Source of the DNA: Catajapyx aquilonaris
Lineage: Eukaryota
Assembly (NCBI GenBank): GCA_000934665.2
Contig: KZ538175.1
Location: 62,001 to 126,000, forward strand
DNA length: 64,000 nt
Reading direction: 5' to 3'
The notes below the pieces were generated by a model. It was not told the origin of the DNA. It made no database searches and was given only the letters and a program-made list of their open reading frames with translations. This document shows, in pieces, positions 1 to 64,000 of the stretch (position 1 is the stretch's first letter; each line of letters starts with the position of its first letter). The position numbers and the translations under genes were made by a program.

Positions 1-3000
1 TCTGCGAACTCTGACCGCCTATCCCAGCTCGCTAATCTCGTTTCTGGACCCCGCAAGGCCACAAAGCCACCAAATCCTCTCTCTTGCCGACGACCAAGCC
101 CCCCTATAGATAGTGCTCGGCGCTGTCTCAACTACGACTGACTTTGTCCTGCGCCGTCAACCCTCCTTCCCCACATTTCCACTGGCAAATCTGTAGTGAA
201 AGCACCAAAGGGGGTACTCCGCCAGGGGCTCAAGATTAGGGTACACGCGGTGCCGGATTCAATCTAACTGATGAGTATAATTGGCCCCAAATATTAGGTG
301 TCACTGAGGAGGTTCAGGGTGGCGTCGGAGGAGCCCAGAGAGAAACTTGAGCAGGGAAGAGCGAACTTGGAGATCAACATATTTGCCAAAAGGGCATCCT
401 TGAAGGAGCATCAACTCACATTACGGGAAAATTATTCCTGATTATATATTCATATCAAAAATTTGCCTTAATTTGTGTTCATGTACTGGGCCTTATGTGT
501 AGGTTCACAGAGAAGGAAAGTTAATTGTTGTATATAACTAAAAGGGGTCGTGGGACCGCTGTGATTAGTTGGTGTGAATAGGGGAGGTATGATGATGGGT
601 GACAAAGAGGTGAAGGGTGGGGACAAAGAAAGCGTGACATCATTTAGGGACGGCAACTCCCCTCCTCTAATGTTGTAATAGCCAACAGCAAAAGACATCG
701 CAGACGTGATGTAGTCCACTATACTGTCGCCTCTCATTCGCCACTCCGCAGTTTAAATTTTTTTTTATATTTAAAAATAACAATGCGGGTGGCTCAGATC
801 AAAGAGCGTCAACACAATACATTTCAATGTATGTTACATGCATGGCTCATTCTGGTAACAGGCATTTAGAAATGGGAACTGATTTTTTCCACAGGCCAAT
901 GAAACAGCTAACATAACTGTAATCCATTCCGCTGCGCCCATGGCTAAAAATACCTTTGCAAACATAACGCCTTTTAGCAACACACTTGTCATTTAACTGG
1001 CATTATTGGATTTGGAGCACGTAGCGAAACTGCGGACTAAATTTCCCGAGCACCTAGTGTAGTGCACGTATCGTGAATGTCCTCATTACCAGAGTTAACT
1101 CTGAAAGGGCTGCACAGTGGACAGGAAGGCACAATGGTTGAGCACATTCCAATCCCATGCAATGGTCTCCTTTGTCGCTTTGTTATGATGGGTCCAGTCC
1201 CAAGTGGCCACAACACTGGTAGCAACCGAAACAAATTTGATTAGGCAACCTTGTATCCATCCCCCCAGTTCGGACCAGCCAGCTTCCACGTCCATCTGGC
1301 CATTCATTCGCGATACCATGGTTCCCAACCTCAGGCTTTAAACACACCAATCACGAGGACCTACATAATGGCGCTGTCTATTTAAACGTCATTTTTTCAT
1401 GGCGCTATTAACGTAGTCACGGATGAAAAGGGCCGAGTTTATGACTCGGCGGTGTGCTAAGGTCATTGTCCATGTCAAGGGGATTTACTGCGGTCATTTA
1501 AGCCAACAAGCTTGGGAGGAAGGAGACGGGGCCAAGGGGGTCACTTACGACCATCTCCTGGGATAAGTTAAATTTATTCGCCATTGTTGCTTTTCTAGCT
1601 TTCGCCTTATGCTTGACGACCGCTGGAGCCTTCCAGGCATTAAAATGTTTAGCATTCTATGAGTCCAGAATCTGTAATGTAAGTATGGGGAAATGCTTCT
1701 TAGAAACCTTTGGCTTCGACTACGAATTACAAAATTATGTGTCTTGTTATGCACGCACCTTCTCGAAAGATTCTTCTATAGGCATAGTCCACAACCTTTC
1801 TAATGTAATTATTAAGCAATTAATGTGTTTCATTCATCCTCAAAAATATATAATGGGTAACATGCCAATGGCAGCCCTGTTAGATTCATATGTGAGCTCA
1901 ATTAAAAAGAAACAAGCAGTTAGCAAGCCATAAGTATATTTCATGTCGCTGGAAACAAAGCAAGATTGTGACCTCCTGGGAGCAGCCTGTCACACTTTTC
2001 ATCCACATGCCAAGCTGACCTTTTAAAAATACTACATGTAGTAGGAAATATCTTTAATTTTTTAAATAATAAAGTAATAAACTTAATGTGACAAAACTGT
2101 CTTTTTGCAAAAAAAAATCACATATAGATAAAATAAAAAAGCCTTGCATACAAAATAGTCATTTTATACAAAACCGTAGCCAAGTACCAGAAGAATTTTA
2201 AAACGATTACTACCATCAATAAAAAAAGCACAATATGCCACTTTCCAAGAAACTCGACCATAGCAAGAAAAAAAAAACCTCCCCACTTTAGGAACATTTG
2301 CACATTCGCACGGTAATCCCGCGCAGTTGAGCTTGACGCGTCGATTCACATAGCTCGACTATGATAAAAAGGCCAGATATCCCACTTTGCAACTTAACTC
2401 CTTCCTTCCTCCCGCGTCAAGCACAAGCTAAAGAGTAAGCAGGCGAATAATGGCACTTGGCAACCCTTGTACCTAAATGTCACCGACCTTTTTACATCCC
2501 ATGAGACACCTGAGATTTTGGTAAGAAGTGCCAGGCCCATTCGAGTGGATGCAGGAGAAGTGGGGGAGGGAAAGAAAAGAGTCCACAGGAAGCAGGAAAA
2601 GTAGTCGTAAAAAAAGCTGACTTATGGAGTCGAGGGAGCCTTGGTGACAATGAAGTCCCCACTTTCCGCCTGCCCCGCTCCATTACTCCCCAAAATGCCA
2701 GGCCGCTCTTTTGCCGTTTCTTTTCAAGGGTAGCCAAGTGAATCTGCCTCCCGCAGACTCCTCCACTCGCCAACCAACCAGACAGAAACAAATCCAGCTC
2801 ATGATTTTTTTTTTCCCCCCCTCTACTTTTTGCCCCATAATCTTCCGCTCCTTTTTGCGACTCGACACCGTACGCCCCTTTTAATTACTTCCACCTCCCA
2901 AAAAGCTGGCTGAATCACAAATCAGTCCTGCCTAGGATTATCTCCGTAAAGCATCTATCTGGCCAGCACACGCCATTTTGGGGCATAACTCAGTGCATAC

Positions 3001-6000
3001 TAAGAAAGCAGGTGAGAGATAACAGCAGCCCCCTTTTGTTCTCCTGTATGCTATTACCCGATATCTAGTGTCGTGATTCATAAATTACGCATCTTGGATG
3101 GTTATAAACCTGGCTTACCCCAAACCCGCTGTATGTTAGTACGGTTAGGTTGACCAAATATGGTGTTTATAACGGGATCGGGTTGGGGAGATAAGTTTTG
3201 CACCCGAATTTATTGCGAGAGAGTTTGCAGGAAGAGGAAATACTATAGGGATGACCACCAAGTCTTGGAACAGCGTGTCACGCACATCTACGACACTGTC
3301 CACCACGTGTTTCGGAATTATTTACAGCAAGATCGCAATCTTGTCAGACTTTTAGAGGGGCTTAGTGTATGTACAATATAAATCCTTCTCCTCGAGTCAA
3401 ATTTTCTAGTAATTCCCTCAGCAAAACAGTCCCTAACTTATGAAATGTGGATTTTCCGTGATGCCCAACTGATACTTGGGCCTTATAATCGCGAAAGATA
3501 AGCACCGGTACATGTAACATCAAAAAACCTACCAGGCACGCGTGTAGTCGGCATGGAAAATAAATCATATTGCAAAACAGTCGCACACGCAATAGAACAG
3601 CAGGAAAAACCCAACACACTTGAATCGAGATCCTGCTCATTGATATAGCCGCCAGACAATGTGACATCGGCATGAGCAAAAATAGCATGCGCAAAGGACC
3701 TCTTGAGTAGTACAACACAGAAAAGCGTGAATATTGAGCGAGAAGCGGTAATAGCTGTGCTATATTAGACCTATTCTGACAAATAGTGAGCTCTCCCCTT
3801 GAAAAGAAGGCCTTGGTGGAGACTGGATTAAGCGGGCCAAAATTCCGGTCTGGTGTGTGTCCACTAACTGCAGGTCCCAGTGCGACGTCCTTTAATCCAG
3901 ACCGGCCACACACTTGATGCCCAATTACCAACAGGGTGACCAGGCCACGTGGAGCTTGTTCCTAGTACAGTCACGCACATACCTGAAATCACCAACGCAA
4001 GTGCAATTCCGACTGAAGAGGCCATTTGAATCGTGCACCCCGTCGAATCGACTGGAAAAAGTTTTCGAATTCTCCAGCGAGCCCTTCCTTGTTGTCCCAT
4101 CGGAACTCTCTAGGACTGTCTCCAATAATTGCGCCGTATACTCCGGTAATAACTGAGAATTGGATTGGCGAGGCTTTCCTTTTCCCCCCTAAGGTCCAGT
4201 AGTAGGAAACAGCTCCTTTGCCTCAATTCGACCCCGGGGCGAACTACGACGGAAGTATGGGAAGACCCGTTGCTGCCACGCTAAGATATCCGGTGAAAAA
4301 TTCAATCCTCCCCTTCGTTTTATTGAAGTTAGCAATCCCTTATCTAATTTTTGCAGTTCCTGCATCTCTCGACCGCGCAATCCGCCGAATACAAATGGGA
4401 ATGTCACCAGCTTTTCTCGGGTGTCCTCTTCCATTCATTCACTATGTGCTCCACCAACATAGCCTAAGAACACATAACCCACTTATGTGGGTGGTTGTTG
4501 TCATTTATTGTATTAAAAGATTTTTTCCCGACGACTTTTCCATGCATTACTGTACTGCATTATTATCAGACCAGATTTCAAGCAATATCGTAGATTCTCT
4601 TCAGTTTATTAAATGTTCATTTGTCCCTGCCCTGGTGCAGTAACCTCGACAAAAAACATGTGGTCTTTGGAAATTGAAACACTTCTGTGACAGCTAAGAC
4701 ACAGTGCAGTGGTTGCAAACTTTGGGGACTGAAATGCCTTGAGGAAACATTATAATGAGATATCAGTAATCCGATTGCGTCGACGTGAAAAGGATAAGTG
4801 TCAGAAAACTTTCCCCTCCGAGATAAGCCATACTCGGCGAGTCAAATGTGACTTCATTGACCCAACCATATTCGCCTATCAACGTAATGAACTCAATTGT
4901 AACTCAAACAAACAATATTCGCATGGTGAGACACCTCGTAATGAAGGTATTGTTGTCCTGTCGCCAGGCTAAATGAAACAGAGCCGGTCTGCAACAATCA
5001 AATAGAGCTCATGGACACATCCTACTTAGAAAGCGCTCTAGTTCTATTCATCCGGCATTTTGGCAATGGTACAATACTAACATAAAACACCGCTTTTGTG
5101 ACTTCAATAATTGGGTAGCATTAAGTCGCACGTATGCACTGACCGGCAGTAGAACTCTGCTTGCACGTTTCGAGACGCACGGTTAGAGTTCAAGATCCCA
5201 GATGCATTCCTAACCCATGGCAACTCCCCAACTGACGACTATCGCACCTGCTTTTGGCCTACAATCCTGCCGTTTGTGCCATTCCAGTCCTCTTCACCAC
5301 TAGATCTATGGAACATAGGTCCAATCAGTTCGTCTGGAATATATGGAAACCGAAGGTTCCTCTAACAAGTGCACGTGCGATTGGATGGTCCTCTTACCCT
5401 TTTAGTGTCTCATCACAGTTGCCCTATATACCCAGTGATTTTATTCGTCCTCAATGTGCCACAAAAGCAGGGATCACAAAATTACAAGCAGCATAATATG
5501 AAGGAGATGAAGATTTATTACAAGTTTAGACGAACTGGATGTGATAGAAATCTAACTTAGTTGATTTCGGTTCCAGAAATAGGAATGAGCGAAAATGTGG
5601 TATCGAATCACTGGATGATGAATTGAAGTTGCATCCGAGTTGGCCTCGAGTGTTGATCCAATAGGCTTTCCTCAGATACAACCAGTTTTGGCCTGCCCAC
5701 TTCAGCCGAATTTCTCATCCAAAAACTCATTTCGTTTCCTTCGCGAAAAAAAAACGCTTCTTGAGATCAACTGAATCATGTAACAGGTGTTTCCCATTTC
5801 ATGGAGGTTATTAAGGTGGGGGTAAGAAAAAAAATTCTCAGGCACGCAGTGTTTCTCTTGTAAGACCTTACGCGAAGCACTTCTTTCACAACGCAACCAT
5901 TCATTCGACTTTGCGTACCGGCATAATCCCGCTGCATAATTAATGTATACGACCCTATATTCCGGCTCTTTAATCAGACTTTTCGGCTTTTTTACACCCT

Positions 6001-9000
6001 CTTATATTTGATTTTTTAACACGCAAAGTTACTTTCCATGATTTTATCATAAAGTTTCTGCCTCTTTTCATAGCTTACGACCAGGTCTACATGTCTCTGT
6101 CAGTGGCATTGGAACAGTGCCGTCAGCTGCAATTCCTTGGGCATGGGAGGTTAATTTTGTGATTAATAATATTATAACTGAGGGGGACAGAAGCACCCTA
6201 ATTCCATTCCCCCTGCAATTATTCTACCTACAACCCACATGGCTTGGGTGCCCCAAGGAAACAGACCGACATGTCATACGGACCCATCTCCCCAACGAGC
6301 AGTATTATGTGTTTTGTGCACGCTTGGCTGAAATACCGCACTTATAATCGATTCATCACTATTATCTGATGAATGGTGACCGAATGACTGATATTACTTC
6401 CGGCTAATAAAAGTGAGTCACAGCCTATTTCTTCCTAATTATCTACAGGATGTCTGTCAGATGAATGTTACATTTACCATCTATACCGTTTAATTCCAGT
6501 CGTATATTTGGATTAATACTAAATTATTTTTAAAATCATTTAGAAACATTCCAATAGTGTGAAACACCGAACTTTAATATCATTGCCCTAACTCGCCAAC
6601 TTCGTGTAGATTCAGAAGGCGTAAATGTAAACATAAAACGTCAAGACATTTGACACAGAACTACGCATGTCATGCGACACACAAAAACGTTTCCGTCAAC
6701 CTCGTCAACGCGTTTTGTGTAAAATGACACAAAACTGTGAGCCATTTGATATGACACACTGTATGTCCTTAAAACTTTCTCGGTTTTCAAGCGAGTATAA
6801 TGAACTAGACACTACCACGCAGCTATCTCTGCTACTGAAGTTTCTTTAAAGACTCATTCAGCTCTTAAGAAGCCAAGAAAAGTATACAGCACTCCAGTTA
6901 AAAATCCGTAGGGTAGATATACTAAGTCGTCGCGGCAGTTTCCATGTTGCGAAATGTTTCTTTATGCCCACGAGACTTAATTTGTTGGCGCGTCATAATT
7001 CACAGTTTCGCTAGCAGTTTTGCTTGGCGACTTGATTAGTTCTGGTGCCGTTGGCCAAATGATCTAGTGCTGATTAGAAAAGATGAAGCAGAGCTGCTTT
7101 CAAATACACGCTTGAGAATGATGCATGGTTGCACACCAGAGAGAATGCACAAGACCTCAGCTCTCAAAACTTGCTCGGAGCCAAATTCATTCATTATGCC
7201 CTTTCTGTTCTCGCAAAACACGATTGATAGCATTTCCCGGAGAATTTTATGCCCGGGAAATTTCCGCTAGCTCAACATAAATTCTCCTTGCGCCGTCACA
7301 TCACCTTTCTCCGGGAACTACTGTAATGAGCTGTTACATGTTTATGGGTGTCGCCTGCGTGTTTCTTAACACCTGAGATGCCGGTATGCATCGCCTTTCT
7401 TCTTGCCTCAGGTGTTATCAGACAACCTATTATGTTGCTTCCTTTTTTATATATATTTTCTGGCTGCGAATCGCGCTGAATCTGGGCTCAGGTTGCCGGC
7501 TGACAGCTGCGGCTTTATTGCCAATTGGTCCAGGAAGAAGTAATCATTCCCAAGTTAGAGACTATCTTGATCTTACGCTGTCGCAGATGAAGTTGTGAAA
7601 AGAGTGAAGTCAGGGTAACGGTAATGGGGGATAGCTGACAAATTGGATCCTCGGACGTTTACGCTCAGATCGCGGTGTATATCCTTCAAGATGTAATGGG
7701 GTATATCATTAGCTCGTTTACTGAATAATACCCGTTTAGACGTTAAAAATTACCCGAAAAATGTATCGGGCTACATTTCAGTACATGGTTGTTAACTGCT
7801 ACTTCACACAAACATAAGGCACTTATATAGTAGGAATAGATTTTGTGAGGCCATGTTGACAACAAATCAAGTCGACTCTTGGTCATTACCATGCAGATTC
7901 TCGATGGCAAATATTTTTTGAGGTTACGAAACAAGTGAAGGTTACCTGATACAATGTCTGAACTATCGAACGTTAAGGAGAATGATCAAAAATGCCCCAC
8001 TTGAACTGCTCCAGACAATGAGCAATAGCCGTGTAAGGACTGCGATGTGCATTCAGGCAATTTAGTACGTCTTTCTCGCGAAGTTCAAGTTGGGGCATCT
8101 TGAAGCATACTCGATACAGTCCAGATCTTGTACCGAGTGACTTTCACGTATTTCTCTACCTCCAAGGAACTTTTGAGAGGCCAGATCTCACGAAGTGACC
8201 GGAGTTAGGGATGAAAAGGTTTGGCGATAGCATGCTCGACCTAGTCTTACAAAATCTGTTTCCAGGGCAGAATAAGTACTTCAGTTTCCATGGTGTGTAC
8301 TAATAGCTAAAAATATGCAAAATATGTACTAGATTGCATGAGTGGTTCTTTGCTTATATGTTGTTTACTCGCAATTCGTTCAGTCCAACCACAGCAAAAA
8401 GGCTACGCCTACAATATGCCGAAGAATATTCTGAACCGGTTGCTCTAAGCCTCATCTGTACAATAATTACAAAAGTCAGTTATAGTAAGTTATGTTTTCA
8501 AGAATTGGTCCAAATTATCTCAATTACTGGAATGTGAAGGTACCTATTTTTTACCATCATTATTAATAAGAGCCCTGAGAGGGGGTAATACACCCTAAAA
8601 GTACATCTCAAGCACGTAAAACCCGAATCGGCCATATAAGCCCGGAGGATGATCACGCAGGCTCTTTCATGAATCCAGCATTACGCATGACTTCATAGCA
8701 ATCGAGATAATGACACCAACTGTTAGAAATACTTCAGTGATGTACAATATTCCCTGTGAGGCAATTAAGCACCTGCAACAAGGGAATTCTCGCCCACCAC
8801 CCTCCACCCCCCCCCCTCCCTGGACTTGAGCATGATTATTTGGAAATTCTTCCGAAATTCCATTCTCCATTCTAGGAAAAGAGATTCATTTGGAATCGCT
8901 TTGAAGTGCGTGGAGAAAAGAACTTTTGCCCCGTTCCCAATCGATTCCAGAGGCTGCTGGAATGCATGCTCGAGTTTATGAAAGAAAGTCTCATTAGAGC

Positions 9001-10613
9001 CCAGCCACTACAATGACCTGCTGTGCAATTAAGACTGGCAGCTTCCTTGCCATTGTCAGGGAGTGGAATTGGCAAAAGACGGAAGGAGACACTGGTAAGG
9101 ACTTCATTTCCCCCCTCCCACCCTCTATACCCCTTCTCTCTTTCCAGTCTTGGCCACCTCCTCGCAAGGAAATTAGTTTGATCTAAAAAGTTGGAGGCTT
9201 CATTAGAGCATCACTTTTTTCTTCTTTCTTCTTCTTCTTCTTTCTGCCGGATATGGCCGGAGTCAGGACCCCCCGTTGGTCAGGAAACAAGACCGCAACC
9301 TTGTTCCGCAACAAGTGCGAATCGATATATGGAAGAAAATGGCAGAATGTGTCAGGATATCGAATCAAGCAGCAGGGGGAGGGGAGACCTGCCACATTAT
9401 TTCACATACGTGGTTTGTGTTCCTATAAAGAGTTTCTTTTCTTTCCTTGCAGATAGCACGGAAATGTTATGAATAGTAAGCAGATGCAGGAAATATTCAG
9501 ACGTGTCTGCCTTTCCAACTTCCTTATTCACAAAGTGCACGCGAATATACTTCAAGTTATTCCTTTAATACAGTAAAGCATCTATTCCTGTTCCTCCTTT
9601 TATCAGAAAAAAAACTTGCACTGACAGGATGAATACTGTACCAGGTATACTTTAATGTCTCCCCACTGTACTCCAACCCACTACACTGTATAGAACCACT
9701 CGGAAAAATTGTAGGAACCTTTTCAAGGAAAGATCAAAGAAGTAGTTGAATATTACGTCCCGAATGGAAGCACAGCCGTCATGAGAGACGAAAGTAATAA
9801 AATAGTAATAAATTCTTAGTTCTTTCTACATAAAAGATGGAGAAGAAATGATAACACCATATGCACGATTTTATAAAGTAGCTATGAGAATTTAAATGGA
9901 GAGTGAGGGTACCCTTATTACCCATCGTGGATTGCCAAGCAATCTCCTTCAAGTTATACCCCCTGTAAGACCTGCTCCCGGTTGCATATCAGATTAGGAT
10001 GCAATTGAGGCTGAAAGAATAGCAGGCAAGGACAACCGCCAGACTCTGCATAATTTGGCATTGCGGGCTCCGTTCCGGTGGGCAAACACACAATCGGGGC
10101 CAAACCGTTGATGGGATAACATTTCATGGTAGCAACCGCATGTTTCAATCTTTGACGTGCAAAACCGCTCTCCCGGAGCGCCAGGGACGGGTTGAGTCAA
10201 CCGCAAATTGCTTTGTGGCTGAGAGACCACGCAATCTGCTTAGTGCCAAGATGGATGTGACCTGATCCCAGATGGTTCATAAACGTGCCTCTGGGTTAGG
10301 GAGGGGGGCGTCTGTGGGGCCGCCGGAAAGTTGCAGGTGCATGCGAGAACCGCGGTCGGCTTAATCAACTCTTTTAATATGTTAGCCCCGGGGCCGGGCT
10401 CAAAGTGGCAACGTGGCCAAATTGCAATCTGCCCCCTCCTTCTAAACATTTTGGAAGGGGGTAAACTCCATAGGGAGTCTGCGCCACCCAGATTATAAAG
10501 ACTGGGAGTAAATCCTCTCTAAACAAGTTCAAACTTAAACTCCAGGCGCAAACGGCCCGACGAAGAACACAGTGGGGGTTGAGTTGCAATCCCAAAATTA
10601 TGGACACGGGGAA

Positions 10614-10642
10614 CCCCCCCNCCCCCCCCCCCCCCCCCCCCC
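10614..10642. repeat. Poly-C tract containing an N
   Basis: Homopolymer with a single N at 10621, so its length is unreliable. Confidence 0.9.
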
Positions 10643-10775
10643 AAACACGAAAAGAGGGTACAACCTCAGAAAACCTGGGTGCTCCCACGTGCCTAGTTCA
10701 GGAATTTCGCTCAGCCACTTAACCTGTCAGGGTAAATCAGGGCTTTTCCTTGCCTGGAGAAGCCAGGGGGACCTC

Positions 10776-10811
10776 GAAGAAGAAGAAGAAGGAAGAAGAA
10801 GAAGAGGAAGA
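10776..10811. repeat. Imperfect (GAA)n repeat
   Basis: gaagaagaagaagaaggaagaagaagaagaggaag. Confidence 0.85.
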
Positions 10812-13800
10812 CCTCCCCGACCACATCCAGCACAGACCATAAATTGCGTCTCCACCTAGGTGTGAGCACTTGCTGCGGAAGATTCCCTGCCAAAAGGAAG
10901 ATTTTTTTTTTCCACACCTCACACTTTCCCATTTTGGGTTTTCACCCGCGTCCTTTTTAGAACATGCTTGCTGAGAGCGGTCCCAACTTGTCCCCTGCAA
11001 TTAATTCACACTTGGAAGTGTGCTCTAAAAGTCCAGAGTTGAATTGTATTTGGATGAAAAACTTACACTTTAGCGTGGCGCACTTAGCCGGAACGAATGA
11101 GAAATAATGGGAGGCTTTTCAATGGTTCCTCTTTTGGAGAATTCCTCCGTATCTTGGGAAGCAACCATGTTTTTTAAAAGTTGAAAATTAATGATGGCGT
11201 GTTTGGAAGCTGTTCTGCTGGTCATCCGATTAACATCCGTCAAATTACACAAGTGTTCCAATAAAACCACAAGGAAACACGCATTTTACAATATCCAGGT
11301 TACAGTACTTGTGCCATGTTCCTGTCATCAGTAGTTTTCGTCTCTTGTGTATCAAGAAGGGTATGCACAAGTATTCAAGATATACGTACAATCCTATTTT
11401 CTAAAGTTCACCATTGTTGTCATTAATAGGTCGCAATCATAATGGCAACAAAGTGGTGTCAGTCCTAATTTAAAAAAAAAAACACAGTCTGGAAATGTAC
11501 AATTACTTTGCGAGTGAGTATCCCCCGGGAAGATCATGAGTGATTGTTGGTTGCATCACAAGGCTCATGTATAATGCTCGAACAAATCCTAGATTTCGCT
11601 CCCCTCGTAAACTAAATCCTCTTTACATAGAACAGGTCTATCGGTTTAGGCCATGAATTCGACCCACCGCAGAATTCCTGCGTGAATAGTGGTGGAAAAA
11701 AACACGTGCCCTTGTCATCTACACGTGCGCCTAGGTTTTCCCTAAGGGTGCTCCTTTTTCTCCTTCTTCCAAAAAATCCAGCCATAAAATTAAGCCCCAC
11801 CTGAATATTTAAAATACGGAATGAAAATACTATTAACCTCCCGAGTTGGCGCGCTTCTGCATTATAAACCTACGAGTACGTCAAGTACCGGTTAAAATAA
11901 AAATAGAGATGGATACATGCTGGCAGAACAAGACAATAGCAGTTCTGGCATAATTCGCGTTACGCGTGCTTGCTGCTGCAATAATTTTAGTCCCATTGAA
12001 AAACACGGCTTTTGAAGCGGCAGTGCTCCCAGAAGGAGTGAACAGAAGGAGAAGCCAGAGCCTCCAATTACGGGCTTCTACGTGTTTGCCCCGGAGTTTT
12101 GTTGCCAGGATTTGAATATTTTATGGGTATGGCATGTTCACCGCTCCCTTTTCGCTTGACTCTGTATGGGGAGAGAGAGAGAAAAAAAACCGAAACAGGC
12201 ATCCCTGAATTTTTACGATACAGGAAAAAGAACTGCAATGCAGCATTGCAAATTTGACAAACTTTGGCCCAAAGACATCGGCGTGTCTATTACAAATTTG
12301 AATACAAGTTTTTGACATGAAATCGTCCAGCGAAAAAGTTCCAGCGTTAGAGTGTCCATCCCAGGCTAAAACCTATTAAAAACTTGTATCTTTTAAAGCG
12401 AGATAGGCTTTATTGACTGAAATTCAGTGAGATGAAATGGGAACAACCGGTTCTGTGTCAACGCCAGTGTAAAATGGTAATTCAGTTCAACCTCAACGCG
12501 GCATGACATGTCGTGCTGCCATTCAATATTCCGTTAAAGAGGACATGGTGTAGTCGTACAGCACGTGCACTACCTGGCCCCGACTGGAAAGGGTTACTGC
12601 TCTTGACTGACAGCCATAATGAACAACACGTCATTTGATTCCTTGGGCGTAATCCGATTTTTAGGCTTATTAAAAAATCCTGAAGATGCTGCCTCACCAC
12701 CATTGTCTTTCCAGACAAAGGGAGAATCGAATTATTGGTTTTCCTTTTTCTCGGTGCCACTGCCGCATTATAATAAGCTCTCTGCTTCTCTCTTTCTCCC
12801 TTTCTTACCAAGACCTAAGCCAAGAGGATAATCAATCTTTGCTATTAAGACTCATTCTGAAATATTGCTCATTCAGACACGATATTTCGTGGCTATAGTT
12901 CTCAAAGTTCATGTTGGTCCATGCCAATTTTCAAATGTAGCAATTTTTTTAGTTCACCTAGTTGAACATTGCCCTGCAATAAGAACTTCTGCGATTTTAA
13001 AGGAACGTTATTGTTGCAAATGGGCACAAAATGGGTGGGCAATCACGCCTGCCTTGTCGTCGAATATAACTAATTTCGTTCAGCCTCATTCGATCAGTTA
13101 ATGGCCATTGTTTCTTGATTAGCATGGGCATTCAAACAATATATGGCCCACAGTATATTAAAATACGCCAGTGTGCAGGTTTGTAATAGGAAGCGAATTT
13201 GCAAATATTACGTGACTAACGGTGTAGCCCAATTGTGAATTTATGTATGCTGCACGTGAGTTGAGGCATTGATATAGTTTCATCCAATATAAATGCATTA
13301 ACATGCAAGCTTACATTGCCGGAATACTGTCAGTGACGGTTCAGGTCCAAGTTCTACCTAACACGTCATCGCTTGTTGCAGTACGAATAATACAGTACCA
13401 TGATGTTAATTTAAAACTTCCATATGCCATCAAACGTCACAATACATTTACAGACCCCCTGGATGCAATAGTTAGTCATATATAATACCGTACTGTATAA
13501 ACTGCATTGAGGTTGATGGCCATGACGGCCCTTTTCAAAAAGAAATTGCCCGCACAATGCAACACTATATACAGTAAGCCTATTGTAGTGGTATTTCATG
13601 GAACAGAAATAGCTACAATTCCACGCACCTGCTTGGCCCAATACCATTGATCTACCTTCAAAGCATATCACGTTACCGGGAGGAATAACGCTCAGTCCCC
13701 ATAAAGAGAGTCTGTCGTGAGCTTTTGTATTCGTTACTAGGATTGGCAAGAGATGGTGCGGAAGTAGCTGAAAAATTCCCCGTGACTTGCACGCTGGCTA

Positions 13801-16800
13801 TAACTTGATTGCAAATCCACGTGCACAAAGCCCTCATGTAGTTTGAGACCATGGTCGAGCCCAGCCAGTGTTTGGACTTCCTCACATTATTGAGTCCGTC
13901 CTGACGCGGGGAAAGTCCACACACTAGTGGCTCCCACCTCATGCAACCTATGTCGAAGTGCGTGTTACCCCTCCGACATGACACCCGCAAGTGATGAATC
14001 CTTCCCCTATTCACTTAATCACCCAACTCATGCAAGTCAACAAGGCTTGGGCACTAGCTTCCCATTGCACTTCCTCTCGCGGTTTCCACTATGCCGTAGG
14101 GGGTATGAGGACGTCCCATTGTTTGCATGGATCTAGAGTCAACAGAGACTAAATAAGTACCACCCTGTCAGACTCCTGTTACTGGACAAAACAGTCCAGA
14201 TCACCCCATCTTATAGGTTTAGGCCTAGCTTGGGGCCTAGCCCAAAGTGGACATGGGTGATCGGTCCCATGTCTTCCACTCTTGGAGATGCCACCTAGGC
14301 CCAGCCATTCTGGCCTGACTTTCCGTTATGTGGCTGAGAGAGTAAAATGCATTATCACACTTCATCTCCCCCCTTATTTGCACTGGGAAATGACTTTCTT
14401 CCTCTGCCAAATTGGTCTTTCCTTTTCCATCCTTTCGGTCTCGCCCGTGGGTCACGCCCATTCAACAACCTCCCCAACAAAGGGCCAGCTGCTAATGGGT
14501 TTCCAAGTGACGTACCACCCATCGTCACCACAGGTCTGTTTTCACACCATTTGTACGAACTTGAGCACGACATGTCGTCCAAATCCGCCACCATAGATTA
14601 TAATAGCGCGTGGCAAGTTCTGCATTGGAAGGGTAAAACAATTAACACCATGTCAGACTAAGCCTTGTCAATGTGCACCATGTCGGTCAAGTCAGAATCG
14701 CGGTCGGCAAGTAACAATCAAACATTGCTTAACGCAATTTGGCTCGTTCACTACCAATGCAGTTGCAATGTCGGAATTTACGTGAACATTGTTACGTCAC
14801 TCCCAGACTTCCAGCCCCCACAACCGTAGTCATATGTAGCGCAGTGCCATATTTGCCAGTAGAGGACTTCCGATTACCGGATATGAAACCACGCGAAATG
14901 CTATTGCCGCTGGAGGCCCATGACGAGGCAACTCCCATAAAACCGCGCATCACTTGCTGATGAGTAAAGGGCAGATACTCTCGTTTTTATCTCTGCACAT
15001 ATGAATTCATGGTGGCCTGGAAATGTCGCCTGAAATCGATTCTGCCCTACCCATGATCACATTGCAGAAATGCGACCCAGGCATTTCTTCATTATTCGCT
15101 TATTTAGAGCAGGCAGACACGATACTCTGCATATATCTGTCGCGTGGGTTCTGCTATCAAGAGTCCATCAAGAAATCGACTGCAGCGACACACCAGCTCA
15201 TAAAAGGCCCATGTGATCAATCTCCATTCCCGCAAGCAGTGTCTGGCATTAATCAGAAAATACCCAGAGATGTGGGGGGGAAGTTTGTAAAAATGTGCAG
15301 TGTCACACGCCAAGCCACCTTCCAACAAATGGACATGAATCACTCCTGTCAAAATGGCTTCGAGACTGCCGACGGTTCTAGTCCTATACATTACATCGAA
15401 CCCACCAAGCAGATACTGTATATTTTTCTGCCCAAATTACAATCTGAAAAATAGTATCCTGTCGCTATGCAACCATCATCACCTCAATGGCTTTTTGACA
15501 TGGCGCACTTAAAAAATATTTGAAATTGAAGAATCGTAAAAATAACCGAATTGTTACTTAATGAGTACCGGCCAAACACGGCTGGTGGCAAATATTCCGG
15601 TGGATAATTGGGGCATTTACGTTGCATGTTGGCGTGCACTGAACACGGGCGCTCTTTAGTTGAGAGCAAGCAAATGGTGGAGGTGGGAAAATGACCCACA
15701 GCAGTAGGTCAGCCAGATTTGGCGTCCCTATTTACTTCCTTTCCCCCAACTCGGACAGCACGAACGCCCCAAAGTCAAACAATGGTCAGGCTAATGCACA
15801 TGTATAGTGTTGGGTCATACCGTTATTCTGGTTTGGGACAAGCCAGAGGAAAGTTGTGGGCCATTTGTGGGTTTGCGGGCATTTCGTGGGTTTAAACACA
15901 GGCTAGAATCCACAACACGTGAGGTTCATCATACCTACACCTGACCTTCATTAACAAAAAAGTGCCCATGGGAGGTGAGGGGGAGAAGGTGCCCTTGGGT
16001 CATCACGCGTCCTACCGTATCTTGAAAAAACAAGGGAATGGGCAAGTGAAGGACGCAACAGGTTTTCCGGTCGTCACTTACTACTAACCAAAATTGTGTA
16101 ACAAGGCGTCCTGTGGTGCACCGGCAGTAGCCGCCTCTAAATCACCGTAACAGCCTGTCGGTGGCCATCTTCACAGGCCAGAATAATTTCCAAACAATTA
16201 ACTGTCATTATAGCTTGGTTCCCATTATCACTCGGGCTAATGCGATTTAAATATTATAAACTGCACCAATGGACAGAGCAGTTCATCTACAAATTGGTCA
16301 ATATTGATATCCGACTAGATTTCATCACCAAATGAGCCCCCCTAATCAAGTGTGGAATAACAGCAGGGGGTATAGGCAGGAGTGGGTGGGGGCCAGACCA
16401 CTAGTGCCCTGTTTCATAATGCCTCTTGTTGCACCGTCAATATGACCAGGGCTTGAATCATTCGGCGAGTATATTAGGCGTTCCGACACATTATTTTTCA
16501 ACCCATTTACGCCGTATGATGCCCTCTCCCTGGTTGCTGTTTAATTCCAAAATTCAGTCGTTTCAGTCAAGTACATCGATTTTCCGATGCGACGGGGGGG
16601 CATAGCGTCAAAGTAGACAACAGGGGGATTCGAACTGTGCCTGGTCATTTGCTCACACATGCTGCTGCCAAGCTGCATGGAAAATAATAATGCGCCGTTT
16701 ATCGTACTCAACTACCTGTCACTTGCACATGTCACAATGAGTCTATAACGAAGCCTTTTATGCCACAATGACACGGCCGCTCGGTTCGCAATCAAAACAG

Positions 16801-18497
16801 GAGAAACCACTTCAGGACAGACATACTGCACGGTCAAAACAAAAGCCGGCATTATGTATGCTACACGTCTCTTGTTCTGCTTCTGGCCTCATCCGGCATG
16901 TCTTTGAGCTCATTACCCGTCGTGTGTGATCACATATCTGCGGCCGCCCCTGGACAGGCCATCCCATCAAAGAGGGCCATCTGGTAAATCCACGCCACTT
17001 ATGGATGGGCTGGAAGGAGGAGGGTACAGATAATAAAAATGGGCATATATCTCCACAAAGATCAGGGGAAGGACGTCTGCCTTCTCTTCTCTAAACTCCA
17101 TCAAACTTGTGGAGTGGGAGGGACGGGAGGGGGGTGAAGGATGACGGAAAAGAGAGTGGTGAAGGGGCCCTCCTCCGCAAGTGAACCCAGCCTCTGTGAA
17201 AATCGAATATGGACAGTCAGCCCTCTCTAAAAAGAAAAGGGGAGGAACTCCTCGTCCCTGCCTGTATCCATCAAAATCGCAACTTGTTAAGTGCAGCATG
17301 GTCGTCAATCCGATCTTGGGCGATGGGGGATGCGCGCGCAGATGGGCCACGGAACGATGCTCTGGCTGGATTGGAAATGCAGTTGCGCGTGCATGAACGG
17401 CCACGCCAAAAGATGAGGGGGAAATAGATTGACCCAGCACGTATAGGTCAGCAATAGGTAGGTATCCACAAGAATATGTTCGCTTCACTCAGCCGAATAT
17501 TTCAAATCCAGAGAATATCCTGTATAATACACTACACGTCTAGCAGCCCTGCTCGACGGGTGATATGCCTACAGGATATTTCCTATACCGCCAATGCTAA
17601 CAGAATCAAAACTTAATTTCCGCCGCACGCTGTAATTAAGCCTCGCAGCCAAAAATGATGCAGAGTATTTTGGTCTTAGAATAGGCCATAGGACCACCAT
17701 TCCTAAAGCAACCTGAGTTATTGACCACCCTATAATTATGTTAGCCAGCGTATTGCAGCTAATACTGTAATTTGGAATGTACTGTACGCTAATTGAACGG
17801 CTGCCGTCCCTGTAAAAATATATTTCATACTGTTCAGCCATATCTGCAAGTCCATATCTAACCCAAAAAGGCCCGGGCCTGCATGCGCGTACCTGTATGT
17901 ATAAAATAATGATCCACGCTCTTAACCACGTTGTCATCGATTTAGAAAAAAACGGTTTTATGAACACCGCAGCGTATTATGGCATCTGTAAACGAGTTGC
18001 GGTTTCCGCTCGTAATGCGACCATTACGCATAGCTCATGATAGAAGCATGCAATAATGCAACACAACAGCGCTGGACATCCCCATCCCACCACACAGGAT
18101 GCCAATCTACCGGGAGTCCCATAACTCACGGCTCAATCTGGGAATGACGAGTCCAAACTTTGCACTGCCTCTAGTGTTGTAAAACGACTTTGGCGGATGC
18201 TTTCGACTCTTACTCCTTCCGTATCCTCCTCCTCTTTTCCTTTTTTTTTTGTCTGCCTTTGAGACTATTCTCTGAACCTGGCATTTTGTCAGCCAATCCC
18301 ATTCGTAATGGAAACTGCTCTGCCAGACACTTGTTTTTGTCAGCTTTTTTCTCCCTCGACGCTGATGATTGCAAGAAAAAAGAGGACAAAAAAAACTGCA
18401 CGTAAGAATCGTACTTCTGGTCCAGAGGAAAAAGAAATGTATTCTCTCCAGGAGTAGCTCTTCAAGAAAAAGAAGAGGAAAAAAAAACGAGAAAGGT

Positions 18498-18522
18498 GGG
18501 GGGGGGGGGGGGGGGNGGGGGG
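18498..18522. repeat. Poly-G tract containing an N
   Basis: Homopolymer with a single N at 18516. Confidence 0.9.
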
Positions 18523-18928
18523 TGTTCCAGTAGGTAAATTTTACATAAAGGAGCGGCGCTGAATCCGATATCATACTGCCGCAGTCACTTCACAAGTGAA
18601 ACTTGCAATCACTTTCGATGTTCGCAATGAAAATCGATAGTCTGGGTTCGGGGACACTTTCATTTCCTATTGTTTGCTCACCACTTTGGGTAGGATATGT
18701 ATCCGGCGAATCCGACTATGCTGCGGATCGATGCCGCATTTCCCTATCTACACATGACTTCAAAAATAATAAGAGCCTGCTCACTTCTCAGGGCAATGCG
18801 CGACACAAACCTATTCAGATCTGTATCGAATACGTCCACGAAATGTGTACGGTATACGTTCCCAAAGACAGCACATACTGCCGAATATTATATAGCAAGT
18901 GTGTCATGCAACCTTCAGTCTGCACCCT

Positions 18929-18930
<2 letters not shown>

Positions 18931-19011
<81 letters not shown>
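18931..19011. repeat. (AAT)27 microsatellite
   Basis: Perfect trinucleotide run. Confidence 0.98.
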
Positions 19012-19013
<2 letters not shown>

Positions 19014-20660
19014 CCATGAACATTGAGCCATACCATCCAAGAATTCACACAATTAAAAACTGAATATGAAATTAATATCAGAGTGGAGCATAATATTTAT
19101 TATTCGACCTGTACATCCGCTTAAAAGGGCCAATTCGGTATTCTCTGCATGTCCTTTAGAAGATTCCCCATGGGTTTAGAAACAATTGGAAATTGAACAA
19201 AACTACACCCGAAACGGTCGTTAATCAACACAGCTGCGGCAAATAGCATTCCGCTTTTTAAATACATTACCCCCAAAATGAGCGTCTCATACAAATGGCT
19301 GAGGCAAGCAAAGTCGTAAAACTTTCCTACACATTAGTCGCGTAATTAATGCAACTGCCTGGAAAAAAAGGGAATAAAATCCTCTTGCGAATTATTTCGA
19401 CCCTCATTTCGAACGGGCACACTTTCGGGCTTAACTCGGTAAAATTGTTTCTGCATGGTGCGTTGTTCCATAAAGATACAATATGAAGAGAAACCCACTG
19501 CATGTTCCCCCACTTAATTGGGTAACGGTACAAGAGGTTTACTGCAGCCTATGTGACCACCCTAGTGGAAGTCGGAGTTTCGCTGGTCCCCTATACACAG
19601 GGTGCTCCGCAAAGATACCGGCACATTATAATTATACAGTATATAGGGTAAAACCTGCATAGGTAACTTACACAGTATGTATCGTGGGCATACCCATACA
19701 TGAGAAACACAGTAGGTTTTGAGTTAATTTCTCTATACTCTATCGCCTGATGAAGTCCATTTAGTATTAAAAATTCATAATGAGCCAACAAGCCAGGATT
19801 ATCTCACAAATTTCCCTTTCTCAACATTTTAAAAGTCGCTTCCAGAATACATCAACAATCGCTATCCACGATTCTTGGAGCATAAGTCACAAAGCAACAA
19901 CACCCCCGTATATATAACGAGTAATCACTCTGCCTGCCTGCCTGCCTACCCTCAGCAGCTCATCCCCTTGATAAACAGAGAGCCCAGGTCCATAAGTACC
20001 TGCGCAATTTCAGACTTGTCTAAACGATATGTCGCAATCTGCAATAAGCAGGAAACATTTTGTCAAGTAATTCCAACCGGATGGAGGTAATGATCGCGTC
20101 ACAAACAGTTGACTGGTCCGAATAAGTGTGCTCAATTAATTAGGCCGCTCTTTTCAATCGGGGAGTCCCCGGATGGAAGCTCATCACTTAAGCATTGGCA
20201 CTCGTGTCACAAGGACCTTTTTTGCACGTGCTGTAATCCCTATCCTCTGCCACGGAAATTGCTAGCATCCATCACTTCAAAATGAGCGAGCCCCAAATGG
20301 AATATTTCCGCAGAGCACTAGTCAACCGTTCGAGTATCCTTCAGATTCGTTTTCCAACCAGATTATTCCTTCATGCCGGACCACCCGGTTACAAAACAGG
20401 TGAAGATTTTTTTTTTTTTTTTCAGAAAGCGAGAATTCCATCAAATATGCCGCCTTTTTTGGAATTCCGCCACCTGGATTCCGACGGAGAAGTGTGGGTC
20501 ACGCCAGCAAATTATGAACGCTTTTTAAAACTAAGGGAACTATTTTTGTGCTGCCTAACACTCAAGAGCTGGTTTACCGGTGTGACTGCAATTAAGGTCT
20601 CCAGAGGGTATGCGGGGATTTGCCATAAGTGTATGTCCCGGTAGTATACTACACGCTGTG

Positions 20661-20730
20661 CGGGTAGTGGTGTAGTGGTTTTAGGACAGTGATACCACTT
20701 CTGAAGTTCCGAGTTCAATCCCCGTGTCAT
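20661..20730 (+). mobile_element. Degenerate tRNA-derived (Pol III) head, probable old SINE
   Basis: A-box TGGTGTAGTGG (20668-20678) and B-box GAGTTCAATCC (20711-20721) sit at tRNA-like spacing. The cloverleaf is not intact. Confidence 0.55.
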
Positions 20731-23700
20731 ATATGGGACGAGTATCCTACAACTATCGTAAAACATTTCCTTCCCTATATCATGATAAAAGAATGGACTA
20801 TTGAATTTTACTGCTCACGGTCTCTTATACAAGTAACCAACCGCACAAAGTGGAAGGACAATCATTAAATGCACGCCACGTCACGCTTCGTGATATCATG
20901 TCGACAAGGGAGCATTGTCATATTTAACGGTAGGTCAACGCGTCTTTTCTCTTATACAAGCAACAAATCGTAAGCCCATCTCCTTCCTAAAAACAAACTG
21001 TTGCATACAAAATTTGACGGTAAGTGAATAGGCTGGCATGCATAATGCAATATAAAAGGATAAGCGGACATGTATATTCTGGATGGAAATAATAGACTCG
21101 TGATGAAGCGGCCTTTGAGTTCACTAACCATATTTATACAAGCTCGATGTCTTCAAGCGAGTTTTCAACATTACCTATCACATCCCCCTACACCCCTCGT
21201 GCTTCCTTTGAAGTCCGGATCTTTTGTGGGCCTCCAAGCCAACACCTTTGATTGTGTGCACGTGTCAGTACGAAGGTGGAGAAACCTGCATGACCTACTC
21301 TTCCTTTTCAGGTCCACACATGCACCGTAATATAATCAGCTTTATTGCTATTAGAAGGATGCTATACCGCGCTGTTAAAGCGTTGCTCTACTTATTGGAC
21401 GTTACTTTTAGGGCCAGAAATTTCGATTTATATCTCTGTGCTGTTTTATCAATGACGACCACACTTTTTTTGTAGTTTCATATACTGAGCGGCCACACGC
21501 TTCGTGGATGAAACGGCAAAAAAAGGGCACCCCAGTGTTCTGACATGTCTCACGGCGTTAATGTCTATTAATTAGTCTTATTCAGCCAACCTGATCCCAT
21601 GCTAATTGCCACACACTACGCTGCACTAATTCAGTGCGGGCACAAGATTTATACTTACTCGCGAGTAGGAACACATCTCACCCTGTCCTATTGGAGCCCG
21701 GCGCGGCTATTTATAGGTAAAGAAACCCGTTTGTAAAATGAACCCCTAGATATATCCCGCAAGAAGTACGACCATAACAGTCGCGGGGACAAACGACACG
21801 AGCGCTGTTCTGAAATGTCCTTTTTCCCCCCAGAAAGCGAAAAGCGGCAGCAGTGAAGATAACAGCATCTGACTATTCTCCAACGTATTGCGCAGTTAAC
21901 AGGGGAGAGTCCTAATTAGGCCTGAACAATTTGGCCACATTAGGCAGGAAGATGTTCTCCGAAAACCCATCTTCCTTTCCTGGGCCCCACCAGCTATTGC
22001 AGGGTCAACTGTCGCTGCCTACTACACGGCATCCATTTCCATAACAAGTGCGCCATAGCGCCCAGAGAACAAGGGGGGACACCCAGCTATACAATGGTTC
22101 TACCCCCAGCCTTTCTCAACGGCTATCAAATTGCCTAAAATCATCCAACCCCCCCACCAAATCAAACTCCTTGCGATTTATCATCTGGTCGATAGAGGAC
22201 GAAAGGAAATCACGCAAGGTCGGATCATTTTCTTCCGGTATATTGCATTTTTTTATGGCGCCTTCCGCACGCATAGTTGCCACCTTGCTTCATTTTCGTG
22301 TAAGATTGCCTTTCCCAGTGCTGTTTGAATATAACGAATGTAATGCCTGATGGGGTCATACTGCCATGTTTGTTCCAGAAGTCACAATCCTATATCAAAA
22401 CCTAATTGCATAAATAGCGCCACACCCATAAGAACCTACAGATCATATAATCTAGGTTATAAAACTACAACTGTCACAGTATATTTTGTCGGTGTTCAGG
22501 AAGGACTCAAGCTTGACCGGTTATTCGGAAGGGAAATGGTCACGTAGACACTACTATAATTTCATGCTTGTCGTTCCCATTCCCATTCCTTATATCCCAA
22601 GCCGGAGGATCCCATCCGCCAAGAGATTCTGAGCTGAGTGTAGCATTCACAAGTAGGGCCTACAGACTCATCCTCTGTGGTTTCTCGGTTCCTCCAGGCC
22701 GGAATGGGTTTTGTCGTCGCATCCACTTCCTTCCCTTACACAGTATTATAAGGTCTCCAACTGGTTACACGACTTCTAGACTCCAGGGCAGACCTATACA
22801 GACACTTTCCCTCTTATCGGTTATTTTTAATGAGCTTAATTTCAGTGAGCATTGTGGGTCTCCAACTTTAGTAATTGCGCAATAGTGAATCGCAGTCACG
22901 CGTGACAATCGCTATACCTCGGGCGAATCGGAGTGCAGACCTCGCCCAGCATCACTGAGAAATAATAGCCGGACCTGGAACCGCAGCCGTCAGGAGATAA
23001 TGAGGAAGCCAAACACCTCAGAAAACCTGTCCATTCCGAGTAAAGAGTAAATATTATTTTCTCGAACCAAAGCCTGTCCGACGACGCTGCTTTCAATTCT
23101 CTCTATTGACATTTCCTGAAGCAACATTCCTTCCGACACCAAAACGTTCTCCCGGCAAAGGCCCTCGGCTCTGAAAATGGACGACAACGCTAGCCTCCAT
23201 TCTGCCTCAAGAATAATAAATCCGACGTAACCGCTCCCACAGTTGTCGCCATCCGAGGAAATTCGCGGATATTAGACATTTTGTGCACCAATCTCAAGTC
23301 ATACAGCGTAGTTTCCTACCCTCTTCAGCACCTAAAAGACTTTTGAAAGTGTTTACTTCTGGACGTTTTTGGACCATCTGCTTTTCTTCGATCTTCATTG
23401 GCTCCCCTGGCCGGTCGTGCAAAAACTTCCTTCTACTATATTATCTTGACACTTCGTGTCCAACTTCTTCTGGAATCTAAAAGGCTCGTTCATCAACTTG
23501 TTTCTGGGCCTACCAGACTCCTATTTTTCAGAGAAACTGTAAACCAGCAGTTAAGATACACCTTTTTTTTGTTGTTGTTGTTTCGGTCAGAAGAAGAGGC
23601 ACGAGCCTTTAGCTGGTAAGCCACTGAATTCATCCATTACGATTTACAGAAGGCGACAGAGGGAGAAAAAAACACGCACACTCCTCTTTGGTGTGCTTAA

Positions 23701-24283
23701 AATAACGGATGAAAAATGTAACAAGAACGAGGACGTCGGGGTTAGCTAATGTAGCGTATAAATATTACCGGTTCCGTCTGGGGGAAATACGCTATATGCT
23801 GTTCTATTTAAATAAATAAAACGTGTCGACCTCATTTCACTGGGAAATAAAAAGCTACTGTTGAACATTGCTATTTATTCAGCATTAATAATGGAGTTAG
23901 TGGCTCTTTCAACGCTTTTTATTTAGCAGTTTTATACACATCGATGGGTAATGTTGGGACAGTTTACACTCCGGCAATGTAATGATCGAGTTCTTGATTA
24001 TTTAGGGCGGTGATTTATACCAAATCAGTACTTGTACACGTCAGGTCCTCACATGGTTGTTTATCGCTGCGATAGGTTCGTCCTACTATTTTTAATACCC
24101 AGTACACAACTGACTCAAACCTCAAGTATCCCCGACAGGTGACATGAGCCCCATCCAAAGCATACAGGGTACACTAGGTGACAACCTATCCAGCCGCGTT
24201 TCACCACACACCCATGAAAATCAGCCTTCATGGATCCCCCAACAAAATCCGTGCCCAAATCCTCAACAACAAAAACCCCTACA

Positions 24284-24601
24284 AAAATGGCAACACTCGA
24301 TGCCTCAAAAGAGAAGACAAGTTTCTTCTCCACTCCGTTCGATTTCCCATCCATAACTATAATTACACCACGTTGCCGCCTATCGCCCCCACACTCCATC
24401 TCTGTCCCTGTGTCTATTGATGCACCTCGTTACCACCAGCCATCGGCAAAAAAATGGCGGGTGGGGAAGCAAGAAGGGCAAAAAATGGCGGCCCCCAAAT
24501 CCCCGGCTGACACGAGCCAATATGAAAACGATCCGCAGGCAAGCGTCGTAAAGCGGCCGCTGCCTCACCCGATAAATTCGTCCCTATCTGCGGTTTCAGT
24601 C
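24284..24601 (+). promoter_or_regulatory. Cluster of YY1/PHO-like motifs with CCAAT and Inr-like sequence
   Basis: AAAATGGC at 24284, AAAATGGCGG at 24451, AAAATGGCGGC at 24482, AGCCAAT at about 24515 and TCAGTC at 24596. Confidence 0.3.
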
Positions 24602-26260
24602 TTCAATAAACGGGGTGGGCTAGCCCCGCAATTTTCTAGGTGCCGGCACTAATCCTTTGGTCCACTACCGACCATTTCCAGATCATTGACACCTTCGAAG
24701 AGACCTTCTTCGGCTAACATTACGCTTCAATACCTCTCAATTTTCGGGGGACAGGATTGGGTGCGAGAGTCACAAGGATAGTTGGGTGACACAAAAAAAA
24801 ACACACAAACATATACGTGTCATATTTTTGCCCGCAGGCCCCTGCCGAATCTCTTTCCAGCTGGCTGCCTTTGGAACGAATCCAAGGCGCCTCCAGCTAC
24901 ATGGTCGCAATTGCGTTTGACATCTCTTTTCATAGGAAAACAAGTTGGTTCACTGTGGCAATCACTTTTTTGGGTTCCAGGCTCTCCCACAACCGGCTCT
25001 CCTAGAATATGATTCTAAGCGGGGGTTTTCAAGTGCCGGATTTGTCACTTTGTTCGGTGAGTAATGCAATAGTATCCAGTCACAGTGTTTCGAATTGTTC
25101 GGGTAGAGTAAGCCTACTGTTTCCAAGAGTCGTGGGACACTTCATTTTGAAGGGTCTTGGATGACATTACGGTTGTGGTGAATATTTATAGGGTTGAAAT
25201 AACTTGTAATAGCTAGGGGCAAACAAAAAAAAATGGCCGCGCAATTATGAATATGAGCATATTTTTCTGAGGTGCCAGAAGGTTCGTTGCGAGGCAAACT
25301 GGTAACGATCTGTTTATCACAAGTTTACTAGTATTAATTTAAAAGTTGGAGCCAGTTCAGTGCAGCCTCCCATGTTGCCTGTGCGAGAGAGATCGAGGGG
25401 GGTCGGGGGACTGGATTCCTGGGTACGAATAATACGCACAATTCCCTGTAGTCTAACGCGAGCACGGTTCACAATGTCATATAAAGTAAGCAGCTTATAA
25501 CTGCTAAATAAAGGCATTACTGAAAAAGGGCATCTACTAGAGTCAGGGAAATGCTCATCAATGAAGATGGGTATAGAGGTAATACTGACACTTTTCCTTA
25601 TAACTTACATGGGCATAGTTCCTCTTTATATAAACTTTCATAATTTAGTAACTGTCGAGGATTCTCGTCCTTAAATTAATCAGAAATCACACCGCTTCCC
25701 TTCTCATTTCCTCTGTCATTTATCAACCAACAATCAGGATTCCCCTTGTTCCTGTTTAGTAATGGCCTAAACGGTTTGTTGCCTCGCCTGCAAAATAACT
25801 TTTTTTAGGTGCAGAATGTGTGGACGTTACCGAGGACATTACTCCTTTAAACTGCCGGTGCTCCTAAAGTTTCCTCTACTGTATGAGCCTGTTTACTTGT
25901 TCACGCTCTCCTCGCGACTCAGTTTTTACCATTCTGGTCCATCCTAGCACAATATGATGTAGACAAACTCAGTAAAAGACAGAAAAATTCTGCAGATTTA
26001 GGATGAGATGCTAATAACTCACAAGAGTGCAAATAAAAATATGACAGCGCCAAATTGCCTAGAGACTCGCAAACACAAAGGAGTGATGGCTGCCACTCTT
26101 TTAGTCAATAAAACTGGGCTGCAGACTATCATAAAAAGTAAGGTAAAATTTTAATTTTACCCGTGTTAGGACTGGAACAACAATCCACGATTTGCATTGC
26201 TGGGTAATTTGTGTTTCAAAATCATGTTACCCCAAACGGAATACAAATGCGCTGCGGATT

Positions 26261-26537
26261 TTAAAGGACATGACGACTAAGTTGTTTATATATTCATTGC
26301 GGTTTATATTCATCTAATGAATCGCAAATCATCCTAAAAACCAAGCACACTATAGAATATGAACACGCTATTGTTTAAATGACATTTGAATGCGAGTTCG
26401 GGCTTGTTTTAAATCCTCTTGGAAGACCCTGTGTCATCAATAGCATCTTGACAACATAGCCCGACCATTCTCTCCCCTTCGCATGAGTCCCGAAGTCTAT
26501 ATCCAATCTTCGAAGTTGTCACTCACGTTTCCTTTAA
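26261..26537. mobile_element. Possible Kolobok-like MITE with TTAA ends
   Basis: Left end TTAAAGGAcatgacgac versus right-end reverse complement TTAAAGGAaacgtgagtgac. Confidence 0.35.
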
Positions 26538-29500
26538 TATGTTAAGCATTCCCGGACTCTGCGCATGAATATCGATGGTTAAGTGAGGGGATAAATTGGA
26601 ATGGAATTGTGAGCAGCCCTTGTTTGTTGCTCATGAATTTCAAATCGCCTGAATCGTTCCCACGGAAAATAATAATTTTCCCAGCCCCAGTGTGGCATAC
26701 ATCAAAATTGTTCCCCTCCACCTTTTGTTTTCCACAGGCCTACTGATGATGGGTATAGCTAGGGTTCACCTACTGCACTCCTTTTTTCATTGGCTGATTT
26801 CTCAGAGGCCCTTTCCACATGCAATCTTTATGAAGTGTCATCTTTCGTAAAGGCATGAAGGAGGTTAACCGTGTTCTCTTTGTCGAGACCCTGTTAGAAA
26901 ACTGTACATCATTGATCAGCTGTTGTCCCTCAGTCATCATTTATGCATCCCTTTAGGGACGCAGCTGATTGCATGCTCTGGTCGTGTCTACATGTTCCGG
27001 CATTTTCTTTTATCTAGCTCCTCACTGCCTTCATGTTTGCATTCCGCGCGGGCTCAATAGGTATTATTTTTAGAATGGCGCTGGTCTGATTCCAAATGCA
27101 TTGTATGCCTAGCCCAACCCCATAGTACATTCACAGTACGGGTCTAGTGTACAGATCCATTGTTTCAGCTGGTTGTTGTCAATGATATATGCCCCACAAA
27201 TCCAACAATTTTCGCCTCTTTTGACACGTTCATTCACAATTCAGTGTTTCCAAGTTTCATTGTGGAGTGTGAAACCCAGAAAAAGTTCATTGTTGCAGTC
27301 TCCTTTTATTTCACTTAATATACAGTGCATTACTGTTAGGTACTTCCTGCAAGTATATTAATTATAATGTCACATCTGAAAGCCCCCACAAATGTGCTAC
27401 CTATTATGACGAAGCATAGCTGAATGCACTCTATTGATGGTGGTATCAAATAATGCCATGGTAACATGTAATAAGCCGAGAATAAGCCTTTCGTATCGTG
27501 TTACAAAGCTACCATACACTCAAAGTAATCAAGTGTAATACACACACCTATACTACTACCGGTATATCAAGTGTGAGGCAATATTCGAGATCAATGGAAG
27601 AGCCTTTTTTTGTTTCTTGTAACTGAACAAATCAGTCAGGTTGAACCCTCCGCATAGACTGGAATTAACTACAGTAAAACCAACAGGTTTGAAAGAAATC
27701 AGTCTTTTTTTGGAAGAATTGTTGACTAAATCCTCCCACGCTGTGGTAACCCAATATCGATTCCTGGAGCCATCCCACCCACCCCGTACCCATCACATAG
27801 TTCACTGCTTTCTGGACGGCCCCAGCACAGCCCTTCCTTCTTTCCGATGTAATTCTTTTCCCGATGCATCCGACATAACGGGCCCTAGATCAGCATCTGA
27901 AACCCTGCCAAGAATAAATTAGACTAATTGCTCCTGTACGTCCACTACAGACGAAAGATGGAGCCAATCAGATTTTATGAGTTTGGGTTGCGTGGAAAGT
28001 CATCATTCCTGGGGATCAAGCTGGTATCATCAGTCATCTGGAGAGGAGGATTATTATTTTGTTTGATTAGCGAACATGCAAGAAGTGACGCCCCGTATTG
28101 CAACGATAATCAACGTCTAATTCAGTCTATTTGGACTGAAATGAAGATCGATACGAAAAATGATTCCAGTTGAAAGGCAGCGTCATTAGTCTGATTCCCA
28201 GGGCTCCTCTGGTGGAGGAAAAGAAGGTGAATCTTCTTTCTCTAATATCATTCTGACTTAATTGACGATTCTGTTCTCATTTGGGGTAGGAAACGGGTCG
28301 CACTTGTAGGATTGCATTTCGCGGCCTGCAGACCCGTGCAAATTATCTGGCAGAAGTGTTTACAGCCGATGTGGCGAATCTAGTAATTGGAGTGGGGAAG
28401 GGAGTGGGCTTGATCTAACTGGGGCCAGAAACTATTTGGGCAAAGTGGTGGCCAGCCCGGACCTATAGGGCTTCATTTGGCTCTTTCTGGACCGGCCAAA
28501 TCCATAGTGAAACCTTCCTTGTGTCCTCGTCAGTGGCCATTTGAACCCGGGGCAGACCAGGACAATGCCAAAGCCTCAGTTCTCACCCTCAGGGCAGTTC
28601 GGTCAGCTTCCTAAATGTCCACTTGCTCCAAATGATCCCCGTCCACGTTTCTAACTGCGCCACCATCATTGGCCGGAAAAGGACATCGACCACCTCCAGA
28701 TGAAATACTTTCCTGGCCTCAACACCATTCAATGGCGTTCCACGGAACATTCATTACAGATATATTGTGTGAAAGACCGTTCGAAATCTAAACCGTCTCA
28801 GATAATGGATAAATGTCAAATATTTTAATTGAGATCTGCGTTGTTCAGTACTGAATAACTGCCTTTTTTCCAATCTGAAGGTACAGTACGTATATAATGT
28901 TTGACACAACAAGACTTTATCCCGACGTGACACCAACAAGAACGTTACTACTTCCGCAGTGAACTGTATAGGATCTCTTGATAGAAATTCAATAATGATC
29001 GTGAGAAGCATTCCGGAAGGCTAAATATCGTAAAATCTACCCTTGCCTTTTTGCCGCTACAGATCGAAGAGCCTTCGGCAAAGGTTGAGATCCATTGGTT
29101 CGACTATATAGCCACCGTTAGCCAAGACCACTACTACTCCCATTGAAACACATGCTGACATCAGACACAAACATGCTATTTAAACAACTGGACTGTTTCA
29201 GAGGAAAATGCGCCGGATTTAACCATTTAAGTTGCACTGAATGTAGCTTTCCATGTGAATTATCGCGAACAATCTGTGCATACTTCTACACTGCATTATT
29301 CAAGTACCCGCATTATTTTCAAACTGCTTTCATTTGATTTCGTACCAATCAAACACAGGCTAAACCCAATTTTCCCCCTTGACTCTTCTGCCGGTGGTAT
29401 GTTCCACAAACCCCTTTGTTATCTTCTTTTATACATTCTGCCTCGTGCTGACTTCAACAGAAAAGTTGTAACCGATTCCCCCATCACATAAAAAGTAGAA

Positions 29501-29701
29501 AATGGCAACACTGTAGAGTTCGTCCCCCAAATAGACTGGCCGACTAATGGTTACCCACATGCCAGTAGGCATAGTAATCTCCTCTCTTTCCCATTCAGGG
29601 ATCTGAATGGACAAAGGAAGAGCCAACCCTCGCTATATATACCCGGGTCAATACCATTCCCACTGCTTCCATCGGAAACGAGCAAGTCCTGCAGGAAGAC
29701 C

Positions 29702-29826
29702 TTTTTTTTCTTTTTTTCTTTTTACGGGAACGCTAAGACGAGTGCTTTTTTCATGGCCCCCACCGGGATTCGAACCGAGACTCGTGTCGTACCCATGTCC
29801 AGTTTCCAGTTGGACCACGGGGGCCC
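29702..29826 (-). mobile_element. tRNA-like head with short body and A-rich tail (small SINE or retroposed tRNA pseudogene)
   Basis: Minus strand reads GGCCCCCGTGGTCCAACTGGAAACTGGAC...CTCGGTTCGAATCCCGGTGGGGGCCA. It has an acceptor stem, a D-stem (GTCC/GGAC) and a T-loop TTCGAAT, but the anticodon arm is shortened. About 30 nt of unique sequence and AAAAAGAAAAAAAGAAAAAAAA follow. No TSD seen. Confidence 0.7.
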
Positions 29827-30212
29827 AAAGAGTGATTTTCGCCCAAGTCTTGTGTTCTACAAATCCGTGAGGGAAAACAGCTCCGCGTGTTTTTGATTTC
29901 CGAGTAAAGGAAACTATACGAACTAACTTTTCGCATTTGGGTTCTCCGCAGGAAAAAAAAAAAGAAAAAGTCTATTTCTCGGGAGTGTACTCCGTTCAAC
30001 AGTCCATTTATTACGAGGTAAGCATTTGGTGCTGTCTAGAAAGTCTTGACCACTAAAGATGAGCGATGGTACGTCGCCCTCGGGATTGGAATCCAGGACA
30101 GCTTGGTTAGCAAGTCACTGAAAGTGCCTTCCGGGTCCCTTCAGAGTCAGCTTCGTTATTTATTGTGAATTTGGACCATGTCCTGTTTTCCTCATGAAAC
30201 GCTGCGTTGCTC

Positions 30213-30229
30213 TACAGGGTGTACCAAAA
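30213..30229. mobile_element. Orphan Tc1/mariner-like terminal repeat
   Basis: TA+CAGGGTGTACCAAAA. Similar TACAGGGTGCA ends occur at about 44242 (+) and about 18931 (-). No partner TIR found. Confidence 0.3.
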
Positions 30230-31213
30230 GTGTTTCACTGTCTTATCCACAAATTATGCAGTTATCTTGAGTTTGCAACGTGGGAAATAAAAATCCAAAT
30301 AAAAATTTGACAAGAAATTCCATCTGACAAAAATCAGGTTAGCAAATCGATTTACAAAATAAAAACCAAATCCGATATTTATGGATACCCAGTTATCAGC
30401 CTATGTGCTGACTCCGTACCATTACAAAATATCACCCAATTTCATGTGATGAGGACATCTTCAATATTTCCTGGGGTAAATATGGCAGACACCCGTTGGC
30501 CAAGTCATTTTCATAACAGCACCCCTCAAAAAATCCTGGGCACGTCAGGGCTGATGAGTGACATCCGTACATTTTATCTAGCATAGGCCCTCAGAGGATT
30601 TCCCCCGAAAAAAAAATCATGCCGCCCTCAGGCCAAAGAGAGTTTGAGAACCTTGACAGTTATGCAAATCGCCAGCAAAAGGCTCCGCCGATGAGAATAA
30701 AATCAAACTGTGCGCTGTACGCGTGCCAAAAGCAAGGCCAAGTTGGAAATGTATTCACTTTTCGCTCTTTAAAAATCCCTCACATGGCCAAATGTCTGCA
30801 ACTTGACAAGTCAAGAGGTGTAGAGGGCTGTGAGAGAGGCAGCAGGGCGAGGTGAGGGGACATTTCAGCATTTTCAAACGATGTCGCCAGAAGTGAGAGC
30901 TCTATATGCACGTGACTATACTATAATGAAGAATTCAGGTGATAAGGAATATTCCTACATTACCTTTGACCCCAGAGCATTATGCATTTACCTATGTCGT
31001 CAGTGCCCAGGTGCCATCAGGTCAAGCATCAGGTACTCCAGGGATATATTATTGCACTTTTATTTGTCGTGTGTACATTTTTAGCAGAAAGTTAACGCCC
31101 TTCAGGTGCTGTTGCGACGTCAGTGACCTACACTTGTATACACGACAGTCATGATAAAAAGGCAGCTGCGTGATTACATTTGGGTAGGCAGCTTTACGTC
31201 GTAATACACTTAC

Positions 31214-31333
31214 CGGTTACATTTGGACAACTGCAGTTCATAGCAGGCATCTGAGCAAATTGGATCATTTGAACCGCTTTATCGGTTTGTCCCACACGCC
31301 TTGTTTGCAGTTGCCAAGAGTGTCATAACTCAC
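31214..31333 (-). other. Cryptic 120-nt RS-exon downstream of RS-A
   Basis: Ends at a consensus donor CCG|GTAAGT (GTAAGT = 31213-31208). Stop codons occur in all three frames. Confidence 0.55.
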
Positions 31334-31364
31334 CTGAAAATAAGAAAACAGCACATTACTAAAG
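31328..31364 (-). other. Candidate recursive splice site (ratchet point) RS-A
   Basis: Minus strand reads ctttagTAATgtgctgttttcttattttCAG|GTGAGT. 11 of the 12 nt before CAG are pyrimidines, a branch-like TAAT lies upstream, and a consensus donor follows directly. Junction is between 31334 and 31333. Confidence 0.7.
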
Positions 31365-34300
31365 TTCAATTACCCTTGTTTCCCATACATTATCTCATAA
31401 CAGTGCGCTGCGTGACAAAATGTCATTTGAGAAAGGATTTTGGCCATTTTCCGCACGGCAGTTGGCGCTCTGCAGCAGCAAAGTAGTGAGGAAAGTAATG
31501 GACGGCGATGAGGGCCAATAGTTAGGATGCATTAAGCGACAGCTAGCAGCAGGGTGTAATGCGATCATGTGCCCGGAGCACTGCGGTGAAACTGCGCGCG
31601 TCAATAATTATCTCGTACCAGGGTTAGTTCTTTCAACATACCCCTCTCACCCCTTTACCAATCATAATCACTTATCGTCTGCTCACAACCTTTCCCCTTA
31701 TGCACAGAGCTAATTATGATCTGCTTTATTCTCGCTGTTTTTACTCGCTTCCCCTCACGATCTGTGACGAGCCAGCGATACCTCAAAGCACCTGATTGGC
31801 TTCGCTTTTCAACATTTATATACGTATTTATGCATTATACATGTAGGGCTGCACATAATGCTTTTGGCAGCTTTCAATACCGCGCCTTATATTCAGCGAG
31901 TGCGGAACTGTGAAAAATGCCGAATATTGTTTCGATATGCAGACTTTTTCACAGTTATACCATAATTTGTACCGTTCATTGAGAATAAGTTTACACAATA
32001 GTCAGCGAATAGTGACATTTGCTATCATTTATTTCATGTGATGGTCTGTGTCAACTTCTTTTTATCAAAATGTCAATGTCCGAATTGGCAAAGCTAAACA
32101 CGTAGGTTCATTCCATTAACAAATAATAGCCTTAGGGAGAATCCGCCAGTGGGTAAATAAATAAATAAATTTAAATAAATAATGTAACATTATTCCAGCA
32201 GTCTATAGTTGATTGTACACGGCTTCCCTTCTACAGCATCTCGCATTTCAACGCGTGGCAATGACACCTATACCTATAGTCAACATCTGCCCAAAGCATT
32301 TCAGAATGCGGTGTGGTGAGGCCTATAAATTCCCATTTAGAGATGAGCCACCATGATGAAAAGACATCCTTGTCTGCCGGATAATTTCTCAAAGTGCAGT
32401 GTCCGTTTCAATCGCTAATGACGTGCAAATAGTGACGACCGGAAAGTCTGACTAATAGTGAAAGCCTGCCATATCCACAATGGGCAACCTCCTTCCACTT
32501 GGTTTTCCATCAGGTGAAGCTTGGTAGAAGACCACAAACATGACCGTCCTGACAATAAGGAAAGGGGGGAACCACCCACTAGCAGAACTAACAGTTACCA
32601 GGTGCTCTCATCCGCCTAAATTAGCATAATGGAAGGATCCCGTCCCCGTGCTCCTAACACTGTTTTACAGCCACCACGGCTTTTGACATTACTGAATATA
32701 ACCAAGACGCTGTAAAGGGGGATTATTGGATCCAGCACAGCTTTCTACCTTCAAATTTATATGTTAATGAAGGAGAGGGAGGAAATCGGCCTGTTCGACA
32801 AGCCACACCATTGTTGCGGACAGACATACCATTTTTACTCTACTCCTGATGGGCGCTCTCCCCGTATCTCGGGTCATACTTATCGGATCGTGCTAGTTTC
32901 TTTAACGGCAGTAAGCCGCGTTTGAAGAGCGCGCCTGGTCGCGTGCCCATAGAAGAAAAGTCCATTTTTTGCTCCAAACCTGTGTGATTCATGCAGCAGA
33001 GAAAAGCCCTCCCGAACCCGAATCAATAATGCTCTCCCCATCTCCCTCCCAAAAGCAGTCTTGTTATGCTTAGAACCCCCTCTTCCCTCTCCTCCCACAC
33101 TCTCCTTCTCCCCCAATCTTAACAAACCCATTGGAGTGTTCCTTCTGAAATAGCACCCGAAATGACCGGACCAAGAACAAATAGAGCTTGAGGGACTGTG
33201 TCCATTAGCAGTAGACCCTATAGCAGAAACTTGTCTATTACGCTATTTTGACTATTTTTTTCTCTCTTCCTCCTGAGGTGGTCTTCCCCCCTAAAGGAAA
33301 TTGGCGCTTCCTTTGAAGAGGGCCGGAAACCCATCAGAAACTGTGGGGGCTACTTGGATGAAATCTTCCTAGGGGCTATCTGGCTTTGTCGACCGGACTT
33401 TGCAAACCCAAAGTCCACCCACATAAAGTGTCGGGTTGGATAACAAGCTGCCCTGCCTCTCGCAGCCTCTCCCCTTGGAATACGTTTCCTCTGCCAACGA
33501 CACCGTCATTATTCACTATCCTGAAGTACTATTATGGAGACTTGCACAATCCGGATAGATCTGCAAGGGCTGCTGGTAGCCTGCACTGCCAAGATACGGT
33601 CGATGTCACTTTTCTTCTGAGAGATATGAATTTCATAGTTGGCGTACCCTTTTTTTGGAGTGCACCGGTGGGATTGTGTGGGTGGATATAGCGTACCCAT
33701 AGCTGGTAAGGGTGTTTTCTGGCTACAGTGAGGTTGAATATCAGGCACGTTTTGTTCCTGCTTGCCATGACCCCGCATGACCTCACATCCTGGGGGTTTT
33801 ACTCCGTCTCTGGATTTTGTTTGGTCCCTTTATGGGCCTGTGTGTGTACTTGAAGGGTATCGCGAAACAGTAGTCAACAGGTACTGTATACTTGGTCTCC
33901 AGAGTTAAGAGTGGCTTTCAGTGCATGCATGGGTGAGGGCAAGATTACAGCAGAAAAAACTGCCCAGACTTTTGTGCAAGCTCCAAATGTAGCCTGTGCA
34001 CTCGGTATGTAACATACTACAATAATTATGATATAATTGGCTCACAATTTTTATGGTTAGGCTTTCCAAACATATACAGTACACCCTTTAGATGTGGGGG
34101 TTCCATTTTGCTACTATGATGAAATATTACGGATTTCAGACTCTCTCTGGGTCCGTTAGAAACGACCACCTCATGCCAAATACTTCAGCTCTGAAGAATG
34201 TCAGGTACGGCACACCGAAATCTCTTCGGTTCATGCGGTCTCTGAGTTGCCCAGGTATGTGCATGAATTCATAACTATATATGGATATTAAATAGGGCGC

Positions 34301-36212
34301 AATTAATGCGTTACTCATGAAACATTCTCTGTTAATTATTGCATCTAGGGGTTGGACATCCGCTCCAAGTCAGTCGCCACCAGCCAATGGGCCCGAAATG
34401 CCTCCGTCCCCTTAATTTATTACGTATTACTTGAAATGTACTGAAGGTGCGTTATACCGACAATCAGATGCAAAATGAAAATATTTGTAATACACTGACT
34501 GTGAGATCAGTTAGCCTACTTCCCTTACACAAAAGTAATTAAAATAAACTTATCACAAAATAATATTTATCATCTGAAAAAACTTCAACTTACAATGCCA
34601 AGAGTTGGCATGAATTATTTAACAGCGTAATACTGTATACTGTATCGAATCAATGTTGCAAGTGTTTTCTGCAATCAAAGAGCCACAATGCAACTAACCG
34701 TTCAGGATAACATCCTCCAGCCATATTTCTTGTGCAAACCATTATAAGCAAAGCAACAACAACAAAAAAAGGCCTGAGAACCTTCCAGTTGAAAAATGCT
34801 AAACACAGGGAACCCCCGCATACTAACACTACTGTAGACGAAACCTGTCTGAAACAGAAAATACTGGCGATCCCCTTTACTTTCCGCCTAGGGCAGATTT
34901 GGCTGTATTTGAATTGCATTCAGCGCTATCCCAGTAAAGATCCCGCAAAGGAAACGAAACAGGTCGATCCCACGCACCAGTAGTTTTCTCAAAAAAAGGA
35001 ACCCAAAACAAAACAAAAAAATCCCGGCTAGCTCTCAGCAGGCCATTTCTGGTCGGCTGACAACATCTCTCGTTTTGCATGTATCTCCTCTGGCAGAGCA
35101 TGGATTTACCTTCCTTCCACTGGAAGTCTGGAACTGAAATCGAAGGTGGGCTCAGATGGTGAGAAGCGAAGTGGGATAAACACCCCTATCTTTCTTTTCT
35201 CTACGCATTACTGTCACTGCCAAACACCAAACGTGTCGGACCGAAGAGATTCGAGTCAATTCAAACCGCACTCTCGGAGTCTCGGTGTAGGGCTTTCAAA
35301 TGGCCACTTGAAATCCATCCATCGCCCTTCCAGCCTGCTTCCATTTCAAATCAGGCACCAGCAGAAAAATGTGTCGGGTCATAGTCCACGATTTTTCTTG
35401 CCTCCGAATATAAAGAGTGATCTACAACTCACTCAGGACGGACTTTTTTTTTCTGAAATTTCAGAGCCCGCTTTTTTAGGGGGTGGTTGAGGAGATGCTT
35501 TGAATAGGTGCTGTGAATATATCCAAACGGTTCGTGCTGCAGATGGTGATGATTCCATTGACTTTCTTCCACATCTTCGTAGTGCAAATGCATTTGCACC
35601 GATACAAATGCGATGTAAGCTTATACAGTGCTTTTGGTTTTGCCTGTTTTTTTTCTACTATAGATGACAGCATTCATCATACAAACACTAACGGTGCCAC
35701 TTTGAACGCTCCATAAGTATCAGTTACTATACAAGAGCCTACTCGACCCATTTTTATGTGTAGCTAACCTAACTCGTCGGATAAGTCGTAGCATAACAAT
35801 TATTAACATACGATTATTTCCGTTAATAGAGACGGATTGCCAAAATCAACTACAGCAAAAACGTCGGTCCTAGAGGATGTGTGCACATTTGGCACCGCCC
35901 TGTATATGCTAGTATGGGGGTATGCACTAGAGTCTTTGTTATCATGGACAATGCATACAGCAGTATCCCCCCAACAATATATCGCAAACATCCGTTCTGG
36001 TTGTCGTTTGGTAACAGTTTTCATAGCAGTCACTACCCGGCGTACTTAATATGCAGCGTATATTGGACGGTATCATTTCAGTGTTTTTCCCAAGTACCTT
36101 CTAAATCACAGCTTTAAAAACTACACTGGGCGAAGTGTTATGAACCACCAACCCTTCCCAAATGATAAAAATGATGCCTCGTATTTTTTTATACGAGATC
36201 CTATGCTGCAAA

Positions 36213-36449
36213 TATAGGGTGCTTCATGAGTATGAAACCTACTACACTTCCGATATTGTCCGTTTGAGAGAGTTATAAATTTGAGATTATTCTGCATGCC
36301 ACCCTTTTAAAATATGTAAATTAAATGCCGCTTTGAAGCGCTTTAACCCAAGATCCATAAAAATCTCAAAGTAAATTTAGGAGGCATAAAACAAGTCGTA
36401 ATAGTGTATTACACTTTAAAGAAACCAATTTGAATGACTTCACCTAATA
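36213..36449. mobile_element. Possible decayed Tc1/mariner-type MITE
   Basis: Left end tatagggtgcttcat versus right-end reverse complement tattaggtgaagtcat, resembling TA-CAGGGTG termini. AT-rich interior. Confidence 0.3.
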
Positions 36450-39054
36450 TCCGGTTCTCGACAAAGAAACAGGACACTCCACTTGTGCCCAACTCCACGT
36501 TCCTATTACTGGAAAACGGACCGCACGTCCAGGAATGTTTTTCTTGGACTAACCAACAAAAAAAAAAAATCAACTTCTCTTCCTAACATCCTTTTGTCCA
36601 GCACCTTCTGCAGTACTGTAAGCAAGAGCCCAATAATGGAGGCCAACCTCACCTATTTGGCAGTGTGCATTACGGTAGCTCCGAAAATACGTCCCATTAC
36701 ATTCCATGCCAGTTGGCGGTTAGGATCCTCGTTAAGCTTCCAAAGTACACATTCCCCCTATTGGTCATCAATGAAACCGGTATTTGGCCAATGGGCATCA
36801 TTTGATTCACGCTTTACCCATCCAACCCCCCAAGTCGATTCTGCACTAAACTGTTCCCAGGAGAAGGGGAACGAATGCGGTCAGCCCTCAAATTGCCGCT
36901 GTCCTTTTGCGACCCCTTGGCTTCTAGGAAATCGCTAGTCGTTTCATAGACACTCACGTGACACTGCGATTCTTGCGATTCGAGCACCTCCCCCCTTCCT
37001 ACCCATTCCAACCAACGACGGTTAAACCGAACGCGCTTTCATAATGGCCGCGGCTACTATAGCCAAGTTTCATTACGGTGTTTCGTCTGCTCTAACTGGG
37101 TTTACGTCCAAGCAATGTGATTAACAGGGAATGGTTCCGAGCAGGCAACCATTTCATTCCAGAGAATTTTGCTAACGGCGCTGATTTTTACGGGCTGGAG
37201 ATGCGGCAACTGCTCAAATCCTAGATATAACAAACTTATTGGGCAAAATGACTAGTTGGGTGTCGTTTGATATTTAGTGGATAGGTACGTCAAGATCGAA
37301 TTCAGATTGCTTCTATACGGCCTGCATTGCATCGCAGAGTAACTGCGTATAGTAGTACTCGGCACAGGATCCAATATCTGCTACTCTGAATGCAAATCAC
37401 ACTGACTAGATCATGGCGGCATTTCAGGTAGGACATATAGTTTCCCCGGCTATATGTCTAACACGGGGAAATGTACAGTAATGGATTTCTGGGAAAGACA
37501 ATTTAAGGAAATTTCATCGCCATACAGAACTTAAGAAGTTTTTAACATTTCCAATTCAAATAACGTAGGCCTAGTCTCAAAACGACCCTAATGTGATATT
37601 GATCCTTCCCTGGAGGTCTTCATATTAAGAGTTGCAAAAAAAGCAATAGGAATTCCAGTTTCGCAATTTTGTCGCCTTCCTGGAATATCCGAGCAGAAGG
37701 AGCTGCACCCCCTATACAACAGGCATCGCATAGTAGTGCGGGATGTGTGCGTCGGATCGAATTAAAGCTAAAGTAGCAACGTTATTTTAGCATGCAGTTG
37801 GGCAAGTGGTGCCTGCACACTCTAATCGTACTATACATGAGTATGCAGACAACCGCATATGCCAACACTTAGAAAATCCTTTCCGGCCATGTTTATATTC
37901 CGGAAAGGTGTAGTATGTCGCAGTTTCCGACTACACGGTGAACAGTTCCGCAAGCCTAGACCACAGCACGTTTACTCCACAAACCCTGCTCATAAGGCTC
38001 TTTTTGAAGCTCATTTCCCCGCCGCCTGTTTTCATTCTCTTTCCCCCACTACAAAACACGCTTTACATGCCACGCACTGATTTCACAGAGCAAAGTGCAG
38101 CACAGTCTACTGACAGACTCTCTTTGTGGATATATCCAGTTATGTAATTAGGTTGTATGAAGTGAGGAAGGGTTCGGTGAGATTCCCTCAGGACTCATAT
38201 CCGTGTGCCGACAAATCGCTGCAAAAATAACATCGCTGCACTACACGGAGATAGCCATCATTCCTTGACGCTCGATAAGACTTTGGTGCGGTATACATTC
38301 GAGGCTCCAAGAGGTTATACGGCTGTTGGCCAAGAAGTCATGATTACGGCTCAGTATCTTCCGAACAAACATCGTGGCCTTTTTACAGGTTTATGGCTCC
38401 TTTTTTGCTGCAACGAAGGTCCAGTTTCGTACGGATGTGCCAAATGCCGTAAAGTCAGGAACAACCCCAAACTTGGCAACTTGCTTATGTCACGGATTGT
38501 AAAAATTTCCGCTCTAGAATAAGTTGGAAAGGCCAAAGCATTCACCTGACACCAATGGTTTCAGTTCTGTAGTTCTTAACAAAACAAAAACCATAAATGC
38601 AAGGTATAACCTTTGGGCCTCCAGCAGGTTGCTCGAGTCTAATAGTCGACTTGCTGCTAAGAACATTTGCTAAGGAAGGCCGACAGCTGGCTTCAACAAT
38701 CATCAGTCACATTACTAACCGACATGCATCATAGAAGGAAGTTAATCCCCTTGACATGGCTGCCATCTTGAATTGTTGGCATCGTAATCCTTTATGGTCA
38801 CGAACTGCGTGATGATGACGTCCTTTGTCGTGCTGAGCAGGGGCATCAGGTGATGTACCATGTACGGAAGAGTACGTATCTCGCCCGGTACATCTGGACA
38901 AGGTATCGATCCAACGAAATGACAATCGTTGGAAAGCATCCCCTTTCCACTGGATTTGTGCGGGGCCAAATGACACTTGATTGAATCCTTTTTTGGAGTC
39001 TGGCGGTGTGCAGATCCAATGCAAAAGTGCAGGATCGTTGGCTCGGGAAGGAAT

Positions 39055-39216
39055 GGAAATGGCCTCCTCCCCCTTCTCCTCCTCCTCCGTCCTCTTTCCA
39101 CTTGGCGCCCAGGCCTCGAGTCTTTGCGCCATTTCCGCCACTTCCGCCATTTCCCGCCTCCTTGCTATTCCCGTTTAACAAGACTGGGGGTAATTGTGAT
39201 TGAGAATGGCCATTTC
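39055..39216. promoter_or_regulatory. Cluster of YY1/PHO-, ETS- and E2F-like motifs
   Basis: Four AAATGGC/GCCATTT words, tandem CGCCAYTTC x3 (39127-39153), ACTTCCG and TTTCCCGCC. Confidence 0.3.
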
Positions 39217-39759
39217 GGCCCAAACCCTACTAGCCAACCTGAATATTCCCTGCACGAACCTCGCCACCACCTTGTCACAGCGACACCGTCTTCCTAGATC
39301 AGATGTGACCGGATTTCTTTGCCCATCCTGTCTACCATGATAGGGCATGCACCGTTGCTAATGGCGGACTCCAAACCTACACACGGAACTGTATCCAGCT
39401 CTCGAGGGCACTATATACAGCGTGAAACAGTCCCGTGGTATCATATCGATAATGCTCCTAGTTGAGATGCGAACGTGGTAACAACGATGCCACAACTTCC
39501 AGCCTGATACACTTCACTAACTTCGAGGCCGGTTGTATCGACGTTCTAAAGGAACTTCTGCTCAGTACATTCTTTTGGCATGCAGTATCAGTCTATGTGA
39601 TTCCTCTAGAATCACAACGTTTCTTCAAAAACACCTTCGAAGGCTGTGTAAACCTTCATACTGAATAGAGCCAGGAGAGGAAAAGAACCTTCAGCTAATT
39701 TGGCAACGTCATAAGAGGCTCTCCAACGCCCTTATAGTGACCCATGGTTGAGAACAACG

Positions 39760-39773
39760 GTGGCCATGGCAAC
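39760..39773. promoter_or_regulatory. RFX X-box motif match
   Basis: GTGGCCATGGCAAC fits GTNRCCATRGYAAC at every position. Confidence 0.4.
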
Positions 39774-40122
39774 TGAATCCAATCGACTGAGGGTCTTTAC
39801 GAGGCTTCCCCCATTTAATACAACAATATTGTTGCCTTTTATGTGAATGGCGATATTATCAAGTAAAACATCTGGGGCGACCGGACTGAATCGGCTTCTC
39901 CGGACAATGGCATTGAGAAGAAGAGTTATGCGGGACGTCAGCCTCAGGACCACGCGATAAAGTAAGGTCCACTACATTGTATATGATTCTTACTTACACG
40001 CGATATGCACAATTTGTACTAGTAATATGTTACATGTTACATGATCGGGCAATGACTCCCGGCTACAGCTAATATGATCAGGATAGGCTGATTTGGATCA
40101 TGTGGCAAACTGGTGTGCCACA

Positions 40123-40495
40123 TTGAAGGGATGGACGGCAAAAATTTTCAAACTCTATTTTGGTTTTTTCCTCATATTCTGGATAAAGAAAATTAGATTT
40201 GTCAAACACAATTTGCTTTTTAAAAGCCTAACATTGACGAGTTACACGTTTTTCTATATTATCTCCAATTAGTACCTCTCATATGTCAAATGTGGAATTT
40301 GTGTGGCCCATCACTTCCTTATTTCCCACCTTTAAAGTTGTCATATCTGGTACATTATGAGTTTATGACATTCCAAACCTTCATGTAGGTCTTCGTAGCA
40401 CCATGTATCCAGTGGTTTTATACACAGCCTGTGAGATTATGCAAGTTGTCCAGACACAAAAGTAGATAAATTTTTTATATGTCCACCGCATTCAA
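40123..40495. mobile_element. Degenerate non-autonomous DNA transposon (Kolobok-like)
   Basis: Left end ttgaagggatggacggcaaaaatttt matches the reverse complement of the right end, ttgaatgcggtggacatataaaaaattt. The interior is AT-rich and non-coding. Confidence 0.5.
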
Positions 40496-42942
40496 GATTA
40501 ACACTAACAATACGTAAACAGATAAATCCTACTCGTTTATACGGGATTTGCTCCGAGTTGGAGGCTAGGTTTTATCATCTTGTGAATTTAGAGATTTTTT
40601 TGGTAGGGTTGTATTCCTTTGACAGTCAAGTGCGTCAGATTTACGGGCCGGGTTCCGTAAGCCCGGAAGCAGGGCTAGATGAGAAGTCCCCTGCTCGCAG
40701 ACACCAGACAAAAACATATACCGGCGGTTGCAACTCCGGGATCCGGGCATCGGAGGAAAGGAGGAGGAAGGCCCTTTTGCTGTGCGGGCACGTGTTGAAT
40801 AAATATTCCGAGTGGAGAAGAGGCCATAATTCACCCCAAGCCATGCGCTGCTTAGGAATTATTTATATGTCCGGGTAATTTCTACCTTCGCTTTCGGATC
40901 CCTATCGCTACTATTCAAATAGGTTGGACTAGCCTCGGTTTGCAGTGAGCCAACTTCCATGCCCTCCCTATGATTACATTATGCAGGCAAGAATATACTG
41001 CGAATCATGGTCCAACAGCTCATATACTACACTGTGTGGATTCCAGCCTGACGGTCCCCCCCACATCATACACGCTATATATGGAAACGTTTTTCAAAGA
41101 ACTCGAGCGTTTCAAATAAGTGAACCTGAATACGTCCTTGTCTAATTCGGTTGACAAAGTTGCACTAATCACAAGAGGCTGTTGTATATGTTGTTGAAAT
41201 TTTTTCCCTCTCCCCCACTTATTGCAGGTCTCTTTGAAGGGGATTGGAAGCTGCGTTTCATTACAACCAGGGCTTGTCACAATGAACCGACTCCGGGTTT
41301 TACTTCCTCGCATGTTGCCACAACTTTCTGGCCAAGCGTGAAAATGACATCTAAAGTGCAATTATATTACACGCATCGCTTGCAAATAGTTCCAGATAAA
41401 ACTGCTAAATGGTGCAATTTCATGCCAAATGAGTCGGATCGAGCGTTTTATTTGTCCAGGTCCAATGATGAAACCCTACTTCAAGTCCCGGCATATTCCA
41501 CATGCCATAATTTATGTTTGTAAATACACTTTGCCTGAAGGCCATCAACGCCACGAAAGATATTCGCCGGCTACCTCAACTCGCCTCCAAATCCCTAGTT
41601 AGTATGGCATAATTGCCTGCATGTTGTGACGGCATTTCGAAGCCTATGGCGCCCATTAAAGCTGGATACGACATGTTTGACGTGCCTGGTCTAGTGCAAA
41701 CTTACAACCGCACGATATACACGGTGCTGTAAAAGTCCATCAAATGCAGTACAAGGAAGCTGGGTCATGAAATGAAATTGCAGTCACCTGTGGCGCATTT
41801 ATATCATGCTCGCTTTTGCTGTTATGAACCTGAATTAACCGAGGTCCAGCCAGAACTGGGAAATAACAACTGGCATGGTTGCTAGAAATTCCTTATAAGT
41901 CAAACTAGGCCTATATCAAAATTAGAAGACGATTCAAAGAATATCAGTCCCATTTTCACAATGTATATGGCTTGTTTATTCAGATTTTAGCCTCATGAAA
42001 GTAGGAATCTCATGATTACTAGGATAGTAAATGTGCTGCAAAAAAAATCTGTCACGTTTGAAGCAAAAAAGTGGGGCACATTAACCGGTTTTACTCAGAT
42101 TATGATAATCCACCCTGCAAAGCTTCCGTCATTGCCACCAAATTACTTTTTTTCTAGTGAGGCTTGAACATAAACCACAGCTGTTAGATACTGTATAATA
42201 TTTAAATGCCTACCACTCACGCAACGGTATTTTTCAAAATGGGCAAGTCTTAATGAACTTGTAATACAAAGTATCACTTTTTTCTTATTATAATTATTCA
42301 GGACAACGCTTACTGTACAATGCTGTGCGTTAGTTTTTTGTTACATTTAATGCATCAAACTTTCACAATATGATGCTGATTACTCCAAGTGTATGAGCAT
42401 TAACAATAGAGTCAACCCGCACATTGTAATTTCTCCGCATCATGAATATCAGAGCTGAATTTTCATGCTCCAGGAAGTGTCTCACTTGACTTTGAAAATT
42501 GGATACGCGACACCTGCTGTCACTTGATGCATACAACAATCGCACAAACTCCAGCAAGCCATTAGCTGATACTAGTGAATAACCTACTTTTCCACCCAGT
42601 AGGCAGAAATGCTGCGCTTTTGCCCTTTTCATACTCTCATTGCCAGAGGTATCCGTTTCAATACCAATTTTCCGCATTAATTTTCATTCCTTTCATCTCC
42701 AACTCCCTGCATTCCCTTTATACCCTAGGCTGTGCCAATACCTCACCATATCCAATTACCTCTGTCTCTAGGTCACAACCTAAATAAAGTCAAATACCAC
42801 ACACACACATTTTCAATTGCGTTGACGCGCCCTTTTAAGTTTCCCATTCAGATAGCGTACTTCAAGACCGCAACTCACAAAAGCGACAGTAACATATGAA
42901 CGATCAGTCACATTTAGGTCGTAATTCAGTTATTGTTTAATA

Positions 42943-42964
42943 TACAGAGAGCCCCCGTTATCCG
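42943..42964. mobile_element. Orphan pogo/Tigger-like terminal repeat
   Basis: TA+CAGAGAGCCCCCGTTATCCG resembles CAGT...CCCCG.TTATCCG termini. No partner seen. Confidence 0.25.
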
Positions 42965-43273
42965 CTGTTTGAAGATATTAAAATAAATATTAAACTGCAT
43001 TTTAGGTCTTCGCACGTTGGACTCGATCAACTCTGACTTTTCGAAACACAACAACAACAAAAAACGAAATTCCCCCATTTTTTTTGTCACCACACCAGTA
43101 TAGTCAGTATCGACCCGAAAAACACAGGCTCAAAAATCGCTTTCCTTTTGAATGACACGTGCTGTTTGTTGCCTCCCCTCTCGATACCGTCTCTGATGCC
43201 TGCACTGAGTTTCCAAGCCTATTTTACACACGGCCGAGTCCACACATGAAAGCAAAGGGGGGGGGGGGGGGGG

Positions 43274-43439
43274 NNNNNNNNNNNNNNNNNNNNNNNNNNN
43301 NNNNNNNNNNNNNNNNNNNNNNNNNNNNNNNNNNNNNNNNNNNNNNNNNNNNNNNNNNNNNNNNNNNNNNNNNNNNNNNNNNNNNNNNNNNNNNNNNNNN
43401 NNNNNNNNNNNNNNNNNNNNNNNNNNNNNNNNNNNNNNN
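43274..43439. other. Assembly gap (166 N) between a poly-G and a poly-A tract
   Basis: Run of N characters. Confidence 0.99.
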
Positions 43440-46400
43440 AAAAAAAAAAAAAAAAACTAGGGCCAGCCTGCTTCATTAACTTTGAGATCGGGCAAAAACA
43501 TTCTCTTCCCCAGAAGGTTGGCTGGTTGGTTGGCTCGCTCTTCCACTTTGCTTGGAACCACGTCCGGTTCAGTTTGATGGATTGTTGCCCCGCTACTTGA
43601 TGTGCAAGTCTAACGCCGACTCTGCTCAAATCTGAGCCCCAGCTGTATTCCCAGCTAGGCGCCCGACTCAATCATGTCATTTAGGCTTTTTATTTCTGAC
43701 ATCCGGGGCCAACTTATAAAGGAGGGGGGGATATATCAGGGGGAGGCCTAAGATGTATTCGGAGTCTGGCCAGGGGAGAAGAGGTGGAAAATTGCTGGAG
43801 AAGATGGTCTTCTTGGGCATTGAACTCAAAGGAGGGCTGTATCAGCATTGAAAAGTGATAATAAAAATTTTAAAGAGTAATTTTAGTGTGCACTCTTGAA
43901 GAAAAGATGCGTCGTCTTGGCGCATATTCTGGTTGGGTTCTAAGGAACTTGTTGGACAGCTCATGATGGATCGTCTTCATCTTTTTTGGCTGCGATAGTA
44001 TGTTATGGACGACAGCTTTAGTGTAGCACATTTTGTGTCCGCGCCAACCAAGAAACGCTACCGTGTATATTCCGTCAGCTCTAGTGCAGTGTAGCTTATT
44101 ACGACACAAGTCCACCACATGTATTGCGCTATGACGATTTCACCGCTATTTTATCAAAAAACAAGTTGCACACATTTACAAAAAAAATAAGACATGAAAT
44201 CCTTAGTTTAACCAATATTGATAAATAAATGCGCGTGATAATACAGGGTGCATTATAATCTGCAGGTTTTGCGTAAATACACTTTTTTGCTATTATGTGT
44301 GTGGCAGGAATTTTGTGCAGAGCTGACCGTAGTGTTGTATGGTGCCTTCACACAACCACTTCTATTCACAAGCGAGTTTAGAAGCTCCGTTTTCCATGTG
44401 GCGAAGTAGCGTCTAAAACTCGCTTGTGAAAAGACAAGGCTGTGTAAACAGACGATGAGCAGAAACAGGCGAAAAAAAAAACAACCTGGGTCGAAGTTTT
44501 GATGAAAGTATGAGTTTACACTGGTATACACAACTTTTCGGTAGCTTAACTTCCAGTATAGCACTTGTCGCTTTACAACACAGCAAAGTCAATAATTCAT
44601 GCTTGGAATATGCTATCGTCTTCGCTGATCTTCAGAATATCTTACTGCCAGCATATTGCAAAAAAATATGATGACGACACAGACATATTATACTTTCATG
44701 CGTGTTAATTTTAATGTTATGGAAAAGTGGACATCAGAGTGTGATTTTGGCATGCATTGTTACCTACTACGGCAACTATTTCATAATAATTTCTGCAGTT
44801 ACACGTGACATGAGACTGGAAGCATGTCATACCACTTTCTTCTTCTAAGGAACTTTCTACGCCAAACCAAACCTGATCCAGATTTTCCCTACTCGGCTGT
44901 GAGAAAATGCCAATAAAAACAAACAAACAATAATTTGTCCGCAATATTTTCTCCATCTCACTTGTCAGTGTATGAAAAAAAAAAATGCGAACTGGTCTTC
45001 CACAGGCTACGTTTCATAATATGTCACCTACATGCTTTAAATTCGAGAAAATGACTACTGAACTGTCCATAACATTAGTCAAATACAGGTTCTATTGACA
45101 GAGTCTGGCTATTCTTGCCACGCCGCGCCACAACTTCCCAAGACGACAACCTATCTAACAAAAACTAAATATTTGTGAATCCCTAAAAAATGAGGCCCAG
45201 ACACCTAATCAAATATTTGGCACCGTTTTCTTTCAGACCTTCCCTGATGCCCCTCCTGTTTATAGACTAGGATCCTCTTCGAATTCCCTACTTCGCCCGT
45301 CGCCGCTACATCAAACGACGACAGATGTCGCGTTTCCAAACGTCTTGGGCGACACTACAGAATTAACCTCCTGAGCGAGTAGCGGTGTGTGCTCGAGACA
45401 GAAGCCAACCCTCTATGTTTATGAGGGGGTTTCCCCCTCTCATCCAGTAAAACAATTGTATTGTCTGCATCAAAGGACCGCTATATAAACGCCAGGGGTG
45501 TCCTCGCCCGGCAGACTCCTATACGGTTATAAATGCTCGTGCGATAGGAATAAAAATCTCATCATGGTGATGTGATCTGGAAATTGGGTGTTGTGTAAGG
45601 CAAATCCTCTCCCCACTCTCCCTCCTTCGTTCCATCCCTATTTGGCGACCCCCTCCAACTTCTTCATTCTCCCAGCTCCCAGAATCTAATTTCTGCTGGG
45701 GCCAAAGTGCTGATTCCCCCACCTCTCCTTCTCCCGAGAGAGACGTCTCTCGGCGCCATTAGCCTACACTCCCTGCCCCCTGCAAACATATTTGTGAAGA
45801 AGGTCCAATGTGTGTGATGCACGGGGTCACGTGGAGTTATTCCGGGCAGGTTAGAAATAAACTTGTTTCCAAGAATGACAATAGTAGAATTAATGCAATC
45901 AGGCAACGTTGCAAGTGACTTGGCTCGTGGAAATGCTGTTTTTATAGTGCATATAACAATTTTGGGTCAGATTGCTGCTACTGAAAGTGTTCCTGTTTTG
46001 AGTGATGGCGGCTTTCAACAGCTACCTGGCTACGAACCAGTTGTCAATAATATAAATATTAGTGCATGCTAAAATAAGCCGTTATCGACAACCAATAACG
46101 TTGCCACCCCATCATCTGAAACAGAGCATCTCTAATGTTGAGGCTGTAAGCTTTCCAGCGTAATTATTATACTAATCCTTGTGATCATGCTGTACTGGAT
46201 GTCTTCTAGGCAATCTTGTGCATTGGACAATTTCGAACAATACAATCAGTTTTCGTAAGTTCAGGAGTACTATATTTCCGTAATTACTTTAGGCAACGAG
46301 GAAGCAAAATCAGGTGGGTCTTCTCCGAAAGTCGATTGCAAAAGGCGCGGATGGGATATAGTATAAAACTTGCTGTATACAGAGCTTGCCATTTCCCCCT

Positions 46401-46714
46401 CCAAGTCATTGCACTGCTTTGTCGGGCACACGATACAAGTAAGGGTATCGATCGTATCGTTCATCGATTCTGGTACTACAAAGAGCTTCACTTGGGTGTG
46501 TAATAATGCAAGGGTAACATGCAACAACATTCCACGGATTTAGACAAATGCTTAACACGTACTCGTGTTTTAAGGGGGATATCGTTTGCACTTCATTTCC
46601 CCCTGTTTGTGCGAAAATGATGTTACCTTTGTTTCTACCACTCCGGAGTTGTAATTATTGCTTGGGATGCAGCACATTTATTTGCCTTTTCCAAGCCAGT
46701 TGTTTATATAATAA

Positions 46715-47003
46715 TTTGTACCCCGTGCTAGAGCCATGGGCCCTCTTAGGGGGGTGGGATACCACCATATTTTTTTATCTGGAACTCTTGCTTTCGTTTT
46801 TACTTCTCGTATATGGGGATGGGATGGGGACGGAAGGAAGCGGCTGTGGCCTATAATTACGGACACGACCCCGGAATTTTCCTGGTGAGACCATGGGAAA
46901 CCACAGAAAACCACGGTCAGGGTCGGCGGCCACCGGGATTCGAACCCAGTACCTCCCGATTAGCAGTCGGATACCATATCCCCTCCGCTACCACTGCTTC
47001 GGT
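46715..47003 (-). mobile_element. Full-length tRNA-derived SINE (~289 bp) with target-site duplication
   Basis: Flanked by a perfect 19-bp direct repeat ccagttgtttatataataa (46696-46714 and 47004-47022). The minus strand has an A-box-like TGGTAGCGGAGG and B-box GGTTCGAATCC. The body GTGGTTTTCTGTGGTTTCCC...CAGGAAAATTCCGGG...AGGCCACAGCCGCTTCCTTCC resembles, from memory, Talua-like arthropod SINEs. Confidence 0.9.
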
Positions 47004-48021
47004 CCAGTTGTTTATATAATAACATTATGTTTAGCTCTAATAGAATATTTAGTTCATTTCAAAAGTAACGTCTGCAATAATACATAAGGATTAAGATATA
47101 CCCTGGCTATACCAAACAGCTTCATTATTCGGTAACAACAATGTCTATATAGCGGCATTTCTACCAAAATGTGACTCCGATAGCTCTCCATATCGTACCT
47201 GAACTGACATGTCTGAAAACATGTCTGAAGACTTCCTGTAAGTTGACAAGACAATCACTATGCCCACCTCATTATTTTCGTTCTTTCCCTATACCGCGAG
47301 GAAATCTTTGACAGTGTGGAGAGATTTCATACAAGAGTGGCAATTGAAACTGTTTGCTATTTTATGTAATGAATATCACGTGAGTCTCATTTTAGCTCAT
47401 CAGAGCATGTATCCATATTATGATTACTGTGCAATGCATAGGTGGAAACCAGTAATGTTGTCTTGCGTGCAAAATTAGGTCTATGTACTGTACCTGACAT
47501 GTTTCTGCAGAAGAAATTATCAATACGTAACAGTTTTTAAATTATTTCTTTTGCTATTATAAGTAATAAACTATTTGGCCCCTTTCCTCACTGCATAATA
47601 CATGCTACATTTAACCACTGCATAATGCATATCTAGTGACATATTAGCAATCTTATGTAAATTTATGATGTACTCTACTTTTTCTTGCAATATTAATCGT
47701 CATGTTTGTCAAGCGTAGGCGTTGCTGTTTATATGAAAGAGCTGTTGCCAAGTATACGGAAGGCTGTCCATGTATGGCTGGTTAAGTAATTATTGATGCG
47801 GCATGCGTGTTAGTTTTGGGGATTTGGATGAGAACGTTCTCTTTTTTCAGAAGGCTCTTCACTGATAAATTAGAACCTTCACGATATGTGTTATGCAGAG
47901 TACAGACCCGGTAGGGCCTGTGCAATCGTCAAATGATGGTACTTTCTCTACCACTTTCCACGATAAAACACCCGATAAGGAAATGGTGTGACATTACTTT
48001 TCATCTAACACTTTATTAGCA

Positions 48022-48022
<1 letters not shown>

Positions 48023-48076
<54 letters not shown>
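48023..48076. repeat. (ATT)18 microsatellite
   Basis: Perfect trinucleotide run. Confidence 0.98.
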
Positions 48077-48077
<1 letters not shown>

Positions 48078-51000
48078 GTCTATTAATAGGGTAACATAAT
48101 GCTTCCGATAATTAAAAGTCTGTGTGTTCAGGTCCCAGTTCCCACCATCATGCATTCACGCAGGTGTAATTTGCCAACTATACCCTCAGGCGCGACAGAG
48201 CGTTCGTTTTTTTTTAAAATATATCATTCATTACTTGCTATTTATAAATAATCTTCCAACAGTTACAGATATTTCCTGCCAGCGGTGAATAATTTCGGCC
48301 CGTGTTGGCATAGTGCTTCATGGCCTCTATTATTGATGAACGTAGTGAGGTAATGAGAATTATACGTTCGATTACACAATCTATATACCGTGAAGTTGAT
48401 TTGGACATGCGTTCATAATATGCATTAGGTAGTCATCATAAAAAACGGCCATGGATAAAAACAGTACCCTGTGTGTATCAGTTTTTGTGGATTTCATTGC
48501 GCTGCCGTGTGAAGTCATAGGCTACAAATCTACCTGATGCTCAAAATTCACATTTTAAACAAATCAATGTCAAATTCTCAAATGGAAAGTATGGCAAAAC
48601 AGGTCTTTAAAATTCACTCAAGCTGACACGGTCAACACTAACGAAACTTTTCGCATAATCTTTGTGTGCGTTATACTCGCGTTTAAGGAACTTAGCGACA
48701 GCAAGTTACTCTTGCATGCAAATGTCATTAAAACCAAAGAATTTCAACATGAGAGGACTTGTAACCAGACCCAAATGATGCGAGCCTGGTTCTATTTTTA
48801 CATGCTGATCTTCCCGAGTGGAACGAAGTCTCGATCCTGATGCCTACGCATATAACTGGATGATCCCCAAGAAATGTCAGTTATGCTGTGAAAAGTGAAG
48901 TGCAAAACTCGTTGTGATGAGTTCCTGGAAGGAGCCGCCCCTTCCATTCCGAACGTCGTTCGAATGCCCCTGCTCGCACAAGTGACGCTCTTTGACATGT
49001 TTTTGCGACTGACTATATGGGCATACTTGACGAACTTTGTCTGTTGATGGGAGCACAAAGTTCGGAATCCTTCCTCGAGATACCAAGAGGACACGAGCAC
49101 CTAAAACTTCATTTCTGATCCTGTCCGTCAAAAGTTTCTCTAGACTACAGCCCACGACTTCCAAATGGGGTTGTTGACAAAGATATCTCTACTTGGGACT
49201 CTCCACGAGTTTGACAACCATGAAAATGTGCCTTTTGCAGCAAGCATTGTTGTCCACACAATGAAGCTAATACCCATACAGCGGCCATTTTTTTCCTACC
49301 ATTAGCTATTAATGCAGGGAGTCAAATTTAAAGGTGATATATGCAATACTGTAAACGTCTACGTGCTCATATATGGGGGGCTTATCCTATTAAGATATGT
49401 GTTTAGATAAGTAAAGTATTCCGGATCGTTGCCAAATCGTCCCAACGGAGCATGACAGATCGTATTGATCTTGCGTCTGGCAAATAATACGGTACTAACG
49501 GCGTTAAATTGCCATCATAATACCGATAGGGACCGAGCAGTTTTATCGGCTGGAATCATATCCTGGCAAGATATTGCTTGACAAATGTGTCAATCAATCA
49601 ATGGATAAACAGAATAGGAAAATGAATAAAAATTATTGCTATTTCAGTCGTAATATTATGCATCGACTATTCGCATCACAGGTTTAAAAAAACTAAGATC
49701 AATCTTATACGATAAGTGGGAGTTCGGGTTGTACTTTCTTACAGCTGTCAAAGTCGACATTTTTACGTATTAAATCATTCGCTGCTTGGGATAAATACTA
49801 TTCTGATATTTTCAATCAACAAGGTAATAGATTCGCTCTTAATGAACGGTACTCCACAGTATATAATAATTATTGTTAAATTACTTTCTGTTAATGCGTG
49901 TGTCCCTTTTCTCCAAAGGTACCCTATACGCTTCTTTTTAGTCACTAGTGACTTGCCCACTAGATATTATCATAACTCAACACCAAATGGTAAATATACG
50001 GCTTACAATCTTCGAAACACACTCGATGCTATTGTATTTCCCTCACACAACGTTTCTTATTTCCTTATTTCACATTTTCTTTCGACACTGCATTGGTTGC
50101 TTGGAATTCCCTTCGAGTAGAGAATCGATGCGCGTCGTTTTTTTATGCCACGTTCCGTTGACCAACTCAAAAAATACGCGAAGGTGCCCATCTTCTCCGC
50201 CACTTACCCTATGTGGAGGAGTCATCTCGACAAGCTTATAAGTGGATATATCCGAAAATACCTTGGTTTACTTTACTCGGCTGAAGAGGCAACTATCCGC
50301 TGTAAGGAAAGCACCGGATACATATGGCTTCCATCCACATTGACGGCAGGATGCTGATACACATCGGTATCCAAAATGGCGACGAGAGCCGTAGATGTGA
50401 CAGTGATTGCCCAAAGCTGCGAACAACTTTCCACGGCCGTCTATACAGGTTGACATATCAGTTCAAGAGGGGTATAACTAACTGCAGCAATTTCACAACG
50501 AGGACATACATTACTTTTGAAGGGGCGTCGCTCGGAGATATGGCCAATTGCTCAATCGAGGGGGACCACTTGTTGAGCAACGATTTAATTTGTCATCAGT
50601 AGCACTAATTAGGAGTTTCTGCCCTTCGCCCACTAATAGCTCCAAGCCTACACGTAACGCGATTTTAAGCTACCCTCTCCCCTTACCCAAGAGCCCTTCT
50701 TCAAGGCGCCATATTGCTTCTTCTGCAAATGCCTGCAGGTGCTTCAACAAATATTATCATATTTCTAACAGCTTATCCATCGTTTAAGATCTACTTACAG
50801 TATCTACAATGTTGAATCAATTTCAACAACCCTGTGTTCCAGTTTTGCTGCCTGAAACATTCGAGAGAAGGTTGAGGGTGACCTTCCAGGTTGCTGACCC
50901 TGGCACCAGAGGCTACACTATTCCAATGACAGGCGAGTGTATGCTGGCGCCATTTCTGCCATATTGGTGGTCAGTGTTAAGTAGGACGAAGGGCGGATTG

Positions 51001-51203
51001 GGTTCGTGTGCTTGAAGAGAGGTCCAAATCCACAGGGATCCATTCTAACAAAACAAAGGGCACTTTTCGTCAGCGCCAGCCGCTCTCTTGGGTGCTGTTT
51101 TTGTTGCCTCGTAGGACCCCACCAACCGTCCCCGAAGGGGGATAAAAATATTCCTCCATTAGGTCTGCCGTCTACCCCAACAACCTCAACCCCTCTCTCA
51201 CTC

Positions 51204-51231
51204 CTACTACCACCACTACTACTACTACTAC
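51204..51231. repeat. (CTA/CCA)n repeat
   Basis: ctactaccaccactactactactactac. Confidence 0.85.
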
Positions 51232-54200
51232 CTGCGGAATATTGCCCAGGCAGGGAGCCAATGTACAGGTCGTATAATACACACCAGGCCATAGCAGAGT
51301 CCTTTGCAACGCCTTCGCCCTCTTCACTCTCGCCCGAAAATAAGCAAAGATGAAATACGATATGTCGAAAAGGGGGAAGACAAAAACTAGGGGGGAGGGG
51401 ACAGATGGCAGGGGCAGAAGCAGCTCTTCAGGACCAAAAATATCGGCCCCTGGGAGGGGTAGAAATACGAGGATGGAGGTTGAAAAAGAGTGAGAGGGCG
51501 TTGAAAAATACTTTTATACTGGAAGGACCGGTGCGAAAGAATGGTATTAATGAACTCCAATTTGGTTTCTTTTTTTTCATATATTTTTCACTGACCATCG
51601 TTAAGAATGGTCAGATATAAAAGATGCCAGTGCTGGTGACATCTGAGACCACAACTGGTGACTAATGGATAAGGACATTTATTTATTGCAGTGTTTCTTC
51701 GCATGGGGTAAGTTATGGTCATCAGGATTTATTCCCAGTGTTCATGGTCCATTTTGTCCCACATCCGGATTTTTTTGAAAAGATACAGCCGCCTTATGGA
51801 ATGGTTCCAACAATAATAATTCGTACTATCAATGACTTATTTGAGGTCACGTTCAATAATTTCACGCACTAAGCCACCCTTCACATAGGGTGCTCATCAA
51901 GGCAGAAAGGTATACATTTTCCTGTATACGTATGTGTGATGGATAACTCATGGTGTTTACAAGTTACAGCACTTGCTTCCTAGCTTCTTTGAGGGATATA
52001 GCCTACTAGATAGATAAATATTTCTACTTATTTACCAGGCCGTGAATAATCCATCAGCTCCAGAGACCCGTTAATTCGAGCCTTCCTACATTTATTCATG
52101 GACACCCTGTGGCGTCAGTATACTCGGGAAAATTACACCCTACCAGCCAATAGTTCGTTCAGTAGGATCCTTACGTTCATGTTCTCCCACGGCGCCACCA
52201 ACCCAGTAAAAAAATATTTTTAAAAAAACTCACCCTGAGCAATAATCACCACAGTATCTCGAACTACTCGAATAGTAACCCGGGAATCGACGACAAGCCC
52301 ATAAAAACAACCACTCCCTACGCTTAATATTATAATTGGAAAACAAGGCGAGAGGTCTTTGGGTGACGGCCCCGTGACAAATGACAATCTTCACGGCACA
52401 GTCCACCGTCACGTCTCCCCAATCAAGACTAGGATAGAATTGGTCCCCCCAAAAAATACAATGAATATTAAAGAAGCTCGGTGTCCCAGTGTCTTCCCAT
52501 CACCGTGGGGGCTCTGGGGAGGCTCAAAAAAATTCCGGACCTGGCTCCACTGGTGACCACAAATAAAAAGGAAATGAAACCAGGCACGGCCTGCGTTGTG
52601 TGGAGTTTTAATCAGTGCCGGCATTGACACGGGGCTTGTCAACCCCGGCCTATAGTCTTGAGGTTCACGCCGCATTTATCTCCTGGAAAATACACCCCCA
52701 CACGCACCTTCCCCCCGCCCCCCTCAAAAAATGGTAGGGGAGAAGTTTCCCCCACTCTTCTTTGACCAAACACCGTTAAAGAAATTCTGGGCATGCCCCG
52801 CGCCACAATCCATATCGACCAATTTAATCTCGAGTTCAAACAGAGCTTATCAAGGNGGGGGGGGGGAGGGTCGTAGGAGTGACGACCTGAGGCGAACGTT
52901 CCTCAAATTCAGATCTTGTCAATCTCACTGCAAAAAGGAGAAAAAAAACTAGGGGGGGAAATCCTGCCTGTATTTGCTCTTCCAGATTCCAGCCTACCCA
53001 AATTCTCCTGGTCTGAAACCCAAAGACGTAAGCATTTTCATTCTTCCTATATATTTTTTTTTCCGAAATAAAACTTCCTAGAATTCTTCCGGCAAAGTAA
53101 TTTGACAGGTGAAACCATCACGTCCTCGGTCGGAATTTATGCTTTCGTTACAGAAGGTGGCGCGAGCAAAAGTGACAGTCTTCATATATTTACCACGTTC
53201 CACATATTGAGTGGCCATCTTTGTCGGGTCTGTTTCCCATCTCTTGTAGATGTAACCCTCCCTTTTATCTTTCTTAATGGGTAGGGCGGCAGTGTGGCCT
53301 GCATGACAAAAACAAGGCAGAAGACGAAGACGAAGAGAAAAAATGGAGGTTTCATCGTTCCGTGACTTTGCAGTCTGCATAATTTAGCTGGTTGACGCCT
53401 ATCAGCGCAATCTTCCTCTCTTGCTTCTGGTGGGTTATGTTCCACATGAGAGTGGGCAGGGATGGGCTGACGCGCAGATTTGCGATACTTATCGCTAGAT
53501 TTCTGTGTGTGTCTGTCTCGCAAGGGCTGGCTTTGGAGATGAGCCATCTTGCAGAGTAGAGCATGAAAATGGTGGGCAGTCCAACACCAACAGTGCTGAA
53601 ATACTGGGGATTATGACTCTCGACACTAGTACCGACACGTAACATTATCCACCAAGGTTAGCATGGGCGATATTATCCATGTAATTACCAGACTAAATGC
53701 GGAGTACCTACTTAAAACACACCCAAATGCAGTGGGCTTACGTTTCCGGGACAGCACTAGAGCTCTATCGCGTGGTGTATTCTGTAGGGTTCATGCGAAA
53801 AAGAAGACACATAATCATGTGTTTCAATATGCAAACGACACTTCCTGCTGAAACCATGTCCGATGCAGTGCTCCTAGCACAATAAGCACAAAGGCCACCG
53901 CACATTAAACGCATTACCTGCTGTACTTGCTTTGTGCATCATCTCGTATAAAGTGTACATTTTGTAACGGGCGACAGTATAGCCTGTATAATGTTGCAGA
54001 GGAATAATATTTTCCGGTCACATATATTGTCAATACCCTGCGTTCCTCCCAGACCTGCATTGAATTTTGGAAGCAAGATTCTCGTTAAAATCACTCCCGA
54101 GCTATGTCTCCGCAAAAACCAATGGAATTCGCTCGTAACAATATATTGGTCCCCATATTCTGTACCGTTCATATATAGGTTGCTTATTGATTTCCCCTCC

Positions 54201-57200
54201 AGCATCGCTACCGCTGATAATACATAGCGCTCGCATGCCCCCCAAAAAATTATCAGTATCTTACATAAACATTAGGTCACATAATCAAAAATGGGTTTCC
54301 TTTATTGTCGTTTCCGCAGCAGTAACAGGGTGCGCAATGATTTACATATTTTTCCTCCGCTAAGTAAATCTCTCCATTTAGTAGTAGACGGTGATTCTAA
54401 CTCTACTCCATTGTACTTTTCCTGGACCAACAAAACGTAGGGGGTTCCCTAATTGGCAGACTGGGAACGAATTCTACATCCCTTCGTAAACTTCCATCAA
54501 TTTTCCGAAAGCTTCTCGTACCACTTTGGAGTGGCAATCTGTCTCAGGCTGCCAATTAAGACGGATTGCTTTAAAAGGTGAGAAAAAGCAGGAGTTCAGT
54601 TGAAAAGATGCAGGCCACTTTGCTAGACTTCAGAACACCCAGACAAAGTTCGAGAGCCGCTTTATGTACAGTTCAATCCAAATAAATCAGGTTGATGATA
54701 TAGGCACTACTGTACAGTATAGTCTGCATGAGTGAACTCTGAAGCGGCAGCAGAGAAATTTTCAACCTACTTGAAATGCAATCCTCCTGCAATTCCAAAA
54801 AGGGGGAATCAGGGACTAAATATGATGATTGCAGGCGCAAATGAACGCAGGATAATTATACCGGAAAAGCGACTTTGGCCCTGTGACGGGTGCTTCGGAC
54901 GACACGTTATGAATCTGAATGTCTATTGCATTTTAATGCGAGAATCAGGAATGAACATGGCCACACGTCTCTTCCACTCCGTGTCACATCATTTACTATT
55001 CCAGAAATATTATTACGAACAATTTGGACCCCTCCTGCTCTTTCCGCCTGGTCCGATGCTGGCATAACACGTGCGATCCGGCAGTAAGCCAGTCGTAAGT
55101 GCAAATCTAGTGTGGTCATTACCCTTCCTCCGCTTCCGGGGCATTGACAGTCTCCCTTTTAGACAGCGAGAGGTCATCTTTCTCGAGACGAGAGCATTCC
55201 AAAGACCAACGTTTCCTGTAATTTGTCAAGAGGAAGGAAACCACTGAAAGGCATCGGCTTCAATGACAGTCTTACAACTTGAGCCATGTTGCCCTTTCCA
55301 ACCCGGACTCCCAAAGGAGGGAATTGCGCCATCATTCATTACCTTCATGCCGTATTCATATCAACATTTGTACAGTGCAAGGAAGCAGTCTGGTGCAGCA
55401 TTGGTTCAGTGAAGAGAAAAAAGGCGGAAAAATGGCTTCATATATATACTCCCTCCGTCGGTTTCCATCCTCGATATATCTTTACTACCGGAACCCAACT
55501 TGGTATTCTTTTCCAAAGTGTGCCCCAGAGACGACTTCCTAAGTTTGGCTTGTCATTCGTATAAGAGCGCTTTGGGACCTTTTCCCCTGCAAGTTTGAGA
55601 ATCCACGTGGCAATGGCACGTATATGATCTAACAACAAAAGAGATAGGGTGGCAAAATATTGGTAAAAAGTACGCTGTTCGCCAGCCGCATGTGTAAAAA
55701 CCGTGCTGATTGACGCTCACAAATTTAGGACCAAGCCAAAGCCCAACTTTTTGTTGCGAATAGAGAAATGCGGGTAAATGTTTGTATGGGACGGCAATAT
55801 CGGGCGGAGCTGTGCAAACGGTGCGAATATTGGTCCGAATCAGCTTCGTTCCGCGGTTTACCACCTCCCATCAACGATGGATACAATCACTGTCATGAAC
55901 GGGGCCCCACACATTGATTGCCCGATGTAGTGCCCGGAAACTGACCGTCAGGGTTATGTTTTGTACGTCCTCTCGATGACAACTTGGCTAGTCCATCGTC
56001 TCGCTTTCATACACTCTACCACCCTCCATACCTCTCATTGGTAAACATTCATTCTGATTATTCCATGTCGCACATTTTGCCTACTGTGGCTGCACACTAC
56101 ATTTCATGATTATGCATCGTATATTTTACCCGCCAACTATACATGCAGTAAGCTGAATGCGGTCAACCTGGCTTTGCACAAAAAAACATAGCACTGCTCA
56201 AAGTACGTCATCAGCAGGTGTGTAAAACAAGTCAAACTGCGCCTGTGAAACCCGGACTCGAACTTGATTAGTACAAAACTGTCAGGTGCAGCTTGCATTA
56301 GATCCCAATCAGAAAATCCAACTTTGGGCCTATGTACCGTGTGTTTCGTAATTAAGCTCACATCCGTATCGATAGAAATGTCACGTACGACCGCAAGGCC
56401 CCCCTCGGAGAGGGAGAAAAGGAAGAGACGTAAGGGGAAGTATACGCCTTCATTAAGTGATGGGGTCAATACCAGCACGAAAGATTCACTGGGTAATATT
56501 TCGCAATATAATTCAGTGCGTGACTTATATGACCACAGAGGGAATGGCTTTGTCCACTGAAATCTCGGCACATACACACGCGCTCTATGAATGTCTGGTA
56601 TACGTAAAGTTTTGGAACACGTCCCGACTGGACATTAGTCCGACCAGATCCGACTGTATAGTGGAAGGAACCATTCAGAGGCTTTTGCACCAACGCCATT
56701 TTCACTGCTGCTCTCGGAGATTCGGCGTTCCAGGCGTGCAAACGACATATCACAGCTGCCGTCACGTTTGAAGAATGGACTATGGAGCCCAATATTTATA
56801 GATGTAAAGACTATCCCACCGTTCCCAGCTTATAGGTCTCGAACGCTACACCAACTATATACCTTTAAAAACTGAATTTCACAATAATATCCGATTATTT
56901 GTTTATTTATTTATTATCATTATCATTGCGATCATTTTCATCTTGGTAATGCTACCGGCGATGATTGCTAGGTAGCGCTCTCCATATGATGAATAAAGCA
57001 AACACAGATTGTGCGGCACAACAGGCTATAGTTGTCGAATGGCCGGCTCCATCCCAAAGGGAAACGAGTGGAACGGGCGCATTGCAAAAATCAGCCACTT
57101 CTGTTTGTGAATTCCACATGACAAACATTGAGCCGATCAAACCCACTTCGACACAACGACTCAATGTGCTTGCTGTATGGGTTTGGAAGTGACAAATGGT

Positions 57201-60140
57201 CCCCCAGAACGTGTGCCAAGGATCCCCCTCTTGTTAATCCATCGCAGCAAGCGGTCCCTTTGCCAAGTGTCCTTTCTGTAATCAAGTCCATTACCATGCA
57301 GCACGCTTGACAGAATGTCAATATTGCTGCTCGTGTATAAGACCCGCTGGAGCACGCTGCTTCAACCTCAACGCGACACTTTTCACCAATAAAAACCTGC
57401 GATTTTACTTCAATGGGCACACACTATATTATTTACACTCTAACTGTAACATGCACATGAAAGTGAGGCTTGAATGAAGCGTAATCTCTCAATGATTTCA
57501 TTTTTTTGAATGGAGTAACTGCATAAATTTTCTGCTTCACCAAGTTGTGTAATATATTAGATATGCATTAACTTATACGCTGTTACACCACGGTATCGTG
57601 CATTTAATAACGAATGAGCCAACACACAACTCAGCCTGTTATTACACTTATTCCACATGATGGATTCTAGTTCTGGAACAAAACATAATTATAGCCCTAC
57701 CAACAATTACTTAAGTCTACAGCATGACTATGTCAGAGAGAGTGTAGAGAGAGAGAGAGAAAGAATAGTTTACGGTACATTTTCAAAAAAAAAAAAAAAA
57801 AGGTACCAGAGCGGCATCAATCTCGTGGCTAAGATCCACAGAATCACAGGCAGCCTTTCATGTTTTGTTTCCAGCTCTACCCTTGATCGGCTTATATTGA
57901 GCCTAATAATGGCCAGCAGTGATTAAAAACCGCCAGGAATTTTAAACCTGATGGTGTAAAAATACCTTCGGGTGTTGGCGTTTTTCATCAATGGACGACA
58001 GGTCACGTACTATTTCCAAAGGTGCACATCACCGCCCTTTTCATTTTTGCCTTACACTTACTCATTTCACGTAACTTTATGCGGCTGCCGTATGTTTTTT
58101 TTAAATGCAATGACGTTCCTATGAGCTGGTTGGGTCAACAATAGTGATATGCCTGTCTATATGTATACAAAATGTCATTGGGATTTCTCTCACCTGATCA
58201 GGTCTGAATGCACGATGACCTCATCATAATATCAACTTCCACGTGCATATTTTCTATGGTACTTCTGGTGATATTAAATACTGTGTTTAAAAAGGGCACG
58301 CTATTATTACTTTACCCTATATTTCTGCACACGTCATACCTCGCAGTGACCGCATGCGATGACAAATAAAGAGCAATTAGTGAATACCCTATTGGAGTCC
58401 CATCCTGAATTCCCTCACATACGCACCCTGATAAACGATTCAAACTTGTATGACACTGTATTCGGTAAGTCATGTTCCTGCTTGATTTTCTTTTGGATCA
58501 TACCAAATTCGTCAAACTCATGTTATCCTATACCCATAATTCAGAAACAAGTCCGGGAAAAAAGAGAAAATGTGGATGTGCATGATTACAGCTCACGACG
58601 AAGCCACAATTTGGGCTCATGCACTATGAAGTCACCGCCTTTGTCCTCGATATAGGCATCGCACCTTTTTGCAAATCGATTCAGGTATCTATACACAACG
58701 GGCGAAAGGGCAGATATGTCAAAGCCTTTACGGCTGGGTAATCTATATCAACTCATCTATTGGTTTTTGCATGCAGATTCCTCACCGCCCGAGGAATTTA
58801 ATACAACTTTTCACTTTTCTGAAGCGAAAGGCACGCACATAAATACACCAACGCTGTGATGTAAATTGCTGCAGAATCGACTTCCAAAGCGGGGCGGGCT
58901 ATAGATTTGCCTTCCGGGGATTAACACGTACATGTTAGCTGTAATAACTCACCGGATAATTTTAAAATGGGTCCATTAGAATTCCGGCCACGCCATTCGG
59001 AAACATTTACATGGGCTTCAAGCAATATTGTAATACCACATCGGATATCAAAATATGATGCTATTGATTTATGAATATGGGGATTCATATCAATGCTCGA
59101 ATGTGCTCTCTGCAGCCATACACCACTGGAGTGACGGCCTCAAAAATAACAACCTCCGGGATTTGGCTGGATGGGGAATACATACGAGAGCCAGAATTGG
59201 GCCTTGTTGTATACACGACTCCGTGGAAAGACTTCAGCATATAGATTCTCTCAATTGCATATATCCAAGCCATACTTCAAAAAGATACGCAACTTTGAAC
59301 CGCTCCACAAACACATTATTTTCGCTTCCCAAAAGGAAATCGGTAGGGGCGGCACACTTTGGGTTGCGGGTTGAAACGCTAACAACCCAAATGCGCAGGA
59401 AACTGTCAAAAACCCCACTCGTAACTTTAGCGAAAACCATCCAGACGAGTACCGTCGACACAATTAAACGCCGCGGCGCATAAAATCATGATGTCAATAT
59501 TGTGATTCTCCCGCTCTCGCTGGGAAGGGAACATTTTTCAACAGTCCTTTCCACCCTCGTTGTTTCCCCAACTACTCCCTGAAACAGTCCTTCCCAAAAG
59601 ACATCCCAACAAGCCAACTTCCCGGTGACGAGGAAGACACGTCCTTGGCAATTACCACACCCCACCTCTCAATCAACACTCTCCTCTCATTCTTTTTTCC
59701 AAAGCACTCCACACCCGCCATCTTGGCTTCTCCCCCAATCCCAATTACGTCCATTGCATCCCAGCTTTAGATCACCCTGGCACTGACACTGCTTCATGTA
59801 TTCAATTTATCGCCATAGCGGTCAGGCAAGTTTGCAATTTGCCACCGACATCATCATCTTCATCAGTCCCCACTTGTACCAAACTCTGTGTCCTCCAAAA
59901 TGTGTAGCGCGCACAAAGGGTTGTGTGTGTACACCTCATTACGTCCAAAGCGTCTCGCTCAGGTCAGTCACAGGTAAAGAGAGTCGTTTTCAACATGTAC
60001 GGTGTGTCCTACACCATATGAAACCATGTGATGTAGGAGCATTTTCATATTTAACTAATTATTCCAAATTTAAAACTTTATAGGTTTTATTTCATTGGCT
60101 GTCTCCTACGCTTTACTACCGCACTGCAGAAAGCATAGAA

Positions 60141-60502
60141 AAGGGCTTCCCAAACTTTTTTCGCCGCGTACCCCTTTTCAAATTTGTCAAGACAGTTTGT
60201 ACCCCCATTCTCATCCTACCATATAATACGTAGTAATTGTGAGCACTAATTACCAGTTAGTGTGATGGGTGTGCTTGCTTGCTTGCGCACAAGTGGTCAA
60301 TGTTTGGGACAAGTGACGTCAATTTGAGTCTCAAGTCGTTTTCCACAGTCGCACCNGGTTTGTTTTTCCCACATTTGTTTTTTTCCATTTCCCCCCACAA
60401 ATGTAGGGAGAACGGACGCCATTGCACGAAATCTTTCGCGTACCCCCAAAATTGTGTTCGCGTACCCCCAGGGGTACGCGTACCCCAGTTTGAAAACCGC
60501 TG
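60141..60502. mobile_element. Non-autonomous hAT (Charlie-like) MITE, ~360 bp
   Basis: Left end aAGGGCTTCCCAAACT and right end AGTTTGAAAACCGCTG form imperfect TIRs. Subterminal CGCGTACCCC motifs are repeated, including the near-palindrome cgcgtacccccaggggtacgcg. The left flank gcatagaa is echoed as ccatagaa 3 nt beyond the right end. Confidence 0.8.
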
Positions 60503-62615
60503 CGGCCATAGAAGTACCAAATCCATATATTCTGCATAGACACACCCCTTTAACAACGACTTGCGTGTACAGGCACACCTATATTCCTGACACTCATACA
60601 GTGTATTCCAGCAAAGCGTTTAGCACTATGTGACATACGATTTCAAGAACAAAGGGAATGTTTTTGCTACTGCACACCCTTTATAAATGACGTATTTCCA
60701 GATTTCCAACTCTCTAGCTATAACATGCTACAACCGAAAACCCGGCGGAATAAAGTGATATCCCGCATTACAACGTTTTGCTAATTTGATCATGAAGAAT
60801 ATGCCCTACATACGTACAAGTATTTTATTAGGCTATATACTCGTAGCATGGATTTTTATTTTTTTGTAGTAGCCTACAACACGAGGGAGGTATAGAGGGT
60901 GATGGCAGGGGACCTAGCCAGTAGCAGGCAGCTATTATAAGTTTTCCGCGAATGTAACTACTGTACTGCACACTTTATTCTCCCCAGCAGGCCTTAAAAG
61001 TTTGCTGCGAAGTATTTATATTCTCAATCACAACTTATCTAAATGCAAAATACATATCATATTCAAAATATTAGATGTGTTTGTTTCATTCATTAAGTAG
61101 AGCCTGTCGACTCAACTACGGGGACGAGAGAGACGTATTGTTTTGCTTTCTCAGGAGTCTGAACTCTGAATTCTTTCATTATCGGAAAATGAGATTGCAA
61201 TTTAAAACTTTTTAAATAATTACAACTAATCAAATCAGGGCGGTAGAGTTCTATTTCACAAGTTCTTCCCTTGTTCTTGGCTAATTATTACCGAGAAGCA
61301 GGTGTAGTTTCGATTCATCGACCAAAATCTGCACAAATCAAGAAATCTCAAGCTGCTTACTCCGTAGTTTCAAATAATACCACTGTAAAACAGGGTGCCG
61401 GTAGATATGATACCACAGGTGTAGGACACCATACTGACTGAGTAGCACACTCCTCTGGAATTTGTCATAAAAATTACTGCTGAGGCTTTACAACCCTCCA
61501 AAGTTTGAGCAAAAGAGTTCTAAATAACGACGTTGTTAAGTGTGATTTGTCCAATGCGACATTCAAAAAGACTGATAAAAGCCTCATTGATCCTCTGGCA
61601 CATAATTACGTAGTAGTAGTATGCCCTATTCGTACGAATAATGTAGATCATAATGTTTAGTATGCCACTCGCTTAGTGCAAATTAAAAGACAGTAAAAGA
61701 GAAAGCAATAAACCCCAGGGATTTAGAACGTTTCGATTTGAATGTCATGGCGGCATGATTATGGCAAGTTTCAAATCGCTGTTAATTACTGGTTTTTAAA
61801 AATGGCTTTTAATTTGTACTAAACTAGTAGCGCTGAACATTCTGATCTGCATTATTCGCACGAGTAAAGCATACTCATATACTATATGTCAAACAGTCAA
61901 ATTGGCCAGTGAGCATTTTCAGTCTTTACTGGTCCATCGATAAATCACTGCTTACTAAAGTCGCTATTCAGAAGTTTTTCTCCAAACTTTCAAGGATTGA
62001 AGGATCTCAGGAGTCATTTTTACGACAAAATTACCGGAGGACTTTTAATTCAGGATGGTGTTCTTCAGTACCTGTGGTATCACGCTGGTATCATATTTTC
62101 CACATACCGTACCCTGTCATGACTCCATTAGTTTGAATGTATCCTATATGGACCTGCAGATTCCCTTTTGAGTAAACATTTCTACGCCGCGTAGTTACGG
62201 GATTTTGACCGGATGTAATCATAAACATTTATCAAGACACCAAATATGGTCCGTTGATAACATGGTTGAGATATACCCTACAGTATACAGTGTGGTATCC
62301 CATATTTTAAACCATAACTTACCTGTATGTATCTTGTCCTCTCGCCATCAATATTCCCCAATATAACTAGTTCAAAGCAATCAATTAGCTGCACACTATA
62401 AACTGCTTGATTAATTGATCAACACTACGATTGACCATGTACTAAAATGAGAGGTTACCTATAAAACAGCATCAAGATAACCACGTTACATTTTGATGCC
62501 GCTGTAAAATAACTTCCAGTTGTGACCATCCACAACTCTACGTGCACAGTCCCACCTGATCTGTTGTCCTGCAACTACAGGCGTCCTACAAGCCAGCGAC
62601 AAAGCAGTAACATAC

Positions 62616-62681
62616 CACCAGTACCATTTATCTGAGTCAGCTGCCACTCTATCTATCAATGGAGGCGCCCATGATCCTTAC
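62616..62681 (-). other. Cryptic 66-nt RS-exon downstream of RS-B
   Basis: Ends at GTG|GTATGT (GTATGT = 62615-62610). Stop codons occur in all three frames. Confidence 0.45.
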
Positions 62682-62720
62682 CTGCAAAGGAATAAGAAGG
62701 TCCCATTAACATGTATAAAT
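62676..62720 (-). other. Candidate recursive splice site (ratchet point) RS-B
   Basis: Minus strand reads atttatacatgtTAATgggaccttcttattcctttgCAG|GTAAGG. The tract is 14/15 pyrimidine, a branch-like TTAAT lies about 25 nt upstream, and there is no other AG for over 40 nt upstream. Junction is between 62682 and 62681. Confidence 0.7.
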
Positions 62721-63699
62721 TATTCCAGCTATAAACTATGGGGAACAATCCTGCTTACTTATCGCGCTAGAGAGTAATAATTAGTTCCCCGGGGGCGGGC
62801 ATCCAAACATAGAACGGAATGAATAAATCTCTCCTTTCCAGGAAACAGGTGGTAGTAACAGCGCAAAACTTCTTTAATGATCTCGTTCCCCTTAAGCCAA
62901 GGCATCTCAACTTGCCATCAAGAGTGCCAACGCTGCCAACTTCCAGGCTTTCTCTCACTTGCCTTTTTTTTCTTCGTTTTTTTTCTTACCCTTAGCTATA
63001 CGAGCAGTCGGATAAAGCAACACTATGAGCCCAGAGGCAATATCGGAAATTCATTAAGACTCTCTGGAGCATTTCTTGCACTTGAAGACTGGCGCAATAA
63101 AATCATGGTTACACCCACCAGTATCAAGCAGCAGTCAGGTAAGGTGTAGCGGTAGAAATGCAGGAGCATTTATAGAGGCAATTAGCAACAATTGTGAGGC
63201 CCATCAAGTGTCTCAAAAGCAATTGTAATGCCGCCCCGTTTTTAAGACATCGATTTCCCATAAAACGAGGCTCTTGCACATTAACTAACGAGACATGGCC
63301 GCCAATTGCGGCTTCCAGCCAGGGCATTTCAGTTCCTTCTAATACCCGTATTATTTGATGCCGCCCAAATCTGACACGGAATGCATAAAGGCACGAATCG
63401 GATCTACGTCTTTGGATCAGTCGCCCCCTTCCGATTATCGAGCTGCTTCCTATGATGAATAGCCCATTATCATTTAATAATATCTCTCAAAAAAACATCC
63501 TTCACTTCCCATAAATACTTGAGTGCCAATGTGATGGCGAGAATTCCAGGGACTAATATAGCGTTAGAGATTAACTGATTTTACACCATGCTTCCATCAT
63601 CAGACGTATATAACGATCCTTCCGAAGTCCCCCACGTTTTATTACTTTGGGCTCTGCTGCCGTCGGCAAGAGATTCCCAAGTTTCAGACTTGGCAGCTG

Positions 63700-63838
63700 G
63701 GAGGAGGAGAGGGAGGAGGAGGAGGAGGAGGAGGAGGAGGTAAAGAGGGTGTATCTGCAGGGAGGCGGTGATGCAGCATCACAGATTTCATTTCCAGGAA
63801 GGAAGGGACCAAGGAAGGAAGGAAGGAAGGAAGGAAGC
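63700..63838. repeat. (GAG)n and (GGAA)n purine-rich simple repeats
   Basis: GAG run at about 63700-63740 and GGAA run at about 63812-63837. Confidence 0.9.
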
Positions 63839-64000
63839 AATGACACCAAGAAATAAGAAAAACGTTTGCCTTCCGGTCTCAACGGCTTGCACTCAAACCA
63901 AACTTCGTCTTCTTTTCTTCAACCTTTCCGCCTCTCCCCTTGTTTTTCTTTTTCCACTCTTCGGAAATCGAATTTTTCCGCGCACCGCAACAAATAGCCT

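Follow-up and report, generated by a model that had tools for sequence, protein, structure and literature searches.

Two co-oriented candidate recursive-splicing cassettes 31 kb apart on the minus strand of a 64-kb genomic window

At two sites on the minus strand of the 64-kb stretch of DNA analyzed here (the window), a strong acceptor motif runs directly into a donor motif. We consider it probable, at roughly 60%, that a long transcription unit on this strand uses them as recursive-splicing cassettes. Our analysis establishes the architecture of the two sites and their statistical exceptionality; as splicing elements, they should be taken as a well-supported prediction and not as a discovery. 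An earlier, sequence-only reading of the same DNA had proposed a recursive-splicing system within a giant intron of an invertebrate. All sequence-level tests agreed with its two co-oriented cassettes; the giant intron and the invertebrate host are presumed.

Results

Two minus-strand sites share a fused acceptor-donor architecture

The sequence-only reading had placed two sites 31,348 nt apart on the minus strand, and both were found where it had put them (62682 − 31334). Its description of a TAAT, a pyrimidine tract, CAG/GTRAG, and a downstream donor was likewise recovered from the sequence at both sites. The corresponding features are as follows.

31328 to 31358, minus strand: candidate ratchet point 1, comprising TAAT, the pyrimidine tract TGTTTTCTTATTTT, CAG (G = 31334), and the donor GTGAGT (31333-31328)
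62676 to 62708, minus strand: candidate ratchet point 2, comprising TAAT, a pyrimidine tract, CAG (G = 62682), and the donor GTAAGG (62681-62676)
31334 to 62681, minus strand: proposed one-step intron segment, which begins with the donor (62681) and ends with the acceptor AG (31334); assembled length 31,348 nt

Read on the minus strand, site 1 is TGTTTTCTTATTTTCAG/GTGAGT and site 2 is CTTCTTATTCCTTTGCAG/GTAAGG, with the last base of the AG at 31334 and 62682, respectively. Both sites carry TT at positions −5/−6, a feature present at 605 of the 7265 AG sites of the window. The putative branch point adenosines of the TAAT motifs lie at −23 in site 1 (31356) and at −25 in site 2 (62706); by chance, a TAAT with its A between −36 and −21 accompanies 614 of 7265 AG sites (8.5%). 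Pyrimidines occupy 15 and 14 of the 20 upstream positions at sites 1 and 2. The proposed segment between the sites contains a scaffold gap of 166 N (43274-43439), and its true step length is therefore only approximate.

We ranked all AGGT sites by a joint acceptor-plus-donor score, calculated with position weight matrices that hold generic metazoan frequencies and are not trained on the host species. Site 1 (11.8 bits) and site 2 (11.4 bits) took ranks 1 and 2 among the 397 AGGT sites of both strands. The third-ranked AGGT reached 4.7 bits, and the 397 sites had a mean of −8.2 and a standard deviation of 5.4. In joint motif strength, both sites are thus outliers and are unlike ordinary chance AGGTs. 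No further strong joint site appeared in this ranking in the ~31 kb between site 1 and coordinate 1.

Strong donors lie downstream of both sites

Each site is followed by at least one donor that would close a short candidate exon.

31333 to 31214 (120 nt), minus strand: candidate cryptic RS-exon 1, with the donor CCG/GTAAGT (GTAAGT at 31213-31208), 6.8 bits
last base 62616, minus strand: candidate RS-exon 2, +66 version, with the donor GTG/GTATGT, 3.2 bits
last base 62556, minus strand: candidate RS-exon 2, +126 version, with the donor CAG/GTGGGA, 4.5 bits
62681 to 62323, minus strand: candidate RS-exon 2, +359 version, with the donor CAG/GTAAGT, 8.8 bits

Stop codons interrupt all three frames in every candidate exon, the 120-nt one as well as the three versions at site 2. 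Among the 3824 minus-strand GT donors, the top four are the two ratchet points and the donors at +359 of site 2 and +120 of site 1. The best of all is the copy at 62323 (8.8 bits), 359 nt downstream of site 2, and the +120 donor of site 1 (6.8 bits) is fourth. A donor of at least 5.5 bits follows within 20-500 nt at both ratchet points, as against 4 of 65 other strong acceptors; by hand arithmetic, the chance that both sites have such a donor is (6/67)(5/66) = 0.007.

Ratchet and RS-exon donors were compared on their intronic halves; the exonic half of a regenerated donor depends on the upstream exon. At site 1, the ratchet donor scored 4.6 bits and the downstream donor 5.1 bits. At site 2, a ratchet donor of 4.0 bits faced values of 2.4 (+66), 0.8 (+126), and 5.1 bits (+359). 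Taken in full, the +359 donor exceeds any score that the ratchet donor could attain, whereas those at +66 and +126 fall below it. The rule known from flies, by which the ratchet donor outranks the RS-exon donor, does not clearly hold at these sites.

The same donors bear on an alternative that we judge unlikely, namely that the stretches 62681-62323 and 31333-31214 are ordinary internal exons of a minus-strand noncoding or 5'-UTR transcript that is spliced conventionally. The donor at 62322 would then be joined to the acceptor at 31334 across a plain 31-kb intron, and the GTRAG at the exon starts would either never act as a donor or be repressed, as in the annotated RS-exons of vertebrates. 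Both units indeed pair a strong acceptor with a strong downstream donor (7.5 and 8.8 bits at site 2, 7.2 and 6.8 bits at site 1), and stops in all frames are compatible with UTR or lncRNA exons. The downstream donors are at least as strong as the regenerated ones, a situation in which donor competition favors inclusion (PMC8605326, cited here from part of its text), and hundreds of annotated RS-exons have a repressed recursive donor (PMC6224609, in part). Against this explanation, a good GTRAG at an exon start is a rare accident; under the convolution null, the joint score is reached by chance at 1.3e-4 per AGGT. Two of two exons starting with GTRAG would be unexpected unless the juxtaposition were selected.

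Motif strength and co-occurrence exceed chance expectation

We built a null distribution for the joint score out of the AG and GT contexts that occur in the window itself. Sites of at least 11.4 bits were expected 0.050 times, and the probability of two or more was 1.2e-3. The null was well calibrated lower down, where 3.5 sites of at least 4.7 bits were expected and 3 were observed.

The motif CAGGTRAG was also counted directly. The sequence-only reading had listed three copies besides the two sites; we counted four, at 3011 (+), 63138 (+), 58194 (−), and 62323 (−), the last of which it had overlooked. Its observation that the other copies have no tract held, since the other four copies have fewer than 14 pyrimidines in the upstream 20 positions. 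A tract of at least 14/20 was thus present in two of six copies, solely the two claimed sites, and in neither of the two plus-strand copies. In Markov simulations (300 each), the expected number of tract-bearing CAGGTRAG copies on the minus strand was 0.06-0.08, and at least two such copies on either strand had a probability of 0.3% in the order-1 and 1.7% in the order-3 simulations.

These figures make it improbable that the sites are chance splice-like juxtapositions in untranscribed or irrelevant DNA, singled out by a reader who was seeking them. Several observations do lean that way: the Markov simulations yield 1.1-1.7 bare 8-mers on each strand, about 4% of YAGGTR sites (4 of 103) carry a tract by chance, and strong acceptor-donor pairs within 500 nt occur near the chance level, with 3.4 (+) and 2.4 (−) expected by hand estimate and 4 and 2 found. 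Moreover, rare coincidences turn up when many windows are scanned. A chance origin would nevertheless have to account for two joint scores of this strength, for a TAAT branch at both sites (8.5% each), for one of the few strong donors shortly downstream of each (~0.007), and for the location of both sites on the strand favored by the compositional skew described below. If these features are treated as approximately independent, multiplication gives a joint chance of ~1e-6 to 1e-5 for one window.

We regard as very improbable another explanation, in which the sites are not relay points of one intron but donors of first exons transcribed from alternative or divergent promoters, or dual-use 5'/3' splice sites whose role depends on the isoform: a dual-specificity CAG/GURAG class of splice sites exists, the best plus-strand donor (CAG/GTAAGG, 63138) lies 456 nt from site 2, faces the other way, and could suggest divergent transcription starting between them, and a GC-rich box is found ~110 nt upstream of site 2, but the composition of the interval 62700-63200 (GC 0.42-0.47) resembles neither a CpG island nor a promoter, a divergent partner is absent at site 1, a first-exon donor needs neither branch, tract, nor TT at −5/−6, and an accidental acceptor score of at least 7 at both sites is unlikely because just 25 of 7262 AG sites score so. 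A divergent promoter upstream of site 2 was rejected for want of compositional support. A plus-strand exon candidate (62996-63138) was also rejected; pairs of this kind arise about as often as chance predicts, and its frame 1 is interrupted by stops.

Coding content, composition, and repeats of the window

The absence of any recognizable exon in 64 kb, as noted in the sequence-only reading, was confirmed insofar as Pfam searches of ORFs of at least 80 aa and a period-3 scan detected no coding exon. None of the 30 ORFs of at least 120 aa and none of the 127 ORFs of 80-119 aa in the window matched Pfam above the cut-off. The sole subthreshold match among these 157 ORFs was a low-complexity one to Vir1p, which reached 14.1 bits (cut-off, 29.5) and fell within the TAA repeat, and the longest ORF (199 aa, 3362-3961, minus strand) looked random. 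The period-3 scan of the window gave nothing above the shuffle maxima except microsatellites. The ORF searches covered frames of at least 80 aa on either side of the 166-N gap, and short exons may have escaped them. A gene desert would give identical Pfam and period-3 outcomes.

On the plus strand, C exceeded G in 32 of 32 2-kb bins; the minus strand accordingly has an excess of G over C of ~0.07, along with an excess of T over A of ~0.01. In human genes, the non-template strand is skewed in this direction (PMC10030826, in part), and the direction of the skew fits minus-strand transcription of the window. This argument is extrapolated from human, and replication could produce an equal skew. 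Two further asymmetries were weak: AATAAA occurred 50 times on the plus and 38 times on the minus strand, and GTRAGT 13 and 25 times, respectively, the latter counts including the four sites in question.

The CpG observed/expected ratio was 0.78. It is the one feature that argues against a vertebrate, and the invertebrate host is presumed. The genome has a tRNA-like SINE in very high copy number, the body of which may be similar to that of hemimetabolous-insect SINEs.

At site 2, the DNA is single-copy, with a read depth of ~30. The sequencing runs comprised four DNA runs from a single study, perhaps the one behind the assembly, and the additional run X5. Over 44001-64000, run X1 showed single-copy depth outside repeats, and run X5 covered just the two repeats; X5 also shared almost no sequence words with the region of site 1. 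The depth of either run on this interval is uninformative on expression, either way. A shared repeat origin of the two sites was rejected: blastn revealed no copy relation between them, and no repeat families were detected.

Discussion

Proposed mechanism

We infer that the minus strand is transcribed, that both sites are used, and that splicing proceeds in the order given here. In each cassette, a TAAT branch, a U-rich tract, and UUNCAG would make up a strong acceptor that leads directly into a GURAG donor, and with the second donor after it, the spliceosome could recognize a short cryptic exon full of stops. In a first step, an upstream exon located beyond coordinate 64000 would be joined at the AG at 62682, regenerating the donor exon/GUAAGG. 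This donor would then be spliced to the AG at 31334, which would presumably remove the 31,348-nt segment, ~31 kb, as a single lariat and create exon/GUGAGU. In a third step, exon/GUGAGU would be spliced on to a site below 31208 or outside the window. Should the downstream donor beat the regenerated one, a noncoding (poison or UTR) exon would be included instead, of 120 nt at site 1 and of 66-359 nt at site 2.

A broader proposition is that fly-style zero-nucleotide ratchet points act in a SINE-rich, non-drosophilid invertebrate, in an intron of >64 kb and in steps of ~31 kb or more. By fly-style, we mean a grammar of UU at −5/−6 and a TAAT branch placed ~24 nt upstream, together with a cryptic exon that is full of stops. 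We hold this proposition tentatively, at a little short of even odds.

Comparison with known systems

Recursive splicing has been experimentally documented in Drosophila, mouse, and human (2026 review, PMC13149111, in part), and among open-access full texts we found no genome-wide study of it in other invertebrates. A clean pair of sites in an unrelated large genome would offer a concrete case that can be tested cheaply by RT-PCR and total RNA-seq, and it would address how general the site grammar of flies and their use of cryptic exons are. If the broader proposition above is true, the mechanism known from flies would be an ancient and widespread answer to giant introns and not a dipteran specialty, and animals with large genomes could be compared in their rules of donor competition and in their step sizes.

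The closest parallel is found in Drosophila, for which Hatton (1998) and Burnette (2005) are cited in the literature as earlier accounts of ratchet points. TT is present at −5/−6 in 196 of 197 fly ratchet points, branch points lie at −36 to −21, and recursive segments span 2.6-63.6 kb (Duff et al. 2014/2015, bioRxiv 10.1101/006163). Recursive sites occur in 63-70% of fly introns >40 kb, with a typical segment of 9-15 kb (Pai et al. 2018, PMC6110457, in part). The exon-definition model of recursive splicing needs a downstream donor (PMC8605326 and PMC6110457, in part); the cryptic RS-exons of flies measure ~50 nt and are out of frame or contain stops, and the ratchet-point donor is generally stronger than the RS-exon donor (Joseph/Lai group, PMC8605326, in part). 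A further fly criterion calls for an intron of >11 kb with the site in sense orientation; bearing on it are the 64 kb in which no coding exon was detected and a skew that would fit a minus-strand sense orientation. Beyond the motifs, recursive splicing is defined by transcription through a single intron, junction reads from exon to ratchet point, saw-tooth coverage, lariats, and an AG/GT strongly conserved relative to its flanks.

Like the fly ratchet points, our candidates fuse acceptor and donor at AG/GT with donors of the GTAAG/GTGAG type, and they have a prominent U-rich tract, TT at −5/−6, and a candidate branch A 21-36 nt upstream. At both sites, a downstream donor bounds a candidate cryptic exon that contains stops. 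As in flies, there are multiple co-oriented candidate sites tens of kilobases apart in exon-free sequence, and the proposed 31-kb step falls inside the range of fly segments. The candidates differ from the fly system in a proposed step of ~31 kb that exceeds the typical 9-15 kb, in candidate cryptic exons of 120 nt and 66-359 nt as opposed to ~50 nt, and in ratchet donors that show no clear advantage in strength over the donors downstream. Their tracts also look less pyrimidine-pure when compared by eye with the first 47 rows of Table S1 of Pai et al.

Vertebrate RS-exons are exon-defined through a downstream 5' splice site and contain premature stops (Sibley et al. 2015, Blazquez et al. 2018; PMC8605326 and PMC6224609, in part), and whether they are included depends on which of two competing donors prevails, the regenerated one or the one downstream (same sources, in part). 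The strong downstream donors in the window would suit this exon-defined, donor-competition type. The start of our cassettes would likewise regenerate a 5' splice site, and stops lie inside the candidate exons. Unlike the hosts of vertebrate RS-exons, the genome studied here has a CpG observed/expected ratio that speaks against a vertebrate.

A third comparison is provided by locust NPF1, where a recursive site has been predicted in the 230-kb intron 2 and U2AF65 RNA immunoprecipitation gives partial support (PMC8892266, in part). The locust site differs from our pair, a prediction from sequence, in this biochemical support. The two systems nevertheless resemble each other, both being motif-predicted RS sites of the Drosophila type in a non-dipteran invertebrate and in a giant intron, host and intron being presumed in the present case.

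Two tract-bearing AG|GT sites on the minus strand

The sequence-only reading had proposed two minus-strand ratchet points (recursive splice sites, in which an acceptor is fused to a donor at AG|GT), each with a pyrimidine tract and a downstream donor. Both were found where that reading had placed them, separated by 31,348 nt in the assembly. This spacing is an approximate assembly estimate, because a 166-N scaffold gap (43274–43439) lies between the sites. Isolated single Ns occur at 10621, 18516, 52856, and 60356.

31334, minus strand: AG end of site 1, ...TTTAGTAATGTGCTGTTTTCTTATTTTCAG|GTGAGTTATG...
62682, minus strand: AG end of site 2, ...TGTTAATGGGACCTTCTTATTCCTTTGCAG|GTAAGGATCA...

The window contains six copies of CAGGTRAG (plus strand, 3011 and 63138; minus strand, 62682, 62323, 58194, and 31334), among which only sites 1 and 2 are preceded by at least 14 pyrimidines in 20 nt. 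The three other copies listed previously are present, and a fourth, at 62323 on the minus strand, had been overlooked. When the window was simulated as a Markov sequence (300 runs each at orders 1 and 3), 0.06–0.08 tract-bearing copies were expected on the minus strand, and two or more on either strand had a probability of 0.3% (order 1) or 1.7% (order 3).

All 397 AGGT occurrences on both strands were then given a joint score, the sum of an acceptor position-weight matrix (−20 to −3) and a donor matrix (+3 to +6), whose weights are generic metazoan frequencies, not trained on this species, and serve only to rank the sites. Site 1 scored 11.8 bits and site 2 11.4 bits, with the third-ranked AGGT at 4.7 (mean −8.2, S.D. 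5.4). Convolution of the score distributions of the window's own 7262 AG and 7166 GT contexts gave an expectation of 0.050 sites at or above 11.4 bits among the 397, and a probability of 1.2 × 10⁻³ for two or more. The same null predicts 3.5 sites at or above 4.7 bits and three were seen, indicating a well calibrated background. These data confirmed the earlier observation and showed that two such sites are unusual for the window.

Both sites carry TT at −5/−6, which is found at 605 of 7265 AG sites in the window, and at 196 of 197 fly ratchet points versus 44% of ordinary fly introns (Duff et al., bioRxiv 10.1101/006163). The second A of a TAAT lies at −23 in site 1 and −25 in site 2, an arrangement that occurs by chance at 614 of 7265 AG sites (8.5%); these adenines are candidate branch points, falling between −36 and −21, where recursive branch points have been mapped in flies (Duff et al.). 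We found no homology of site 1 to site 2, or of either to the rest of the window, and DNA read depth places site 2 within single-copy DNA.

Downstream donors and candidate cryptic exons

The four top donor scores among the 3824 minus-strand GTs belong to the two sites and to one donor after each, a ranking that we judged the most telling feature.

Top-ranked minus-strand donors (rank; position; description; score)
1; 62322, minus; CAG|GTAAGT, 359 nt after site 2; 8.8
2; 31333, minus; site 1 itself; 8.3
3; 62681, minus; site 2 itself; 7.7
4; 31213, minus; CCG|GTAAGT, 120 nt after site 1; 6.8

Weaker additional donors follow site 2 at +66 and +126. Both candidate sites have a donor scoring 5.5 bits or more within 20–500 nt, compared with 4 of 65 other strong acceptors (~0.007 by hand arithmetic). 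Each candidate cryptic exon contains stops in all three frames.

On the plus strand, the top donor (CAG|GTAAGG, 63138) follows an acceptor by 143 nt (62996–63138) and lies 456 nt from site 2, directed away from it. Plus-strand pairs of this type number four, the chance level; 62996–63138 has stops in frame 1, and one other frame was marked open by the scan.

Coding content, repeats, and strand skew

In agreement with the absence of a recognizable exon noted from sequence, no coding sequence was detected. None of 30 ORFs of at least 120 amino acids and none of 127 ORFs of 80–119 amino acids reached the Pfam cut-off, and only two trinucleotide repeats exceeded the shuffle maxima in a period-3 scan. 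These perfect repeats, (TAA)n at 18930–19012 (27.7 copies) and (TAT)n at 48022–48077 (18.7 copies), are mutual reverse complements and together account for the window's only long inverted repeat.

A tRNA-Ser(GCT)-like element (46715–47007, minus strand; Rfam tRNA 31.1 bits, ARAGORN) runs into a body of ~290 nt in the same orientation as the proposed transcript. Identical 15-nt direct repeats border it on both sides (47008–47022 and 46700–46714) and resemble a target-site duplication left by a recently inserted SINE. Summed DNA-contig depth in its bin was 108,479 versus ~28 in neighbors, which is not a copy number and indicates a very abundant family. A second repeat (~60145–60430), with several contig joints and loose ends, is moderately abundant (1,361 versus ~28). 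Outside these repeats, DNA reads gave even single-copy depth over 44001–64000; a run of unstated kind covers the two repeats alone, and neither is informative on expression.

GC content is 0.435, and the CpG observed/expected ratio of 0.78 argues against a vertebrate. On the plus strand C exceeds G in all 32 2-kb bins (mean ~−0.07), with no switch along 1–64000, so that on the minus strand G exceeds C by ~0.07; T exceeds A there by ~0.01. The non-template strands of human genes are reported to be skewed in this direction (PMC10030826). Extrapolated from human, the skew fits minus-strand transcription of the entire window, although replication could also cause it; its uniformity fits a single direction of transcription or replication over the full 64 kb. 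AATAAA (50 plus, 38 minus) and GTRAGT (13 plus, 25 minus) lean weakly the same way.

Proposed mechanism and alternatives

The best reading, with a probability of roughly 0.6, is that the sites are two recursive-splicing cassettes of one long minus-strand transcription unit. An upstream exon would be ligated at AG 62682, restoring a GUAAGG donor whose splicing to AG 31334 would remove ~31 kb; the GUGAGU donor regenerated there would permit splicing further on. The downstream donors may act in exon definition by analogy with flies and vertebrates, where this role has been demonstrated (PMC8605326 and PMC6110457); alternatively, their use could include a stop-filled exon of 120 or 66–359 nt. The prior for giant introns is not small; 63–70% of fly introns longer than 40 kb carry recursive sites (PMC6110457).

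Ordinary UTR or long noncoding RNA exons whose initial GTRAG goes unused are an unlikely explanation. Pure chance is less likely still: the roughly independent features multiply by hand to the order of 10⁻⁶ to 10⁻⁵ per window, and we assign chance a higher probability than this to allow for model error and for the many windows read. Promoter-proximal or dual-use splice sites are very improbable, as the composition upstream of site 2, up to the plus-strand pair, is not promoter-like.

Comparison with known recursive splicing

Compared with the fly type, in which the ratchet donor is generally stronger than the downstream donor, the donors of sites 1 and 2 are not clearly so. The candidate exons (120 nt; 66–359 nt) are longer than fly cryptic exons of ~50 nt (PMC8605326), and the step of ~31 kb is longer than the usual 9–15 kb (PMC6110457) yet inside the 2.6–63.6-kb range of fly segments (Duff et al.). 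The tracts are also less pure than many fly motifs, as judged by eye from the first 47 rows of Table S1 of Pai et al. (PMC6110457). In donor balance, exon length, step, and tract purity, the candidates resemble the vertebrate RS-exon type more than the fly type.

A review describes recursive splicing as established in Drosophila, mouse, and human (PMC13149111). A 230-kb locust intron has a motif-predicted recursive site with U2AF65 RNA-immunoprecipitation support (PMC8892266), and the open-access literature searched yielded no genome-wide survey of other invertebrates. The candidate pair would thus add a predicted case to an already known class of recursive splicing.
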